A DNA stretch of 62,024 nt from Pseudomonadota bacterium (GCA_021814605.1 JAKAIB010000002.1:1-62024), one strand, 5' to 3'. Counted from the stretch's first letter, positions 1-62,024 are shown. Program-made: numbers and translations. Notes: generated by a model from the letters alone, not told the origin.

Positions 1-204
1 ACGGAGAAACGCCGCTCGCCCGAACCGAGAAACACCGTCACGATGGGCGTGACGGCAACCCGCGACTCTATTTCTGACTGGAGGGAAGTCGGGGCTCAGG
101 TCAGACCGAACCGAGAAACACCGTCACGATGGGCGTGACGGCAACCCGCGACTCTATTTCTGACTGGAGGGAAGTCGGGGCTCAGGTCACCGGGGGCAAG
201 GTCA
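1..204. mobile_element. Terminal remnants of IS3-family (IS407-group-like) insertion sequence(s)
   Basis: Each repeat copy ends in ...GGGGCTCAGGTCA (reverse complement TGACCTGAGCCCCGACTTCCCTCCAGTCAGAAATAGAGTC), resembling IS3/IS407-type TGACCT.. termini. A further end-like CGGGGGCAAGGTCA lies at 191-204. No transposase ORF is inside the window. Confidence 0.6.
20..189. repeat. Exact 84-bp direct duplication (20-103 and 106-189, period 86)
   Basis: CCGAACCGAGAAACACCGTCACGATGGG...GAAGTCGGGGCTCAGGTCA occurs twice, separated by GA. Each copy contains the hairpin CCGTCACG-ATGGG-CGTGACGG. Confidence 0.95.
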
Positions 205-208
205 CACG

Positions 209-1357
209 TCACCTGCGCGGCAAGGGAGTAGCGACTTGCCGTCCTGTCCTCATATCGATATTTCCTGAGAATACCACATGTCGTCCGGATGGAGGGTAGA
301 ATGGATAATACGCGCCGCGAAAGTCTAGATAATTGTCCCGGACGGCGACTCCGTCAAGCACGTTTCCTGTGGACACCCCAATCGCAACGGAGCAAGACAT
401 GCTAATTTTTGGTCCAGGCGCTATTATTGTATTTTTTTCCACCACCGTGTTGATGATAGACGAAGAGTGCGCACCTTCCTGCGCTGCGACTTGAATTCCT
501 TGCATGCCATTTACTTCTCCGTCGTCCGGTGGTTGATAAATAGTGTTGAATGCGATGACTGAATTATCCGCTCTGCTGCCAACGAACTGAACAAAATCGG
601 GGTGCGACCCCACAGCGTGCCCCATACTCACCACCAAATTGTACTTTACCGTCGGTGATATCGTGCCATTACTGAAATCAATAGCGTCACTTGGTGCATC
701 AATCAATAAATTATAAATTGCAACAAATTTTCCGGACCCATTGAAATTAATGAGTGCCCAAACCGTATCCGAATTTCCGTTGGCGGTTGTGGACCCCCCA
801 TCAAACCAGCTATACGTGATCGTTAGACTGCCAGCACCGGCCTCGGCGTTAATCGGAACGACGTTGTTAACACCGACAACGAATTTCGAATTCGACACTA
901 CTGTATCGCTGACACCCGAATGAATATATATTCCGTAACCCCCGTGAAGCGAAAAATCGTAGCCGTCCAGTGTCACATTATCTTTTTGGATGCGGATCAA
1001 ATGATTCCCGGGGTCGATCGCCGTGCCAGCGACGGATAAGGTGAGCGGGTCCTTAAGACGCACACCGCTGTGGACGCCGACAGCATAGTCAACTCCCGCG
1101 ACTTTCCACGGAGGCCTGGCAGCATAATGTCGTAACAATTCACCGAGTTGGGGGGAACCGGCGGGTGCATTCGTGAGTCCGTCGTCATAAGCAATCGTTA
1201 CCTCAGCCGAACCGACGGGGTTCGACGCCGCACACGATGCAAGCACAATGCCCGACCCCAGGGCCGCCTCGACCGAAGCCGAGGCTCCGATATCGCCGAG
1301 CCGGGAGACCCACAACCATGCCTTCCGCGCAACTTCTAATCCCGGCATCTGCCTCAT
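209..1357 (-). CDS. Exported parallel beta-helix (pectate-lyase-like fold) protein, possibly a lipoprotein or polysaccharide-binding/lyase protein
   Basis: 382-aa ORF with Asn/Ile/Val-rich beta-helix-like repeats (NVTLDGYDFS, NSVIAFNTI, NTVVEKNTI, VAVRDNYLD). Lipobox-like LASC near the N-terminus. AAGGAG RBS, so the start may be the ATG at 1348. Markedly AT-rich. Confidence 0.55.
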   Translation of the reverse strand: MRQMPGLEVARKAWLWVSRLGDIGASASVEAALGSGIVLASCAASNPVGSAEVTIAYDDGLTNAPAGSPQLGELLRHYAARPPWKVAGVDYAVGVHSGVRLKDPLTLSVAGTAIDPGNHLIRIQKDNVTLDGYDFSLHGGYGIYIHSGVSDTVVSNSKFVVGVNNVVPINAEAGAGSLTITYSWFDGGSTTANGNSDTVWALINFNGSGKFVAIYNLLIDAPSDAIDFSNGTISPTVKYNLVVSMGHAVGSHPDFVQFVGSRADNSVIAFNTIYQPPDDGEVNGMQGIQVAAQEGAHSSSIINTVVEKNTIIAPGPKISMSCSVAIGVSTGNVLDGVAVRDNYLDFRGAYYPFYPPSGRHVVFSGNIDMRTGRQVATPLPRR

Positions 1358-1502
1358 TCTCCTTTATTGTCCTCGTATTGGGCACGCGACGACACCCCGA
1401 CTGGCGCCGACACGCTGCGGATTCTTCACGTCGGCAGGGCCGACGTCGATTGTGGCTCACCCGCCGTTGCGCTGGCGCGTTACGTTCTCGCCACAGCGGC
1501 GC

Positions 1503-2828
1503 TCAGTCGCTGAACTCGTTGCCAACGACATCCGACGCCACCTCGGTGTTCACGTGCCCCAACTCCCCAAGATGCGCCCGGACACCCACCAGTAATCCCA
1601 CCAGGATCCATGTCGTCCCCCACAGATCCACGGTGAACCCCATGAAGATGATCAGGAAGATGATGATCCCGAGTATCGTGCCCAGCTTCGCCTCGGCATC
1701 CGACAGGCACACGCTCGGTCCCGACGTGGGCAGCGAGCATGAGCCGATCATGGAAAGCCCGGTCAGGATCGCGCACGGAATCCCATAATCCATCGCTAGG
1801 ACCAGCCAAAGCGAATCTACCGACCCTCCGTAGTCGTAGCTGCCGTCAACAGCGCCGAAATACGGGCTCTGCACGACGGCAGGCCCTATCACGTTCCAAA
1901 CATACAGCCGAAAATACGCAGTCTGCGGATCGATAGTAAGATAGTCGAATAGGTGTCCGAATGGCGAATTGGTGGATTCGATCAGGACCACTGCGCCAAG
2001 CATCGGCGGCAACGAAAGCAACAGCCACTTGTGGGGAACCTCCTTGAAAAGACGGCTGTAGAACAGCAGCGCAATCCCGATTGCAAGGCATTGCTGGGGG
2101 GCCGAGGAGAACGCGATCACGACGCCCAGGCCGGACATGACCGCGCAGACTCGTCCGAATCTGCTAATCGCGGAAACGCTAATAAGAAAGCCGAGCGCGC
2201 AGACGAACCCTAGCAGAATCGGATGCTCTATTGGCCCGGCCGCGCGGAGGAATCCGAACCGGTACCCATCCGCCACATTCCAGGTCTTCTGATACCCGGT
2301 GATCTGGCCGGCAACTTCACGCGTGACATACCGGCCGGTAACCGTGTCGAGGAGCGCATCGGCAACGACGAAGGCAATCACAACGCAGAGCAGCTCCACG
2401 AACGCGATCGCCTCTCCGCGGCCCGAAAGCAGCGCGCGCGTCGTCAGATAAGCCATGAGATATTCGAGAACGATTGGCCCCGAATGGAAAACGGTATTCG
2501 CCACGCCGTGTGTGACCGCCGGTCCCAGGAACATCCAGAACCCGCTCAGTGGAACAAAAATGTCCGATGCGACGAATCGATAGTTCCCCTGGCTTATCTT
2601 AGCGACGAACCGCACCGCCACGAAGGGCACGAAGACGAGGAACAGCAGTCTCGTAACCGTCAGCCGCAAGCTGAAGACGAAGAACGAGAAGGCTTCCGGA
2701 AGGAACAAAGTCAGCAGGATCAGCTTCAGTGCAGTTGACAGCTTCGCCTGCGCGGCACTATCGTCCACAGGCGCGCTCTCGAAATCCGCGTTACTGGCGT
2801 CGTTGAGCCACATCGGCGTCTGCGTCAT
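1503..2828 (-). CDS. O-antigen ligase/Wzy-like polysaccharide polymerase
   Basis: About 10-12 hydrophobic segments. RAAGPIEHPILLG, TAYFRLYVW and SVDSLWL motifs are typical of the Wzy/WaaL family. Lies within the EPS cluster. Confidence 0.75.
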   Translation of the reverse strand: MTQTPMWLNDASNADFESAPVDDSAAQAKLSTALKLILLTLFLPEAFSFFVFSLRLTVTRLLFLVFVPFVAVRFVAKISQGNYRFVASDIFVPLSGFWMFLGPAVTHGVANTVFHSGPIVLEYLMAYLTTRALLSGRGEAIAFVELLCVVIAFVVADALLDTVTGRYVTREVAGQITGYQKTWNVADGYRFGFLRAAGPIEHPILLGFVCALGFLISVSAISRFGRVCAVMSGLGVVIAFSSAPQQCLAIGIALLFYSRLFKEVPHKWLLLSLPPMLGAVVLIESTNSPFGHLFDYLTIDPQTAYFRLYVWNVIGPAVVQSPYFGAVDGSYDYGGSVDSLWLVLAMDYGIPCAILTGLSMIGSCSLPTSGPSVCLSDAEAKLGTILGIIIFLIIFMGFTVDLWGTTWILVGLLVGVRAHLGELGHVNTEVASDVVGNEFSD

Positions 2829-2913
2829 GGCTGGTCCCAGGCTGGCGGGGTCTCTACAGACATTAGCGCTAAAATCGTCTGCGTCTGCCGCCCCGGCAGC
2901 GCGCGCCGCGACG

Positions 2914-3219
2914 CTATTCCCCCATCAACCGCCCCACCAACCGCTCCATCGTCGCCACCGACCGGAACGTCTCGGGCGTGATGTCGGCCTGCGGGATCTC
3001 GATGGTGAATTCGTTCTCCACGGCCAGCATCAGCTTGACCATGTCGAGCGAGGTGAGGCCGACCTCCGCCAGCGTGTCGTCATCATCGAAAGATGGCGTG
3101 ATTGCCTGGGAGGCGAGAATCTCCGTCACCACGGCACGCAGGCGTGCGCGCGTGGAGGTTGCGGCGGGACCGGCATCGGTCAGCAGGGCAAGGCCATCGG
3201 ACTGCATGTGCACGACCAT
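2914..3219 (-). CDS. Phosphopantetheinylated carrier protein (aminoacyl carrier protein of aa:CP ligase type)
   Basis: LAEVGLTSLDMVKLMLAVENEFTIEIPQADITPETF, with a GLTS(Ppant) motif like the cognate carrier proteins of amino acid:CP ligases. Start is uncertain (3219 or 3207). Confidence 0.88.
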   Translation of the reverse strand: MVVHMQSDGLALLTDAGPAATSTRARLRAVVTEILASQAITPSFDDDDTLAEVGLTSLDMVKLMLAVENEFTIEIPQADITPETFRSVATMERLVGRLMGE

Positions 3220-3356
3220 CGATCCTGTGGTTCGCCTGCCGGGCACGGTGCCGTACGGGTATCCCGCCGTCCGCATCCTGGAAGCAATGATTTCATATTA
3301 CGACCTTATCCGCCCTGGAACCCGACCGTCAAGCGTCCCGTGCGCGACGGCGGCTC

Positions 3357-4781
3357 TTATCCCGCTTGCGCCGCCTCCAGCGCCGCGACCAGCCGCATGA
3401 CGTCCTCCTCGCTTGTCCTACCGTGCGTGACGCAGGCGCGGATCACGGGGCGGCCTTCGAAGATCGCGACCGAAATCCATGCGGTGCCGGAGGCCAGCAC
3501 GCGGCGCACGATCGTCTGCGGGTCGGGGGCACCCGCCGGCGGCTCCAGGCACAGCACGGCCAGCGGGGAATCGTTCGCCACGGTCCAACCGCGCCGCTGC
3601 ATCTCCTCGCCCAGCAGGGCGATACGGGCGATCGCCTGCTCGACATGCGCGGCATATCCCTCCCACCCGGCGGCGGCGAGGGCGAGGAACAGGCGCAGAC
3701 CGAGGAAGCGGCGTGACCACTGTACGGTGGTGACATAAGGGTCGAGCGTCGCCGCGTTCGAGGGCATGTAGCCGGTGCTGACCCGGAACGTCTCCGACAG
3801 CACCGCCGGGCGGCGGGTGAGGAACATGCCGCAGCCCATCGTGGTCGCCAGCCATTTGTGGGCGTCGATGGTCAGCGAGTCCGCGAGCGCGAGATCGGCC
3901 AGAATGGCGCGATGACGCCCCGAGGCGATCAGCGCCCCGCCCCAGGCGGCATCGACATGGAACCACAGGCCGACCTGCCGCGCGATCCCGGCGGCCTGGG
4001 CGATCGGGTCGATCATGCCGGCCGCGGTCGTGCCGGCGGTCGCGACCAGCATGACGGGCACGCAGCCCCGCGCGCGATCGGCCACGACGGACTCGGCCAG
4101 CGCGGCGGCATCCATCCGCCCCTGTCCGTCGGTGCGCACCTGGCGCACCGCGTCGCGGCCGATGCCGGCCTGGTGGGCGATCTTGATCCAGGCGTGATGC
4201 GCCTCGTTGGAGATGTAGAACACCGGCGGCCCCGCGAAACCGCGCGCGCCCTGCGCGGCGAAGTCCGCGCAGGCGGCGGTCAGCGCCGAGATCAGCGCCG
4301 TAAAGTTCGCCTCAGCCCCGCCGGTGGTGAAGTGCCCGCCGGACCCGGGCGGCAGGCCGGCGCGCCGGGCGACGGCACCGATCACATGCGCCTCGATCTC
4401 GACCGCCATTGGGGAGGTCGTCCAGGTCGCGAGCTGCGGGTTGAACGCCGCGGCGATGCGGTCGGCGCACTGTGCGGGAAAGCTCGGCGCGGGATTGAAC
4501 AGACCGAAATAGCGGGGATGCGTGATCTGCACGAGGCCGCGTTCCAGCCCGGCGATGGTCCAGGCCAGCAGATCGGACAGCTTGCGCGGCTGCTCGAAAT
4601 CGAAGCCGGCCAGTTCGCGCGCCAGCCCCGCGCGATCGACGCCCGGCACGACCGGCCCGTCGGCGATGCGGCGGTCGAGGCTGGCGAGTTCCTGCGTCAG
4701 CCAGTCCTCGATCGCCAGGCGGGCGTCAGCATCGGGAAACAGCGCCGCGTGGCCGCGAGGTTCGTCCGGGGCGTTCATCAT
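3357..4781 (-). CDS. PLP-dependent group II amino-acid decarboxylase (AADC/DAB-decarboxylase family)
   Basis: HPRYFGLF, FTTGGAEAN, ATAGTT, HVDAAWGG and DAHKWL (PLP lysine) motifs. Confidence 0.9.
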   Translation of the reverse strand: MMNAPDEPRGHAALFPDADARLAIEDWLTQELASLDRRIADGPVVPGVDRAGLARELAGFDFEQPRKLSDLLAWTIAGLERGLVQITHPRYFGLFNPAPSFPAQCADRIAAAFNPQLATWTTSPMAVEIEAHVIGAVARRAGLPPGSGGHFTTGGAEANFTALISALTAACADFAAQGARGFAGPPVFYISNEAHHAWIKIAHQAGIGRDAVRQVRTDGQGRMDAAALAESVVADRARGCVPVMLVATAGTTAAGMIDPIAQAAGIARQVGLWFHVDAAWGGALIASGRHRAILADLALADSLTIDAHKWLATTMGCGMFLTRRPAVLSETFRVSTGYMPSNAATLDPYVTTVQWSRRFLGLRLFLALAAAGWEGYAAHVEQAIARIALLGEEMQRRGWTVANDSPLAVLCLEPPAGAPDPQTIVRRVLASGTAWISVAIFEGRPVIRACVTHGRTSEEDVMRLVAALEAAQAG

Positions 4782-4870
4782 GCGCGTCCTTCGATCCGTC
4801 CTGCGGATGAAATCTGGCATCGCGCGGCGCCGTAACAGTAGGATGCCGCGCGTCCGTCGCGAGTCACCGC

Positions 4871-5743
4871 ATGTCCGCTCCGCCCGCCGCCCGCGTGTCG
4901 TGCCGTCAGATCGCGGCGGCGGATCTGCCGGCGGTGGCCGATCTGCTGCATGCCGGCTTTCCGAAGCGGCCGCGCAGCTACTGGGTCGAAGGCCTGCAGC
5001 GCCTGACCCTCAACCACGCGCCGGAAGGCTATCCCAAATACGGCTACCTGCTGCAATCGGGCGGAGAGGTCGTCGGCGTGCTGCTGCTCGTCTTCTCCGC
5101 ACGCGACGACGGATCGGGGCCTGTGCTGCGCGGCAATGTGTCGAGTTGGCATGTGCGACCAGCGTTCCGCGCCTACGCACCGCTGCTCGTGCTGCGCGCC
5201 ATCCGCCACGCGGCCGCGCGCTATCTGAACGTCTCTCCCGCGCCCGAAACGCTGCCCATCATCACGGCGCAGGGCTTCCGACAGTTCAGCAGAGGCGTGT
5301 TCGCGGCGCTGCCGATGCTCGCGCGCAGCGGCACCGCGCGGCTGCACGCGAACGCCGCGCAATGGCGGGCAGCCGACATCCCCCACGCGGACCTGCGCCT
5401 GCTCTCCGATCACGCGGCGTTCGGCTGCCTCAGCCTGTGGTGCGAAACAAGGCAGGGCGGGCAACCCCTGATCTTCCGGCGGCGCCGGATCAAACCAGGC
5501 GGAATCCCCTGTGCGCACCTCATCTATTGCCGCTCGCTGGAAGACCTCGAAGCGGTTGCGGGACCCGTGGGCCGCTATCTTGCCCTGCGCGGGATGCCAC
5601 TGATGCTGGTTGCCTGCGACCGGGCACTGCGCGGGGTGCCGGGTCGGTTGTTTCCCGACAAGCTGCCGATGTACTTCAAGGGTGCCGAGTCGCCGCGACA
5701 GGGCGACCTGAGCTACACCGAGGCGGCGCTGCTCGGCATGTGA
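4871..5743 (+). CDS. Putative GNAT-fold acyl-CoA/acyl-carrier acyltransferase
   Basis: 290 aa. YGYLLQSGGEVVGVLLL and NVSSWHVRPAFR resemble GNAT motif A. High-GC codon usage supports a real gene. Confidence 0.55.
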   Translation: MSAPPAARVSCRQIAAADLPAVADLLHAGFPKRPRSYWVEGLQRLTLNHAPEGYPKYGYLLQSGGEVVGVLLLVFSARDDGSGPVLRGNVSSWHVRPAFRAYAPLLVLRAIRHAAARYLNVSPAPETLPIITAQGFRQFSRGVFAALPMLARSGTARLHANAAQWRAADIPHADLRLLSDHAAFGCLSLWCETRQGGQPLIFRRRRIKPGGIPCAHLIYCRSLEDLEAVAGPVGRYLALRGMPLMLVACDRALRGVPGRLFPDKLPMYFKGAESPRQGDLSYTEAALLGM

Positions 5744-5775
5744 GTCGTGCCAGAGCAAACCAAGCGGGAGCGGCG

Positions 5776-7026
5776 CTACCACGCGCCGCGCGTGTCGATC
5801 ACGAACTTGTCCTTGAGCACGTCGCGATCAACCTGCAGGAAGCTCATGTGATCGACCAGCAGCAGCACGACATTGGCGCGCTCCATCGCCAGGTCGAAGT
5901 CGTGCAGCGCGAGGCCGCACTCCTCCAGCTCCCGCGGCAGGCGCGAGATGTGCGGCTCGACCACCAGCAGCTCGCCCACGCCCTCATGCGCCAGCCGGCG
6001 CACGATCTCCACCGCCGGGCTCTCGCGCAGGTCGTCCACGTCCTTCTTGTAGGAAAGCCCCAGGCAGGCGATCACCGGCCGCTTCAGCGCCGCGGCGCGC
6101 TCGCGCACCTTGGCGCAGACGAAGGCCGGCTTGGCGTCGTTGATCAGGCGCGCGGCACGGATCAGCTTCGCCTCGTCCGGATTGGTGGCCACGATGAACC
6201 ACGGATCGACCGCGATGCAATGCCCGCCAACGCCGGGGCCGGGCGAGAGGATGTTGACGCGCGGATGCAGGTTGGCGACCGCGATCAGCTCCCACACGTT
6301 CACCTTGAGCCGGTCGCAGATGAAGCTCAACTCGTTGGCGAAGGCGATGTTGACGTCGCGATAGGCGTTCTCCGTCAACTTGGCGAGCTCGGCAGTGCGC
6401 GCGTTGGTGACCCGGCACTCGCCGCGCACCACGATACGATACAGACTCAATGCCCGCTGCGCGCATTTGCGCGTCATGCCGCCGATGACGCGGGCGTTGT
6501 TGACCACTTCCTCCAGGATGCGACCGGGCAGCACGCGCTCCGGGCAGTGCGCCACCTGCACCGCCGCCATCTCGCCCTTCTGTTGCGGGAAGGTCAGATC
6601 GGGGCGCAGTTCCGCCAGGATCGCCGCCATGCGCTCGGTCGTGCCGACGGGCGAGGTGGATTCCAGGATCACCAGATTGCCTGCCGCCAGCACCGGGGCA
6701 ACGGCGCGCGCGGCAGCCTCGACATAGGTGAGGTCAGGCTGCGCGCCCTCGCCATGGCCGCGCAGCGGCGTGGGCACGGCGATGATGAACGCCTCGGCCG
6801 GTTCGACGTCGGTGGTCGCGCGCAGCTTGCCGCCCTCCACCACGCGGCGCACCAGCGCGTCGAGATTGGGTTCGCCGAAATGCGGACGGCCCTGGTTGAT
6901 GCTGGCGACGACATCGGGGTTCACGTCGATGCCGACGACTTCGACGCCGTTCTCGGCGAACACGGCGGCGGTCGGCAGGCCGATATAGCCGAGGCCGACG
7001 ACGGCGATGCGGCTGAAACTATGCAC
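5776..7026 (-). CDS. wecC: UDP-N-acetyl-D-mannosamine dehydrogenase
   Basis: GLGYIGLPTA, HCPERVLPG, KLTENAYRDVNIAFANE, GVGGHCIAVDPWF and DDLRESP motifs. Adjacent to wecB. Confidence 0.95.
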   Translation of the reverse strand: MHSFSRIAVVGLGYIGLPTAAVFAENGVEVVGIDVNPDVVASINQGRPHFGEPNLDALVRRVVEGGKLRATTDVEPAEAFIIAVPTPLRGHGEGAQPDLTYVEAAARAVAPVLAAGNLVILESTSPVGTTERMAAILAELRPDLTFPQQKGEMAAVQVAHCPERVLPGRILEEVVNNARVIGGMTRKCAQRALSLYRIVVRGECRVTNARTAELAKLTENAYRDVNIAFANELSFICDRLKVNVWELIAVANLHPRVNILSPGPGVGGHCIAVDPWFIVATNPDEAKLIRAARLINDAKPAFVCAKVRERAAALKRPVIACLGLSYKKDVDDLRESPAVEIVRRLAHEGVGELLVVEPHISRLPRELEECGLALHDFDLAMERANVVLLLVDHMSFLQVDRDVLKDKFVIDTRGAW

Positions 7027-8137
7027 GGCGTATGGCCTCCACGATGCGGGCGGCGGCGTGCCCGTCGCCGTATGGGTTGTGCGCGAAGCTCATGGCGTCG
7101 TACGCGGCGCGGTCATCCAGCAGTCGGTTGGCCGCGCTAACGAGGCGTTCGGTGTCGGTGCCGACCAGCTTCACCGTGCCGGCCTCGACCGCCTCCGGCC
7201 GCTCGGTGGTGTCGCGCGTGACCAGCACCGGCTTGCCGAGCGACGGCGCCTCCTCCTGCACGCCGCCGGAATCGGTCACGATCAGCGCGGCGTGGCGCAT
7301 CAGATGGATGAAGGGCAGGTAGTCGAGCGGCGCGATCAAGTGGATCGCGGAATGGCTGCCCAGCACCGCGCGCGCCGCCTGCTGCACATTGGGATTGAGG
7401 TGGACGGGATAGACCACCTCGACATCGCCGCGATCCGCCAGGCGCCGCAGGCCGCTCGCCACCCGCTCCAGCCCGCCGCCGAAATTCTCGCGGCGATGGC
7501 CGGTGACGAGGATCAGCCGCTTGTCCGGATCCAGGCGTGGCAGGGTCGCGTCGATCGCCGCGGTGCGTGCCGGGTCGGCGTCGAGAATGGCGACGGCGTC
7601 GAACAACGCGTCGATCACCGTGTTGCCGGTGACGGTGATGTGCGACGCGGACACGCCCTCGCGCAGCAGATTGTCACGCGACGCCTCGGTCGGCGGGAAA
7701 TGCAGGTCGGTGATCAGCGTGGTGATGCGCCGGTTCATCTCCTCCGGCCAGGGCGAGAACACGTTGCCGGTGCGCAGGCCCGCCTCGACATGGCCGACCG
7801 GAATCTTCGCGTAGAACGCGGCAAGCGAGGCCGCCATGGTGGTGGTGGTGTCACCCTGCACCAGGATGCGATCGGGCCGCGTGCTGTCCAGCACCTCGCC
7901 GAGCCGCTCCAGCACCGCGGTGGTGATGTAGGTTAGTCCCTGCCCGGCGCGCATCAGGTCCAGATCCAGGTCAGGCCGGATGCCGAACAGCTCAAGCACC
8001 TGGTCGAGCATCTGGCGATGCTGGCCGGTCACGCAAACCAGCGACTCAACCCCCGGCGTATCGGCAAGACGGCGCAGCACCGGCGCCATCTTGATCGCCT
8101 CCGGTCGCGTGCCGAACACCGTCAGAATGCGCATCAC
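7019..8137 (-). CDS. wecB: UDP-N-acetylglucosamine 2-epimerase (non-hydrolysing)
   Basis: FGTRPEAIKMAP, TGQHRQML, HVEAGLRT, SPWPEEMNR, DSGGVQEEAP and NPYGDG motifs. Confidence 0.97.
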   Translation of the reverse strand: MMRILTVFGTRPEAIKMAPVLRRLADTPGVESLVCVTGQHRQMLDQVLELFGIRPDLDLDLMRAGQGLTYITTAVLERLGEVLDSTRPDRILVQGDTTTTMAASLAAFYAKIPVGHVEAGLRTGNVFSPWPEEMNRRITTLITDLHFPPTEASRDNLLREGVSASHITVTGNTVIDALFDAVAILDADPARTAAIDATLPRLDPDKRLILVTGHRRENFGGGLERVASGLRRLADRGDVEVVYPVHLNPNVQQAARAVLGSHSAIHLIAPLDYLPFIHLMRHAALIVTDSGGVQEEAPSLGKPVLVTRDTTERPEAVEAGTVKLVGTDTERLVSAANRLLDDRAAYDAMSFAHNPYGDGHAAARIVEAIRRA

Positions 8138-8200
8138 CTACTCCGCAATAATCTTGATATCATAATACGATCGGGAATGCAAGCAGCAAGCGCGTGGTGA

Positions 8201-9112
8201 TCATCTGTGTCGGGCCACGCGGCGCCGGAGCCAGCGCTTGAGCGCCCTCGGTCCGCATTGCCAATTATATCCACCTCGCATCTTAAGCCAGAATTCCAGG
8301 TCCCAGTCGGCGAGATCCACCCGCACGCGCCCGCGCAGAAACGATGCGTCAGCGGGGTCGATCATTCGCGGAACGGTATGGTAAGCGAACCGGAACGCCG
8401 CCGTCCGGCAGAGTTCGACGGTGCCGTCGTCGTATTCGCCATACGGAAAGGAGAACATGGTCACGTCGTGCCCCAACAGGCTCGTCAGGGCCGATTTCGA
8501 TCCGCCGATTTCCGCGTCGGCGCTGGCGTGGTCGAGTGCGGGCAGGCGGGGATGCGTGACGCTGTGCGCGCCGATGGACACAAGCTCCCGCGGCAGGGTG
8601 CGCAGGATCTCGCCGTTCGCCACCGTCTCGAACTGGTCCGTGTCGGCGGCTTCCATCTGCCAGCCCGGCTGCCCGCCCAGCATACCGGAAGGCGTGAAAA
8701 TCGTTGCCGTCATGCCGCGCACGGCAAGCTCGGGCAACGCGTTGTCGATGACGCTGACATAGGCATCGTCGAAGGTGATGGCGACGAGCAGCCGTCCCGG
8801 GGCGACGGTGCCGCAGAAATCGGCGGCGACGACCGCATCCGCGCCGGCCCGGATGACCTCCAGCTGCCGCGCGAAACGGCGCCGCTGCGCGGCCGGAACC
8901 GAGTGATAGTAGAGGATCACCAGCCGCGCCCGGCCGAAGCCGAGCAGGCACGCCACGCGGTTCGCCGTCGTCCAGGCGGACAGATAGACGAGGCCGATGC
9001 AGGCATAGAGGCAGCGTCGGCCGGTGACCAGCGCCGTGCCCCAGCGCCCGCGCGGCGCCGGCACGGCATCCTCACGCGGCGTCGCCGCGACCTCGTTGAC
9101 CAGCGCACTCAT
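8201..9112 (-). CDS. Polysaccharide deacetylase (CE4/NodB family)
   Basis: ILYYHSV, ITFDDAY, GAHSVTHP and FSFPYG motifs. Confidence 0.9.
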   Translation of the reverse strand: MSALVNEVAATPREDAVPAPRGRWGTALVTGRRCLYACIGLVYLSAWTTANRVACLLGFGRARLVILYYHSVPAAQRRRFARQLEVIRAGADAVVAADFCGTVAPGRLLVAITFDDAYVSVIDNALPELAVRGMTATIFTPSGMLGGQPGWQMEAADTDQFETVANGEILRTLPRELVSIGAHSVTHPRLPALDHASADAEIGGSKSALTSLLGHDVTMFSFPYGEYDDGTVELCRTAAFRFAYHTVPRMIDPADASFLRGRVRVDLADWDLEFWLKMRGGYNWQCGPRALKRWLRRRVARHR

Positions 9113-9154
9113 GCGCCCCGCCCCGCGGCGCGCAAGCGGCGATGCGACGCCGCG

Positions 9155-10132
9155 TCAGGACGCGGCGTGCAGGCGCGGCATCGCATCCATCCTCCCCGCC
9201 GCCATCGCGGTCCTGATCTCCGTCCCGATCTGCCGCAGGGCGATCGGCGCGTACGGCACGAGTCCGCCCAGCGCGTAGAACAGATGGACCATGCCGGCAT
9301 GACAGGTGTGCCGGACCGCGACGCCGCTCGCGCGCAGCCGGTCGGCATAGGCCAGGCCTTCGTCGCGTAACGGATCGAATTCCGCCGTGTGGATATAGGC
9401 CGGCGGCTGTCCGCCGAGACCGACGCCACGCAACGGCGATACGTGCGGGTGCGCTGCGTCGCGACCGGGCGGCAGATAGTGTGCCAGTTCCTCGCGCATC
9501 ATGGCGCGATCGACCAGGTAGCCCTCGGCGAAAGCAGCGCGGGACGGCGTCTCCCCAGCCCAGTCTAGGATCGGGCAGAGCAGCAATTGCAGCACCGGCC
9601 GCACCCGCCGCGTCGTCGCGGCGTGCTGGCACGCCACGGCGGCGAGCGTGCCGCCGGCGGAATCGCCCGCGATCCCGATGCGCGCGGGATCGAGGCCCAG
9701 TTGGTCCGCATGCCGGCTCGCCCACACCATCGCCGCACAGGCATCCTCGACCGCCGCCGGATAGGGATGCTCGGGAGCCAGGCGATAGTTCACGGCGATC
9801 AGCCGGCACGCGGTCTCGTGGCAGAGGGCGCGGCAGAGCGGATCGTGCGTCTCCAGATCGCCGGCGATCATCCCGCCGCCGTGGAAAAACACGAGACCGG
9901 GCAGCCGGCCGCCTTCTGCGCCAAGCGGCGTGTAGGCACGGTACCGCAGAGGGCCGGCCGGACCGGGCAGCACGCCGTCCTCGATCCGCGCGACGTGCGC
10001 GCCGGATCCGGCGAAGGCCATCAGCCGGCCGAACGCCGCGCGACGCTGCGCGACACTCGTCCCCGATGTGCCGCGCGCGCCGCCGGCCGACAGCGCGTGC
10101 AGGAACCGCCGCACATGCGGATCAAGCGCCAT
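9155..10132 (-). CDS. Alpha/beta hydrolase, HSL (family IV) esterase/lipase
   Basis: FFHGGG oxyanion motif, YRLAPEHPYP, GDSAGG nucleophile elbow, DPLRDEG and the catalytic His region (GMVHLF). Confidence 0.93.
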   Translation of the reverse strand: MALDPHVRRFLHALSAGGARGTSGTSVAQRRAAFGRLMAFAGSGAHVARIEDGVLPGPAGPLRYRAYTPLGAEGGRLPGLVFFHGGGMIAGDLETHDPLCRALCHETACRLIAVNYRLAPEHPYPAAVEDACAAMVWASRHADQLGLDPARIGIAGDSAGGTLAAVACQHAATTRRVRPVLQLLLCPILDWAGETPSRAAFAEGYLVDRAMMREELAHYLPPGRDAAHPHVSPLRGVGLGGQPPAYIHTAEFDPLRDEGLAYADRLRASGVAVRHTCHAGMVHLFYALGGLVPYAPIALRQIGTEIRTAMAAGRMDAMPRLHAAS

Positions 10133-10177
10133 GCGCGCCCACCGTCGCAGCGGCCAACAGGACGCGGCAGCGCCGCA

Positions 10178-11125
10178 TCACAGGCCGAGCAGCTCGCGCA
10201 CCGCGCGCGGCCATCCGCCGATGTCCACGCCATGCCTGGCAAACATCGCGACCGCCAGACGGTCCATCCCGAAGGCAACGCAGCCGGTATGGGCGACCGC
10301 GCCGTCCTCGTCGTGGATTCCCCAGGTCGTGCCGAAATGGTCGCGGTGATAATTGAAGCTCATGCACGCCGTCGGCCGCTCGGCCGAGTGAATCGGCACC
10401 AGCAGCTCGAATTTCAGCGCCTGCTGAATCTGGCTGACCGCCTTCATCCGGCCTTCGCGGCCGAAGAAGGGATCGTTGGCCGGTGCGATGTCGGCGTCCA
10501 GGCCCAGCGCCGCGGCAAGCTCGCGCCCGCGCTCGATCCAGCGCGTGCGGAACGCCAGGATGTCGTCGGGCTGGCCGATGCAGACGAATTCGCGCATACG
10601 GAAGGACTGCAGCCGGTCGAGGTCACGCGACGGCTCGTGGCGGAAGCAGTCGCAGGCGATGTCGAACCGCCAGCCGCCGCGCGGCATCGCCCCGCGCGCC
10701 GCCGCCAGCGGATAGACCGGGTAGCAGGCGGCCGGCGACAGCACGAGATCGGCCGGGGAGAGCGAGGTCGTCCAGGACCCGCCCGCCTCGAAGCGCCGCA
10801 CCGCGTCCTGGATGTCGGCGACACTGCCGTGAAGGGCGCAGACACAACCGAGAAGATTGGGAAAGCTGTTGAGGTAGCCGGACTTCTCCAGGTCGCGCCG
10901 GCTCATCACCGGCGGAAAGCGCAGCACCTCGGCATCCTCGGGCCGGTGCCGCGTGATCAGCGCGGCGAGACGCTCGACCACGTTTTCGTACACGCCCGTG
11001 CGCGCATAGACGCCGTCCACGCCCATCGGCCGGAACAGCGCCGCCGCCAGCGCCTCCTGCGGGTCGGCCGGCGCGTCCTTCACGAGATCCACGGCGTCCA
11101 TGTTCATGTCCATGTCCGATGCCAC
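10178..11125 (-). CDS. Amino acid--[acyl-carrier-protein] ligase (atypical seryl-tRNA synthetase catalytic-domain homolog)
   Basis: Class II aaRS motif 2 (CFRHEPS..RLQSFRMREF) and motif 3 (HTGCVAFGMDRL), plus LSPAACYPVYP and ACMSFNYH. Lacks a tRNA-binding coiled coil. Start is GTG 11125 or ATG 11113. Confidence 0.92.
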   Translation of the reverse strand: MASDMDMNMDAVDLVKDAPADPQEALAAALFRPMGVDGVYARTGVYENVVERLAALITRHRPEDAEVLRFPPVMSRRDLEKSGYLNSFPNLLGCVCALHGSVADIQDAVRRFEAGGSWTTSLSPADLVLSPAACYPVYPLAAARGAMPRGGWRFDIACDCFRHEPSRDLDRLQSFRMREFVCIGQPDDILAFRTRWIERGRELAAALGLDADIAPANDPFFGREGRMKAVSQIQQALKFELLVPIHSAERPTACMSFNYHRDHFGTTWGIHDEDGAVAHTGCVAFGMDRLAVAMFARHGVDIGGWPRAVRELLGL

Positions 11126-11148
11126 CTTCGCCCCGCGTTGCGCGCCGA

Positions 11149-12387
11149 TCAGTCGATGCCGCCCGGAACCGCCGCCATCAGCATGGTTCCCGCGAGATTG
11201 CCGAGAATGCGGTCGTTGCTGATCATGATCGGCGACGACAGGACGTCGCGCAGCGCGCGTCCGATGCTGAACTCTGAATCGTTGCGGTAGCCCGCCAGCC
11301 CGCACACCCGCGCGGTGTTCAATACGATGGCGACGGCGAGTTCGGAGGCCTCGACCTTGGTCAGGTTCATCATCGCCTGGAACTCGAGCGCGCCGAGCGC
11401 CTGCCCATCGCCGGCGATCCGCTCATAGGCGCGCAGCGAGGATGCGATCACGCCGCGCAGCGTGCGCAGCGAGGCGGTCGCCTTGGTGAAATGCGCGGCA
11501 CCCGGCGGCATCGTCCCGCCGCTGTGGCGGGCCGCGTGGCGGACGAAGGCGCGCGCCCGTTCGACCGCGCCCGCCGCGATGCCGGCCCAGGTGGCCGACC
11601 AGGCGAGATGCGACACCGGCACCATGCTCTGCGGATGGATCCGCTCGTACGGCTCCGGCAGGATCTGCTCGGCGCTGCCGGCGGCGCGCAGCTTGAAGCC
11701 CGAGCTGCAGGTGCCGCGCATGCCCAGCGCGTCCCAGCCGACCAGCGGTTCGAGCGAATAGTCCTCCTTGAGAAAGGCCACCAGCACCTGGTCGGAGGCC
11801 GGCGCATCGGCGCTGCGCCGCGCCGTCGTCAGGATGGCGTCCGCCTGTTCGCCGTAGGAGACGACGGTGGCCGCGCGCTCCAGCCGGATGCCGCCGTCGG
11901 CGTATTCGACCGGGGCCGCGCTGGCGCGGACATTGCCGCCGCCCTGGCCCTCGGTGGTCGAGGAGGCGAGCAGCAGTTGCTCGCCGGCGACGCGGCGCAG
12001 CAGGGCGCGGTGCCAGGGGTGGTCATGGCCGTGCCGCGACAGGCAGGCGAGACAGGCCTGATGCATGGCATAGATCATCGCCGTCGACGAGCAGGCCTGG
12101 CCGAGCCGGTAGCAGATATCGACCACATCCGAGAGATCAGCCCCCTCGCCGCCGAGATCGGACGGGATCATGATGCCGAGCAGGCGCTGCGCGCGCAGGG
12201 CGGCAAATGCTTCCTCGGGAAAGCGAGCCTCGCGGTCCACCGCCCCCGCCCATTCCGCCGCGACCACGGCCACCGTTTCAGTCCGGGCCTTCAGGTCGCG
12301 CCGCCAGAGCTCGCGAGCCGCCTCGCTGCCGGACCCCTGCGGCTTGTCCTCCGCGAGCGGCTCCACAATCCTGCTGTTGGTGTCCAT
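11149..12387 (-). CDS. Acyl-CoA/acyl-CP dehydrogenase family protein
   Basis: VDREARFPEEAF, IPSDLGGEG, WDALGMRGTCS and LTKVEASE motifs of the ACAD fold. Directly upstream of the aa:CP ligase. Confidence 0.9.
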   Translation of the reverse strand: MDTNSRIVEPLAEDKPQGSGSEAARELWRRDLKARTETVAVVAAEWAGAVDREARFPEEAFAALRAQRLLGIMIPSDLGGEGADLSDVVDICYRLGQACSSTAMIYAMHQACLACLSRHGHDHPWHRALLRRVAGEQLLLASSTTEGQGGGNVRASAAPVEYADGGIRLERAATVVSYGEQADAILTTARRSADAPASDQVLVAFLKEDYSLEPLVGWDALGMRGTCSSGFKLRAAGSAEQILPEPYERIHPQSMVPVSHLAWSATWAGIAAGAVERARAFVRHAARHSGGTMPPGAAHFTKATASLRTLRGVIASSLRAYERIAGDGQALGALEFQAMMNLTKVEASELAVAIVLNTARVCGLAGYRNDSEFSIGRALRDVLSSPIMISNDRILGNLAGTMLMAAVPGGID

Positions 12388-12479
12388 GCTCAGCTCACCC
12401 TGAAAGGCCCGGCGACCGGGCTATATGACGGCTGCGATACGGTCCGATGTAGTCGGCGGCGCGTGCGATGATCGTCCTG

Positions 12480-12605
12480 CGGCTGATGCACACCCTCAGG
12501 TCAGATCGTCCTGATTATTCAATCGTCACGTCATCCCATTTAATGCGTTTGCAACTCTCTGTCCAACTGATTTTAACATCGTATATGCATTTAATCGCAC
12601 CAAAC
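12480..12605 (-). promoter_or_regulatory. AT-rich intergenic region, probable promoter of the ACAD-ligase-hydrolase-deacetylase run
   Basis: Local AT-rich stretch with two CATTTAAT copies upstream of the ACAD gene. No specific site could be assigned. Confidence 0.4.
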
Positions 12606-12664
12606 GGCACGGTGGCGGCCACACATCAGGCTTCAGGCGTGCGCCCGGGCGGATCCTGCGCCGG

Positions 12665-13894
12665 TCACGGGCTGACGGATCCCCGCTGCTGTTGCGCCAG
12701 ATACCAAGGCACCAGCGACAAGCCGGCCCATCCCCCCGGGTTGAGCGTCTGCTCGAACCGCGCCCGGATCGTCGTGTCAAAGGGTGCGAGCGCGGGCCAC
12801 CACCGCCCCGTGGCGATCGCGGTACGCACCAGGCGGTCGATATCCGCAGCGGTGAACACGATATCGTGTTGCCAGGCCACGATCATCGCATTCACGTCGA
12901 TCCCGTAATAGCCGGGATTGGGATGGACGCCGACCCAGTGTTTGGGAATGCCGACAGCCCGGTAGTCCCACGGCCCCGCCGGTTGCCAGTAATTCCAGAT
13001 CCGGTACGTGCCGTCGGCCCGCGGGTGCAGCCGAGACTTCATCACCCGGAACCAGGCGGCCGCCCGATCGCGATAGGCGGGCTCACCAGTCGCGTCGGTC
13101 ATCGCCAGCAGCCAGAGCGCGACCAGATTGGCCTTGTTATCCGGGTGGGAGAAGCCGACGCGCAGGTCGTCGATGTCCCGCACCCCCTCCGTCCATCGTC
13201 CCGTCCTGCGGTCGATGCCGTAGGGAAGCTCCACCGAGATCATGCCGTCGCCGGCGCGGCGCCAGGCACCGCGCCGGTCCCATTTCTCGAACGCACGGCG
13301 GGCCACAAGCATATGGTCACGAGCCGTCCGGCCAAACCGCCCCTCCAACGCCGGCGTCCGCAAGATTGCCGCCGCGGCCAACACCACCGGCCGCAAGGCC
13401 ATGGCCTCGCCCAGCAGGCTGTCGGCATAGAAGCTGTCGAGATCGTCCACATCGGTCCCGGCCGCGCCGACCTTCGGCCAGCCGACATATCCGTCCGGTT
13501 CCACCACGCCGCGCCGCAGCCAGGCATCTGTCCAGTCGATCAGTCGCGCGATCCAATCGGCATCGCCGGTCACGAGGTAACCGTAGTAAAATCCTTCGAG
13601 CAGCGGCGAGATCAGCCAGCCGATCTGCTCGCCCATGGCGGTGTCGCAATAGCGGTTCCGCGCCTCAGCGAGGATGTTCCGCCGCCACTGCTCCAGCCAT
13701 GCGGCCCGCTGGCCCGGGTCGATCGTCAGTGCCGTCCCGGCTGCCGCCGACGCGCCCGACATGCGCCCCGATGTCAGGACGGCCATTGCGGCGAAGGCGG
13801 CCAGCAGTTCCCGCCGAAGCAAGGAGACATGTCCCTGGCACGGGCGACCGACCCGCGTACCTGGGCCGGTCCCGGCACGCCACGTATTGCGCAT
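12665..13894 (-). CDS. Putative Tat-exported alpha/alpha-barrel-like carbohydrate-modifying protein (hypothetical)
   Basis: Twin-arginine-like signal LLRRELLAAFAAMAVL...GASAAA. Trp/Tyr-rich helical body (LVTGDADWI, DATGEPAYRDRA). ATG at 13894 overlaps the upstream stop (TAATG). Confidence 0.55.
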   Translation of the reverse strand: MRNTWRAGTGPGTRVGRPCQGHVSLLRRELLAAFAAMAVLTSGRMSGASAAAGTALTIDPGQRAAWLEQWRRNILAEARNRYCDTAMGEQIGWLISPLLEGFYYGYLVTGDADWIARLIDWTDAWLRRGVVEPDGYVGWPKVGAAGTDVDDLDSFYADSLLGEAMALRPVVLAAAAILRTPALEGRFGRTARDHMLVARRAFEKWDRRGAWRRAGDGMISVELPYGIDRRTGRWTEGVRDIDDLRVGFSHPDNKANLVALWLLAMTDATGEPAYRDRAAAWFRVMKSRLHPRADGTYRIWNYWQPAGPWDYRAVGIPKHWVGVHPNPGYYGIDVNAMIVAWQHDIVFTAADIDRLVRTAIATGRWWPALAPFDTTIRARFEQTLNPGGWAGLSLVPWYLAQQQRGSVSP

Positions 13895-14727
13895 TACCGT
13901 GTCGCACGTCCGACCGGGCGCCAATGCACCGGTCCCTGGCTTTCGTTCTCGCCAAAGCGCCGCCCGGCGAGAATGTATTGCTTGGCAAGACGATCGCGCA
14001 GGCGCCCGAGCGTCAACCGATCGAGCAAGGCCGTGCGTCGGCCGTCGAAGCCCGTCAGCAGTCCCGTCCGAACATGCAGCCCCGCCCCGTTGAGCAGTGC
14101 GATTGCCGAGTCCCGCACGAAGAAACGGAGGTGTGTGCGGTCAAGAATGCCCGCGTCGCCATATTTGAACGCTCCGCGCAGCAGCAGCGGCATCGACACC
14201 GACAGATGGGCAATGTTGGGCACTGAGACGATCACGGTCGCATGCGGCGCCATCACCGACGTGATGTTCCGCAGCAGGCCCCATGGGTCCGCAAGATGCT
14301 CCAGTACGTCCAGCAGGAGCACCAGATCCGGCGCGCCGATCTCGGGAAGTCTCCCGTTCAGGTCGACGATATGAACCTCATCGCAATTCGCTCGAAGTTC
14401 CGCTTCAAGCGCTGGATTGCCTTCCATGGCGACCGTCCGCGAACCCTGATAGCGGGCGCGCAGCCACACGGAGGTCGCGCCTACCCCAGCCCCCACATCG
14501 AGGATGCGCGAAGCACTCGCCGGCAGCAGCGGAAGAATCTCCTGGCGGACGAAGCGGAAATACCGTGCAGGAACCCCGGCAAGCGCAACCCCGGATGGAA
14601 TCCGACGCCCCTTCTCGCGACCTGACGCCTCCGTTTGCCCTATCGGACCCGCGGGCCAGCTGTGGTCGACCGTTTTATCCTTCTGCACAATGCAACCAAC
14701 GGGCACCGCACCGTCACGAATGCTCAT
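13894..14727 (-). CDS. Class I SAM-dependent methyltransferase (polysaccharide-associated type)
   Basis: ILDVGAGVG, DVLEHLADP, VSVPNIAH and GILDRTHLRFF motifs. Confidence 0.88.
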   Translation of the reverse strand: MSIRDGAVPVGCIVQKDKTVDHSWPAGPIGQTEASGREKGRRIPSGVALAGVPARYFRFVRQEILPLLPASASRILDVGAGVGATSVWLRARYQGSRTVAMEGNPALEAELRANCDEVHIVDLNGRLPEIGAPDLVLLLDVLEHLADPWGLLRNITSVMAPHATVIVSVPNIAHLSVSMPLLLRGAFKYGDAGILDRTHLRFFVRDSAIALLNGAGLHVRTGLLTGFDGRRTALLDRLTLGRLRDRLAKQYILAGRRFGENESQGPVHWRPVGRATR

Positions 14728-14829
14728 GGGTCACCAACTCCGCCTTCTCCTTGGGTTCTCACTCGATCTGCAAGCGCGCGTACCGTGCATGCACTCCGGT
14801 CGCCAGCCTTCGCCACGCGGAACTCTGCG

Positions 14830-15666
14830 CTACCCGCGCCTCGTCGTCGCCCGTTCCAGCATTTCACCGGCGAGAATGCCCGCATAGGCGACGTTGGTGG
14901 TCAGATACCGCCGCCACATCCGTCGCGGTTCCTGCAGCGTACGGTACAGCCACTCGAAGCCGCTGCGCTGCCACGCCGCCGGCGCGCGGCGCACCAGACC
15001 CGCCAGCACGTCGATTCCGCCGCCCACCCCCATGACGAACGGCACACCGAGCGCGGCGCGATGTGCCGCCATGAAGCGCTCCTTACGCGGCGTCGGCATC
15101 CCCACGAACAGGCAATCCGCACCGCTGTCGCGGATCGCGGTGACGACGCCAGGTTCCTCCGCCGCGGTGAAGTAACCGTCGCGGCGGCCGGCCAGCCGCA
15201 GGTTGGGATGGCGCTCCGCCAGCCTCTCCACCGCCGTCGCGAGAACCTCCGGGCGCGCGCCTAGCAGGTACGGGCGGAAGCCTTCGTCGGCACACAGCTT
15301 CAGGATGCGCTCCATCAGGTCCACACCCGCAACGCGCTCGGGCACCGGAAGGCCGAGACAGCGCGCACCGATCAGGATTCCCATGCCGTCAACGCCGACG
15401 AGGTCGGCGCCGAACACATCGGCCCGAAGATCGGCGTCTTTGCGCAGGTTGACCAGCTTGGCCACGTTAAGGGCCACGTGCTGCAGCGGCCGGCGCTCCC
15501 GCATCGCCGCGGCGACCTCCTCCAGCGTCTCCTGCATCGTCAGTGGATGGATCGGCACATCAAAGAAGCGCACTGGGGCCTTGGCGCATCGCAGCGCCCC
15601 GATCCCGCTGCATGTCGCGTCGCCCAGGAGCACCGCCGCCGGAAGTTCGGGTGACGCCTGCATCAT
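14830..15666 (-). CDS. WecB/TagA/CpsF (GT26, WecG/HfsJ-like) glycosyltransferase
   Basis: DGMGIL..AR, ERVAGVDL, RDGYF, FVGMPTPRKE, GVGGGIDV and EWLYRTLQEPRRMWRRY motifs. Start lies just after the wzc stop. Confidence 0.93.
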   Translation of the reverse strand: MMQASPELPAAVLLGDATCSGIGALRCAKAPVRFFDVPIHPLTMQETLEEVAAAMRERRPLQHVALNVAKLVNLRKDADLRADVFGADLVGVDGMGILIGARCLGLPVPERVAGVDLMERILKLCADEGFRPYLLGARPEVLATAVERLAERHPNLRLAGRRDGYFTAAEEPGVVTAIRDSGADCLFVGMPTPRKERFMAAHRAALGVPFVMGVGGGIDVLAGLVRRAPAAWQRSGFEWLYRTLQEPRRMWRRYLTTNVAYAGILAGEMLERATTRRG

Positions 15667-15667
15667 C

Positions 15668-17938
15668 TCACGCCCGATAGGGCCGCGCTGCCCGGCCGGT
15701 GCTGTTGTACCCGTATTCATATTGGTTGGCCTTCGCCAGATCGATCTTGTTGAGCATCATCCCGACCAGCGGCGCATCGACCATGCGCAACGCCTTGACC
15801 GCCTGGTCCACGAGATCGCGCGCCGTCGCGCGCCACTGCACGACCAGGATCGTCGCATCCGCGCACTTGCCGAGCACGAGCGCATCCGACACCGCCAGCA
15901 CCGGTGGGCTGTCGAGGATGACCAGGTCAAAGTTTCGGGATAGTTCGTCCATCAGTGCAGCGAACTTCGCAGAGCCGATCGCGTCCGGCTCCGGCAGCAG
16001 CGCCGAACCTGATCCTATGATCGTCAGCGGCAGTTGCGGGTGATCGCGCAGCGCGGAACGCCAGGCGATGCCACCGCTCAGCACGTCGCTCAGGCCTTCA
16101 TCACGCTGCATGCCGAACATCGTCGAGACGGACGAGAACCGCACATCGGCATCCACCAGCACCGTGCGCATTCCCGCCGACGCAGAGGAGACCGCAAGGG
16201 CGGCGGCCATTGTCGATTTCCCCTCACCGGGCACGGCCGATGTAACCTGCACGATGCGCGGCGCCGCCGCCGTCGAAATGCCCAGATAGGCGCGCAACAG
16301 CCGCAGGCTTTCCGCAAAGTGCGAGAGTGGATTGCGTGTTGCGTAGTCCACGATAGTCTGCCGGCGCCGCGCAAAGGCCAGGTCGCGCCGTCGCAATAGC
16401 GGGATTGCGGCAAGCACCGGAAGGCCCATCCGCTGCTCGATGTCCGCAAGATTGATGACTCGGTTGTCGAGCAGCGTCGGTACCAGTGTCGCGGCGATTG
16501 CCAGCAGCATCAGGACGACGGAACCGGCCGCAGGCAGAAGTACGGGCTTGGGCCAGCTCGGCTGATCGGGCAGAGCGGCGCGCGAGATGATCCGGGCCTC
16601 TGGCTCCTCGTGGCCCAATTGCTGCTGCACGCTGCGCCATTGCACCAGCAGCGCGTCGTACAGTCCGCGATTGGCATCCAGCACCCGTTGCGCGTCGCGT
16701 AGCCGCACCTGCCCTTCTACGCTGGTACTCGCTGTCTCGTCCGCCTGCGCCTGCTTGAGCTGCGCCCGCAACACCTGTTCACGGTCGACGGCGCGCTGAT
16801 ACGCGCTTTCGATGCCACTCACGATCCGCGACACCTCGGCGGCGATCTGGCTTTGCAGGGCGCGTTCGTCGTCGCGCGCCTTGCGGACCGCCGCGAAGTT
16901 GTCCTTGTAGTTAAAGCGCAGCAACGCGAGCTGCTGCGCGAGCACTGCCTCGTCCTTGCGCAGCCCTTCAATCACCGGCGAGGCCGCCACCTCCGGCAGC
17001 GCATCGAGACTGCCTTTGGCCGACCGGATACGCTCGATCTGGTTCACCGCCGCACGGCGGGCCGCAACGTCCGCCTGGGCCGCCTCCAGCTGGGCATTCA
17101 GGGCGGTAAGCGATTGCTTGCCGAGGGTCGCACCGTTCGGCGCGTCGGACTGCAGCAGGCCGTATTTCTCGCGGACTGTGGCTACCGCCTCCTCGTTGCG
17201 CACCAGTTCCGCACGCAGTTCGTTCAATCGGTCCGTCAGCCACGTGCTGTCGCGCTGCGTGGCACCAGCCTTGGCGTCGATCTGGTCGGTGAGGTATGTG
17301 TCGGCCACCGCCTCGGCGAGATGTTGCGCCACCTGGGGCCGCGAGGCCGTCACCGCGATGGTCAGCACATACGTCATGCCGACCCGCTCGACCCGTAGCG
17401 CCCGGTACAGCCGGACCAGGGCGCGCTGCTGGCGCGACGCCAGATCGGTCGTCTGGATAGGCGCCTGCACGAACGGCAGGAAGCCAAGCCATTTGTGCAG
17501 CCGCGAGTCGCCCGGTGCGCCGAATTCCGGGTCGTCCGCAAGATGCTCGGCCAACACCACGCGGCCTAGCAACTCCGTCGATTCGATCACCGAGACGACG
17601 CTCGCGATCTTGGTCCCATCGACCAGGACACTGCCGAACTGTGCCTCAGCGCCGAACGTGTCGCTGCGTTTCGGATCGAGCAACACGGAGACGGTGCTGG
17701 TGTAGCGCGGCTTGATCTTCGTCTGCACGCCAAGGCCGAGCGCCGCGCCGAGGACACCAACAAGCGCGATGATCGCGGCGCGACGCCGCAACGCGCCAAG
17801 CAGCAGCTTGAAATCGATTCCCGGCGACGGCGCCTGGCGCGGCGGCGGTGCGCGATGCGCGGCGCCGTCCGGGCGACGCATGTCGCCGGTTCGGATCGAT
17901 CGGGGCCGTGACGGCGATGCGGGCAATCTAGTAGGCAT
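15668..17938 (-). CDS. wzc: Polysaccharide co-polymerase / tyrosine autokinase (Wzc/ExoP/GumC family)
   Basis: Two TM segments flanking a coiled-coil periplasmic domain. Walker A TSAVPGEGKST, ILDSPPVLAVSDA and C-terminal Tyr cluster QYEYGY. Confidence 0.92.
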   Translation of the reverse strand: MPTRLPASPSRPRSIRTGDMRRPDGAAHRAPPPRQAPSPGIDFKLLLGALRRRAAIIALVGVLGAALGLGVQTKIKPRYTSTVSVLLDPKRSDTFGAEAQFGSVLVDGTKIASVVSVIESTELLGRVVLAEHLADDPEFGAPGDSRLHKWLGFLPFVQAPIQTTDLASRQQRALVRLYRALRVERVGMTYVLTIAVTASRPQVAQHLAEAVADTYLTDQIDAKAGATQRDSTWLTDRLNELRAELVRNEEAVATVREKYGLLQSDAPNGATLGKQSLTALNAQLEAAQADVAARRAAVNQIERIRSAKGSLDALPEVAASPVIEGLRKDEAVLAQQLALLRFNYKDNFAAVRKARDDERALQSQIAAEVSRIVSGIESAYQRAVDREQVLRAQLKQAQADETASTSVEGQVRLRDAQRVLDANRGLYDALLVQWRSVQQQLGHEEPEARIISRAALPDQPSWPKPVLLPAAGSVVLMLLAIAATLVPTLLDNRVINLADIEQRMGLPVLAAIPLLRRRDLAFARRRQTIVDYATRNPLSHFAESLRLLRAYLGISTAAAPRIVQVTSAVPGEGKSTMAAALAVSSASAGMRTVLVDADVRFSSVSTMFGMQRDEGLSDVLSGGIAWRSALRDHPQLPLTIIGSGSALLPEPDAIGSAKFAALMDELSRNFDLVILDSPPVLAVSDALVLGKCADATILVVQWRATARDLVDQAVKALRMVDAPLVGMMLNKIDLAKANQYEYGYNSTGRAARPYRA

Positions 17939-19403
17939 TCTTGTCAAACGCCATTAGGGTGAATGTCCGCAGGATGATCCAGAGGTCGAAGGTGAGCGAC
18001 CAGTTGTCGATGTAATGGAAATCAAAGGCGACCCGCCTGCGCAGCTTCTCGTGGGAGTCAACCTCGCCGCGGCAGCCGTTCACCTGGGCCCAGCCGGTGA
18101 TTCCGGGCTTCAGCCGATGCCGCGCCGAGTAGTCGGCGACGACGTCGTGCAGCGGCAGGCCCAGCGCAGTCATCCCGCGCGCGTGCGGGCGCGGGCCGAC
18201 GATCGACATGTCGCCCGCGAGCACGTTGAACAGTTGCGGAAGTTCGTCGATACTGCTGCGCCGCAGGAACCGCCCGACCCGCGTGATGCGGCGGTCCTGG
18301 CGTGATGTCTGCTGCACCGCGTCATCGTCGCGGGCGTGCGCATACATCGTGCGGAACTTCCAGACGCGGAACGGCCGGCCGTTGAAGCCGATGCGGACCT
18401 GGCGGAACATCACCTCGCCGGGACTATCGAGTTTGATCGCGATGGCGACGACGACGAGCAGCGGCAGCACCGCCAGCAGCGCCAGTCCGGCGATCACGAG
18501 GTCCTCGACGCGCTTCATCGCCGCCTGCATGGGGGAAAGCGGGCGGAAGTCGAGGTCGATCGCTGGCAGCACCCCGATCCGATCGACGTTCAGCACCGGC
18601 GCCTGCAGTCCGTCGAGGTCCGGAACCAGCGTGACATCGACCGCGACCCGCGCCAGTCGCCGCAGCAGCGCGTTCGTCTGCTCCATCGCCCCCGCAAACC
18701 GTGCGACAATGATGCGGTCAACGAGGCCGTCGCGGACCATCGCCTCGATCCACTCCGGCGTCACCGCCCCCGCCATGCCCGGCAGAGCCCCGGCGGATAT
18801 GACACGGATATGAAGATTGCTCTCGCGCTCGACCCTGTGCCGGACACGGGCCGCGGCATCCGCCGAGCCGGCGAGGACCAGCGCGCGCTCCAGGCAGTAA
18901 CCACGGCGAAGCAGGCGCGACAGCACGGCGCGCCAGGCCATCCGGCCCACGACGAGCCACGCCAGGACGCTGCCGGCCCAGGCAAAGAACCAAACGCGCG
19001 ACACGTCGGAGGACAACCCAAGGCCGAATCCGGTCAACAGGATCAGGCCGAAGGTCTGCGCCCACGTCACCGCCGCGCGCGACAGCAACCGACGCAGGCC
19101 GCCCGAAAGCGCGTTCCTGCCGTACAGCCCCTGCAGGTGTGCGCTCAGGCTCCAGGCAAGAACGAAGCTGCCGATGCAGCCCCAGATCATCGCCGTCGCG
19201 TGCTCCGTCGGCAGCGCCCGCACCCGCAGGACCGCAATCGCCAGCGCGACCGCCCCGAAGACATCGGCGGCGATCATCGCGACGAGGAAATCATGCAGTG
19301 CAATCTTGCGCGGCATCCCGCCCCCGGCTCCGGCGGCGGCGACGCCGGGCAGCGACTGGCGGGCGACTTCACTCAGGCTTAGGGAATGCGGCGTGGCTAG
19401 CAT
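17928..19403 (-). CDS. Undecaprenyl-phosphate sugar phosphotransferase (priming; WcaJ/GumD/HfsE family)
   Basis: KRVEDL, IKLDSPG, KFRTMY, RITRVGRFLRRSSIDELPQLFNVL.GDMSIVGPRPHA and KPGITGWAQVNG motifs, with N-terminal TM helices. The start may extend to 19529. Confidence 0.95.
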   Translation of the reverse strand: MLATPHSLSLSEVARQSLPGVAAAGAGGGMPRKIALHDFLVAMIAADVFGAVALAIAVLRVRALPTEHATAMIWGCIGSFVLAWSLSAHLQGLYGRNALSGGLRRLLSRAAVTWAQTFGLILLTGFGLGLSSDVSRVWFFAWAGSVLAWLVVGRMAWRAVLSRLLRRGYCLERALVLAGSADAAARVRHRVERESNLHIRVISAGALPGMAGAVTPEWIEAMVRDGLVDRIIVARFAGAMEQTNALLRRLARVAVDVTLVPDLDGLQAPVLNVDRIGVLPAIDLDFRPLSPMQAAMKRVEDLVIAGLALLAVLPLLVVVAIAIKLDSPGEVMFRQVRIGFNGRPFRVWKFRTMYAHARDDDAVQQTSRQDRRITRVGRFLRRSSIDELPQLFNVLAGDMSIVGPRPHARGMTALGLPLHDVVADYSARHRLKPGITGWAQVNGCRGEVDSHEKLRRRVAFDFHYIDNWSLTFDLWIILRTFTLMAFDKNAY

Positions 19404-19830
19404 GCTGCTTCGCCCGACAGACAGGTAAGCGGAAATAACAAGCCTCCCTTCCGCGCCTGCCGACCGCGGGCACGCGACCGAACCAACACTCCAGGCGTGT
19501 GCGGAGGCCGTATCATACCGATTTTGCAATGCACTCGTGTTAGCATGTGTTGCTACTATAGACCTAAATCGAGGACGGCGTCAATCTGTCTATGCAAATG
19601 TCGCGTATGGTAAGTGAATAGGGCCGCATTATCGAGGCGCATGCGGAACATGAATCGTCACGCGGAGCCGCAGCGCATCTCAACGGCGCCTGCGCGCACG
19701 CGATAGCCCAACGATCTTTAAGTCGCAATCAACTTGTATCGGCATCCAATGCCGGTTAGGTTGACCCGTGGTCGGTGTGCCGAGCGTTCGGCGTGTCGCC
19801 GTCCGCAAGCTCCGGAAGACCCGTCTTCGC

Positions 19831-20808
19831 ATGCAGTCGCTTCACACCCGGCCTTCCGATGGCCCTGACCCCGTGACCGCGGAACTCGTGACGCAGGCGC
19901 TGCGGCTCGGGACGGTCAATCCGAGGCCGTTCGTCTCCGTGATCATCCCGCATTACAACGATCTCGATGGGCTGCGCCTCTGCTATACCCGGCTGCTCGC
20001 GCAGACCTGGCCGCGCGCGGCGTTCGAGATTGTGGTGGCCGACAACAATTCCCGCTGCGGCCTGGCCGCGGTGCAGGCGGCCGCCCCGGACGCCGTGGTG
20101 GTGCCGGCGTCGATCCAGGGCGCAGGCCCGGCCCGCAATGCCGCCGTCGCGGCCAGTCGTGGCGCGATCCTGGCCTTCATCGACAGCGACTGCCTGCCTG
20201 AGCCCGACTGGATCAGGGAGGGCGTGGACGCGCTGTCGCGCCACGACTTCGTGGGCGGCACGGTGCTGACGCTGGCGCGCGACCCGGCCCGGCCGAACGC
20301 CGTCGAGGCATTCGAGATCGTCTTCAACTTCAATTTCAAGCGCTACATCGAGCGTGTCGGCTTCTCCGGCACCGGCAACCTGTTCGTCCCGCGCGAGGTT
20401 TTCGATCGCGTTGGCGGGTTTCGTCCGACCGTGGCGGAGGACATGGAGTGGTGCTTTCGCGCGCGCGACTGCGGCTTCCGGATCGGCTATGCCGCGCGCG
20501 CCGTGGTCGGCCACCCGGCCCGGCAGAGCTGGACGGAGCTGAAGCGGCGCTGGGCGCGAATGCTCGCGGAGGACTACAGCTTGGCACTGACGCAGCCGAC
20601 CGGCCGGCTGGCCTTCGCTACGAAGGCGCTGGCGATGCCGCTGTCAGTGGTACCGCACAGCGTGAAGGTCCTCACCTCCGACCGGCTGCCCGACTTGCGG
20701 GCCCGGTTCGCGGCGATCCTGGTCCTACTGCGGCTGCGGTTGTGGCGTACCGGCCGGATGCTGCGGCTCGTCATGCAAAGAGCTGACCGAGCCCCGACGG
20801 TTCCCTGA
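19831..20808 (+). CDS. Glycosyltransferase family 2
   Basis: VSVIIPHYN, IVVADNNS, GPARNAAV, AFIDSDC (DxD) and AEDMEW motifs. Start is uncertain (19768-19831). Confidence 0.92.
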   Translation: MQSLHTRPSDGPDPVTAELVTQALRLGTVNPRPFVSVIIPHYNDLDGLRLCYTRLLAQTWPRAAFEIVVADNNSRCGLAAVQAAAPDAVVVPASIQGAGPARNAAVAASRGAILAFIDSDCLPEPDWIREGVDALSRHDFVGGTVLTLARDPARPNAVEAFEIVFNFNFKRYIERVGFSGTGNLFVPREVFDRVGGFRPTVAEDMEWCFRARDCGFRIGYAARAVVGHPARQSWTELKRRWARMLAEDYSLALTQPTGRLAFATKALAMPLSVVPHSVKVLTSDRLPDLRARFAAILVLLRLRLWRTGRMLRLVMQRADRAPTVP

Positions 20809-20817
20809 TCCGCACCT

Positions 20818-22284
20818 TCAGTCCCCGGGGCCGGCGGGAGCGGCCTGCATCGGGGGCGCGACCTGCATCGTGAGCCGTCCGCGATGGCCGGCAAAGGGCA
20901 ACACGATCCGGCGGTGGATGACCACGGCATCGATACCGATCACGAGCATGCTGGCCACCAGTGCCAGCCCCCGCGCTCCCCACCCGGGGTCAGCGTCAAG
21001 CCATAGTACCAGCGCAGCAAGGGTGACTGCGGCGCACAGCACGGCACCATGGCGCAGCACCGCGTCGATGCGCAGATATCGGCCCAATAGGAAACTCAGG
21101 AGGAGAAACGACAGCAGATCCCCGGTCAGCAGCCCGATCAGTACGGAGTCGAGACTGCGGAACACCAGGGCAAGCAGGAGGCCGATCAGTAAGCCTACGC
21201 CAGCGATCAGATTTCCGCTGGTCAGACGAGCTGTCTGGCTATGCTGCAGCAAGATCACATTCGGCCCGCCGCGACTGAAGCGCACGAACGACACCAGCAT
21301 GGCAAGCGCGGCGAACGTCGTACTCACTTGGTAATGCGGCCCGTAGAAGACAGGGGTGAGCAAGTCGAGCAGCAAGCCTACCGGAACGGCAACCAGCGCC
21401 GCCATGATCATCGTCGCCAGCACGACGATGAGCGATGCCTCCGGCGAAACTGCACCGTTGTGGCCTGATCGGAGCAGGAATGGCGCGGCCAGCTTACCGC
21501 CGATCCGCTGAAGTACCGATGCTGGAATGATCGCGAGGTTTAGCGCGAGCGAGTACTCCGCCAACGTGACCAGGCCAAACATGTTAGACACGATGACCTG
21601 GTCCATCTGCTTGAGGGTGGCGAGGCCCACCCCGTTCACCATCAGCGGCAGACCGAAGCGCATCGCCTCACGACGGACGGCCGGATCGACGCGCGCAACG
21701 CGCGTCGGGCCCGCCAGCAGATGCGAGAGGACTACCGCGACCACCGCCTCCGCGAGCAGGCTGATCAGCATCAAGCGCGCGTCCCGCACCAGTGCGCAGG
21801 CTGGCAGCAGCACCAGCAGGCCGGCGAGTCGGCTGCCGATATTCATGACGGCTTCCGGGCCATAGCGGTAGTCCTGCTGCATCTGCACCACACGCCAACT
21901 GCGGAAGCTTGTGATGAACGGGACCAGGGCCAGCCACGAGACCAAAACGCGCTCCTCCCCGGCACCGAAGGCACGGGCGAGAAGCGGCGCAAACAGCACG
22001 ATCAGCAGGGCCAGGATCGCCGCGCGACCAACCGCCATCTGCCAGGCTGCCGCCACTACTTGCGCCCGCGCCTCCGTGCGGCTGACCATGACGAATTTTT
22101 CGAGACCGATATCGGTGATCATCTCGCAACTCACCAGGATCGAGGCGAGCGCCACCGCCGCGCCGAGATCGTGTGGCGACAACAGATGCGAGAGCGCCAC
22201 CGTCCGCGCGAAGCGCAGCACAAACTCCCCGAGCGACGACAGCGAGGCCGATGACAGCCGCAGGGCATAGCGCTTCAGAGCCAA
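20818..22284 (-). CDS. wzx: Oligosaccharide flippase (Wzx/ExoT-like, MOP family)
   Basis: About 12-14 TM segments. LSHLLSPHDLG, RFGLPL and DQVIVSNMFGLVTLAEYSLA motifs. Confidence 0.85.
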   Translation of the reverse strand: MALKRYALRLSSASLSSLGEFVLRFARTVALSHLLSPHDLGAAVALASILVSCEMITDIGLEKFVMVSRTEARAQVVAAAWQMAVGRAAILALLIVLFAPLLARAFGAGEERVLVSWLALVPFITSFRSWRVVQMQQDYRYGPEAVMNIGSRLAGLLVLLPACALVRDARLMLISLLAEAVVAVVLSHLLAGPTRVARVDPAVRREAMRFGLPLMVNGVGLATLKQMDQVIVSNMFGLVTLAEYSLALNLAIIPASVLQRIGGKLAAPFLLRSGHNGAVSPEASLIVVLATMIMAALVAVPVGLLLDLLTPVFYGPHYQVSTTFAALAMLVSFVRFSRGGPNVILLQHSQTARLTSGNLIAGVGLLIGLLLALVFRSLDSVLIGLLTGDLLSFLLLSFLLGRYLRIDAVLRHGAVLCAAVTLAALVLWLDADPGWGARGLALVASMLVIGIDAVVIHRRIVLPFAGHRGRLTMQVAPPMQAAPAGPGD

Positions 22285-22574
22285 GACTTCGGCTCCATGA
22301 CCGCATATCGCCCCTCTTCAGGGCAGGAAACGACTCGCCAGCAGGCAGGCCAATGGCCGGACAATCCATCAGGGGAGAAATGGTCCATCGATCCTCATTA
22401 GCACTCTCTAACCGATTATCCAACGAAACTGTTGACGATCCGATTTTCGTTTGCCAATCTGCATCATGTGCGGTCCTGAACGGCTCGCCTGCCACGATGG
22501 CGCGCGGCCGCATTGGAGTTGAGACATGGGCGCGCCGGCCACGGGCCGGCATCGGTGGGTGGGGGCAGGGTTCA

Positions 22575-23915
22575 GTGCAGCACGAGACGATCGCGATCCA
22601 TGGTGGCTACGATGTCGATCCCACGACCCATGCCGTCGCCGTCCCGATCTACCAGACCGCCGCCTACGCCTTCGACAGTGCCGAGCACGGGGCGGCGCTG
22701 TTCAACCTCGAGGTCGAGGGGCACCGCTACGGCCGGATCAGCAATCCGACCACCGCGGTACTCGAACGCCGGGTCGCCGAACTTGAGGGCGGGATCGAGG
22801 CGCTCTGCGTCAGCACCGGGCAAGCCGCGCTGCACTATGCCATCGCCAACCTGACCGAGCCGGGCAGCAACATCGTCTCCGTGCCGCAGCTCTACGGCAC
22901 CACGCACACCCTGTTCGCCCATTATCTCCGTCGCCTCGGCATCACCACGCGTTTCGCCGAGAGCGATGCCCCGGCGGCGCTGGAGCGGCTGATCGACGAC
23001 GATACCCGCGCGTTGTACTGCGAGAGTGTCGGCAACCCCGCCGGCAACATGTGCGACATCGAGGCCCTGGCCCGCGCCGCACACCGCCACGGCGTGCCGC
23101 TGGTCGTGGACAACACCGTCGCAACCCCGATCCTGCTGCGCCCAATCGAGCACGGTGCGGACGTCGTCGTGCACTCGCTGACCAAGTTCATGGGCGGCCA
23201 CGGCACCACACTCGGCGGCGCCATCGTCGACTCCGGTCGCTTCGACTGGTCCCGCCACCCGCGCCGCTTCGCGATGTTCAACCAGCCTGACGAGTCCTAT
23301 CACGGTCTGGTCTATACGGAGCATTTTGGCGCGGCCGCGTATATCGCGCGCTGCCGCAGCGTGTACATGCGCGTAACCGGCGCCACCCTCTCGCCGCTCA
23401 GCGCTTTCCTGCTGCTGCAGGGTATCGAGACGGTGGCGCTGCGCGTCGAGCGGCATGTCGAGAACGCGCGCAAGGTCGCCACTTTCCTGCGCCGCGACCC
23501 GCGCGTGGCCTGGGTCAACTATGTGGGCTTCCCCGACAACCCGTATCACGCGCTGGCACAGAAATATCTCGGCGGCCGCGCCTGCTCGCTGATCACTTTC
23601 GGCGCGCGCGGCGGCTACGACGCGGCGGTGCGCTTCTATGACGCGCTCAAGCTGGTCAAGCGGCTGGTCAATCTGGGCGACGCGAAGTCGCTCGCCTGCC
23701 ATCCGGCGTCCACGACGCACCGGCAGATGACGCCGGAGGAACAGACAAAAGCCGGCGTCACGCCCGAGATGATCCGCCTGAGCGTCGGCATCGAACATAT
23801 CGACGACATCATCGCCGATCTTGACCAGGCGCTCGGCCCGACCGGGCACGTCACGACGGCGCGGACAGCGGTGCCGGAGATGGCCGATGCACTCCAGGAG
23901 GGGCGACGTGGCTGA
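22575..23915 (+). CDS. metY: O-acylhomoserine aminocarboxypropyltransferase/sulfhydrylase
   Basis: [39 protein letters not shown] (PLP Lys), [17 protein letters not shown] and IRLSVGIE motifs. GTG start at 22575. Confidence 0.93.
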
Positions 23916-24927
23916 CTTGCCGGCTGAGACACAAGCGGGTCCGCGCAGCGGCAGAGTATCCCCCTCACTCGTCATCGGGCTGGTCAACAGCATGCCTGGC
24001 GAGGCGCTGGAACACACCGAACGCCAGTTCCGCGGAATCCTCGGCGCCGCAGCGCGCAACGTCAGCGTGCGCATCCGGCTGTTCTCGCTTGACCCGCCCA
24101 CACAGGCGGCCGCTTCGCGCTACGAGCATGCGGCGGCGATCGACCCCGACGACATCGACGGCCTGATCGTCACCGGCATGCCGCCGCGCGCGGCGTCGCT
24201 GCACGACGAGCCATGCTGGAAGGCGCTTACGGCCCTGGTCGATCTCGCGGCGGAGCGCGGCATTCCCACCGTCTGGTCGTGCCTCGCCGCACATGCGGCG
24301 GTGCTCTACCTTGACGGCATCGAACGTCGCCCGCTGGGTGAGAAGCTCTCCGGCCTCTATGCCTGCACGCGCACGCGCGACGATCATCCGATGCTCGCGC
24401 GCCTGCCGCGTCGCTGGCGCGTGCCGCACTCGCGCTACAATGAGCTCTCCGCCGATGCCCTGACCGCGTGTGGCTACGACATCCTGTCGTCCTCGCCCGA
24501 GGCCGGTGTGGACCTGTTCGCCCGGCGCGCCGGCGCGCTGTTCCTGTTCTGCCAGGGCCATCCCGAATACGACGCGGCCGCCCTGCTGCGCGAATACCGC
24601 CGCGACGTGCGGCAGTTCCTCATCGGCGCGCGCGAGAGCTACCCGGCCATGCCGCACGGCTATTTCAGCCCCGGCGTGTCGGAATCGCTCGCGGCGTTCC
24701 GCGCCGAGGCGCTGCGCGCCCGCGCGCCCGAGACGATGACGCACTTCCCGTTTGCCGTCTGCGAGGCCGATCTCGCGCATTCCTGGCGGAATCTGGCGCA
24801 TGGCCTCTATGCCAACTGGCTGGCCTACCTGCTCGCGGGGCGGACGCGAAGCGGCGCGGCCCTGGCCGATGCGGCTATGCGGCGCGCGTCCGCAGATCCT
24901 GCGGCCGCAGCGATACCATCCGCCTGA
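23908..24927 (+). CDS. metA: Homoserine O-acyltransferase (MetA/HTS family, atypical)
   Basis: VNSMP..TERQF, DGLIVTG, WSCLAAHAA (catalytic Cys), PHSRYN, QGHPEYD and EYRRD motifs. GTG start overlaps the end of metY. Confidence 0.85.
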   Translation: MADLPAETQAGPRSGRVSPSLVIGLVNSMPGEALEHTERQFRGILGAAARNVSVRIRLFSLDPPTQAAASRYEHAAAIDPDDIDGLIVTGMPPRAASLHDEPCWKALTALVDLAAERGIPTVWSCLAAHAAVLYLDGIERRPLGEKLSGLYACTRTRDDHPMLARLPRRWRVPHSRYNELSADALTACGYDILSSSPEAGVDLFARRAGALFLFCQGHPEYDAAALLREYRRDVRQFLIGARESYPAMPHGYFSPGVSESLAAFRAEALRARAPETMTHFPFAVCEADLAHSWRNLAHGLYANWLAYLLAGRTRSGAALADAAMRRASADPAAAAIPSA

Positions 24928-26023
24928 ACTCCAGCCGGTCGGTCAGCTCGGGATAGGCGGACTGCCCGCCGAACGACCACAGCAGCCAGCCGAACTCGTA
25001 GCTGCGCATCTCCTGCGTCAGGCACAGCGTCGCCGGGTCGGTGGTCCAGGCGTTCGCGCCGGTGCCGGCGACGAGGGAAGCGCGCAGCAGACGGCCGATG
25101 CGCCGGCCCTGCACGCCACGCCGCGCCTGCGACCGATGGATCAGCGACAGCGCCGGTACCAGCATCGAGGTCCGCATCTGGTTGGCACCGAAGATCCACT
25201 CGAAGCCGCGCAGCATCGCCGCGCGCGCGCCGGGCACGCCGTGACGGATGGCATGATGCAAGAAGGCCGGCGCCATGCCGTGCTGATGCACCGAATAGAC
25301 CTCGTACGCCTCGATGACGCGGTCCGCGGCGGGCAGGTAAAACCAGGGCCATTCGCCAAGCGGCCCCTGCAACGCGATCAGCTTCGCCGCGATCGCGTTC
25401 GCCGCGGCGATCGAGCGCGCATCGCCGGCGAGTTCGCCGTGATGATACAGCGCCAGCGCGGCATAGACCTGGGTGGCGAAGGTCGCGAAATGCCGCCGCG
25501 GCCCCTGCGTCGCGTCGCGGAACAGGGCATGCGGGCCGCTGAAGCGGTCCAGCAGCACCCGGCTCAGCTTCTCCGCCAGCGGACGCCAGGACGGGTCGCG
25601 GCGAGCCTGCGCGGCGACCCCCGACAACGACAGGCCAGCGTCCTGCGCTGTCCAGCGCACGGCGGGCTCGATATCGGCGGCGAGCACGCGCAGCCGGTCG
25701 GCGACCGCGCCGGGAACATCGAGATCCAGTTCCGCCGCGGCCCACAGCGCCATGCCCGGCGCCCCGTTGCGCACGCTGTGCCGTGGCAGCGCGTCGCACA
25801 GCGCGGCAAACAGTGCCGCCACATCGTACGGTTCGCCGGCCAGCTCCGCCCGCACCGTGCTCAGGCCGAGCAGGACATTCAGCGAGTAGTAGAGATCGCT
25901 GTGCGGCACCGACTCGTTTTCCGGCTGACGTCCGTCGAGGTGGTATTTGTGCGACCACATGCCGCGCTCGGGCATCCAGCAGCGTCGCAGTCCGGCGAGG
26001 GCATAGGCGCTCAGGGGTGTCAT
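24875..26023 (-). CDS. Hypothetical alpha/alpha-barrel-like protein in the EPS cluster
   Basis: 382 aa with high-GC codon usage and conserved-looking motifs (FATFATQVY, LQGPLGEWPWFY, YEVYSVHQHGMAP, EMRSYEFGWLL). Overlaps the metA 3' end convergently by 53 bp. Confidence 0.6.
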   Translation of the reverse strand: MTPLSAYALAGLRRCWMPERGMWSHKYHLDGRQPENESVPHSDLYYSLNVLLGLSTVRAELAGEPYDVAALFAALCDALPRHSVRNGAPGMALWAAAELDLDVPGAVADRLRVLAADIEPAVRWTAQDAGLSLSGVAAQARRDPSWRPLAEKLSRVLLDRFSGPHALFRDATQGPRRHFATFATQVYAALALYHHGELAGDARSIAAANAIAAKLIALQGPLGEWPWFYLPAADRVIEAYEVYSVHQHGMAPAFLHHAIRHGVPGARAAMLRGFEWIFGANQMRTSMLVPALSLIHRSQARRGVQGRRIGRLLRASLVAGTGANAWTTDPATLCLTQEMRSYEFGWLLWSFGGQSAYPELTDRLEFRRMVSLRPQDLRTRAA

Positions 26024-26155
26024 GTTGTCGCGACCTCACGCTCTGCCGACCCGATCGGATCGGATGTTGCAATTAACCCGACAATGGGTGCGTAATCAAG
26101 ACATCTTCGTACCCGACACGGCTTGCCCGCAGCAACCCTCGAACGGCAACACGCA

Positions 26156-27964
26156 ATGATGGATGGCCCGCCGAAGTCCGCCCCGCCCGCCGGCGCCGGC
26201 AGCGACGCGCTCCGCGCCTGGACCCGCGCGCTCGCGCGCGTGGCCCCTTTCGCCAGGGGCGAGGGCGCCCCCTTCCCCACCCTGCTGCCCGAACTCGCGA
26301 CACGGTTCGCGACGCGGCCGGCGCTGCTGTCGGACGGCGTCGCACTCAGCTACCGCGATCTCGCCGGGCGCGCCGGCCGTTATGCCGACTGGGCGGTGCG
26401 GGAGGGCGTCGGTGCGGGCGACGTGGTCTGCCTGCTGCTGGCCAACTGTCCCGACTACGTCGCGATCTGGCTCGGCATCACGTCAGTGCGCGGCGTGGTC
26501 GCGCTGCTCAACACCAACCTCGCGGGCGACGCGCTCGCGCACGCGATCGCCGCCGTCGCGCCGACGCACATCATCGTCGGCGACGGCTTCGCCACCCGCA
26601 TCACCACCATCCGCGACCGGCTGCCGACCGACTTGCAATGCTGGACCCACGGCTCCGACGCCGCCGGCCCACGCATCGACCAGGTCATCGGCTCGCTGCC
26701 CCCTGCCCCGGCCGCGGCGATTGCGGCACGCGCGCCCGCGCTCGGCGACACCGCGCTCTACATCTATACCTCCGGCACCACCGGCCTGCCGAAAGCCGCC
26801 CGCGTCAGCCACCGCCGCGTCATGGAATGGAGCTGCTGGTTCGCCGGCATGATCGACACGCAGCCGGACGACCGGATGTACAACTGCCTGCCGCTCTATC
26901 ACAGCGTCGGCGGCATCGTCGCGGTCGGCGCCATGCTGGTCGGCGGCGGCTCGGTGCTGATCCGGCCGAAATTCTCCGCCAGCCGTTTCTGGGACGAGGT
27001 GACGGAGCACGGCTGCACGGTGTTCCAGTATATCGGCGAGCTGTGCCGCTATCTGCTCGCCACCCCGCCGCACCCGCGCGAGACCGCGCACCGGCTGCGG
27101 CTGGCCTGCGGCAACGGGCTGCGCGGCGATGTGTGGGAAGCCTTCCAGGAGCGTTTCCGCATCCCGCGCATCCTGGAGTTCTATGCGTCCACCGAGGGCA
27201 ATCTCTCGCTCTACAACTGCACCGGCCGGCCGGGCGCGATCGGACACATCCCGGCCTTTCTCGCACATCGCTTTCCCGTCGCGCTCATCCGCTGCGACGC
27301 CGAGAGCGGCGCGCCGCTGCGCGGTGCCGACGGGCTATGCATCGCCTGCGGCCCCGACGAGGCCGGCGAGGCGCTCGGCCGGATCGGCGCGGCCGGCGGG
27401 CACGGCCGCCCGTTCGAGGGCTACACCGACGACGCCGCGTCGGAGGCGAAGATCCTGCGCGACGTGCTCGCCCCCGGCGACGCCTGGTTCCGCACCGGCG
27501 ACCTGATGCGCCGCGATGCCGCCGGCTTCTACTATTTCGTCGATCGTCTCGGCGACACTTTCCGCTGGAAAGGCGAGAACGTCGCGACCGAAGAGGTTGC
27601 CCAGGCGCTGCGCCGCTGCCCCGGCGTGACCGACGCCGTGGTCTATGGCGTCGCCATTCCCGGCATGGAAGGGCGCGCGGGGATGGCCGCGATCACGGTC
27701 GCGGACGGCTTCGACCTGCCGACACTGCACCATCACGTCGCGACGCACCTGCCGGACTACGCCCGCCCGCTGTTCCTGCGCCTCTGTCGCGCCATCGACA
27801 TCACCGGCACGTTCAAGCCGATGACGGCGGCGTTGGCGCGCGAGGGATTTGATCCACACGGCGTCGGCGACGCGCTCCATTTCGATGACCGCGCGCGCGG
27901 CGCCTTCGTCCCGCTGGATGCCACGCTGCACGCACGCATCTGCAACGCTGAACTGAAGCTGTAA
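26156..27964 (+). CDS. Long-chain acyl-CoA synthetase (FATP/VLACS type)
   Basis: YIYTSGTTGLPKAA, LPLYHS, FQYIGELCRYLL, EFYASTEG and WFRTGDL..FVDRLGDTFRWKGENV motifs. Confidence 0.93.
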   Translation: MMDGPPKSAPPAGAGSDALRAWTRALARVAPFARGEGAPFPTLLPELATRFATRPALLSDGVALSYRDLAGRAGRYADWAVREGVGAGDVVCLLLANCPDYVAIWLGITSVRGVVALLNTNLAGDALAHAIAAVAPTHIIVGDGFATRITTIRDRLPTDLQCWTHGSDAAGPRIDQVIGSLPPAPAAAIAARAPALGDTALYIYTSGTTGLPKAARVSHRRVMEWSCWFAGMIDTQPDDRMYNCLPLYHSVGGIVAVGAMLVGGGSVLIRPKFSASRFWDEVTEHGCTVFQYIGELCRYLLATPPHPRETAHRLRLACGNGLRGDVWEAFQERFRIPRILEFYASTEGNLSLYNCTGRPGAIGHIPAFLAHRFPVALIRCDAESGAPLRGADGLCIACGPDEAGEALGRIGAAGGHGRPFEGYTDDAASEAKILRDVLAPGDAWFRTGDLMRRDAAGFYYFVDRLGDTFRWKGENVATEEVAQALRRCPGVTDAVVYGVAIPGMEGRAGMAAITVADGFDLPTLHHHVATHLPDYARPLFLRLCRAIDITGTFKPMTAALAREGFDPHGVGDALHFDDRARGAFVPLDATLHARICNAELKL

Positions 27965-27970
27965 CGTCAG

Positions 27971-28705
27971 CTACGCGGTGTTGCCGGCGTCCACCGTCAG
28001 CACGGTGCCGGTGACGTTGCGCGCCGCATCGCTGAGGAAATACGCGACCGCGTTGGCGATGTCGTCCGGCTCGGCCATGCGGTGCAGCGCGCTGCGCCGC
28101 GCGATCTGCGCGCGCTGGCCGGGATTGAGTTCGTGCGTCATCTCCGTCTCGACGAAGCCCGGTGCCACGGCATTGACGGTGATGTCGAGCCGGCCGAGTT
28201 CACGCGCCAGCGACCGGGTGAACCCGATCAACGCCGCCTTGGTCGCGCTGTAGGCCGACAAGCCGCTGTAGCCGGTCGCGGCCACGATCGAGCTGACATT
28301 GATGATGCGGTTGCCGCCCGAGGTCATCATCGCGCGCACGACGTATTTCGTCAGCACCATCGGCGAGAGCAGGTTGAGCCGCACCAGCCGCTCGATCTGC
28401 GCGTCGTGCATGGTGGCGAGAATGCCGCTCGATCCGATACCGGCGTTGTTGACCAGCGCGTGCAGCGCCCCGAACTCCTCGTGCAGCCGCTTCACCAGTG
28501 CGGGGATCTCGCCGATCTCGGCGAGGTCGCAGGCACGGAACCGGATCGCGCCATGGCCCGCCGCTTCGGCCTCGCGCGACGCTGCCGCCAGTCCCTCGTT
28601 GTCGCGGCGGGCCAGCGCGATCACCTGATGGCCCGACGCCGCAATCACGCGCGCCATCGCCAGGCCCAGCCCGCGGCTGCCGCCGGTGACGATGACGTTA
28701 CGCAC
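27971..28705 (-). CDS. SDR oxidoreductase, 3-oxoacyl-ACP reductase (FabG)-like
   Basis: TGGSRGLG, VNNAG, YSATK and VNAVAPGFVETEM motifs. Confidence 0.92.
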   Translation of the reverse strand: MRNVIVTGGSRGLGLAMARVIAASGHQVIALARRDNEGLAAASREAEAAGHGAIRFRACDLAEIGEIPALVKRLHEEFGALHALVNNAGIGSSGILATMHDAQIERLVRLNLLSPMVLTKYVVRAMMTSGGNRIINVSSIVAATGYSGLSAYSATKAALIGFTRSLARELGRLDITVNAVAPGFVETEMTHELNPGQRAQIARRSALHRMAEPDDIANAVAYFLSDAARNVTGTVLTVDAGNTA

Positions 28706-30074
28706 GCGCGCGCCGCAGCTTGCCCGATGGGGTCATGTCGAGCGACGGCACGACACGCACGGTCGCGGGGACCTTGTGCGCAGCCAGCGTGTCACGGCAG
28801 AGGTCGAGGATCTCGGCCTCGACCTGCTTGCCCGCGGCCGCCGGATCGGCCAGCACGATGTCGGCCACCACGATCGCGCCGATGATCGGGCTGCGCCGCG
28901 CCTTCACCAGCGACATCTCGACGCCGGGATGACGGTTGATGACGGCCTCGACTTCCTCGGGATGTACCTTCAGCCCGCCGACATTGATCACGCCGTCGCG
29001 GCGGCCGGCGAAGTGGTAGCGGTCCTCGCGCAACTCGACGAGGTCCTTGGTATCGACGAAGCCCTCCGCATCCGCGATCGGCTCCATGCCCTCGCCGAGA
29101 TAGCGGCTCGCCGCGCGCGGCGAGCGGATGCGCAGCGTATCGTCCTGCACGCGCAGGCTGATGCCGTTGCGGTCCTCGCTGAGCAGGGAAGCGGGAAATC
29201 CGGCGCGGCCGTCAGCAATCTCGAACGCAACGCCGGCTTCGGTGGAGGCGAAGGCGTGCGCCACCCGCGCGGTCGGATAGGTCTGGCGCAGCTTGTCGAG
29301 GATCGCCTGATCAGCCATCTCGCCCGACAGCCGCACGTCTTGCGGTGCGATCGCGCGCGCCGCGGGACTGAGCAGCGCGCGCCGCCAGTGTGTCGGCGTG
29401 CCGGAGATGAACGACACGCCGGCCGCTGCAGCGCGCGCGAGAAAGTCGCTTACCGGCTCTTCGGAGCCCGACAGTACCATCGAACCGCCGCCGATCAGCG
29501 CGCGCAGCAGGATCTGCAACCCGCCATAGCGGCGGATGTCATAGAACGTGCTCCAGACCTTCTCGCCGCTGGCGTTCGTCGTGCGCGCGATCGCGCCGGT
29601 CAGGCTGTGCAGCGAATGGATCGCCATTTTCGGCGGGCCGGTGGTGCCGGAGGTGAACAGCGCCCATTCGCTCGCCAGGCGCGGCACATCGGCCGGCCCG
29701 GCGACCGGCACGGGCACGCCGGGGACGATGCAGGGTGCTTGCAGATCGGGTATCGCCTGATCGGACACCACGATCCGCGCGTCGGCCGTCGCCATCACGC
29801 CGGGGAGGTGCTGCGGCCCGAGATCGGGCGGACATAGGACAATCCGCCGCGCCAGCCCGTCCAGTTCCAGCAGCGCCAGCGTGGTTGCAAGCTGCGTGCC
29901 GGTGGTGAGCACGACGTTCTCGCCGTGCAGCCGCTCGCGCTGCGCCCCGAAGATCGTCGCACCGGTCAGGCTGTCGAGCCCGACGCGCGCATGTTCATCG
30001 AGCAGGAACCGCCGCGCGAGCGGCCCCGCCGCCGCCGTCAACTCCCACAGCGACGCGTGGTCAGGCGGCGACAT
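28698..30074 (-). CDS. ANL-family adenylation enzyme (acyl-ACP/CoA ligase)
   Basis: FTSGTTGPPK, AFASTEAG, GRRDGVINVGGLKVHPEEVE and TPSGK motifs. Coupled to the ACP and the SDR by overlapping ends. Confidence 0.9.
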   Translation of the reverse strand: MSPPDHASLWELTAAAGPLARRFLLDEHARVGLDSLTGATIFGAQRERLHGENVVLTTGTQLATTLALLELDGLARRIVLCPPDLGPQHLPGVMATADARIVVSDQAIPDLQAPCIVPGVPVPVAGPADVPRLASEWALFTSGTTGPPKMAIHSLHSLTGAIARTTNASGEKVWSTFYDIRRYGGLQILLRALIGGGSMVLSGSEEPVSDFLARAAAAGVSFISGTPTHWRRALLSPAARAIAPQDVRLSGEMADQAILDKLRQTYPTARVAHAFASTEAGVAFEIADGRAGFPASLLSEDRNGISLRVQDDTLRIRSPRAASRYLGEGMEPIADAEGFVDTKDLVELREDRYHFAGRRDGVINVGGLKVHPEEVEAVINRHPGVEMSLVKARRSPIIGAIVVADIVLADPAAAGKQVEAEILDLCRDTLAAHKVPATVRVVPSLDMTPSGKLRRARA

Positions 30075-30309
30075 GTTGCTCGTAGAGTGCGACGAACTCG
30101 CCGAACGTCGCCGGCACGTCGATGTCCTCGGCGGCGCTGAACGGATCGGTGCCCAGCTTCGCTTCCAGGTTGGCGACGATGATCGCCAGGCACAGGGAAT
30201 CGATGCCCGAATCGAGCAGTGGCAGGTCGTCGGCAAGCGATGCGAGCTGGCGGTTCTGCTCGCGCGCCACGTCGCTGAACACGGTGAGCACGGTTTCACG
30301 GACTGACAT
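30061..30309 (-). CDS. Acyl carrier protein
   Basis: About 82-aa acidic protein with the LLDSGIDSLCLA Ppant-Ser motif. RBS GGGGGA upstream. Confidence 0.88.
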   Translation of the reverse strand: MSVRETVLTVFSDVAREQNRQLASLADDLPLLDSGIDSLCLAIIVANLEAKLGTDPFSAAEDIDVPATFGEFVALYEQHVAA

Positions 30310-30399
30310 GGATGATCCCCCGACACGGCTCGCGCCCGGCCGCGCGGTCACGATGGCAACCGCGCGCCCGGAATTTTTGGCATCAAAATGGTTGCAGTG

Positions 30400-31080
30400 T
30401 CAAGATTTATGCGATCCCCGCCGGATGGCATGTGGCATCACCGCCGGCAGCGCCGGTCCCCATGCCCGCGCGGCCCGCTGCACCAGCGCCGCCACTACCA
30501 ACGCCGGTCCGATCACGCTCAGCGCCGCGAACGGCAGATACGCCACGATGAATTTCAGGCTGTGGTACCGCTCTGGTTTGAAGAAATCCACGGCAAACGC
30601 ATAAGCGATGTAGTTCATCCCGACGACCTGCAGCACGCGCCACCCCACCTGCCCGAGCACGCGCCGCACCGCGCCGATCGAGGCAAGCGCGAGCAGGTAC
30701 ATGAAGATCAGCGCGATCCCGAAGAAGATGAACACGCCGATCACCGGCGCCGCGCCGATCCAGCACAGCCATGCGACCAGCGCGATATGCACGGTATGCG
30801 CCGAGGCGAAGGCAAGCCCGAACTCCCGCCCGCGTCGTTTGATCGGTTGAAAGCGCGGCCCGAACAGTGTGGCGAGCGCGCTGCCGGTATAGGCAAGCCA
30901 GAACAGCACGAACGAAAGCCGGGCGGTCACGATCAGGGCGTCATCGGTCCCCCGTTCGTCATGGCCGACCACGGCGAGCACCAGCAGCGCCACGACGGCG
31001 GCGGCAACGAACGCGATCGTCATCCAGCGCGCGATGTCGGAGCGTGCCTGCAAGGGCGGCTGCCGGAATGTCCCGTCCAT
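30400..31080 (-). CDS. Membrane protein, ferric-reductase-like (MsrQ-like) transmembrane domain
   Basis: About 6 TM helices. TARLS, RRGREFGLAFASAHTVH and WRVLQ resemble the MsrQ/ferric-reductase TM pattern. Confidence 0.5.
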   Translation of the reverse strand: MDGTFRQPPLQARSDIARWMTIAFVAAAVVALLVLAVVGHDERGTDDALIVTARLSFVLFWLAYTGSALATLFGPRFQPIKRRGREFGLAFASAHTVHIALVAWLCWIGAAPVIGVFIFFGIALIFMYLLALASIGAVRRVLGQVGWRVLQVVGMNYIAYAFAVDFFKPERYHSLKFIVAYLPFAALSVIGPALVVAALVQRAARAWGPALPAVMPHAIRRGSHKS

Positions 31081-31112
31081 TGGATCAATCCGTATCTCTT
31101 AACGATACGAAC

Positions 31113-32935
<1,823 letters not shown>

Positions 32936-32936
<1 letters not shown>

Positions 32937-34252
32937 CAGGACTTCTTCCCGCGGTTTGCACGGAACCGCGCCGCGCGCCCCGGCTGCGCCTGCTGGCGCG
33001 CGCGGCCGAACGCCATCGCATCCGCCTCGACATCCTCTGTGATGACACTGCCGGCGGCGATGAAGGCGCCATCACCGATGGAAAGCGGCGCGACCAGCAC
33101 GGCGTCCGAGCCGATGAACGCGCCGCTGCCGATGCGCGTGCGGTGCTTGGCGAAGCCGTCGTAGTTGCAGGTGATCGTCCCGGCGCCGACATTGGTTTTC
33201 GCGCCGATCTCGGAATCGCCGAGATAGGTGAGATGGTTCGCCTTGGCGCCCTCGCCGAGCACGGTCGCCTTCAGCTCGACGAAATTTCCGACATGTGCGC
33301 CGGCGCGAATATCGGTGCCGGGGCGCAGCCGCGCGAACGGCCCGACGATCGCGCCCTCCCCGATGCGGCAGCCGGTTAAATGGCAGAACGGCAGGATCTC
33401 CGCGCCGCTCTCCACGGTCACGCCGGGGCCGAACACGACGTGCGGCCCGACCGTGACGTCGGGCGCGAGCAGCGTGTCGAAGGCAAAGAAAACCGTCTCC
33501 GGCGCGATCAGGGTCGCACCACCCGCCATCGCCGCCTCGCGCAGCCCGCGCTGCACCGATGCCTCCGCCGCCGCCAGTTCGGCGCGCGAGTTGATGCCGC
33601 GCAACTCGCCATACGGCGCCTCGACAACGGCGACACGAGCACCCTCGGCCCGGGCCAGCGCCACCACGTCGGTCAGGTAGTATTCGCCCTTGGCATTGTC
33701 GCAGCCGACCCCGCGCAACCATGCGGCCATGCGCGGCGCGGACGCGCACAGGACGCCGGCATTACACAGGCCGACCATGCGCTCCTCCGCCGAGGCATCG
33801 GCCCATTCGACGATGCGCTCGACGAACCCGTCCGCGCCGATCACGCGGCCATAGCGGCCGGGGTCGTCGGGCCGCATGGCGAGCAGCGCCAGCCCGACAT
33901 CGCCCGCCGCGCGCCGCGCCAGCAGCCGGCGCAGCGTATCCGGCGCGATCAGGGGATTGTCGGCATACAGCACCGCCACCTCGCCCTCGCCGAACAGGTC
34001 GGCGGCCTGCAAGGCGGCGTGCGCGGTGCCGAGCCGTTCGTGCTGCACCACCACCGGATGCGGCGCGGCGACGGCGGCGAGCCGCTCGCCCTCCGGCCCC
34101 ACCACCACGACAATGCGGTCGAACACCTCGGCGACGCTGTCGATCAGGTGGCGCAGCATCGGGCGCCCGGCGAGCGGGTGCATCGCCTTGGGAAGGGCCG
34201 ATTTCATGCGGGTGCCGAGACCCGCGGCAAGGATGATTGCGGTCGTGGGCAT
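32936..34252 (-). CDS. glmU: Bifunctional UDP-GlcNAc pyrophosphorylase/GlcN-1-P N-acetyltransferase
   Basis: ILAAGLGTRMKS, GEYYLTD, GPFARLRPG, GNFVE, HLTYLGD and GAGTITCNYDG motifs, plus hexapeptide repeats. Confidence 0.97.
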
Positions 34253-34308
34253 GACATCCGGGTAGCGGGGGCGTGGTCTTCGTGTCAAAGACTTCGCGAT
34301 CACGCTTC

Positions 34309-34989
34309 ATGTCGCCGCGAAACGAGGTTGCCTTGCCCGGTCCCCGCACGCTTCTGCTCGATCTCGACGGCACGCTGGTCGATTCGGTCCCCGACCTCGC
34401 CGCCAGCCTCGCCCGGCTGTTCGCCGCCCGCGGGCTGGCACCGCTGCCGCCGGTCGAGGTCGCGGCCATGGTGGGCGACGGCGTGCGCAAGCTGCTCGAC
34501 CGCGCCTTCGCCGCACGTGGCGGCGCGCCCGACGAGCGCGACCTCGGCGATTACATGGCCGATTACGGCGCCCATCTGGCCGACGCGACGCGCCCCTATC
34601 CCGGCGCGGCAGCGGCGCTGGGCGGGCTGCGCGCGGCGGGCTGGCGCCTCGCCGTCTGCACCAACAAGCCCGAGGCGATGGCGCGCGGCGTGTTGACGGC
34701 AACCGGCCTGATGCCGCTGATCGACGCGGTCGGCGGCGGCGACAGTTTTCCCGTCCGCAAGCCCGATCCGGAGCATCTGCGCGCCACGCTGTCGCGCGCC
34801 GGCGGCGAGGCCGCACGGGCCGTCATGGCGGGCGATCACCGCAACGACATCGTCGCCGCCCGCGGCGCCGACATCCCGGTGATCTTTGCCGCCTGGGGCT
34901 ATGGCCCGCCCGCGATGGCCGAGGGCGCGGATGCGATTGCGCGGGACTTCGCGGATCTGGCGTCAATCGCCGCGCGGCTGTGTCCGTAG
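34309..34989 (+). CDS. gph: Phosphoglycolate phosphatase (HAD family)
   Basis: LLDLDGTLVDSVPDL, CTNKP, RKPDP and MAGD..NDI motifs. Divergent from glmU. Confidence 0.85.
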   Translation: MSPRNEVALPGPRTLLLDLDGTLVDSVPDLAASLARLFAARGLAPLPPVEVAAMVGDGVRKLLDRAFAARGGAPDERDLGDYMADYGAHLADATRPYPGAAAALGGLRAAGWRLAVCTNKPEAMARGVLTATGLMPLIDAVGGGDSFPVRKPDPEHLRATLSRAGGEAARAVMAGDHRNDIVAARGADIPVIFAAWGYGPPAMAEGADAIARDFADLASIAARLCP

Positions 34990-34997
34990 CGTCCGCG

Positions 34998-35813
34998 TCA
35001 GCCGAACCGGAACGCCGACAGCGCCTTGCCGGCCAGGTGCTCGCCATAGACGTGGCGGCCGACATCCGCGCCGGCCGCGCCGGCCGCGACCATCAGCGGG
35101 ATCAGATGCTCCTCCTCCGGATGGCAGACGCGCGCGAACGGTGCGGTCTCCCACTCGCGCAGCAGGGCGTCGCGGCGCTCGGGGTCCGGCGCGGTCGCGG
35201 CGGCCACCAGCCAGTCGTCGAAGGCCTGCGCCTCGGCATTCCCGCGGCCACTGAACAGCAGCCGCAGGTTGTGGTAGCTCATGCCCGAGCCGATGATCAG
35301 CACGTCCTGATCGCGCAGCGGCGCCAGCGCCCGGCCGATCGCCAGATGCGCCTGGGGGTCCAGCCCCTGTTGCAGCGACAGTTGCAGCACCGGGATATCG
35401 GCATCCGGGAACGCGACCTTGAGCGGGATGAACACGCCGTGGTCGAGGCCGCGGGTGCCGTCCTCCGCCGTCGCGATCCCGGCAGCGGCGAGCAGGCGCC
35501 GCACCTCGGCAGCGAGGTCGGGCGCGCCGGCGACCGGATAGGTCAGGCGATAGGTGTGCTCGGGGAAGCCATAATAGTCGAACAGCAGCGTCGGATGCGC
35601 GGCCGTGTTCACGGTCGGCCGCGGCGCCTCCCAATGGCCGGAGATCACCAGCAGCGCGCGCGGCCGCTGGGGCAGGCTGGCGGCGATGCCGCGCAGATAT
35701 TCCGCCATCCGGTCCCACAGATGCGGCGCGGCTTGCGGCGGGTCCATGAAGAAGCACGGGCCGCCGCCGTGCGGAATGAACAGGGTCGGCTGGCGGGCGC
35801 TGGTGACGCTCAT
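34998..35813 (-). CDS. DODA-type (class III/LigB-like) extradiol ring-cleavage dioxygenase
   Basis: FIPHGGGP, ISGHWE, FDYYGFP, RGLDHG, GSGMSYHN and HPEEEHLIPL motifs. Confidence 0.9.
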   Translation of the reverse strand: MSVTSARQPTLFIPHGGGPCFFMDPPQAAPHLWDRMAEYLRGIAASLPQRPRALLVISGHWEAPRPTVNTAAHPTLLFDYYGFPEHTYRLTYPVAGAPDLAAEVRRLLAAAGIATAEDGTRGLDHGVFIPLKVAFPDADIPVLQLSLQQGLDPQAHLAIGRALAPLRDQDVLIIGSGMSYHNLRLLFSGRGNAEAQAFDDWLVAAATAPDPERRDALLREWETAPFARVCHPEEEHLIPLMVAAGAAGADVGRHVYGEHLAGKALSAFRFG

Positions 35814-35909
35814 CTGATCGGGCTCCCGGAACGGCTGAAATATGGGAACGCGCTTCGATCCGCAAAACCGTGAGAGTCTCGATCGAACTGATCGATGCAG
35901 TCGATATGT

Positions 35910-37907
35910 TCAGTCCGACGCTGCGAGGCTGACCAGTTCCGCCCCGTCCTCCACAAGGTCGCCCGGGCGGCACCGCACCATCGCGACCGTGCCGTCGGCC
36001 GGGGCGACGATGCGCATCTGCACCTTCATCGCCTCCAGCAGCACCAGCACCGTCCCGCGCTCCACGTGCGACCCTTCCTCGACCAGCACGTCCAGCACGC
36101 GCCCCGGCATCGGCGCCAGCACGCGCCCGCCCGCTGCAAGGTCGGCGCCGGACGGCGCCAGCGGATCGAGGAAGCGCACCTCGGTCAGTACGCCGTCGCG
36201 GAACACGGAGACAACGTCGCCCTGCATCACGGCGCGCAGCCGCGTGCCGGTATCGCTGACGCGCAGCGCGACCACCCCCTCGCCCGCGTCGGCGGCCGAT
36301 ACCTCCGCCGGACCCTCGGGAAGACCGAGGCTGAAGCCACCATCCGGGCGCAGATGCGCGCGCAGCACGTGCTCAACCTCGCCGATGCGGACTGCGAAAT
36401 CCTGCCAGCCCTCGCCGTTCAGCCGCCACGCTGTCGCGAGCGCCCAGGGCGACCACGGATCTGCGTCGCCGCCGGCCGCACGCGCAGCCGCCTGCTCCGC
36501 GCGCAGGCGGCGGAACACCGCCGCGGCCAGCACCTCGCGCCCGGGTGGTGGCGGCGGGCGCAGCAGCGCTTCAGCGTGGCGCGCGATGAAGCCGGTGTCG
36601 AGTTGCGCGTCACGGAATGCCGGATGCGCCGCGATCGCGCGCAGCAGTGGCAGATTCGTCTGCACGCCGCCGATCTCGTACTGCGCCAGCGCCCCCGACA
36701 ACGCGCGCACGCAGGCGTCGCGGTCGCGCTCGTGCACGATCAGCTTGGCGATCATCGGATCGTAGTGGACCGAGATCGCATCGCCCTGGCGCACGCCTGT
36801 ATCGACACGCACCCGCGCGCCCTCGGCCGGCGCACGCAGATGATGCAGCGTGCCGACGGAAGGCGCGAAGTCGCGCGCCGGATCTTCGGCATAGACGCGC
36901 ATCTCGATGGCATGGCCGTCGATGCGCAAATCCTCCTGCCGCAGCGGCAGCGCTTCGCCGGAGGCGACACGCAACTGCCACTCCACCAGATCCTGGCCGG
37001 TGATCGCCTCAGTCACCGCGTGTTCAACCTGCAGGCGCGTGTTCATCTCCATGAAGTAGAACGCGCCGTCCTCGGCAATGAACTCGACAGTCCCGGCGCC
37101 GACATAGCCGACGGCGCCCGCGGCGGCGCAGGCGGCCTCGCCCATCGCCCGGCGACGTCCGGGATCCATGCCGGGCGCCGGCGCCTCCTCCACCACTTTC
37201 TGATGGCGGCGCTGGATCGAGCAGTCGCGCTCGAACAGCGACACGACATTGCCGCGCGCATCGGCGAATACCTGGATTTCGATGTGACGCGGGCGGGTCA
37301 GGTAGCGTTCGATCAGCACGCGGTCATCGCCGAACGCCGCGCGTGCCTCACCACGCGCGAGCGCCAGCGCGGCATCGAACTCGTCCGCGCGCGCCACCAC
37401 GCGCATCCCCTTGCCGCCGCCGCCCGCCGAGGCCTTGATGAGCACCGGATAGCCGATCTCCGCCGCCGCCGCGGCCAGCACTTCCGCATCCTGGTCGTCG
37501 CCATGATAGCCGGGCACGAGCGGCACGCCCGCGCGCTCCATCAGTGCCTTCGCCGCCGCCTTCGATCCCATCGCGCGGACCGCCGCCGGCGGCGGGCCGA
37601 TGAACACGACGCCGGCCGCCGCGCATGCTTCGGCAAATTCGGCATTCTCACTGAGGAATCCGTAGCCCGGATGGATCGCCTCGGCGCCGGTGGCGCGCGC
37701 GGCATCCAGGATGCGCGGGATCGACAGGTAGCTCTCACGTGCCGGCGCCGGCCCGATCCGCACCGATTCATCAGCGAGAGCGACGTGCATCGCCGAAGCG
37801 TCCGCATCGGAACACACCGCGACCGTGCGGATGCCGAGGCGGCGCGCCGTGCGAATGACGCGACAGGCGATCTCGCCGCGATTGGCGATCAGGATTTTGC
37901 TGAACAT
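35910..37907 (-). CDS. mccA: Methylcrotonyl-CoA (acyl-CoA) carboxylase biotin carboxylase/biotin carrier subunit alpha
   Basis: ILIANRGEIA, HPGYGFLSEN, GGGGKGMR, RDCSIQRRHQK, EMNTRLQVEH and the EAMK biotinylation motif. Confidence 0.9.
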   Translation of the reverse strand: MFSKILIANRGEIACRVIRTARRLGIRTVAVCSDADASAMHVALADESVRIGPAPARESYLSIPRILDAARATGAEAIHPGYGFLSENAEFAEACAAAGVVFIGPPPAAVRAMGSKAAAKALMERAGVPLVPGYHGDDQDAEVLAAAAAEIGYPVLIKASAGGGGKGMRVVARADEFDAALALARGEARAAFGDDRVLIERYLTRPRHIEIQVFADARGNVVSLFERDCSIQRRHQKVVEEAPAPGMDPGRRRAMGEAACAAAGAVGYVGAGTVEFIAEDGAFYFMEMNTRLQVEHAVTEAITGQDLVEWQLRVASGEALPLRQEDLRIDGHAIEMRVYAEDPARDFAPSVGTLHHLRAPAEGARVRVDTGVRQGDAISVHYDPMIAKLIVHERDRDACVRALSGALAQYEIGGVQTNLPLLRAIAAHPAFRDAQLDTGFIARHAEALLRPPPPPGREVLAAAVFRRLRAEQAAARAAGGDADPWSPWALATAWRLNGEGWQDFAVRIGEVEHVLRAHLRPDGGFSLGLPEGPAEVSAADAGEGVVALRVSDTGTRLRAVMQGDVVSVFRDGVLTEVRFLDPLAPSGADLAAGGRVLAPMPGRVLDVLVEEGSHVERGTVLVLLEAMKVQMRIVAPADGTVAMVRCRPGDLVEDGAELVSLAASD

Positions 37908-37912
37908 GCCGC

Positions 37913-39532
37913 TCACATGCGGAACACCCCGAAGCGCGACCCTGCGCCCCATCCCTCCACCGGCGCATTCAGCGACGCCGAGAGGCCGAGCGCCAGCACC
38001 ATGCGGGTCGCCGCAGGATCAATCACGCCGTCATCCCACAGCCGCGCGCTGGCGTAATACGGGTGGCCCTGCGTCTCGTACTGCGCCTCGATCGGTACGC
38101 GGAAGGCGGCTTCCTCCTCCGCCGGCCAACTCTCGCCGCGCGCCTCGATATTGTCGCGCCGAACCTGCGCCAGCACCGAAGCTGCCTGCGTCCCGCCCAT
38201 CACTGAGATTCGCGCATTCGGCCACATGAACAGCAGCCGCGGCGCGTAGGCACGGCCGCACATGCCGTAATTGCCGGCGCCGAAGCTGCCGCCGATGATG
38301 ATGGTGAATTTCGGCACCGGCGCGGTCGCGACCGCGGTGACGAGCTTCGCACCGTCCTTGGCAATGCCGCCGGCTTCGTATTTGCGTCCGACCATGAAGC
38401 CGGTGATGTTCTGCAGGAACACGAGCGGAATGCCGCGCTGCGCGCACAGCTCGATGAAATGCGCGCCCTTCACAGCACTCTCGCTGAACAGCACGCCGTT
38501 ATTGGCGAGGATGCCGACCGGATAGCCCCAGATGCGCGCGAACCCGGTGACCAGCGTCGTGCCATAGAGCGGCTTGAACTCGTCCAGCCGGCTGTCATCG
38601 ACGATGCGCGCGATCACCTCGCGCACCTCGTACGGTTCGCGCAGATCGGCGGGCACGACGCCGTAGATATCCTCGGCGGGGTAGCGCGGCGCGATCGGCT
38701 CGGTGAGATCGGGCGCACGCGGCTTGGCGCGGTTGAGGTTGGCGATGATGCGGCGCGCGAGCCCGAGCGCGTGCGCATCGCTCTCCGCCATGTGGTCGGT
38801 GACCCCGGAGATGCGGCTGTGTACCTCGGCGCCGCCAAGGTCCTCGGCCGAGACGATTTCGCCCGTCGCGGCCTTCACCAGCGGCGGGCCACCGAGAAAG
38901 ATCGTGCCCTGGCCGCGCACGATGATTGCCTCGTCGCTCATCGCCGGCACATAGGCGCCGCCGGCGGTGCAGGAGCCCATCACGACCGCGATCTGCGGAA
39001 TGCCGGCGGCGGACATCTGTGCCTGGTTGTAGAAGATGCGACCGAAATGCTCGCGGTCGGGAAACACCTCGTCCTGGTTGGGCAGGTTGGCACCGCCGCT
39101 GTCCACAAGATAAATGCAGGGCAGCCGGTTCTGCAGCGCGATCTCCTGCGCGCGCAGATGCTTCTTCACCGTCATCGGGTAGTAGGTGCCGCCCTTCACG
39201 GTTGCGTCGTTGGCGATGACGACGCATTCGCGCCCGGTGATTCGGCCGATGCCGGTGATGATGCCGGCCGCGGGAACGCTTTCGCCGTACATGCCGTACG
39301 CGGCAAGCTGCGAAAGCTCCAGGAATGGCGAGGCCGGATCGATCAGCCGGCGGATGCGTTCGCGCGGCAGCAATTTTCCCCGCGACGTGTGCCGGGCGCG
39401 CGCGGCCTCGCCGCCGCCGAGCCGGATGTCCTCGACGTTTGCGCGCAGATCGGAGACCAGCGCGCGCATCCTCTCCGCATTGGCGGCAAATCCGGCTGAG
39501 CCGGGGTGAACGCCGGAGGCGATGACCGACAT
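37913..39532 (-). CDS. mccB: Methylcrotonyl-CoA carboxylase carboxyltransferase subunit beta
   Basis: [40 protein letters not shown] and [11 protein letters not shown] motifs. ATG start at 39532. Confidence 0.93.
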
Positions 39533-39620
39533 GCGCGCGTTGCCCTCCCTCCCGGTCTGCATCATTCTGCCGCGAATCATGGCATTGGCCGCAATGGCAC
39601 GCAACCGGAGGGGACGAAGC

Positions 39621-40568
39621 ATGAACGAACGGCCGGACATCGCGGTGATCGGCAACCAGCGCCCGCACACCTTCGCGCTGCTGGAGGCGCGGTTCACGGT
39701 GCATCGGGTGTTCGAGGCGCCGGACCCGCTGGCAGCACTGCGCGCGATCGGCCCGCGCGTCCGTGGCGCCGCCTCGAACGGCATGGCCGGCCTGTCGCGC
39801 GCGCAGATCGAGGCAATGCCGAACCTGGAAATCGTCGCCATCAATGGCGTCGGGCTGGAAACGACCGATCTCGACGCGGCCCGGGCGCGCGGCATCACCG
39901 TGGCGACCGCGCCGGTCCTGTATGACGACGTGGCCGATCTGGCGATCACGCTGGCGCTGTCCGCCTGCCGGCGGATCCCGCAGGCCGACCGCTTCGTGCG
40001 CAGCGGTCTGTGGGGCAAGCAGCCCTGGCCGCTGGGACGAAAATTCACCGGCATGCGCGCCGGCATCATCGGCCTCGGCCGCATCGGCACCGAGATCGCG
40101 GCACGGCTGGCGGCGTTCAAGACGACGATCGCCTATGCCGACCCGGTCGCGCGCGACGTGCCGTATCGCCGCTACGACGACGCGGAATCGCTGGCCCGGG
40201 AGAGCGACGTGCTGTTCCTCGCCGCCGCCGGCGGCGCGAAGGGCACGCGCCCGCCGATCGTGGGTCGCGCGGTACTGGACGCGCTCGGCCCGCAGGGCGT
40301 GTTCGTCAACGTCGCGCGCGGCTGGATCGTGGACGAGGCGGCACTGGTCGCGGCACTTGTCGAAGGCCGGCTAGGTGCGGCCGGGTTGGACGTATTCCAC
40401 GACGAGCCGAGCGTGCCGCCGGCGCTGCTCACGCTCGACAACGTCGTGCTGACGCCGCACATCGCGAGTTCGACCGAGGAGACGATGCGGGCGATGGGCG
40501 AGTGCGTGGTCGGCAATCTGGTGTCGTGGTTCGAGGGCAAAGGGGCGCTGACGCCCGTTGCGATGTAG
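39621..40568 (+). CDS. D-isomer-specific 2-hydroxyacid dehydrogenase
   Basis: [24 protein letters not shown] and TPHIAS motifs. Confidence 0.92.
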
Positions 40569-40583
40569 GACGTGCAACCATGA

Positions 40584-40620
40584 AACTCCTTCTCCGCTTC
40601 CAGAGGCGGAGAGGGGGGTT
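40584..40620. terminator. Palindromic hairpin (bidirectional terminator/REP-like) between convergent genes
   Basis: AACTCCTTCTCCGCTTC-CA-GAGGCGGAGAGGGGGGTT is an imperfect inverted repeat between the 2-hydroxyacid dehydrogenase and mfd stops. Confidence 0.6.
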
Positions 40621-40633
40621 GACCCACGTGTAC

Positions 40634-43600
40634 CTACGCCGCCTTCGCCTGCATCGCGATCCGGTTGAGGCTCTCCACGATCTCGCGCGCCAGCTTCATC
40701 CTCTCGAGCACTGTCATCTCGCGCACGATCGCGAGCTTGTGGTCCGGGCGCAGCTTCACCATTCCGCCCTTGCTTGCCAGCCACGACACCAGCCCCGAGG
40801 GGTTGCGGAAGGCATTGCCGCGGAAGGTCAGCACCATTCCTTTCGGTCCGGCCTCGACCTTTTCCACGCCGGCCTCGCGGCACAGGCGCTTGAGCGTCAC
40901 CACCGCGAGCAGGTTCTCGACCTCCTCCGGCAGCTTGCCGAACCGATCGACCAGTTCCGCCGCCATCGCCTCGGTCTCCGCGTCCGAGGACAGCGCGCCG
41001 ATGCGACGATACAGGCCAAGCCGCACAGGCAGGTCGCGAACGTACGAATCCGGGATCAGCACCGGCAGGCCAAGCGCGATATTCGGCGTCCAGTCGCGCG
41101 CCTCGACACGCTTGCGCCCGCGCTCGGCGCGCAATTCGGAAACGGCGTCCTCCAGCATCTGCTGGTAGAGTTCGATGCCGACCTCGCGGATATGGCCGGA
41201 CTGCTCGTCGCCGAGCAGATTGCCCGCACCACGGATGTCGAGATCGTGCGACGCCAGCGTGAAGCCGGCGCCAAGGGAATCCAGCGTCTGCATCACCGTC
41301 AGCCGCTTCTCCGCCGCTGCCGACAGCCGGTGCGTCGGCGGCCAGGTCAGATAGGCGTAGCCGCGCTGCTTGCCGCGCCCGACGCGCCCGCGCAACTGGT
41401 ACAACTGCCCCAGCCCGAACATGTCGGCGCGATGGATCAGCAGCGTGTTCACCGCCGGCATGTCGAGTCCGCTCTCGACGATGTTGGTCGAGAGCAGAAT
41501 GTCATAGCGCCCGTCGCCGAACTCCGTCATCACGCGTTCGAGTTCGGTGGGCGCAAGCCGTCCGTGTGCCTGCGCGATCCGCGCCTCCGGCACGATTTCC
41601 GCCAGCCGCTCCGCCATGCGGCCGAGGTCCTCGATGCGCGGCACGACACAGAATACCTGCCCACCGCGGAACCGCTCGCGCTGCAACGCCTCACGGATCA
41701 CCAGGCCGTCGAACGGCATGATGAAGGTACGCACCGCGAGGCGATCGACCGGCGGGGTGGCGATCAGGCTCATCTCCCGCACGCCCGTCAGCGCCAGTTG
41801 CAGCGTGCGCGGGATCGGTGTCGCCGTCAGCGTCAGCACATGCACGTCGGCCTTCAGCGCCTTCAGCTTCTCCTTGTGCGCCACGCCGAAATGCTGCTCC
41901 TCGTCGATCACCAGCAGGCCGAGATTGGCGAAGCTGACCCCCTTGGCCAGCAGAGAGTGCGTGCCGATGACGATCTGCACATCGCCCTCCGCGAGGCCAC
42001 GCCGCACCTCCGATGCTTCCTTTGCGCCGACCATGCGCGACAGTTGCGCGACCTTCACTGGCAACCCTGCGAAGCGGGCCGCAAAGGTGCGGAAATGCTG
42101 GCGCGCCAGCAGCGTCGTCGGCACAACGACCGCGACCTGCGTGCCCGCCATCGCGGCGACGAAGGCGGCGCGCAACGCCACCTCGGTCTTGCCGAAGCCG
42201 ACATCGCCGCAAATCAGCCGGTCCATTGGACGGCCCGATGCCATGTCCTCCAGCACGTCTGCGATGGCGCGCGACTGGTCCTCGGTCTCGGCGAATGGGA
42301 AGCGGGCGCAGAACTCGTCCCACGTGCCTTCCGCCGGGGCCATCACTTCGGCTTCATGCAGTCGTCGCTCGGCGGCGGTGCGGATCAGGGCCGCGGCCAT
42401 GTCGCGGATGCGCTGCTTGGCGCGCGCCTTGCGCGTCTGCCAGCTCGTGCCGCCGAGTTTGTCCAGGGCGACGCCGGCGCCCTCGCTGCCGAAGCGCGAC
42501 AGCATCTCGATGTTCTCGACGGGGAGGAAAAGCTTGTCGTCGCCGTCGTACAGGATGCGCAGGCAGTCGTGCGGCGCGTCGTTCACCGTCAGCGTCACCA
42601 GCCCGTCATAGCGGCCGATGCCGTGATCCTGGTGAACGACCAGATCGCCCTCGGCGATTTCGGTCGCCTCGGCGATGAACTGGTCGGCGCGCTTGCGGCG
42701 GCGCGGCGGGCGGCTGATACGCTCGCCGAGCAAGTCCTGCTCCGACAGAAAGGCGATGCGGCCGATGTCGGCGTCTTCGGCGACGAAGCCCCGCTCCAGC
42801 CCCAGCGTCACCAGAGCCGCGGTGCCGACCGGCGTACGCCGCGCCGACTCCCAGTCATCGGCAGGCTCGGACTTGAAGCCGTGCTCGCGCAGCAGGTGCG
42901 CGATGCGCTCGCGCGATCCGCGCGTCCAGGCAGCGACCATCAGCCGCCGCCCCTCGCCCTCCCAGCGTTGCGCCAGCGTCCGCAACTGCTCGAACGCCGA
43001 TCCGCCCGAGGCCGCCGCCTGTGCGAGGATCGGCGCCGGCCGTCCGCCGCCATCGATGCCCTGGCCCTGGTCGGGCCGCGCGAACGGGGTGAAAGCGAAG
43101 GCCGGGCCGGCAGCCAGCATCGCGTCCCAACCAGCGCGATCCAGATAGAGCCGGTCAGGTGGCAGCGGGCGATACGGCGTCTCGCCGTCGCGCGGCAGGG
43201 CGCGGCGGGCGGCGTAGTGGTCGGCGATCATCTCGAGCCGCGCCGCCAGCACGTCATCGGCCTGATGGTCAAGGCTGACCGAGGCGCCCGGCAGATAGTC
43301 GAGCAGCGTCTCCATCGCGTCATGGAACAGCGGCACCCAGTGCTCCATGCCCGGATGCCGCCGCCCCTCGGAGATCGAGAGGTAGATCGGGTCATCCGCG
43401 GCGCCAGTGCCGAAAGCGTCGCGCCAGCCGGTGCGGAAGCGGGCGACCGATTCGGGGTCGAGGAACACCTCGCTGACCGGGCGCAGCGCCAGCCGCTCGA
43501 TGCGCGCGCCGCTGCGCTGGGTGGCGGGATCGAAGGCGCGGATGCTCTCGATCGTATCGCCGAACAGATCGACCCGCACCGGCTCGCGCCTGCCGGCCGG

Positions 43601-44083
43601 GAACAGGTCGATGATGCCGCCGCGCATGGCGTATTCGCCCGGCTCCATCACCGTGCCGGCGCGGCCGTAGCCGTTGGCCTCCAGGAAGCGCGCCAGCGCC
43701 TCGGGCTGCACGGTGCCGCCGGTGGCCAGCGTCATGCTGGCGCCGGCGAAGACGTGGCGCGGCGGCACGCGCTGCACCAGGGCGTTGACAGTGGTCAACA
43801 CGATGCGCGGCGTGGACGCCGGCTCCAGCAGGCGCGCGAGGGTGGCAACCCGCTCGCTGATCAGTTCCGGGTTGGGGGAGACGCGGTCATAGGGCAGGCA
43901 GTCCCAGGCCGGGAAGCGCAGCCGCTGCGTGTGCGGGGCGAAGAAGGCCAGCGCCTCGGCCATCCGCGCCATCCGGCTGTCGTCGCGGGCGACGTGCAGG
44001 AGCGGTCCGGGGTGCTCGCGGGCGCGGCGGGCGAGCAGGACCGCGTCCCACCCCTCTGGCGCGCCCCAGACCGGGGCGGTCAT
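40634..44083 (-). CDS. mfd: Transcription-repair coupling factor
   Basis: FPAWDCLPYDRVSP, CarD-like RID (LVVHQDHGIGRY), CGDVGFGKTEVA, DEEQHFGV, TATPIPRT and QLYQLRGRVGR motifs, plus the TRCF C-terminus. Confidence 0.98.
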   Translation of the reverse strand: MTAPVWGAPEGWDAVLLARRAREHPGPLLHVARDDSRMARMAEALAFFAPHTQRLRFPAWDCLPYDRVSPNPELISERVATLARLLEPASTPRIVLTTVNALVQRVPPRHVFAGASMTLATGGTVQPEALARFLEANGYGRAGTVMEPGEYAMRGGIIDLFPAGRREPVRVDLFGDTIESIRAFDPATQRSGARIERLALRPVSEVFLDPESVARFRTGWRDAFGTGAADDPIYLSISEGRRHPGMEHWVPLFHDAMETLLDYLPGASVSLDHQADDVLAARLEMIADHYAARRALPRDGETPYRPLPPDRLYLDRAGWDAMLAAGPAFAFTPFARPDQGQGIDGGGRPAPILAQAAASGGSAFEQLRTLAQRWEGEGRRLMVAAWTRGSRERIAHLLREHGFKSEPADDWESARRTPVGTAALVTLGLERGFVAEDADIGRIAFLSEQDLLGERISRPPRRRKRADQFIAEATEIAEGDLVVHQDHGIGRYDGLVTLTVNDAPHDCLRILYDGDDKLFLPVENIEMLSRFGSEGAGVALDKLGGTSWQTRKARAKQRIRDMAAALIRTAAERRLHEAEVMAPAEGTWDEFCARFPFAETEDQSRAIADVLEDMASGRPMDRLICGDVGFGKTEVALRAAFVAAMAGTQVAVVVPTTLLARQHFRTFAARFAGLPVKVAQLSRMVGAKEASEVRRGLAEGDVQIVIGTHSLLAKGVSFANLGLLVIDEEQHFGVAHKEKLKALKADVHVLTLTATPIPRTLQLALTGVREMSLIATPPVDRLAVRTFIMPFDGLVIREALQRERFRGGQVFCVVPRIEDLGRMAERLAEIVPEARIAQAHGRLAPTELERVMTEFGDGRYDILLSTNIVESGLDMPAVNTLLIHRADMFGLGQLYQLRGRVGRGKQRGYAYLTWPPTHRLSAAAEKRLTVMQTLDSLGAGFTLASHDLDIRGAGNLLGDEQSGHIREVGIELYQQMLEDAVSELRAERGRKRVEARDWTPNIALGLPVLIPDSYVRDLPVRLGLYRRIGALSSDAETEAMAAELVDRFGKLPEEVENLLAVVTLKRLCREAGVEKVEAGPKGMVLTFRGNAFRNPSGLVSWLASKGGMVKLRPDHKLAIVREMTVLERMKLAREIVESLNRIAMQAKAA

Positions 44084-44361
44084 GGCACTGCCGCCTCACG
44101 CATCGCGCGCAGCAGCGGCGCGGCGTCGTCCGGCAACGGGCGCCTGCCGGTCAACCAGTCGGCGAGGTCAGGGTCGGGCAGGTCCAGCAGCGCCTCCAGC
44201 GCGTCCATCTCGGCATCGGTGAACAGGTCGATCCGGCTTGTCACGTAGCCGCCGACCAGCAGGTCGGTTTCGTGCGTGCCGCGATGGGTGGCGCGGAACA
44301 ACGCACGGCGCCGGCGCGCGTCGCGCGGCGAGTCAGAAGGATCAAGCATCGCGGTTGCCAT
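44080..44361 (-). CDS. sdhE: Succinate dehydrogenase flavinylation factor SdhE/SDHAF2
   Basis: RRRALFRATHRGTHETDLL (RGxxE motif) and LPDPDLADWL. Located between mfd and recG. Confidence 0.88.
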   Translation of the reverse strand: MATAMLDPSDSPRDARRRRALFRATHRGTHETDLLVGGYVTSRIDLFTDAEMDALEALLDLPDPDLADWLTGRRPLPDDAAPLLRAMREAAVP

Positions 44362-44380
44362 ATAGTCGGGCGTTTGGTCA

Positions 44381-46435
44381 GTGTCAGCCGTGCAACACGA
44401 CCGACTCGCCCCGCTTTTCGCACCCCTGACCAGCCTGCGCGGCCTCGGCGAGCCGCGGGCGCGACTGGTGGCGCGCGCCGCCGGCGGGGATCGGGTGATC
44501 GACCTGCTGTTCCACCTGCCCGAGTCATATATCGACCGCCGCCAGAGAGTCGCCCTGCGCGCCCTGCCGGCCGGCCGGGTCGTGACGGTCACGGTCGCCG
44601 TGGTCCGAATCGAACGTCCGGCAAACGCCCGCCAGCCGACACGCGCGGTGGTGACCGACGGGACCGGCTTTGCCGAGATCGCCTTCTTCAAGGGCTTCCC
44701 ACACGCCCGGCTGCCGGTCGGCGCGCGGGTGGTGGTGTCCGGCAAGGCCGATGAGCGGCGGAGCTTCGTTCACCCTGACCACATCGTGCCGGAGGACGCT
44801 GCAGCGCGGCTGCCCGATGTCGAGCCGGTCTGGCCGCTGACTGCCGGCCTGTTCCCCTGGCACCTGCGCGGGCCCATCGCCGATGCGCTCGACCGCATTC
44901 CGGACCTGCCGGAGTGGCAGGACGCCGCCCTGCAGCGCCGCGAAGGCTGGCCGGGCTTTGCCGGGGCGCTGCGCGCGCTGCACGCGCCGGAGGCACCGCC
45001 GCCCCCCGGCCCTCGGCGGCGGCTCGCCTATGACGAACTGCTGGCCGGGCAGGTGGCGCTGGCGCTGGTGCGAAGGCGCGTGCTGGCCCGTCCGGGGCGG
45101 GCGCTGACCGGCGACGGGCGGCTGCGGGCGCGGGCCTTGGCAACATTCGGGCAGGCACTCACGCCATCACAGACGGCGGCGCTGGCCGAGATCGACGCTG
45201 ACCTTGCGGCCCCCCGGCGGATGTTGCGGCTGCTGCAGGGCGATGTCGGGTCGGGCAAAACGCTGGTGGCGCTGTTGGCCATGCTGCGTGCCGTTGAGGA
45301 CGGCGCCCAGGCGGCGCTGCTGGCACCGACCGAACTGCTGGCGCAGCAGCACCTGCGCACGCTGGCCCGCCTTGCCCCCGTGCCGGTCGCGCTGCTGACC
45401 GGCAGCGTCAAGGGTGCGGCGCGCGAACGCATCCTGCGCGGCCTCGCCGAAGGCGCGCTGCCGCTGGTGGTCGGCACCCATGCGCTGTTCCAGGATCGGG
45501 TCGAATACCACGACCTGGCACTAGCGGTGATCGACGAGCAGCACCGCTTCGGCGTTGCCCAGCGGCTCCTGATGGGCGGCAAGGGGCGCGTCAGCGACGT
45601 GCTGGTGATGACGGCCACCCCGATCCCGCGCACGCTGCTGCTGACGCAATGGGGCGAGATGACGGTCAGCCGCCTGACCGAAAAGCCAGCCGGGCGGCTG
45701 CCGGTGCGCACCACGCTGCACTCGCTGGCGACGCTGGACGACGTGACCGACGGGATCGGCCGCGCGCTCGACGGCGGGGCGCGCGTCTATTGGGTCTGCC
45801 CGCTGGTTGCCGAGAGCGAAACCGCCGACCTCGCCGCCGCCGAGGCACGCTTCGCCGCGCTGCGGGCACGCTTCGGCCAGACGGTCGGGCTGGCGCATGG
45901 GCAGCAGGAGAGCGCCGTGCGCGAGGCGGCGCTGGCCGACTTCGCCACCGGGCGCACGCGCCTGCTGGTCGCGACCACGGTGATCGAGGTCGGCGTCGAT
46001 GTGCCGGAGGCCAGCGTGATGGTGATAGAGCATGCCGAACGCTTCGGGCTGGCCCAGTTGCACCAGTTGCGCGGCCGCGTCGGGCGGGGACGGGACGCAA
46101 GTTTCTGCCTGCTGCTGCACGAGGCGGGGCTGACCGAGGCGGCCCGGCGGCGCCTGCTGCTGCTGCGCGACACCGAGGACGGGTTCCGCATCGCCGACGA
46201 GGATTTCCGCATCCGCGGCGGCGGCGACGCGCTCGGCACCCGGCAGGCGGGCGCGCCGGGCTGGCGGCTCGCCGATCCGGTGCAGGACGAGCGCCTGCTC
46301 CACATGGCCGCCCGCGACGCGGCCCTGCTGCTGGAGCGCGACCCCAGGCTCGCTGGCGAACGCGGGCAGGCGGTGCGGGTTCTGTTGCGCCTGTTCGAGC
46401 GGACAGCCGCGATGCGGACGTTGCAGGCAGGGTGA
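44381..46435 (+). CDS. recG: ATP-dependent DNA helicase RecG
   Basis: RRLAYDEL, QGDVGSGKT, DEQHRFGVAQR, TATPIPRTL and ERFGLAQLHQLRGRVGRG motifs. Confidence 0.97.
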   Translation: MSAVQHDRLAPLFAPLTSLRGLGEPRARLVARAAGGDRVIDLLFHLPESYIDRRQRVALRALPAGRVVTVTVAVVRIERPANARQPTRAVVTDGTGFAEIAFFKGFPHARLPVGARVVVSGKADERRSFVHPDHIVPEDAAARLPDVEPVWPLTAGLFPWHLRGPIADALDRIPDLPEWQDAALQRREGWPGFAGALRALHAPEAPPPPGPRRRLAYDELLAGQVALALVRRRVLARPGRALTGDGRLRARALATFGQALTPSQTAALAEIDADLAAPRRMLRLLQGDVGSGKTLVALLAMLRAVEDGAQAALLAPTELLAQQHLRTLARLAPVPVALLTGSVKGAARERILRGLAEGALPLVVGTHALFQDRVEYHDLALAVIDEQHRFGVAQRLLMGGKGRVSDVLVMTATPIPRTLLLTQWGEMTVSRLTEKPAGRLPVRTTLHSLATLDDVTDGIGRALDGGARVYWVCPLVAESETADLAAAEARFAALRARFGQTVGLAHGQQESAVREAALADFATGRTRLLVATTVIEVGVDVPEASVMVIEHAERFGLAQLHQLRGRVGRGRDASFCLLLHEAGLTEAARRRLLLLRDTEDGFRIADEDFRIRGGGDALGTRQAGAPGWRLADPVQDERLLHMAARDAALLLERDPRLAGERGQAVRVLLRLFERTAAMRTLQAG

Positions 46436-46546
46436 GCCGGGCTTTGCAGGTCTATTAAACCCGCTTCATCCCCGCATCGTACCAGGTTGCAAATATGCGG
46501 GATTGCGCTATTCCGGCGCGCCGATGCTGGCGGGGAATTCGGAAAC

Positions 46547-47281
46547 GTGGTTGCATTAATCGAGATCGCGGGGCTCACCAAGCGTTTCGGTTCGTTCACG
46601 GCGGTCGATGACGTCTCCTTCAGCGTCGCGCGCGGCGAGGTGCTGGGGTTCCTCGGGCCCAACGGCGCCGGCAAGTCCACGACCATGCGGATGCTGGCCG
46701 GCTTCATGCCGCCCACCGCCGGCACCGCGCGCATCTGCGGCCACGACGTGCTGACCGATGCCGTCGCCGCGCGGCGCAACCTCGGCTTCCTGCCGGAGGG
46801 GGCGCCGACTTACCCGGACATGGGGGTGGAGGCGTTCCTGCGCTTCGTCGCGCGCATCCGCGGCTATTCCGGGCGTGAACTCAATGAGCGGGTGGCGCAG
46901 GCGATCGGGCTGACCACGCTCGCCGGCGTGCGGCTACAGCCGATCGAGACGCTGTCGAAGGGCTTCAAGCGTCGGGTGGGGCTGGCGCAGGCGCTGCTGC
47001 ACGATCCGCCTGTGCTGGTGCTCGACGAGCCGACGGATGGGCTCGACCCCAACCAAAAACACGAGGTCCGCGCGCTGATCCGCAGTATGGCGCCGCACAA
47101 GGCCATCGTCATCAGCACGCATATTCTGGAGGAAGTGGACGCCGTGTGCACGCGCGCCATCATTATCGCCCGCGGCCGCGTGGCCGCGGACGCCACGCCC
47201 GCCGAGTTGGAGCAGCGCCATCCGTCGGGCCGGCTCGACGACGTGTTCCGCGAGATCACGGCCGAGAAAGCAGCGGCATGA
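46547..47281 (+). CDS. ABC transporter ATP-binding protein (GldA-like)
   Basis: GPNGAGKST, LSKGFKRRVG, LDEPTDGLD and STH motifs. Confidence 0.93.
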   Translation: MVALIEIAGLTKRFGSFTAVDDVSFSVARGEVLGFLGPNGAGKSTTMRMLAGFMPPTAGTARICGHDVLTDAVAARRNLGFLPEGAPTYPDMGVEAFLRFVARIRGYSGRELNERVAQAIGLTTLAGVRLQPIETLSKGFKRRVGLAQALLHDPPVLVLDEPTDGLDPNQKHEVRALIRSMAPHKAIVISTHILEEVDAVCTRAIIIARGRVAADATPAELEQRHPSGRLDDVFREITAEKAAA

Positions 47282-48024
47282 GCGGATTTTCCGTGCGCAA
47301 CACGCTCGCGGTCGCGCGGCGCGAGTTCGCGGGCTATTTCGCTACACCTGTCGCCGTGGTGTTCATCGTCATCTTCCTCGTGCTGCAGGGCGTGCTGACC
47401 TTCAATCTCGGCGGCTTTTTCGAACGCGACCAGGCTGACCTGACGCCGTTCTTCTCCTTCCTGCCCTGGGTGTTCCTGTTGCTGGTGCCGGCGATCACCA
47501 TGCGGTTGTGGGCCGAGGAACGCCGTCTCGGCACGATCGAACTGCTGCTGACGCTGCCGCTGCGGCAGTCGGAGGCGGTGATCGGCAAGTTCCTGGCTGC
47601 CTGGGCGTTCTGCGCGGTGGCGCTGGTCCTGACCTTCCCGTTCTGGATCACCGTCAACGTGCTCGGCAGCCCCGACAACGGTGCCATCGCCAGCGGCTAT
47701 GTCGGCGCGCTGCTGGTGGCGGGTGCCTTCCTCGCGGTCGGCGCGGCGATGTCGGCGGCGACGAAGAATCAGGTGATCGCCTTCGTGCTCGCGCTTGCGG
47801 TGTGCTTCGCCTTCGCCGTCGCATCCTACCCGCTGGTCACCGATTTCATCTCCCGCGCCTCGCCGGGAGTGGCGGAGTTCGCGCGGCGCGTGAGCGTGAT
47901 CGAGCGGTTCACCGGCTTCACCCGCGGTGTGATCGCGCTGCGCGACGTCGTCTACTTCGCGTCGTTCATCGGCTTCTTCCTCTTTCTGAACACCGTGATC
48001 CTCGAGCACCGCAAGGCGGACTGA
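47278..48024 (+). CDS. ABC-2 type permease (GldF-like)
   Basis: ARREFAGYF and TMRLWAEERRLGTIELLLTLP motifs, with 6 TM segments. Confidence 0.9.
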   Translation: MSGFSVRNTLAVARREFAGYFATPVAVVFIVIFLVLQGVLTFNLGGFFERDQADLTPFFSFLPWVFLLLVPAITMRLWAEERRLGTIELLLTLPLRQSEAVIGKFLAAWAFCAVALVLTFPFWITVNVLGSPDNGAIASGYVGALLVAGAFLAVGAAMSAATKNQVIAFVLALAVCFAFAVASYPLVTDFISRASPGVAEFARRVSVIERFTGFTRGVIALRDVVYFASFIGFFLFLNTVILEHRKAD

Positions 48025-48030
48025 GCGACA

Positions 48031-49899
48031 ATGCGCAAACTCTGGTCCTCCGTCCTCGGCGTGATCGCCGTCGCCGCGCTGCTGATCGGCGTCAACCTGC
48101 TTTCGGACCGCTTTCTGCAGGATGCTCGGCTCGATCTGACACAGCAGCATCTGTACACGCTTTCGCCCGGCACGCGGCACATCCTGGCGAACCTCAAAGA
48201 GCCGATCACGCTCAAGCTGTTCTATTCGCGCCAGCTCGGCACCGCCGCGCCTGCCTACGCCGCGTATGCCGAGCGCGTGCGCGCGATGCTGCGCGAATAC
48301 GCCGCCGATGCACATGGCAAGCTAAATCTGCAATTCTACGATCCCGTACCGTTCAGCGATACCGAGGACCGCGCGCTGGCCTACGGGCTGCAGGGCGTGC
48401 CGCTGAACCAGGGCGGCGAACAGGTATATTTCGGACTGGCCGGCACCAACCTGCTCGACGACCAGCAGACCATCCCGTTCTTTCAGTCGGAACGTGAGCG
48501 CTTCCTGGAATATGACCTGACGCGGCTGGTCTATGAGCTGTCCGACCCCAAGCGCGCAGTGCTCGGCGTGATGTCGTCGCTGCCGCTGGAAGGCGACCCG
48601 CGCATGATGATGTCGGGCCGCGGCGGCGGGCCGTGGGTGTCGATGCAGCAGCTCCAGCAGGGCTTCACCGTCCGCAACGTGCCCGTGGACGCGCAGACGA
48701 TCGACCCGGAGATCAAGGTGCTGATGGTCGCCAGCGCGCAAGGGCTGAAGGACCCGACGCTCTACGCGATCGACCAGTTCGTCATGCGCGGCGGGCGGCT
48801 GCTGGCGATGGTCGATCCGCACAGCGAGGCCGAGGCTGCACAACCGGACCCGTCCGGGATGCCGCGGCAGGACACCGGCAGCAACCTTGCCAGGCTGTTT
48901 GACGCCTGGGGCATCACGTTCGATCCCAAGGAGGTCGTCGGCGACCTCAACGGCGCGTGGCGCGTGCGCTCCGGCCAGCGGGTCGTGGACTACGTGCCGT
49001 GGTTCAACATCCGCGGTGACGGCCTCGCGCATGACGACCCCGCACTGGCGGACGTGACGCAGGTGACGGTCGCCTCGGCCGGCGCAATCGCGAAGAAGCC
49101 GGATGCAAAGATCGAATTCGCGCCGCTGCTGCGCAGCAGCAAGGAATCGGGGCTGATCCCGGTCGCAAAGGTCAGCGAGTTTCCGGACCCCGCCAGCATC
49201 CTCGCCGACTTCAAGCCCTCAGGTGGTGCGCGGGTGATCGCCGCGCGCATCCACGGCGAGCTGACTTCCGCGTTCCCCGGACCGCCGGCCGGAGAGAAGG
49301 ACGCCAGCAAGCTGCCACCGTTCAAGGCGCACAGCGACGGCGCGGTCAATATGGTCGTCGTCGGCGACAGCGACATCCTGGCCGACCGCTTCTGGGTGCG
49401 CACGCAGGATTTCTTCGGTCAGCAGGAAGCGGTACCGTTCAGCGACAATGGGCCGTTCGTGGCCAACGTGGTGGGCACGCTCGCAGGCGGCGACGACCTG
49501 ATCGGGCTGCGCGGCAAGGGCCAGATCATCCGGCCGTTCACGCTGGTGGACAACATCCAGCACAAAGCCGAGGCGCAGTTCCAGCAGACCGAGAAGGCAT
49601 TGCAGGCGCATCTCGATGCCACGCAGAAGAAGCTCGCCGAACTTCGTGCTGGCACGGGCGCGCAAAAGGCCGCCGTGATCACGGCGGAGCAGAGCGCCGC
49701 CATCGCCGATCTCCAGGCCGACATCGTGCAGACGCGCAGCAAGCTGCGCGCGGTGCAGTTCGACCTGCGCCGCGACATCGACGCGCTGGAGACGGAATTG
49801 CGTCTGCTCAACATTGTGCTGGTACCCGTGGTGCTCACACTGCTGGCGATCGTGCTGGGCCTGCTGCGCAGTCGCCGCCGCGCCCGTGCGCGCGTCTGA
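48031..49899 (+). CDS. GldG-family ABC auxiliary component
   Basis: RLDLT...YTLSPGT, LEYDLTR and IDQFVMRGG motifs. N- and C-terminal TM segments and a coiled coil. Confidence 0.88.
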   Translation: MRKLWSSVLGVIAVAALLIGVNLLSDRFLQDARLDLTQQHLYTLSPGTRHILANLKEPITLKLFYSRQLGTAAPAYAAYAERVRAMLREYAADAHGKLNLQFYDPVPFSDTEDRALAYGLQGVPLNQGGEQVYFGLAGTNLLDDQQTIPFFQSERERFLEYDLTRLVYELSDPKRAVLGVMSSLPLEGDPRMMMSGRGGGPWVSMQQLQQGFTVRNVPVDAQTIDPEIKVLMVASAQGLKDPTLYAIDQFVMRGGRLLAMVDPHSEAEAAQPDPSGMPRQDTGSNLARLFDAWGITFDPKEVVGDLNGAWRVRSGQRVVDYVPWFNIRGDGLAHDDPALADVTQVTVASAGAIAKKPDAKIEFAPLLRSSKESGLIPVAKVSEFPDPASILADFKPSGGARVIAARIHGELTSAFPGPPAGEKDASKLPPFKAHSDGAVNMVVVGDSDILADRFWVRTQDFFGQQEAVPFSDNGPFVANVVGTLAGGDDLIGLRGKGQIIRPFTLVDNIQHKAEAQFQQTEKALQAHLDATQKKLAELRAGTGAQKAAVITAEQSAAIADLQADIVQTRSKLRAVQFDLRRDIDALETELRLLNIVLVPVVLTLLAIVLGLLRSRRRARARV

Positions 49900-49914
49900 G
49901 GAGAAGGAGCGCAG

Positions 49915-50979
49915 ATGCGCACGCGAACATCGGTGATCCTGGCCGCACTCGGGGCGGTCGTGCTGGCGCTCGGCATCGTGTACGGCACGGGCCAGACCGG
50001 GCAGACGCAGCAGGCCGCGCAGGGCAGGCGCATGTTCCCCGATCTGGTGGCGAAGCTGGCCGACGCGCAGAAGGTCGAGATCGTCCACAAGGGAAGCACG
50101 CTGGCCCTGGTTCGCGGCAGGGACTCTGCCGCGGATTGGGGTGTTGCCGCGCGCGACGGCTATCGGACCCAGGCGGGCAAGGTGCATGAACTTCTGACAC
50201 GCCTGACCGAACTGCGGCTGGACGAACCGCGCACCGCCGACCCGGCGATGTACGCGCGGCTCGGCGTTGAGGACCCGGGAAAGGACGCCGAATCCACGTT
50301 GCTGCAGGTGCTGGACGGCAAAGGCGGCATCATCGCCGCGGTCATCGTCGGCCATCCCCGCCCGGCCTCGCGCGGCGGCGTCGACACGCTGTACGTGCGC
50401 CGCCCCGGAGAGGCGCAGTCCTGGCTTGCCGACGGCAAGCTGGAGATTACGTCAGAAGTGCAGGACTGGATCGATCGCGACATCGTCAACATCGCGCCGG
50501 CCAAAGTGGCGAGCGACGTGGTGACGCGCGGGGATGTGACGCTGAGCTTTACGCGATCGGGAGACAAGCTGGCGCTGACGGCGCCGGCCGATCATCCGAA
50601 GCTCGACGATGCCAAGCTGGACTCCGTCGCCTCGGCGCTGGCCGACCTGACGCTCGAGGACGTGCGGCGCGCCCCGGCACCGGGCACGCCGCTCGGCCGC
50701 GCCGTGATGACCACCACCGACGGCCTCGTCCTGACGGCGGACGTGAGCAAGGACGGGCTGGCGATCTGGACCACGTTCTCCGTCACGGGCAAGGACGCCG
50801 CCGCGCTGGACAAGAAGCTGAAAGGGTGGGCCTATGAGATCGGCAGTTGGAAGGAGCAGGCGCTGGTGCCGACGCTGGCCGACCTGAAGGCCGCCGAGCC
50901 GGCGCCCGCGACACCCGCGACGCCTGCGCCGGCGGTATCCGCGCCGGCTTTGCCCATGCCGACCATTCCGTCCCAGTGA
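49915..50979 (+). CDS. DUF4340-type periplasmic protein
   Basis: N-terminal anchor and YARLGV, VIVG, LYVRRPGEAQSWL motifs. Occupies the usual fourth position of GldAFG-like operons. Confidence 0.75.
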   Translation: MRTRTSVILAALGAVVLALGIVYGTGQTGQTQQAAQGRRMFPDLVAKLADAQKVEIVHKGSTLALVRGRDSAADWGVAARDGYRTQAGKVHELLTRLTELRLDEPRTADPAMYARLGVEDPGKDAESTLLQVLDGKGGIIAAVIVGHPRPASRGGVDTLYVRRPGEAQSWLADGKLEITSEVQDWIDRDIVNIAPAKVASDVVTRGDVTLSFTRSGDKLALTAPADHPKLDDAKLDSVASALADLTLEDVRRAPAPGTPLGRAVMTTTDGLVLTADVSKDGLAIWTTFSVTGKDAAALDKKLKGWAYEIGSWKEQALVPTLADLKAAEPAPATPATPAPAVSAPALPMPTIPSQ

Positions 50980-51416
50980 GCCGGGAATATCCGCAGCGCC
51001 CGATCGTCGGTATCGGCGTAGCGGTGCTGCGGCCGGGGGCGGTGCTGCTGGTGCGCCGCGGCCGCGCGCCGAGTCTGGGGGCATGGAGCCTGCCCGGCGG
51101 GGCGCAGGAACTCGGGGAGACGGCGGAGCAAGCGGCGCGGCGCGAACTGGCGGAGGAGACCGGGCTCGCCGTGGGCGAACTGACGCTCGCCGCCAACGTG
51201 GACAGCATCCATCGCGATGCGGACGGGCGGGTGCAGTTCCACTACACGATCCTGGATTTCTGTGCCCGCTACGCCGGCGGCGAACCGCGCGCCGGCGGGG
51301 ACATCACCGAGTTGACATGGGCAGGCTTCGATGCGCTGGACGCATTCGATCTGTGGTCGGAGGCCCGGCGGGTGATCTCGGCGGCACGCGGGCTGCTGGG
51401 ACTGGCAAAAGCGTGA
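50976..51416 (+). CDS. NUDIX hydrolase (ADP-ribose pyrophosphatase-like)
   Basis: Nudix box GGAQELGETAEQAARRELAEETG. GTG start overlaps the upstream stop. Confidence 0.92.
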   Translation: MSREYPQRPIVGIGVAVLRPGAVLLVRRGRAPSLGAWSLPGGAQELGETAEQAARRELAEETGLAVGELTLAANVDSIHRDADGRVQFHYTILDFCARYAGGEPRAGGDITELTWAGFDALDAFDLWSEARRVISAARGLLGLAKA

Positions 51417-51602
51417 CCTTTCGGCTGAACGGCACCAGCAGGGAGGGCCTGCATCGGCCCGATCCCGCGTTTGCTGCCATGTCGTTGAGCCGTGGCGCAC
51501 TGGGGTGGCTTCGTTGCGAAAAGCCGGTAAAACCTTGTTCAAGCAACTTGTGCTTGTCGCAATCGTTACCAATAAGAGTCGTGGTTGCCGGGGAGACGCG
51601 AC

Positions 51603-53837
51603 GTGTCCACCACCATCGAGCTCACCGCCAATAGCCAGGCGAGCCTCGCCAACGCCATCACCGCGGCGGACGTGCAGGCCACGCCGATTGGCACGACCTT
51701 CGTCATCGACATCGCGCCGAGTGCCACGATCAACCTGACCAGCGAACTGCCGGCAATCGACCTCGCACCGGGCAATGCCCTGGTCATCAACGGGGCCGGC
51801 TCGAAACTGCAGGGTGACGGCAACGAGCGCGGGTTCCTGGTTTATGCCGGCTCGGTCGCGATCGCCAACCTGACTATCACCAACACGGTGGCCGTCGGCG
51901 GCAACGGCGGCAATGGCTGGGAGGGCGGCGGAGGCGGCGCGGGGCTGGGCGGCGGACTGTTCGTCGCCGCGAACGCCTCGGTGTCCACCACCAACGTCAA
52001 CTTCGTCGCCAACGCCGCCGTTGGCGGCGATGGCGGGCGCGGCAACTACGACGGCTATTATGGTCTCGGCGGCGGCGGCGGCATGGGCGGATCGGGCGGC
52101 ACGTCCGGACGGTTCGGCCTTTCCGGCTCGTTCTACGGCAACCGCTCCGCCCCGGGCGGAGGGGGCGGAGGAGTCGGCCGAGGCGCCGGCGGCTACAATC
52201 TGGGCGCCCCGGCCGGGGCGGGCATTGTTCCGGGCATCCCCGGCGCGAGCAGCGGCTACTTCTATTCGGCGGCGTCCGGCGGCGGCGGCGGTCGGAGCAG
52301 CGGCGGCGGCATCGGGCCCAGCGGGCGCAGCGGCGGGTTCGGCGGCGGCGGCGGGGCATACGGGTCCGGCGGGTTCGGCGGCGGCGCCGGCGCCTTCGGC
52401 AAAAGCGGCGGATTCGGCGGCGGTGGCAGCGGGGGCGCGGATATCGGCCCACCCGGCTTCGGCGGCGGGGTCGGGCAGGCCGGCGGCTACCAGTCCTCGC
52501 CGGTCGGATACGGCTACTACGGTGCCTACTATGCTCGCGTGCCGGGCCGCGGGCCGGGCGGAGGCGGGCTGGGCGCCGGGGGCAACGTGTTCGTCCAGCA
52601 GGGCGGCACCCTGTCGCTGGGCAGCGGGGTGCTGCTTGCCGGATCGGTGAAGGGCGGCTTGCCGGGCGGCGGCAGCGCACAACCGGGACTGGGCCTGGGC
52701 AGTGCCGTATTCCTCCAGGGAAACGAACTCCTGGTGCTGGCGCCACCCGCCGGCGAGGCGTTGACGATCGATGCCGGGATCGCCGATCAGGCGGGCTCGG
52801 TCGCGCAGGCGACGGAAAGCGGCACCATCGCGGTCGCCGGTGCCGGCACCGTGGTGCTGACGGCGGCCAGCACCTTCACCGGCGGCACCGCGATCAACCT
52901 GGGCACGCTGCAACTCGACAACCCGCAGGCGGTCGGCAGCGGGGTGATCTTCCTCAACCCGGCGGGGGGCGCCACGCTTGCGATCGACGGCGCGCCGCCG
53001 TCCAACCTGATCTATGGCTTCGCCTTCGGCGACGCGATCCAGCTCTCCCCGGTGCCGTTGAGCGTCACCTATGACGCGGCGCAGCATGTGCTTCTGTACG
53101 ATGGCGGCACGCTGCACTTTGACCCGTCCAGCGCGCCCGCCGCGATCGACTACAACCCGCGCAACGGCCTGCTCACGGTGCCCTGCTTCGCGGCTGGCAC
53201 GCGTATCGCGACCCCGCGCGGCGTCGTCGCGGTTGAGCATTTGCGCGTCGGCGACCGTGTGATGCTGGCCGAGGGCGGCAGCGCCGCGATCGTGTGGCTC
53301 GGCCGTCGCCGCATCGATGTCGCGCGCCATCCGCGCCCGGCGGACGTGCGGCCGGTGCGCATCGCCGCCGATGCCTTTGGCCTCGGTCGCCCACACCGGA
53401 CGCTGCGGCTCTCACCGGACCATGCGGTCTTCGTCGATGGCGTGCTGATTCCGGTCCGCTACCTGCTCAACGACGCGACCGTGGCGCAGGAGCCGGCCGC
53501 AGCCATCACCTACTGGCATGTCGAGCTGGAGCGGCACGGCGTGCTGCTGGCCGAGGGACTGCCGGCCGAGAGCTACCTCGACAGCGGCAACCGCGCCGCC
53601 TTCGTCAATGGCGGCACGGTGGTCATGGCCTCCGCCGACTTCGCGCGCCGGACCTGGGCAGACCAGGGCTGTGCCCCGCTGGTCACCGAAGGCGCGGTGC
53701 GCGACCGCGTGTATGCGCGGCTGATCGCGCAGGCGCTGGCGCTGGGTTGGCGGACGCAGGACGCGGGGGCAGGCCAGGTGCGCTGGTGCGCGCCCGCCCC
53801 CGCCCGGCCGATCAGGCGCCGGCGAGCACGTGGATGA
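51603..53837 (+). CDS. Glycine-rich surface protein with autotransporter-type beta-strand repeat and C-terminal Hint (Hint_2/BIL-like) domain
   Basis: PCFAAGTRIATPRG (Hint N-terminal Cys), LSPDHAV and YWHVELERH..LLAEGLPAESYLD. GAGTVVLTAASTFTGGTAINLGTL repeat. Long GGFGGG-rich tract. Confidence 0.88.
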   Translation: MSTTIELTANSQASLANAITAADVQATPIGTTFVIDIAPSATINLTSELPAIDLAPGNALVINGAGSKLQGDGNERGFLVYAGSVAIANLTITNTVAVGGNGGNGWEGGGGGAGLGGGLFVAANASVSTTNVNFVANAAVGGDGGRGNYDGYYGLGGGGGMGGSGGTSGRFGLSGSFYGNRSAPGGGGGGVGRGAGGYNLGAPAGAGIVPGIPGASSGYFYSAASGGGGGRSSGGGIGPSGRSGGFGGGGGAYGSGGFGGGAGAFGKSGGFGGGGSGGADIGPPGFGGGVGQAGGYQSSPVGYGYYGAYYARVPGRGPGGGGLGAGGNVFVQQGGTLSLGSGVLLAGSVKGGLPGGGSAQPGLGLGSAVFLQGNELLVLAPPAGEALTIDAGIADQAGSVAQATESGTIAVAGAGTVVLTAASTFTGGTAINLGTLQLDNPQAVGSGVIFLNPAGGATLAIDGAPPSNLIYGFAFGDAIQLSPVPLSVTYDAAQHVLLYDGGTLHFDPSSAPAAIDYNPRNGLLTVPCFAAGTRIATPRGVVAVEHLRVGDRVMLAEGGSAAIVWLGRRRIDVARHPRPADVRPVRIAADAFGLGRPHRTLRLSPDHAVFVDGVLIPVRYLLNDATVAQEPAAAITYWHVELERHGVLLAEGLPAESYLDSGNRAAFVNGGTVVMASADFARRTWADQGCAPLVTEGAVRDRVYARLIAQALALGWRTQDAGAGQVRWCAPAPARPIRRRRARG

Positions 53838-54120
53838 CGCGGCTGGCGATCAGGGACTTCGTGCGCGCAGCGTAGGCCGCCATGTGCGGCGCCGCGGCAT
53901 GGGCGCGCAGCGCGTCCGGGCTTTCCCACTTCTCGATCACGACGAAGGTGTCGGGGCCGAACGGCGTGGCGAACTTGCCGAACCCCTCGGCGTCGATCGC
54001 CGGACCGTATTCGATGCACCCGGCCTCGGCATGGACGTTCGGCATGTTGGCGCGGAACTCCGCGAGCAGCGCGTCACGCTGGCCGGGCTGGGCGGTGATG
54101 ACGGCGAGGACGTGGATCAT
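53812..54120 (-). CDS. Antibiotic-biosynthesis-monooxygenase family (YgiN-like putative quinol monooxygenase)
   Basis: VHAEAGCIEYGP and FVVIEKWES.DALRAHAAAPHM motifs. 102 aa. Confidence 0.88.
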   Translation of the reverse strand: MIHVLAVITAQPGQRDALLAEFRANMPNVHAEAGCIEYGPAIDAEGFGKFATPFGPDTFVVIEKWESPDALRAHAAAPHMAAYAARTKSLIASRVIHVLAGA

Positions 54121-54122
54121 GC

Positions 54123-54674
54123 TTACTCCAGGTTGGTGTGATTGGCACGCATCGTCTCCGGCGTGACGCCGAGCCGGTCGCGCAGGCGGAGCACCATCGC
54201 CTCGAACAGGACGAACATCGCACCCTCGAACAGCGAGCCCATCGGCAGCACCGAGACCGACGGGCCGCGGTCATCGGCCATGGTCTGCGCCGGGATCGGC
54301 AGCACGACGTCGCCGCGCCGGGCGGTCGCGCCCTGCACCTGCGCGGTGATGACCATGACGCGCGCGCCGGCCGCCTTGGCGACATCCGCCAGCGCACTGG
54401 CCGTCGCAAGTTCGCCGGGGCCGGCCGAGACGATCAGCAGATCGCCCGCGCCGAGCGCGGGCGTGGTCATGTCGCCGACCATGGCGACCTTCAGCCCCAT
54501 GTGGAACAGCCGCATGCAGAGGCCGCGCAACTGCAACCCCTCGCGCCCGCAGCCGTAGAAAGCGATCCGGCGCGCCTGCGCGATCGCATCGAGCGCACGG
54601 TCCACCGCCGCCTCGTCGATCCGGTCAAACACGCCGGCCAGCTCATCCAGGGCTGCGCGATAGAGGTTGGCCAT
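54123..54674 (-). CDS. SIS-domain sugar-phosphate isomerase (6-phospho-3-hexuloisomerase-like)
   Basis: GCGREGL, MRLFHMG, VGDMTTP, PMGSLFE and ANHTNLE motifs. RBS GGGAGAG before ATG 54674. Confidence 0.85.
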
Positions 54675-54714
54675 GTCACTCTCCCGTCCTGTCCGCCCGC
54701 GCCCGGAGGCGAAG

Positions 54715-56247
54715 ATGCAGCCGATCGTCATGACCCCCGGCGCCGTCCCGCTCGCCGCGTGGCGGGCAGTGCTGGACGGCGCGCCTGTCCGGCTCGACCC
54801 TGCCGCCGCGCCGGCGGTGGCACGCGGGGCGGAGGCGGTGGCGCGGATCGTCGCGCGCGGCGAACCGGTGTACGGCGTCAACACCGGGTTCGGCAAGCTG
54901 GCGAGCATGCGCATCGCGCCCGACGACCTCGCGCAACTGCAACGTAACCTGGTGCTGTCGCACGCGGCCGGACTTGGCGCGGCGATGCCGGCGCCGCTCG
55001 TGCGACTGATGATCGCGCTCAAGCTGGCGAGCCTCGGCCACGGCGCCTCCGGCGTGCGGCCGCAGACCGTGGCGATGCTGGAGGCGATGCTGGCCCATGA
55101 CCTGCTGCCGGTCATCCCTGTGCAGGGATCGGTCGGCGCCTCCGGCGACCTCGCGCCGCTCGCGCATCTGGCGGCGGGGATGCTGGGCATCGGCATGATG
55201 CGCGTCCGCGGCCAGATGATCCCCGCCGCCGAGGCACTGGCGGCGGCGGGACTGGCGCCGCTGACGCTCGCGGCCAAGGAGGGGCTGGCGCTGCTCAACG
55301 GCACGCAGTTTTCCACCGCCTATGCGCTCGCCGCACTGTTCGGCGCGGAGGATGCACTGCGTGCGGGGCTGGTGACCGGCGCGCTCGCCACCGACGCGGC
55401 GCGGGGATCGGACACGCCCTTCGATGCCCGCATCCACGCGCTGCGCGGCCAGCGCGGCCAGATCGATTGCGCGGCGAGCCTGCGCGCGCTGATCGCCGGC
55501 AGCGCGATCCGCGCCTCGCACCTGACCGGCGATGTGCGCGTGCAGGACCCGTATTGCCTGCGCTGCCAGCCACAGGTGATGGGGGCCGCACTCGACCTGC
55601 TGCGCCACGCAGCGGCGACGCTGGCCGCCGAGGCCAATGGCGTCTCCGACAATCCCCTGATCTTCGCCGCGGATGACACCGCTTTATCGGGCGGCAATTT
55701 CCACGCCGAGCCGGTGGCCTTCGCCGCCGACATCATCGCGCTTGCCATCTGCGAAATTGGCGCGCTGGCCGAGCGGCGGATCGCGCTGTTGACCGATGCC
55801 GGCCTCTCCGGCCTGCCGGCGTTCCTGACGTCCCATCCGGGCCTGAACTGCGGCTTCATGCTGCCCCAGATCGCCGCCGCGGCGCTGGTCGCGGAGAACC
55901 GGCAGATGGCGCATCCGGCGAGTGTCGATTCCGTGCCGACCTGCGCCAACCAGGAGGATCACGTGTCGATGGCGGCACACGGCGCGCGGCGGCTGTTGCC
56001 GATGATCGAGAATGCGACGGCGATCATCGGCATCGAGTTGCTGGCGGCGGCACAGGGCTGCGACCTGCTCGGCCCGCTGACATCGAGCGCCGCGCTGGAA
56101 CGGGTGCGCGCGCGCCTGCGCCGCGACGTGCCGAAGCTGGAAGAGGACCGCCTGCTGCAACCGGACTTGCAAGCGGCGATCGCGCTGGTCCGTTCCGGGG
56201 AAATCGTTGCCGCGGCGGGCGCCGGCGCGCTGCCGCCGCTCACGTAG
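54715..56247 (+). CDS. hutH: Histidine ammonia-lyase
   Basis: [16 protein letters not shown] (HAL-type His), [12 protein letters not shown] (MIO triad ASG), [20 protein letters not shown] and NQEDHVSM motifs. Confidence 0.92.
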
Positions 56248-56250
56248 GCT

Positions 56251-56285
56251 GGGCGGGCCGCACGCGGCGCTCGCGCGGCCCGCCC
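56251..56285. terminator. GC-rich hairpin between convergent hutH and the coiled-coil gene
   Basis: 11-bp perfect stem GGGCGGGCCGC ... GCGGCCCGCCC immediately after the hutH stop. Confidence 0.6.
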
Positions 56286-56290
56286 TGCCG

Positions 56291-57520
56291 TCACAGCCGG
56301 CCGAGGATGCGATCGGCCTTGGCGACGCTCTTTTCCAGGTCCTGCGCCGTCTTCTCCAACAGTTCGACATCGGCGTTGATGAAGTCGATCGACTTCTTGG
56401 CCTCGGCCTGCGCCATCAGCGCGGACGGGAAGCGGCCCACGGCGACCAGAATCTCCTTGGCGTTGGCCGTGGCCTCCTTGGCCTGCGCCGCGGCATCGGC
56501 CTGGATCGCCATGACCTTGTCGCGAATGTTGTCGGTGATCGCGTTCTTCTTGACCGGATCGGCTTCCTTGTCACGCTCGTTCTCGATGCGGTCGCGGTTG
56601 TGGTCGAGCTTGCCGTCGATATCGGCGGCGGCCGCCTGCATCGGACCGGCCAGCTTGCTGGCGCGGGTGGCAAGCTGGTCGAGCGTCTTGAGCAGCGTCG
56701 CAGTCGCCTTCGTGGCATCCTTGGAAGCCGTCGCGGCATCCTTGACCACGTCCTTGGCACCGTCGAATTCGTCCTTCATCTCGCCCAACAGGTGATCGAC
56801 CTGCAACACCACGTTGTCGGCCCGATCAGCGGCCGCCTGGACGGCCTTGTTCTGCACGTCCAGCAGATCCTTCTTGCACGCCTTCCATTCGTCCACGATC
56901 TTCTGCCGGCCTGCGGTGAGCTTTTGCAGCGACGCGGTGGTCGTCGTGATCGCCGCCTCGATCGCCTTGGCCTTGACGGCGATGGTGGCGAACGCCGTCT
57001 TGGTCGCCGCAGCGTCACCCGACCCTGCGGCCAGTGCGATGTCGGCGAGCGCATCGCTGCACGCGCCGTGGTCCAGGATCGCCTGGCGCTTGGCGGCAGC
57101 CGCCTGCGCCTGCGCAGGCTTGCACGCCTTGATGAACTCCGAGAATCCCTTGAGCAGCCTGTCGGTGACCGCCTGCGTCGCGGCGACATTCGCCTGCTTG
57201 CGCAAGTCCGCGAAATCCACGCCGATCTGCTGCAATGCCGCCGCCAGCTTGCCGACCTCGGCGGTGTAGTTCGCGCCCTTGTCCTCCTTCGCGGCCTTGA
57301 CCAGGATCGGCGCGTAGTCGCCGACGACCTTGCTGAACACCTCCTCGGCCTTCAGCATCCGGTCAGGGTCATCTCTGCCGGCGGCGTCATCGAGTCCCTT
57401 GAGGGCACTGTCGATGCCGGTGGACTTGTTGAACACGCCGAGAAACTTCTCGCACGGTTTCTTCTTCTGCGTCGCCGCCTCGAAGCTGCGCCGCGCCTTC
57501 TTCCACTCCTCCAGGAACAT
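56291..57520 (-). CDS. Hypothetical Ala/Lys/Asp-rich alpha-helical (coiled-coil) protein
   Basis: About 409-aa ORF with strongly biased codon usage and RBS GGGGAG. No recognisable catalytic motif. Confidence 0.7.
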   Translation of the reverse strand: MFLEEWKKARRSFEAATQKKKPCEKFLGVFNKSTGIDSALKGLDDAAGRDDPDRMLKAEEVFSKVVGDYAPILVKAAKEDKGANYTAEVGKLAAALQQIGVDFADLRKQANVAATQAVTDRLLKGFSEFIKACKPAQAQAAAAKRQAILDHGACSDALADIALAAGSGDAAATKTAFATIAVKAKAIEAAITTTTASLQKLTAGRQKIVDEWKACKKDLLDVQNKAVQAAADRADNVVLQVDHLLGEMKDEFDGAKDVVKDAATASKDATKATATLLKTLDQLATRASKLAGPMQAAAADIDGKLDHNRDRIENERDKEADPVKKNAITDNIRDKVMAIQADAAAQAKEATANAKEILVAVGRFPSALMAQAEAKKSIDFINADVELLEKTAQDLEKSVAKADRILGRL

Positions 57521-57731
57521 CGCCTGTCTCCCCTGCCCGTCCACGGTGTCCGCAGCCGATTGCTGCGGGACCGGAACCTAGGGCGGGCGCGGCGGCAGGA
57601 CTGTGACGTGCGTTACTATTGCGCCGACGTCAGGGCGGGCAGCCACGCGGTCGTCTGCTGTCAAGGCCGCGCTGCCCGCGGCGCGGAGGGCGATCAGGAC
57701 AGCGAGTTTGGCCGATCCGTCGGGCAGCCGC

Positions 57732-58019
57732 TCACGCGGCCAGCGACAGCCGGCGCTGCGCTGCTTCGTCGCCGAAGCAGCGCGCGACGTCGCCGACCGT
57801 CTCGACATCGCGCAACGCGTCTTCCGGCAGGTCGCGGCCGAGCAGCGCCTCCAGCTCCAGCCCCGCCTCGATCAGGTCGAGGCTATCCAGGCCGAGATCG
57901 GCGAGGCGCGTCTGCGGCGTGATGCTGCCGTCCGGCGCATAGACGATCTTTCGCAGCAGCTGAACAATCTCGCCCACTAAGGGGTCCGATCTAACGGCAT
58001 TCGTCTCGTCGGAGCCCAT
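57732..58019 (-). CDS. Acyl carrier protein
   Basis: TRLADLGLDSLDLIE and TVGDV motifs. RBS GGAGAGGG before ATG 58019. Confidence 0.82.
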   Translation of the reverse strand: MGSDETNAVRSDPLVGEIVQLLRKIVYAPDGSITPQTRLADLGLDSLDLIEAGLELEALLGRDLPEDALRDVETVGDVARCFGDEAAQRRLSLAA

Positions 58020-58127
58020 GTGCCCTCTCCGATTCGTGATCGTGCCCCCCGCATACCATGCGGGGCGTACCACACGAAAGCGCGATCTGCACTCAGAAGG
58101 GGTTTTCGACTTGGCGTTCCGCCGGAG

Positions 58128-59009
58128 TTACTTGTGCGCCGCCGTAACCGGGAGGTGACGGGCAATGTACGGCGGCAGATGAAACGCACCGACATGGATT
58201 TCGGGCGTCCAGTACTCCGTCTGTCCGAGCACGCCGGCCGCCTGCGCGCGGGCACGGACGGTCTCCACCGTCAGGGTATCCAGCCCCGGCTGCTTGGCGG
58301 CGAACCCCAGCGTCATATAGCCCCCGACATAGGTCGGCACCGCGGCAACGTAGGCGCCGACATGCGCGAAGGCGCGGGCGCGCCGCAGGCTGGTCTCGTG
58401 CAGCTCGTCGGCCTGCATGAACGGCACGCCGCACTGGTTGACGATCAGGCCGCCCGCCGACAGCACGCGCGCGGCATGGGCGTAGAACGCGTCGGTGAAC
58501 AGCACCTCGCCGACGCCAATCGGGTCCGTGGAATCGACGATGATGGCGTCGAAGGATGCATCCGCCGCGCGCGCGACATAGTCGATGCCATCGCCGACGA
58601 TCACCTCGGCGCGCGGGTCGCCCCAGGCGTCGCCGCCGATCTTCGGCATGAATTCGCGGGCAAGGCGGATCACCTCGCCGTCGATCTCCACCATGACCGC
58701 GCGTTCGACGGTGCCGTGCATCAGCACGCGCCGCAGCACACCACCATCGCCCGCGCCGATGATCAGTACGCGCTGTGCCGCGCCATGCGCGAGCAGCGGC
58801 ACATGCGTCAGCATCTCCTGATAGACGAACTCATCCGCCTCGGTGATCTGCACCACGCCGTCGAGCAGCATGACGCGGCCATGCGTGTAGCTCTCGATGA
58901 TGGCGATGTCCTGGAACGCGCTCTGCACCCGCGCCAGCTCGCGCTTGATGCGGAAACGCTGTCCCCAGTCCGGGTACAGCGTTTCGTTCACCCAGGCGTC
59001 GGTCGTCAT
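58128..59009 (-). CDS. speE: Spermidine synthase (polyamine aminopropyltransferase)
   Basis: LDGVVQITEADEFVYQEMLTH, VLIIGAGDGG, VEIDGEV and IVDSTDP motifs. Confidence 0.96.
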   Translation of the reverse strand: MTTDAWVNETLYPDWGQRFRIKRELARVQSAFQDIAIIESYTHGRVMLLDGVVQITEADEFVYQEMLTHVPLLAHGAAQRVLIIGAGDGGVLRRVLMHGTVERAVMVEIDGEVIRLAREFMPKIGGDAWGDPRAEVIVGDGIDYVARAADASFDAIIVDSTDPIGVGEVLFTDAFYAHAARVLSAGGLIVNQCGVPFMQADELHETSLRRARAFAHVGAYVAAVPTYVGGYMTLGFAAKQPGLDTLTVETVRARAQAAGVLGQTEYWTPEIHVGAFHLPPYIARHLPVTAAHK

Positions 59010-59470
59010 CAGGCGATACGGCCGCGATGCTGCTGGTCGAGCGCGATGCGTTCCGGCGCGAATGCGCGTTGCAGTACCGGCAACGACCGGCGCGGGTCGC
59101 AGGCGCCGCACATGAAGATATCGACCGCCGCGAAGTCACGCTCCGGCCAAGTGTGGATCGAGATGTGGCTCTCCGCCAGCACCAGCACGCCCGATACGCC
59201 GCCATTGGGCGAGAAGTGGTGGAAATGCCCGTGCAGGATGGTCGCCCCCGCCGCCTGCGCCGCCTCGCGCAGCGCCGCGTCGATATGCGCCGGATCGTTC
59301 AGGTTCTTCGCCCCCCACAGATCGACGAGCAGATGCATCCCGGCATAGGTCATGCCGTCGCGCGTGACGAAGTAGTCCTTCTGCACCGTCGCGTCCGCGA
59401 GCGGGATGTCGTGCGTCTGGTTCTCGCTCGGGACTTCCGAGACCATCCCCAGTTGCGTGAGTGCGTTCAT
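59009..59470 (-). CDS. speD: S-adenosylmethionine decarboxylase proenzyme
   Basis: GMHLLVDLWG, GGVSGVLVLAESHISIHTWPE (ES autocleavage site) and DIFMCG motifs. Confidence 0.96.
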   Translation of the reverse strand: MNALTQLGMVSEVPSENQTHDIPLADATVQKDYFVTRDGMTYAGMHLLVDLWGAKNLNDPAHIDAALREAAQAAGATILHGHFHHFSPNGGVSGVLVLAESHISIHTWPERDFAAVDIFMCGACDPRRSLPVLQRAFAPERIALDQQHRGRIA

Positions 59471-59554
59471 CGCGTACCCCTCTTCCAACCAGCAGACAGC
59501 CTGTTGGACGCGCGAGCCGGCCGGCCGGCGCGTCCCCTGGGGCTAAGGCCGCGC

Positions 59555-59583
59555 AACATGGGGGAAGGGGGGGTGGGGTGCAA
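59555..59583 (-). promoter_or_regulatory. Putative sigma70 promoter of speD-speE
   Basis: On the minus strand, TTGCAC (59583-59578), a 17-nt spacer, then CATGTT (59560-59555). Confidence 0.5.
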
Positions 59584-59639
59584 GGGCAAATTCGTCACCC
59601 CGGGCACGGATTCCGCAACCCAGTCAGCCGCAAAGCGCG

Positions 59640-62024
59640 TCAGCGCGGCGCCACCGCCTGCCAGCCGAGCGCGTGAAGGTCGGCGGGCAGCGCCCGGGCC
59701 AGCGCGGTTTCTTCCGCCGCGCGCGGCAGATCGCCAACGCCTGCCACCGGCCGCTCGGTCAGCACCTGGAGCACGTCGGCCAGCTTGCCCGCCGGCAGGC
59801 GGGGCAGCGTCTCCTCGCGCAAGTGTGCCAGCATCGCCTCGTCCCCGGCCTGCGCCGCGGCCGCCGCAAGCCGCAGGACCGTGCGTCCTGCCGCCTCGTC
59901 CAGCTTCCCGTCTGCCGGCACGGTCAGGCGAGCGTAGTCGGCCAGCGCCGCCTCAGCCGCGGGCCAATCGTTGGCCCCCTCCAGCAGGCTCGCCCGCGCA
60001 TCGGTCGCCGCCGGCGTGTCGAGGGCTGCCAGCGCGGCAACCGCCGGGGCGAGGCCCCCGCGCGCGGCGGTGGCGCGGGCGAACACGATGGTCCGCCGCT
60101 CCTGCAGCCCGGCGGGCAGATCGGTCGCGGCGGAGTCGGACAGGGCGGTGAGCGTGCCGGCGGGATCGCCGGCATCAAGACGCAGGGTCGCGAGCCGCGC
60201 CCCGATCTCTGCCCGCGCCGGGCCGGCCGGCGTGCCGTCCACTAGTTTCTGCAGCAGCTTCGCCGCGCGGTCGGGCAGATCGAGGGCCGCCAGCCGGTCG
60301 GCGACCCGTTCCGCCAACGCCGCCCCCGCCGCACCGGCGGGCAGCAGGTCGGGGTTGTCGTCGATCAGCGCGACGAAATCGAACGGCGAGAGCGGCGTGC
60401 GCCGGTCGGCCTCCAGAGCCGCGGCAAAATCCGCGCGCATGCGGGCACGCACGTCCGGCACCTGGTCGGGCCAGGCCTCGGCGGCCGGCCCGTCGGCCGT
60501 ATCGCGCAGCAACGCCAGTGCGCGGCGCCAGGCGCCGGTCGTCATCCGCAGTTCGGCGACGCGTAGCCGCAGCGCCAGTTCCCGCCCGTCACCCCGCCAT
60601 GCGTAGATCAACCGGTCGAGCGCGTCCGCCGCCTGCACCGTCGTGATCGCGCCCGTATGCAGCCGCAGTTCGACGGCCCGCACGGCGGCGCGGGCACGCA
60701 AGCTGCGGTCGGGCGACCGTGCCAACCGGTCGAGCGTCGCCAGCGCCGACGCGGTCCGCCCCTCCACCTCGTCGAGCAGAGCGCGGGGAAAGTCGAGCGA
60801 GGCGTCATCCTTGCGCGCGTCAAGCAGCCGCCGCGCCGCATCACGGGCATCGCCCAGCACCATGGTTTCGGCGGCGAGCGGCAGCAACCGCTCGCGCAGC
60901 GGCGCCGGATAGGCGAGCACCAGCGGCAGTGTCGTCGCCAGCACGCGCGCCGCTGCCGGCGCGCCCGGCCGCAGTTCGGTCTGCCGCACCGCGCGCCACA
61001 GCGCCACCTCGTCGCTGCCCGACAGCCGCGGGTCGTCGATCGCGGCTGACTGCTCCGGGCGTTGGGCAAGCAGGGCGGCGACGGCGGCAAGGCCGGCGGC
61101 GTCGGGAGCCTCGGCGGCACGGGCGTCCTCCGTGGCGGCAAGCTGCGCCAGCGCCGCCGCCTCGGCGTCCAGGCCAAGGGCCAGCAGCGCCTGGACCGCG
61201 ACCAGCCGCCGCGCCGCGCGCGCCTGCGGCGCGGCATTGGCGGCATCGTCCATCGCCGCCTGCAGCCGCCGCTGGAGTGCCGGGATCGGCAGCGCCGGAA
61301 AATCCCAGCGGCGGGTCAGCAGCGCCGCTTCGGCCGCGGCGCGCGTTCCGGCATCCGCGGGCGGGAGCGCCAGACCCCGCCCCTCCCCGCCCTCCAGCAC
61401 GAAGCCCGTGGGAGCAAGGCGCAGCACATCATTGTCCGAGATCGGTTCGACCGCGACACCCTGCAGCGTCGCCAGCAGCCGGAAGTCGGGCGAGCGCAGC
61501 GCCACCGGCACCCCCTCGCCCGGCTGCTGCTGCGTGCCGACCAGCAGCACCGCGCCGGTCGCCAGGTCAGGCACCGACACGATCTGCGCGGGGGAGGTCG
61601 CGGTGAGCAGCAGGCGCCCGGCTGCCGCGTCGGCACCGATCGCCGCAAGCGGGGCGGCGTCGGACTGCGGCAGTTCGGTCAGCGTCCAGCCGTCGATGTC
61701 GCGGGCGAGACGCAGCGTATCCTGCGCAGGCAACGGCAGATGCAGCACGGTTGCCGCCGGGAGCATCTGCACGGTCGCGTCCCCGAAACCCGGCTTGCCG
61801 TGCAGCGCCGCGAGATCGAGCGGGCGCGGTTCGTCGAACACCACCACGACTTCGCCGCCCCGGCGGAAGGCGGCGGCACCGGTGGCGGGGGCGAAGGGCA
61901 GCGCCAGCGTGCGGCCGGACAGCCCGGCCGCGATCGCCACCGGCCCGGCCGGCGCCGGCAGCGGCGCCTGCGCCACGGGGCGGAGCGGCGCGGGCTGAGG
62001 CGCGTCCGGCGCCGTGGCAATGGG
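59640..62024 (-). CDS. Large Ala/Leu-rich helical-repeat (TPR-like) exported protein, 5'-truncated by the window edge
   Basis: The frame is open from the window end to the stop at 59640. Beta-rich N-terminal part (GAAAFRRGGEVVVVFD) followed by helical repeats (LDRLIYAWRGD.RELALRLR). Confidence 0.65.
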   Translation of the reverse strand, partial: PIATAPDAPQPAPLRPVAQAPLPAPAGPVAIAAGLSGRTLALPFAPATGAAAFRRGGEVVVVFDEPRPLDLAALHGKPGFGDATVQMLPAATVLHLPLPAQDTLRLARDIDGWTLTELPQSDAAPLAAIGADAAAGRLLLTATSPAQIVSVPDLATGAVLLVGTQQQPGEGVPVALRSPDFRLLATLQGVAVEPISDNDVLRLAPTGFVLEGGEGRGLALPPADAGTRAAAEAALLTRRWDFPALPIPALQRRLQAAMDDAANAAPQARAARRLVAVQALLALGLDAEAAALAQLAATEDARAAEAPDAAGLAAVAALLAQRPEQSAAIDDPRLSGSDEVALWRAVRQTELRPGAPAAARVLATTLPLVLAYPAPLRERLLPLAAETMVLGDARDAARRLLDARKDDASLDFPRALLDEVEGRTASALATLDRLARSPDRSLRARAAVRAVELRLHTGAITTVQAADALDRLIYAWRGDGRELALRLRVAELRMTTGAWRRALALLRDTADGPAAEAWPDQVPDVRARMRADFAAALEADRRTPLSPFDFVALIDDNPDLLPAGAAGAALAERVADRLAALDLPDRAAKLLQKLVDGTPAGPARAEIGARLATLRLDAGDPAGTLTALSDSAATDLPAGLQERRTIVFARATAARGGLAPAVAALAALDTPAATDARASLLEGANDWPAAEAALADYARLTVPADGKLDEAAGRTVLRLAAAAAQAGDEAMLAHLREETLPRLPAGKLADVLQVLTERPVAGVGDLPRAAEETALARALPADLHALGWQAVAPR

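Follow-up and report, generated by a model that had tools for sequence, protein, structure and literature searches.

A Bll0957-type amino acid:[carrier protein] ligase module interleaved with a Wzx/Wzy polysaccharide locus and predicted to N-acylate its glycan

Results

A carrier-protein gene set within a Wzx/Wzy locus

The stretch of Pseudomonadota DNA analysed here (62,024 nucleotides, the window) contains a 31-kb sugar-polymer gene cluster in which a complete carrier-protein gene set is interleaved (Table 1). From the genes alone we predict, with moderate confidence, that this module carries out a cytoplasmic, carrier-fed N-acylation of the polysaccharide repeat unit with a glycine-derived group. 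A priming glycosyltransferase, further glycosyltransferases, Wzx, Wzy and Wzc are all present, as in a Wzx/Wzy locus; profile searches found no wza on the window contig, on which the locus begins at the contig end. The contig looks mis-binned. Two metagenome contigs independent of each other, L142 and L203, have the same gene order as the window, and therefore the arrangement is not an assembly artefact.

Every gene of the initial annotation was recovered in the region proposed there. The ACAD-ligase-HSL-deacetylase-wecB-wecC run lies on a single strand, its genes separated by about 35, 45, 42, 66 and -8 bp, and CP1 is 85 bp upstream of wzy. The reported absence of NRPS/PKS hallmarks also held, with 0 Pfam family matches to condensation or ketosynthase domains in the 39 ORFs searched between 1 and 38 kb. 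Genes for MetY, MetA, an (alpha/alpha)6 sugar-enzyme fold, a 394-aa protein and a 226-aa membrane protein are additions to that list.

Table 1 Genes of the polysaccharide locus and the interleaved module.
Product	Position	Strand	Basis
Probable beta-helix (polysaccharide lyase/hydrolase-like) protein, weak basis	209..1357	-	Pfam Beta_helix E 0.048, below cut-off
Wzy/O-antigen-ligase-like membrane protein	1503..2828	-	PF04932 in homologues up to 60% identical
Aminoacyl carrier protein CP1	2914..3276	-	PF00550; best PDB match 4h2s_C E 7e-16
Group II PLP-dependent decarboxylase	3357..4820	-	PF00282 E 7e-55; PDB 4rit E 3e-52
Tandem-GNAT acyltransferase, predicted transfer enzyme	4871..5743	+	Structure model pLDDT 92.8
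WecC, UDP-ManNAc dehydrogenase	5776..7026	-	NF008286 627 bits, cut-off 459
WecB, UDP-GlcNAc 2-epimerase	7019..8137	-	TIGR00236 498 bits, cut-off 210
CE4/NodB-type polysaccharide deacetylase	8201..9112	-	PF01522 E 6e-19
HSL-family alpha/beta hydrolase (HGGG, GDSAGG)	9155..10132	-	PF07859 E 7e-69
Amino acid:[carrier protein] ligase, Bll0957 type	10178..11125	-	NF005479 463.9 bits, cut-off 357
ACAD-fold flavoenzyme, canonical catalytic Glu absent	11149..12387	-	PF02771/PF00441
Protein without assigned family, twin-Arg-like N-terminus, possibly carbohydrate-active	12665..13924	-	Homologue domains; 394 aa scanned
SAM-dependent methyltransferase	13894..14727	-	PF13489 E 6e-17
GT26 WecG/TagA/CpsF glycosyltransferase	14830..15720	-	PF03808 E 5e-61
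Wzc polysaccharide co-polymerase/tyrosine kinase	15668..17947	-	Wzz, GNVR, AAA_31; TIGR01005 below cut-off
WcaJ-type priming glycosyltransferase	17928..19529	-	TIGR03023 415 bits, cut-off 410.75
GT2 glycosyltransferase	19768..20808	+	PF00535 E 1e-20
Wzx flippase	20818..22284	-	PF13440 E 2e-25
MetY-type O-acylhomoserine sulfhydrylase	22575..23915	+	TIGR01326 610 bits, cut-off 495
MetA-like homoserine O-acyltransferase	23908..24927	+	PF04204 E 2e-55
(alpha/alpha)6 protein, GH88/GH76/AGE-epimerase-like fold	24875..26023	-	Model pLDDT 95; Foldseek 3wiw
FATP-like long-chain acyl-CoA synthetase	26123..27964	+	NF006134 717 bits, cut-off 625
FabG-like SDR	27971..28705	-	PF00106
Short ANL adenylating enzyme ANL2	28698..30074	-	PF00501/PF13193; conserved YDIRRYGGLQ
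Second carrier protein CP2	30061..30309	-	PF00550 21.1 bits, cut-off 20.8; GIDSLCL motif
226-aa membrane protein, no family	30400..31080	-	5 hydrophobic segments; no Pfam match

In the known biochemistry of these families, ManNAcA is supplied and transferred by WecB, WecC and GT26; WcaJ acts in priming, Wzx in flipping, and Wzy with Wzc in polymerisation. The Wzy-like protein has 7 predicted hydrophobic segments and no Pfam match of its own. At the edge of the locus, the beta-helix gene has a low GC3 (0.54). The 394 aa scanned of the protein without a family gave 0 Pfam and 0 PDB matches, and among 19 homologues scanned CBM_4_9, F5/8, PEP-CTERM and a sub-threshold GH76 were found in one each. 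The (alpha/alpha)6 protein has 597 homologues and matches 3wiw by Foldseek (E 2e-6, TM 0.58), while the 226-aa membrane protein shows 46% to a counterpart in L002, which also adjoins the module there.

The ligase, its carrier and the flavoenzyme

The ligase is a stand-alone class II SerRS-like catalytic core of about 315 aa (3mey, E 3e-144). Enzymes of this family adenylate a small amino acid and load it on the phosphopantetheine of the carrier, here CP1. The window ligase retains Cys134, Glu179 and Cys282 at the positions which we take to be the metal site of these ligases. Ala284 occupies the position of Bll0957 Ala281, presumably the specificity position at which alanine selects glycine, and because of this residue glycine is the likely substrate. 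The CP1 gene, which probably starts near 3219 and carries the phosphopantetheine-serine motif GLTSLDM, is about 7 kb from the ligase; a CP1 homologue adjoins the ligase in 75/80 ligase loci.

An ACAD-fold gene is found in 79 of these 80 loci. The best PDB match of the window protein is the nitrososynthase DnmZ (E 2e-13), with a dehydrogenase close behind (E 9e-12). The sequence does not fit a classical acyl-CoA dehydrogenase: in our reading of the alignments to 3pfd and 7p98, Ile and Ser stand at the MCAD and LCAD positions, presumably the sites of the catalytic Glu, and neither ACAD motif has such a Glu among its six commonest variants. A Pfam search of the locus found no flavin reductase, the partner expected of the ACAD-fold N-oxygenases DnmZ, ORF36 and KijD3.

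Predicted acyl supply and transfer

We term the window module, which is conserved, type B. It comprises ligase, carrier, ACAD-fold flavoenzyme, tandem GNAT, hydrolase, a CP2-ANL2-SDR trio, a long-chain acyl-CoA ligase, MetY/MetA and the PLP decarboxylase. The GNAT-like gene had no family match by profile, and it is by its structure model that the product is a tandem GNAT, similar to 3ddd and Eis (Foldseek E about 1e-8, probability 1.0, TM 0.55 for 3ddd; VIA Z 14.4 over 247 residues, rmsd 5.2). Among the 80 ligase loci the GNAT gene is present in 66, MetY in 45 and MetA in 41, the latter two being module members, the HSL hydrolase gene in 29 and the CP2, ANL2 and SDR trio, of which SDR and ANL2 overlap by 8 bp in the window, in 13. 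The PLP decarboxylase and the BCAT/TPP genes never occur together in one locus.

The conserved FATP-like synthetase (30/157 type-B loci, and above the NF006134 cut-off in the window) points to a lipid product, an observation counted against a glycan role. On this, the main rival explanation, the module makes an amino-lipid or small acylated molecule, such as an N-acyl-glycine or acylated amine. A fatty acid activated by the long-chain ligase would be joined by the GNAT to glycyl-CP1 or to what the decarboxylase makes, and then released by the HSL enzyme; polysaccharide genes would be nearby since both serve the envelope or biofilm. The combination of PLP decarboxylase, ACAD-family oxygenase, SerRS relative and GNAT-fold transferase resembles the valanimycin set, and polysaccharide genes are absent near most type-B loci. 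We nevertheless consider this somewhat unlikely, given that the interleaving with polysaccharide genes recurs across separate lineages and that no exporter or dedicated regulator is conserved among the clustered neighbours of ligase loci. Moreover, relatives of the transfer and supply genes occur in glycan loci without the ligase: those of the GNAT beside carrier and AMP-ligase genes (L287, L288, L295, L297, L299, L302), and distant CP2-ANL2-SDR trios in nonulosonic-acid (pseudaminic-type) clusters with adjoining acyltransferase genes (L268, L269).

Linkage to polysaccharide genes across genomes

A Wzx/Wzy core gene was present in 11/37 ligase-centred 20-kb segments and in 3/37 distant control segments of these contigs (p 0.035 by Fisher test; p 0.039 for the paired comparison, 10 vs 2), p-values that overstate the difference because kin are not independent. 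In 8/45 genomes wza or a priming glycosyltransferase lay within 25 kb of the ligase, against at most 2.8 expected; all eight have the Atu2573-type cassette (type A, below), five being from one family, and the type-B genomes gave 0/10. Core genes accompany 4/80 of the closest genome loci (mostly Bradyrhizobium), 4/73 of those of at least 15 kb and 4/31 metagenome loci that span 8 kb or more; a profile search of four further type-A loci found no polysaccharide genes. In a quick ACAD tree the type-B loci with linked polysaccharide genes occupy about six separate positions, and linkage holds for 5/5 loci of the clade to which the window belongs. The wzc/GT4 genes of G616 and G518 have one half of the module on either side, and in L004, L144 and L197 wzc immediately precedes the ACAD gene. 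The linkage anticipated in the initial annotation thus recurs in separate lineages, but as a minority arrangement, most cassettes, including those of Bradyrhizobium, being away from polysaccharide genes; absence of linkage, which was to count against the proposal, was found for most loci but not all.

That linked loci are a minority, and that three control segments also have Wzx/Wzy genes, would fit chance co-location, a mobile and functionally unrelated metabolic module having entered a hot spot of polysaccharide genes. This is very unlikely, however, since the genes are interleaved rather than merely adjacent, L142 and L203 keep their order, and other lineages have independent arrangements.

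In the Bradyrhizobium-like genome G354 the module is split (ligase at 0.60 Mb, MetA at 1.32 Mb, ANL2 at 2.02 Mb), with about 130 kb between the ligase and the nearest wza. Such an intact yet unlinked module would be accounted for if it acylated another envelope glycan (LPS core/O-antigen, unipolar adhesin or protein-linked) with genes located anywhere, the adjacent Wzx/Wzy polymer not being the substrate. In a sample of 401 genomes, each of the 10 of type B also has the ANL2 and GNAT orthologues; this and the trios within nonulosonic-acid clusters are consistent with the proposal. It is made improbable by the tight run of the window ligase with the deacetylase, wecB and wecC, and by the position of wzc directly before ACAD in three loci.

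Proposed role of the module

Modification of the locus glycan is the best-supported reading because of the excess of Wzx/Wzy genes near ligases and the relatives of the GNAT and trio in glycan loci. The ligase would place glycine onto CP1, and the ACAD-fold flavoenzyme would oxidise the bound glycyl group, at either N or C-alpha, instead of working as a classical acyl-CoA dehydrogenase. CP2-ANL2-SDR, perhaps with the long-chain ligase, may provide a second acyl unit, and MetA, MetY and the PLP decarboxylase (elsewhere BCAT and the TPP enzyme) a homoserine- or methionine-derived building block. The deacetylase would expose the amine of an N-acetyl sugar as acceptor, the HSL enzyme may edit or release thioesters, and the tandem GNAT is predicted to attach the glycine-derived acyl group to a repeat-unit amino sugar before flipping and polymerisation.

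Counted in favour of this reading were the tight interleaving kept in L142 and L203, the type-A cassette inside a cluster of bec/bep gene order, the biofilm phenotype of a bec ACAD mutant and the role predicted for type A (PMC2922099); the few linked loci, the split module of G354 and a Bep polysaccharide with no mentioned substituent were counted against it. The glycan-modification proposal of the initial annotation is partly supported, in this form and without its general linkage, its likeness to Dlt or its description as an undescribed system, a glycan-amidation role for the ligase family having been predicted in 2010 (PMC2922099). Unlike in Dlt, neither an MBOAT nor an AT3 membrane transferase is encoded in the locus, and the transfer enzymes look cytoplasmic.

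Comparison with known systems

Dlt (DltA-D) D-alanylates teichoic acids, the activated amino acid being bound as a phosphopantetheine thioester. The window shares the carrier-thioester amino acid and, as predicted from gene content, the decoration of a surface polymer. Dlt has an ANL adenylation enzyme, whereas the window has a class II synthetase core, extra redox and acyl-supply enzymes and a transfer predicted to be cytoplasmic; MBOAT, AT3 and DltD families are absent from the ORFs of 1-38 kb, which include the 226-aa membrane protein without a family.

In the valanimycin pathway VlmD is a decarboxylase and VlmH an ACAD-family N-hydroxylase. With the SerRS paralogue VlmL and the GNAT-fold transferase VlmA (PMC2922099), these enzyme types resemble those of the window, but the pathway draws on seryl-tRNA where the window has a carrier protein, yields a small molecule and has no glycan genes.

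Exosortase-A-associated EPS loci contain a TIGR03098 acyl-CoA ligase, a TIGR03099 PLP decarboxylase, a carrier protein and TIGR03100/03101 hydrolases, and thus share with the window a carrier, an adenylating ligase and a PLP decarboxylase within EPS genes. One locus of this type (L288) has a distant relative of the window GNAT and a homologue of the window Wzy. They differ in lacking the aa:CP ligase and ACAD and in a decarboxylase of different fold, and the window ANL enzymes score far below the TIGR03098 cut-off.

The window retains the metal-site residues and Ala281 equivalent of Bradyrhizobium Bll0957 (3MEY; 4H2S carrier, acd gene bll0958); the ACAD gene adjoins the ligase in both, and the best PDB match of CP1 is the 4H2S carrier. 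Bradyrhizobium-like genomes have the module scattered away from polysaccharide genes, whereas the window has all parts in one Wzx/Wzy locus, with its PLP decarboxylase where they have BCAT/TPP genes. In its passage on these ligases, a 2022 review termed their role unknown (PMC9437257).

Type A cassettes contain CP, ACAD, ligase, DUF1839, GH2 and a double hydrolase. Types A and B have the core trio of CP, ACAD-fold enzyme and ligase in common, but type A forms a separate clade (support 100) with Gly at the specificity position (35/35), where the window ligase has Ala. DUF1839 (33/35) and GH2 (31/35) are typical of type-A loci and occur in 0/157 type-B loci, which have GNAT, HSL, CP2-ANL2-SDR, FATP and MetA/MetY and are without DUF1839, GH2 and the double hydrolase. 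Assignment of the window module to type A was rejected (tblastn of G000, 0 DUF1839 and 0 GH2 matches).

Type A includes a bec/bep-like cluster of Burkholderiaceae, its cassette lying inside a cluster with bec/bep gene order (L101, L277). A transposon mutant in an ACAD gene of the bec cluster formed less biofilm (PMC5507470). The Bep polysaccharide has been solved, with a reported composition of Gal:Glc:Man, and a word search of that paper found no mention of a substituent; extraction used 0.3 M NaOH (PMC7084887), by which esters would be lost but amides probably not. The Atu2573-type family was predicted in 2010 to amidate a cell-surface amino sugar (PMC2922099), so the idea of glycan aminoacylation is already published, and what the window adds is a type-B module present as a whole within a Wzx/Wzy locus, with a GNAT where type A has DUF1839. 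The two types share this proposed role and a recurring linkage to Wzx/Wzy genes.

A Bll0957-type module in a Wzx/Wzy locus

At the window locus, every part of the Bll0957-type ligase module (type B) is found together with a near-complete polysaccharide pathway. Family searches recovered all the genes named in the initial annotation where it had placed them. On the polysaccharide side there are a WcaJ-type priming transferase, Wzc, GT26, GT2, Wzx, WecB, WecC, a CE4 deacetylase and a methyltransferase, together with a Wzy-like gene which has no family match of its own, its homologues of up to 60% identity matching PF04932. The SerRS-like amino acid:[carrier protein] ligase scored 463.9 bits against NF005479 (cut-off 357) and matched Bll0957 with an E-value of 3e-144, and the top PDB match of the first carrier protein (CP1) was the carrier from the Bll0957 complex. 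The GNAT-like gene is predicted, with high model confidence, to encode a tandem GNAT fold.

The layout was likewise as first described. The genes for the flavoenzyme (ACAD fold), ligase, HSL hydrolase, deacetylase, WecB and WecC form a tightly packed run (gaps of ~35, 45, 42, 66 and -8 bp), CP1 lies 85 bp upstream of wzy, and Pfam searches of 39 ORFs gave no matches to ketosynthase or condensation families, nor to the membrane-transferase families MBOAT or AT3. A hydropathy scan indicated no hydrophobic segments in GNAT, HSL or the ligase. The first reading had overlooked MetY, MetA and an (alpha/alpha)6 protein with likeness to GH88, GH76 and cellobiose epimerases. A 394-aa protein of the locus matched nothing in Pfam or the PDB. 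Two metagenome contigs keep the window order, L142 from GT2 to GNAT (78–96% identity) and L203 from the methyltransferase to the PLP decarboxylase (64–89%). Promoters and terminators, scanned over 1–20 kb, showed no excess relative to shuffles (4 vs 2.7 and 11 vs 9.4). Further features of the window and of compared loci are collected in the table.

Coordinates of additional features in the window and in compared ligase loci (L numbers)
Feature	Sequence	Position	Remarks
Direct repeat, 86-bp period	window	1-190	Contig start; possibly an assembly-end artefact
glmS-glmU	window	31113-34303	Directly after the locus; would feed UDP-GlcNAc to WecB
750-aa Gly-rich protein	window	51585-53837	Hint-like C-terminal domain by eye
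Small carrier-protein-like ORF	window	57732-58073	GLDSLD motif; beside speE/speD-like genes
Phosphorylase, IF-2B family genes	L068	7059-7934	Bradyrhizobium; such genes flank 47-48 of the best 80 loci; probably methionine salvage
Phosphorylase, IF-2B family genes	L034	5773-6879	As for L068
Fused Wzx	L103/L104	near 15100-18600	
GINT1_N/GH43-like gene	L117	13811-15388	Between SDR and wzc
GINT1_N/GH43-like gene	L126	4309-6120	Between SDR and wzc

The contig was probably assigned to the wrong bin: its GlmU is 46–48% identical to those of two genomes assigned to the same genus, whereas RecA, encoded on another contig of the bin, is 96% identical to theirs. For GNAT, Wzy and the (alpha/alpha)6 protein, close homologues with a named source come mostly from Acetobacteraceae, and the contig looks alphaproteobacterial and Acetobacteraceae-like. 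Against mis-binning, the bin contains no second glmU, mfd or recG, the sole copies being on the window contig. Given the probable mis-binning, the kinship labels from the genome searches fit the bin and not the contig.

Two types of ligase locus

We compared the window with the best 80 of at least 509 confirmed ligase matches in GTDB, mostly from Bradyrhizobium. Homologues of window genes in these loci were most frequent for ACAD (79), CP1 (75) and GNAT (66), followed by MetY (45), MetA (41), HSL (29), the second carrier protein CP2 (13) and SDR (13). A polysaccharide deacetylase is located downstream of metA in 13 of the 80, and in several type-B loci a SnoaL-like small protein follows the HSL hydrolase (L029, L042, L206).

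Wider samples, in which 19 of 301 and 41 of 401 genomes carried the ligase, revealed two main types of locus. Type A, the Atu2573-type cassette, contains DUF1839 (33/35 loci), GH2 (31/35) and a double hydrolase (23/35), none of which was found in 157 type-B loci. A class-wide sample (ligase in 7 of 381 genomes) added no new type-B locus. The two types form separate clades with support of 100 in a quick ACAD tree, for which 63 of 145 rows were retained after thinning. The residue equivalent to Ala281 of Bll0957 is Ala in all 150 aligned type-B sequences (11 more were without coverage) and Gly in all 35 type-A sequences; Ala at this position we take to be the mark of glycine specificity.

Close orthologues of the short adenylating enzyme ANL2 and of GNAT are present in all ten type-B genomes of the 401-genome sample, which represent two families, and in one other genome only. 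In the 116 type-B loci that span 8 kb or more, the PLP decarboxylase occurs in 10 and BCAT and/or TPP genes in 39, with no locus containing both. This mutual exclusion points to a pair of alternative routes to a shared intermediate. The ACAD-fold protein has no Glu at either classical catalytic position in alignments read by eye, and His260 is kept in its six commonest variants (121 of the 169 close and 18 of the 32 distant homologues listed). Its top PDB match is the amino-sugar N-oxygenase DnmZ, barely ahead of a dehydrogenase.

Linkage to polysaccharide genes

Linkage of the ligase to polysaccharide genes, on which the initial annotation built, recurs in separate lineages, yet concerns a minority of type-B loci. 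We carried out a paired test on 37 of 59 sampled ligase loci, those on contigs of 110 kb or longer (the other 22 were left out), comparing a 20-kb ligase window with a distant window of the same contig. Our own Wzx/Wzy profiles were insensitive (1 and 2 matches), and membrane proteins were therefore rescanned with Pfam; the Wzx-like genes of L114 and L120 had no Pfam match and were left out of the count. A Wzx/Wzy core gene was present in 11/37 ligase windows versus 3/37 controls (Fisher p 0.035; paired version, 10 vs 2, p 0.039), a comparison in which some of the profile seeds were taken from the loci under test, a Wzc score cut (200) was adopted after hits were seen, three borderline test loci were left uncounted and kin are non-independent. 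Counted by eye, at least 8 of 45 genomes have wza or a priming transferase no more than 25 kb from the ligase, where at most 2.8 would be expected; all eight among the matches listed are type A, five of them from one family. In four more type-A loci no polysaccharide gene was detected. Co-location by chance we consider very improbable.

Within type B, linkage was observed in 4 of the best 80 genome loci and, among metagenome loci 8 kb or longer, in 4 of 31. In one genome (G354) the module is scattered over three distant sites, none adjoining polysaccharide genes. Such loci leave room for a module product that is an amino-lipid or a small molecule, which we regard as possible if doubtful. On the other side, the linked type-B loci fall in about six places of the quick ACAD tree, and all five members of the window clade are linked. 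The other places are L002, L189-191, L006, L055 (with a weak wza match) and L116/L117/L126; the Wzy-like gene of L117 has no detectable relationship to the window Wzy. The two halves of the module enclose wzc and GT4 genes in genomes G616 and G518.

Parts of the module also occur elsewhere. Two nonulosonic-acid clusters (L268, L269) hold distant CP2-ANL2-SDR trios (32–46% identity) with acyltransferase genes adjoining. Clear polysaccharide-synthesis genes are present in 6 of 18 further loci with GNAT relatives (L287, L288, L295, L297, L299, L302), and several of the 18 contain genes for carriers and AMP ligases, while loci such as L285, L290 and L293 have neither kind of gene. Action of the module on another envelope glycan is unlikely. 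In L103, L104 and L121, Wzx and the type-A double alpha/beta hydrolase are fused in one frame (~1100 aa), which ties the type-A cassette directly to polymer export.

Proposed route

As the likeliest route, at about even chance, we propose that a glycine-derived acyl group is built on the carriers and put by GNAT onto an amino sugar on the cytoplasmic side; beyond carrier loading, the chemistry is what we infer. The ligase would load glycine onto CP1, where the flavoenzyme may oxidise it. Additional acyl units could come from CP2, ANL2 and SDR, with the long-chain ligase (an acyl-CoA synthetase), and a building block derived from homoserine or methionine from MetA/MetY and the decarboxylase. 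The deacetylase would free the amino-sugar acceptor, to which GNAT would transfer the product on the cytoplasmic side.

A more elaborate form, which we think rather unlikely, is a condensation-free two-carrier line that joins an N-oxidised glycyl unit to a lipid chain and to an amine derived from methionine or homoserine, and places the composite on ManNAcA-containing repeat units. If true, this substituent would be new to bacterial polysaccharides, would make the exopolysaccharide of Acetobacteraceae, Methylobacterium-like bacteria and others amphiphilic or metal-binding, and would identify the product of the ligase of this kind that is best known structurally. A hopanoid-lipid A link, an idea prompted by host range, was set aside.

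Relation to published work

The locus had been put forward as a candidate undescribed system, a description that does not hold for the ligase family, which is known, nor for a glycan role, already predicted for the sister cassette (PMC2922099). A note added in proof there lists an ACP, a redox enzyme, an uncharacterised gene, a glycosidase and liposaccharide genes as neighbours of this SerRS paralogue, predicts that an amino acid is joined to the amino group of a cell-surface sugar, and casts Atu2574 as the amide-forming enzyme, with the aminoacyl group mono-oxygenated. DUF1839 has been described as papain-like and possibly glycan-processing (PMC10318531). The glycan role of the sister cassette is apparently still a prediction, and the role of these ligases was still called unknown in 2022 (PMC9437257); the amino acid loaded is Gly or Ala (PMC5370406).

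Together, L101 and L277 show a type-A cassette inside a cluster matching the tabulated gene content of bec (PMC3584217), the bec gene taken as the ligase being assigned by gene order. Within bec, an 18-gene biofilm exopolysaccharide cluster, becG encodes an acyl-CoA-dehydrogenase domain, and its transposon mutant is biofilm-reduced, with polar effects possible (PMC5507470). The exopolysaccharide, Bep, is Gal:Glc:Man 2:1:1 after extraction with 0.3 M NaOH, and the word "substituent" does not occur in the portion of the text searched (PMC7084887). Expression of bll0957 and bll0958 is up in a phaR mutant (PMC10888616), and the available part of an R. solanacearum ACP paper gave no usable link.

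A search for published accounts of the type-B module or of its glycan link, one that lay outside most subscription journals, led to nothing beyond PMC2922099 and PMC10318531, and type-B neighbourhoods may already figure in the gene-neighbourhood file of PMC2922099. The printed prediction that we found covers only the DUF1839-containing sister cassette. The concept of glycan aminoacylation is not new and the linkage is not universal; in the literature searched, we did not find the whole type-B module in a Wzx/Wzy locus with GNAT replacing DUF1839. The locus points to a candidate transferase, the tandem GNAT, and a candidate acceptor, a de-N-acetylated amino sugar, and adds overlooked partners: the second carrier trio, the long-chain ligase, MetA/MetY and interchangeable decarboxylation routes. 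Assembly at one locus with a candidate transferase and acceptor thus opens the question to glycan analysis of mutants in culturable relatives.

A third, distant ligase type (L100, L128-L140) shares 27–34% identity and is without ACAD. In three of its loci an MBOAT gene adjoins, and several contain a distant GNAT relative. It is this third type that is nearer to a Dlt-like design.
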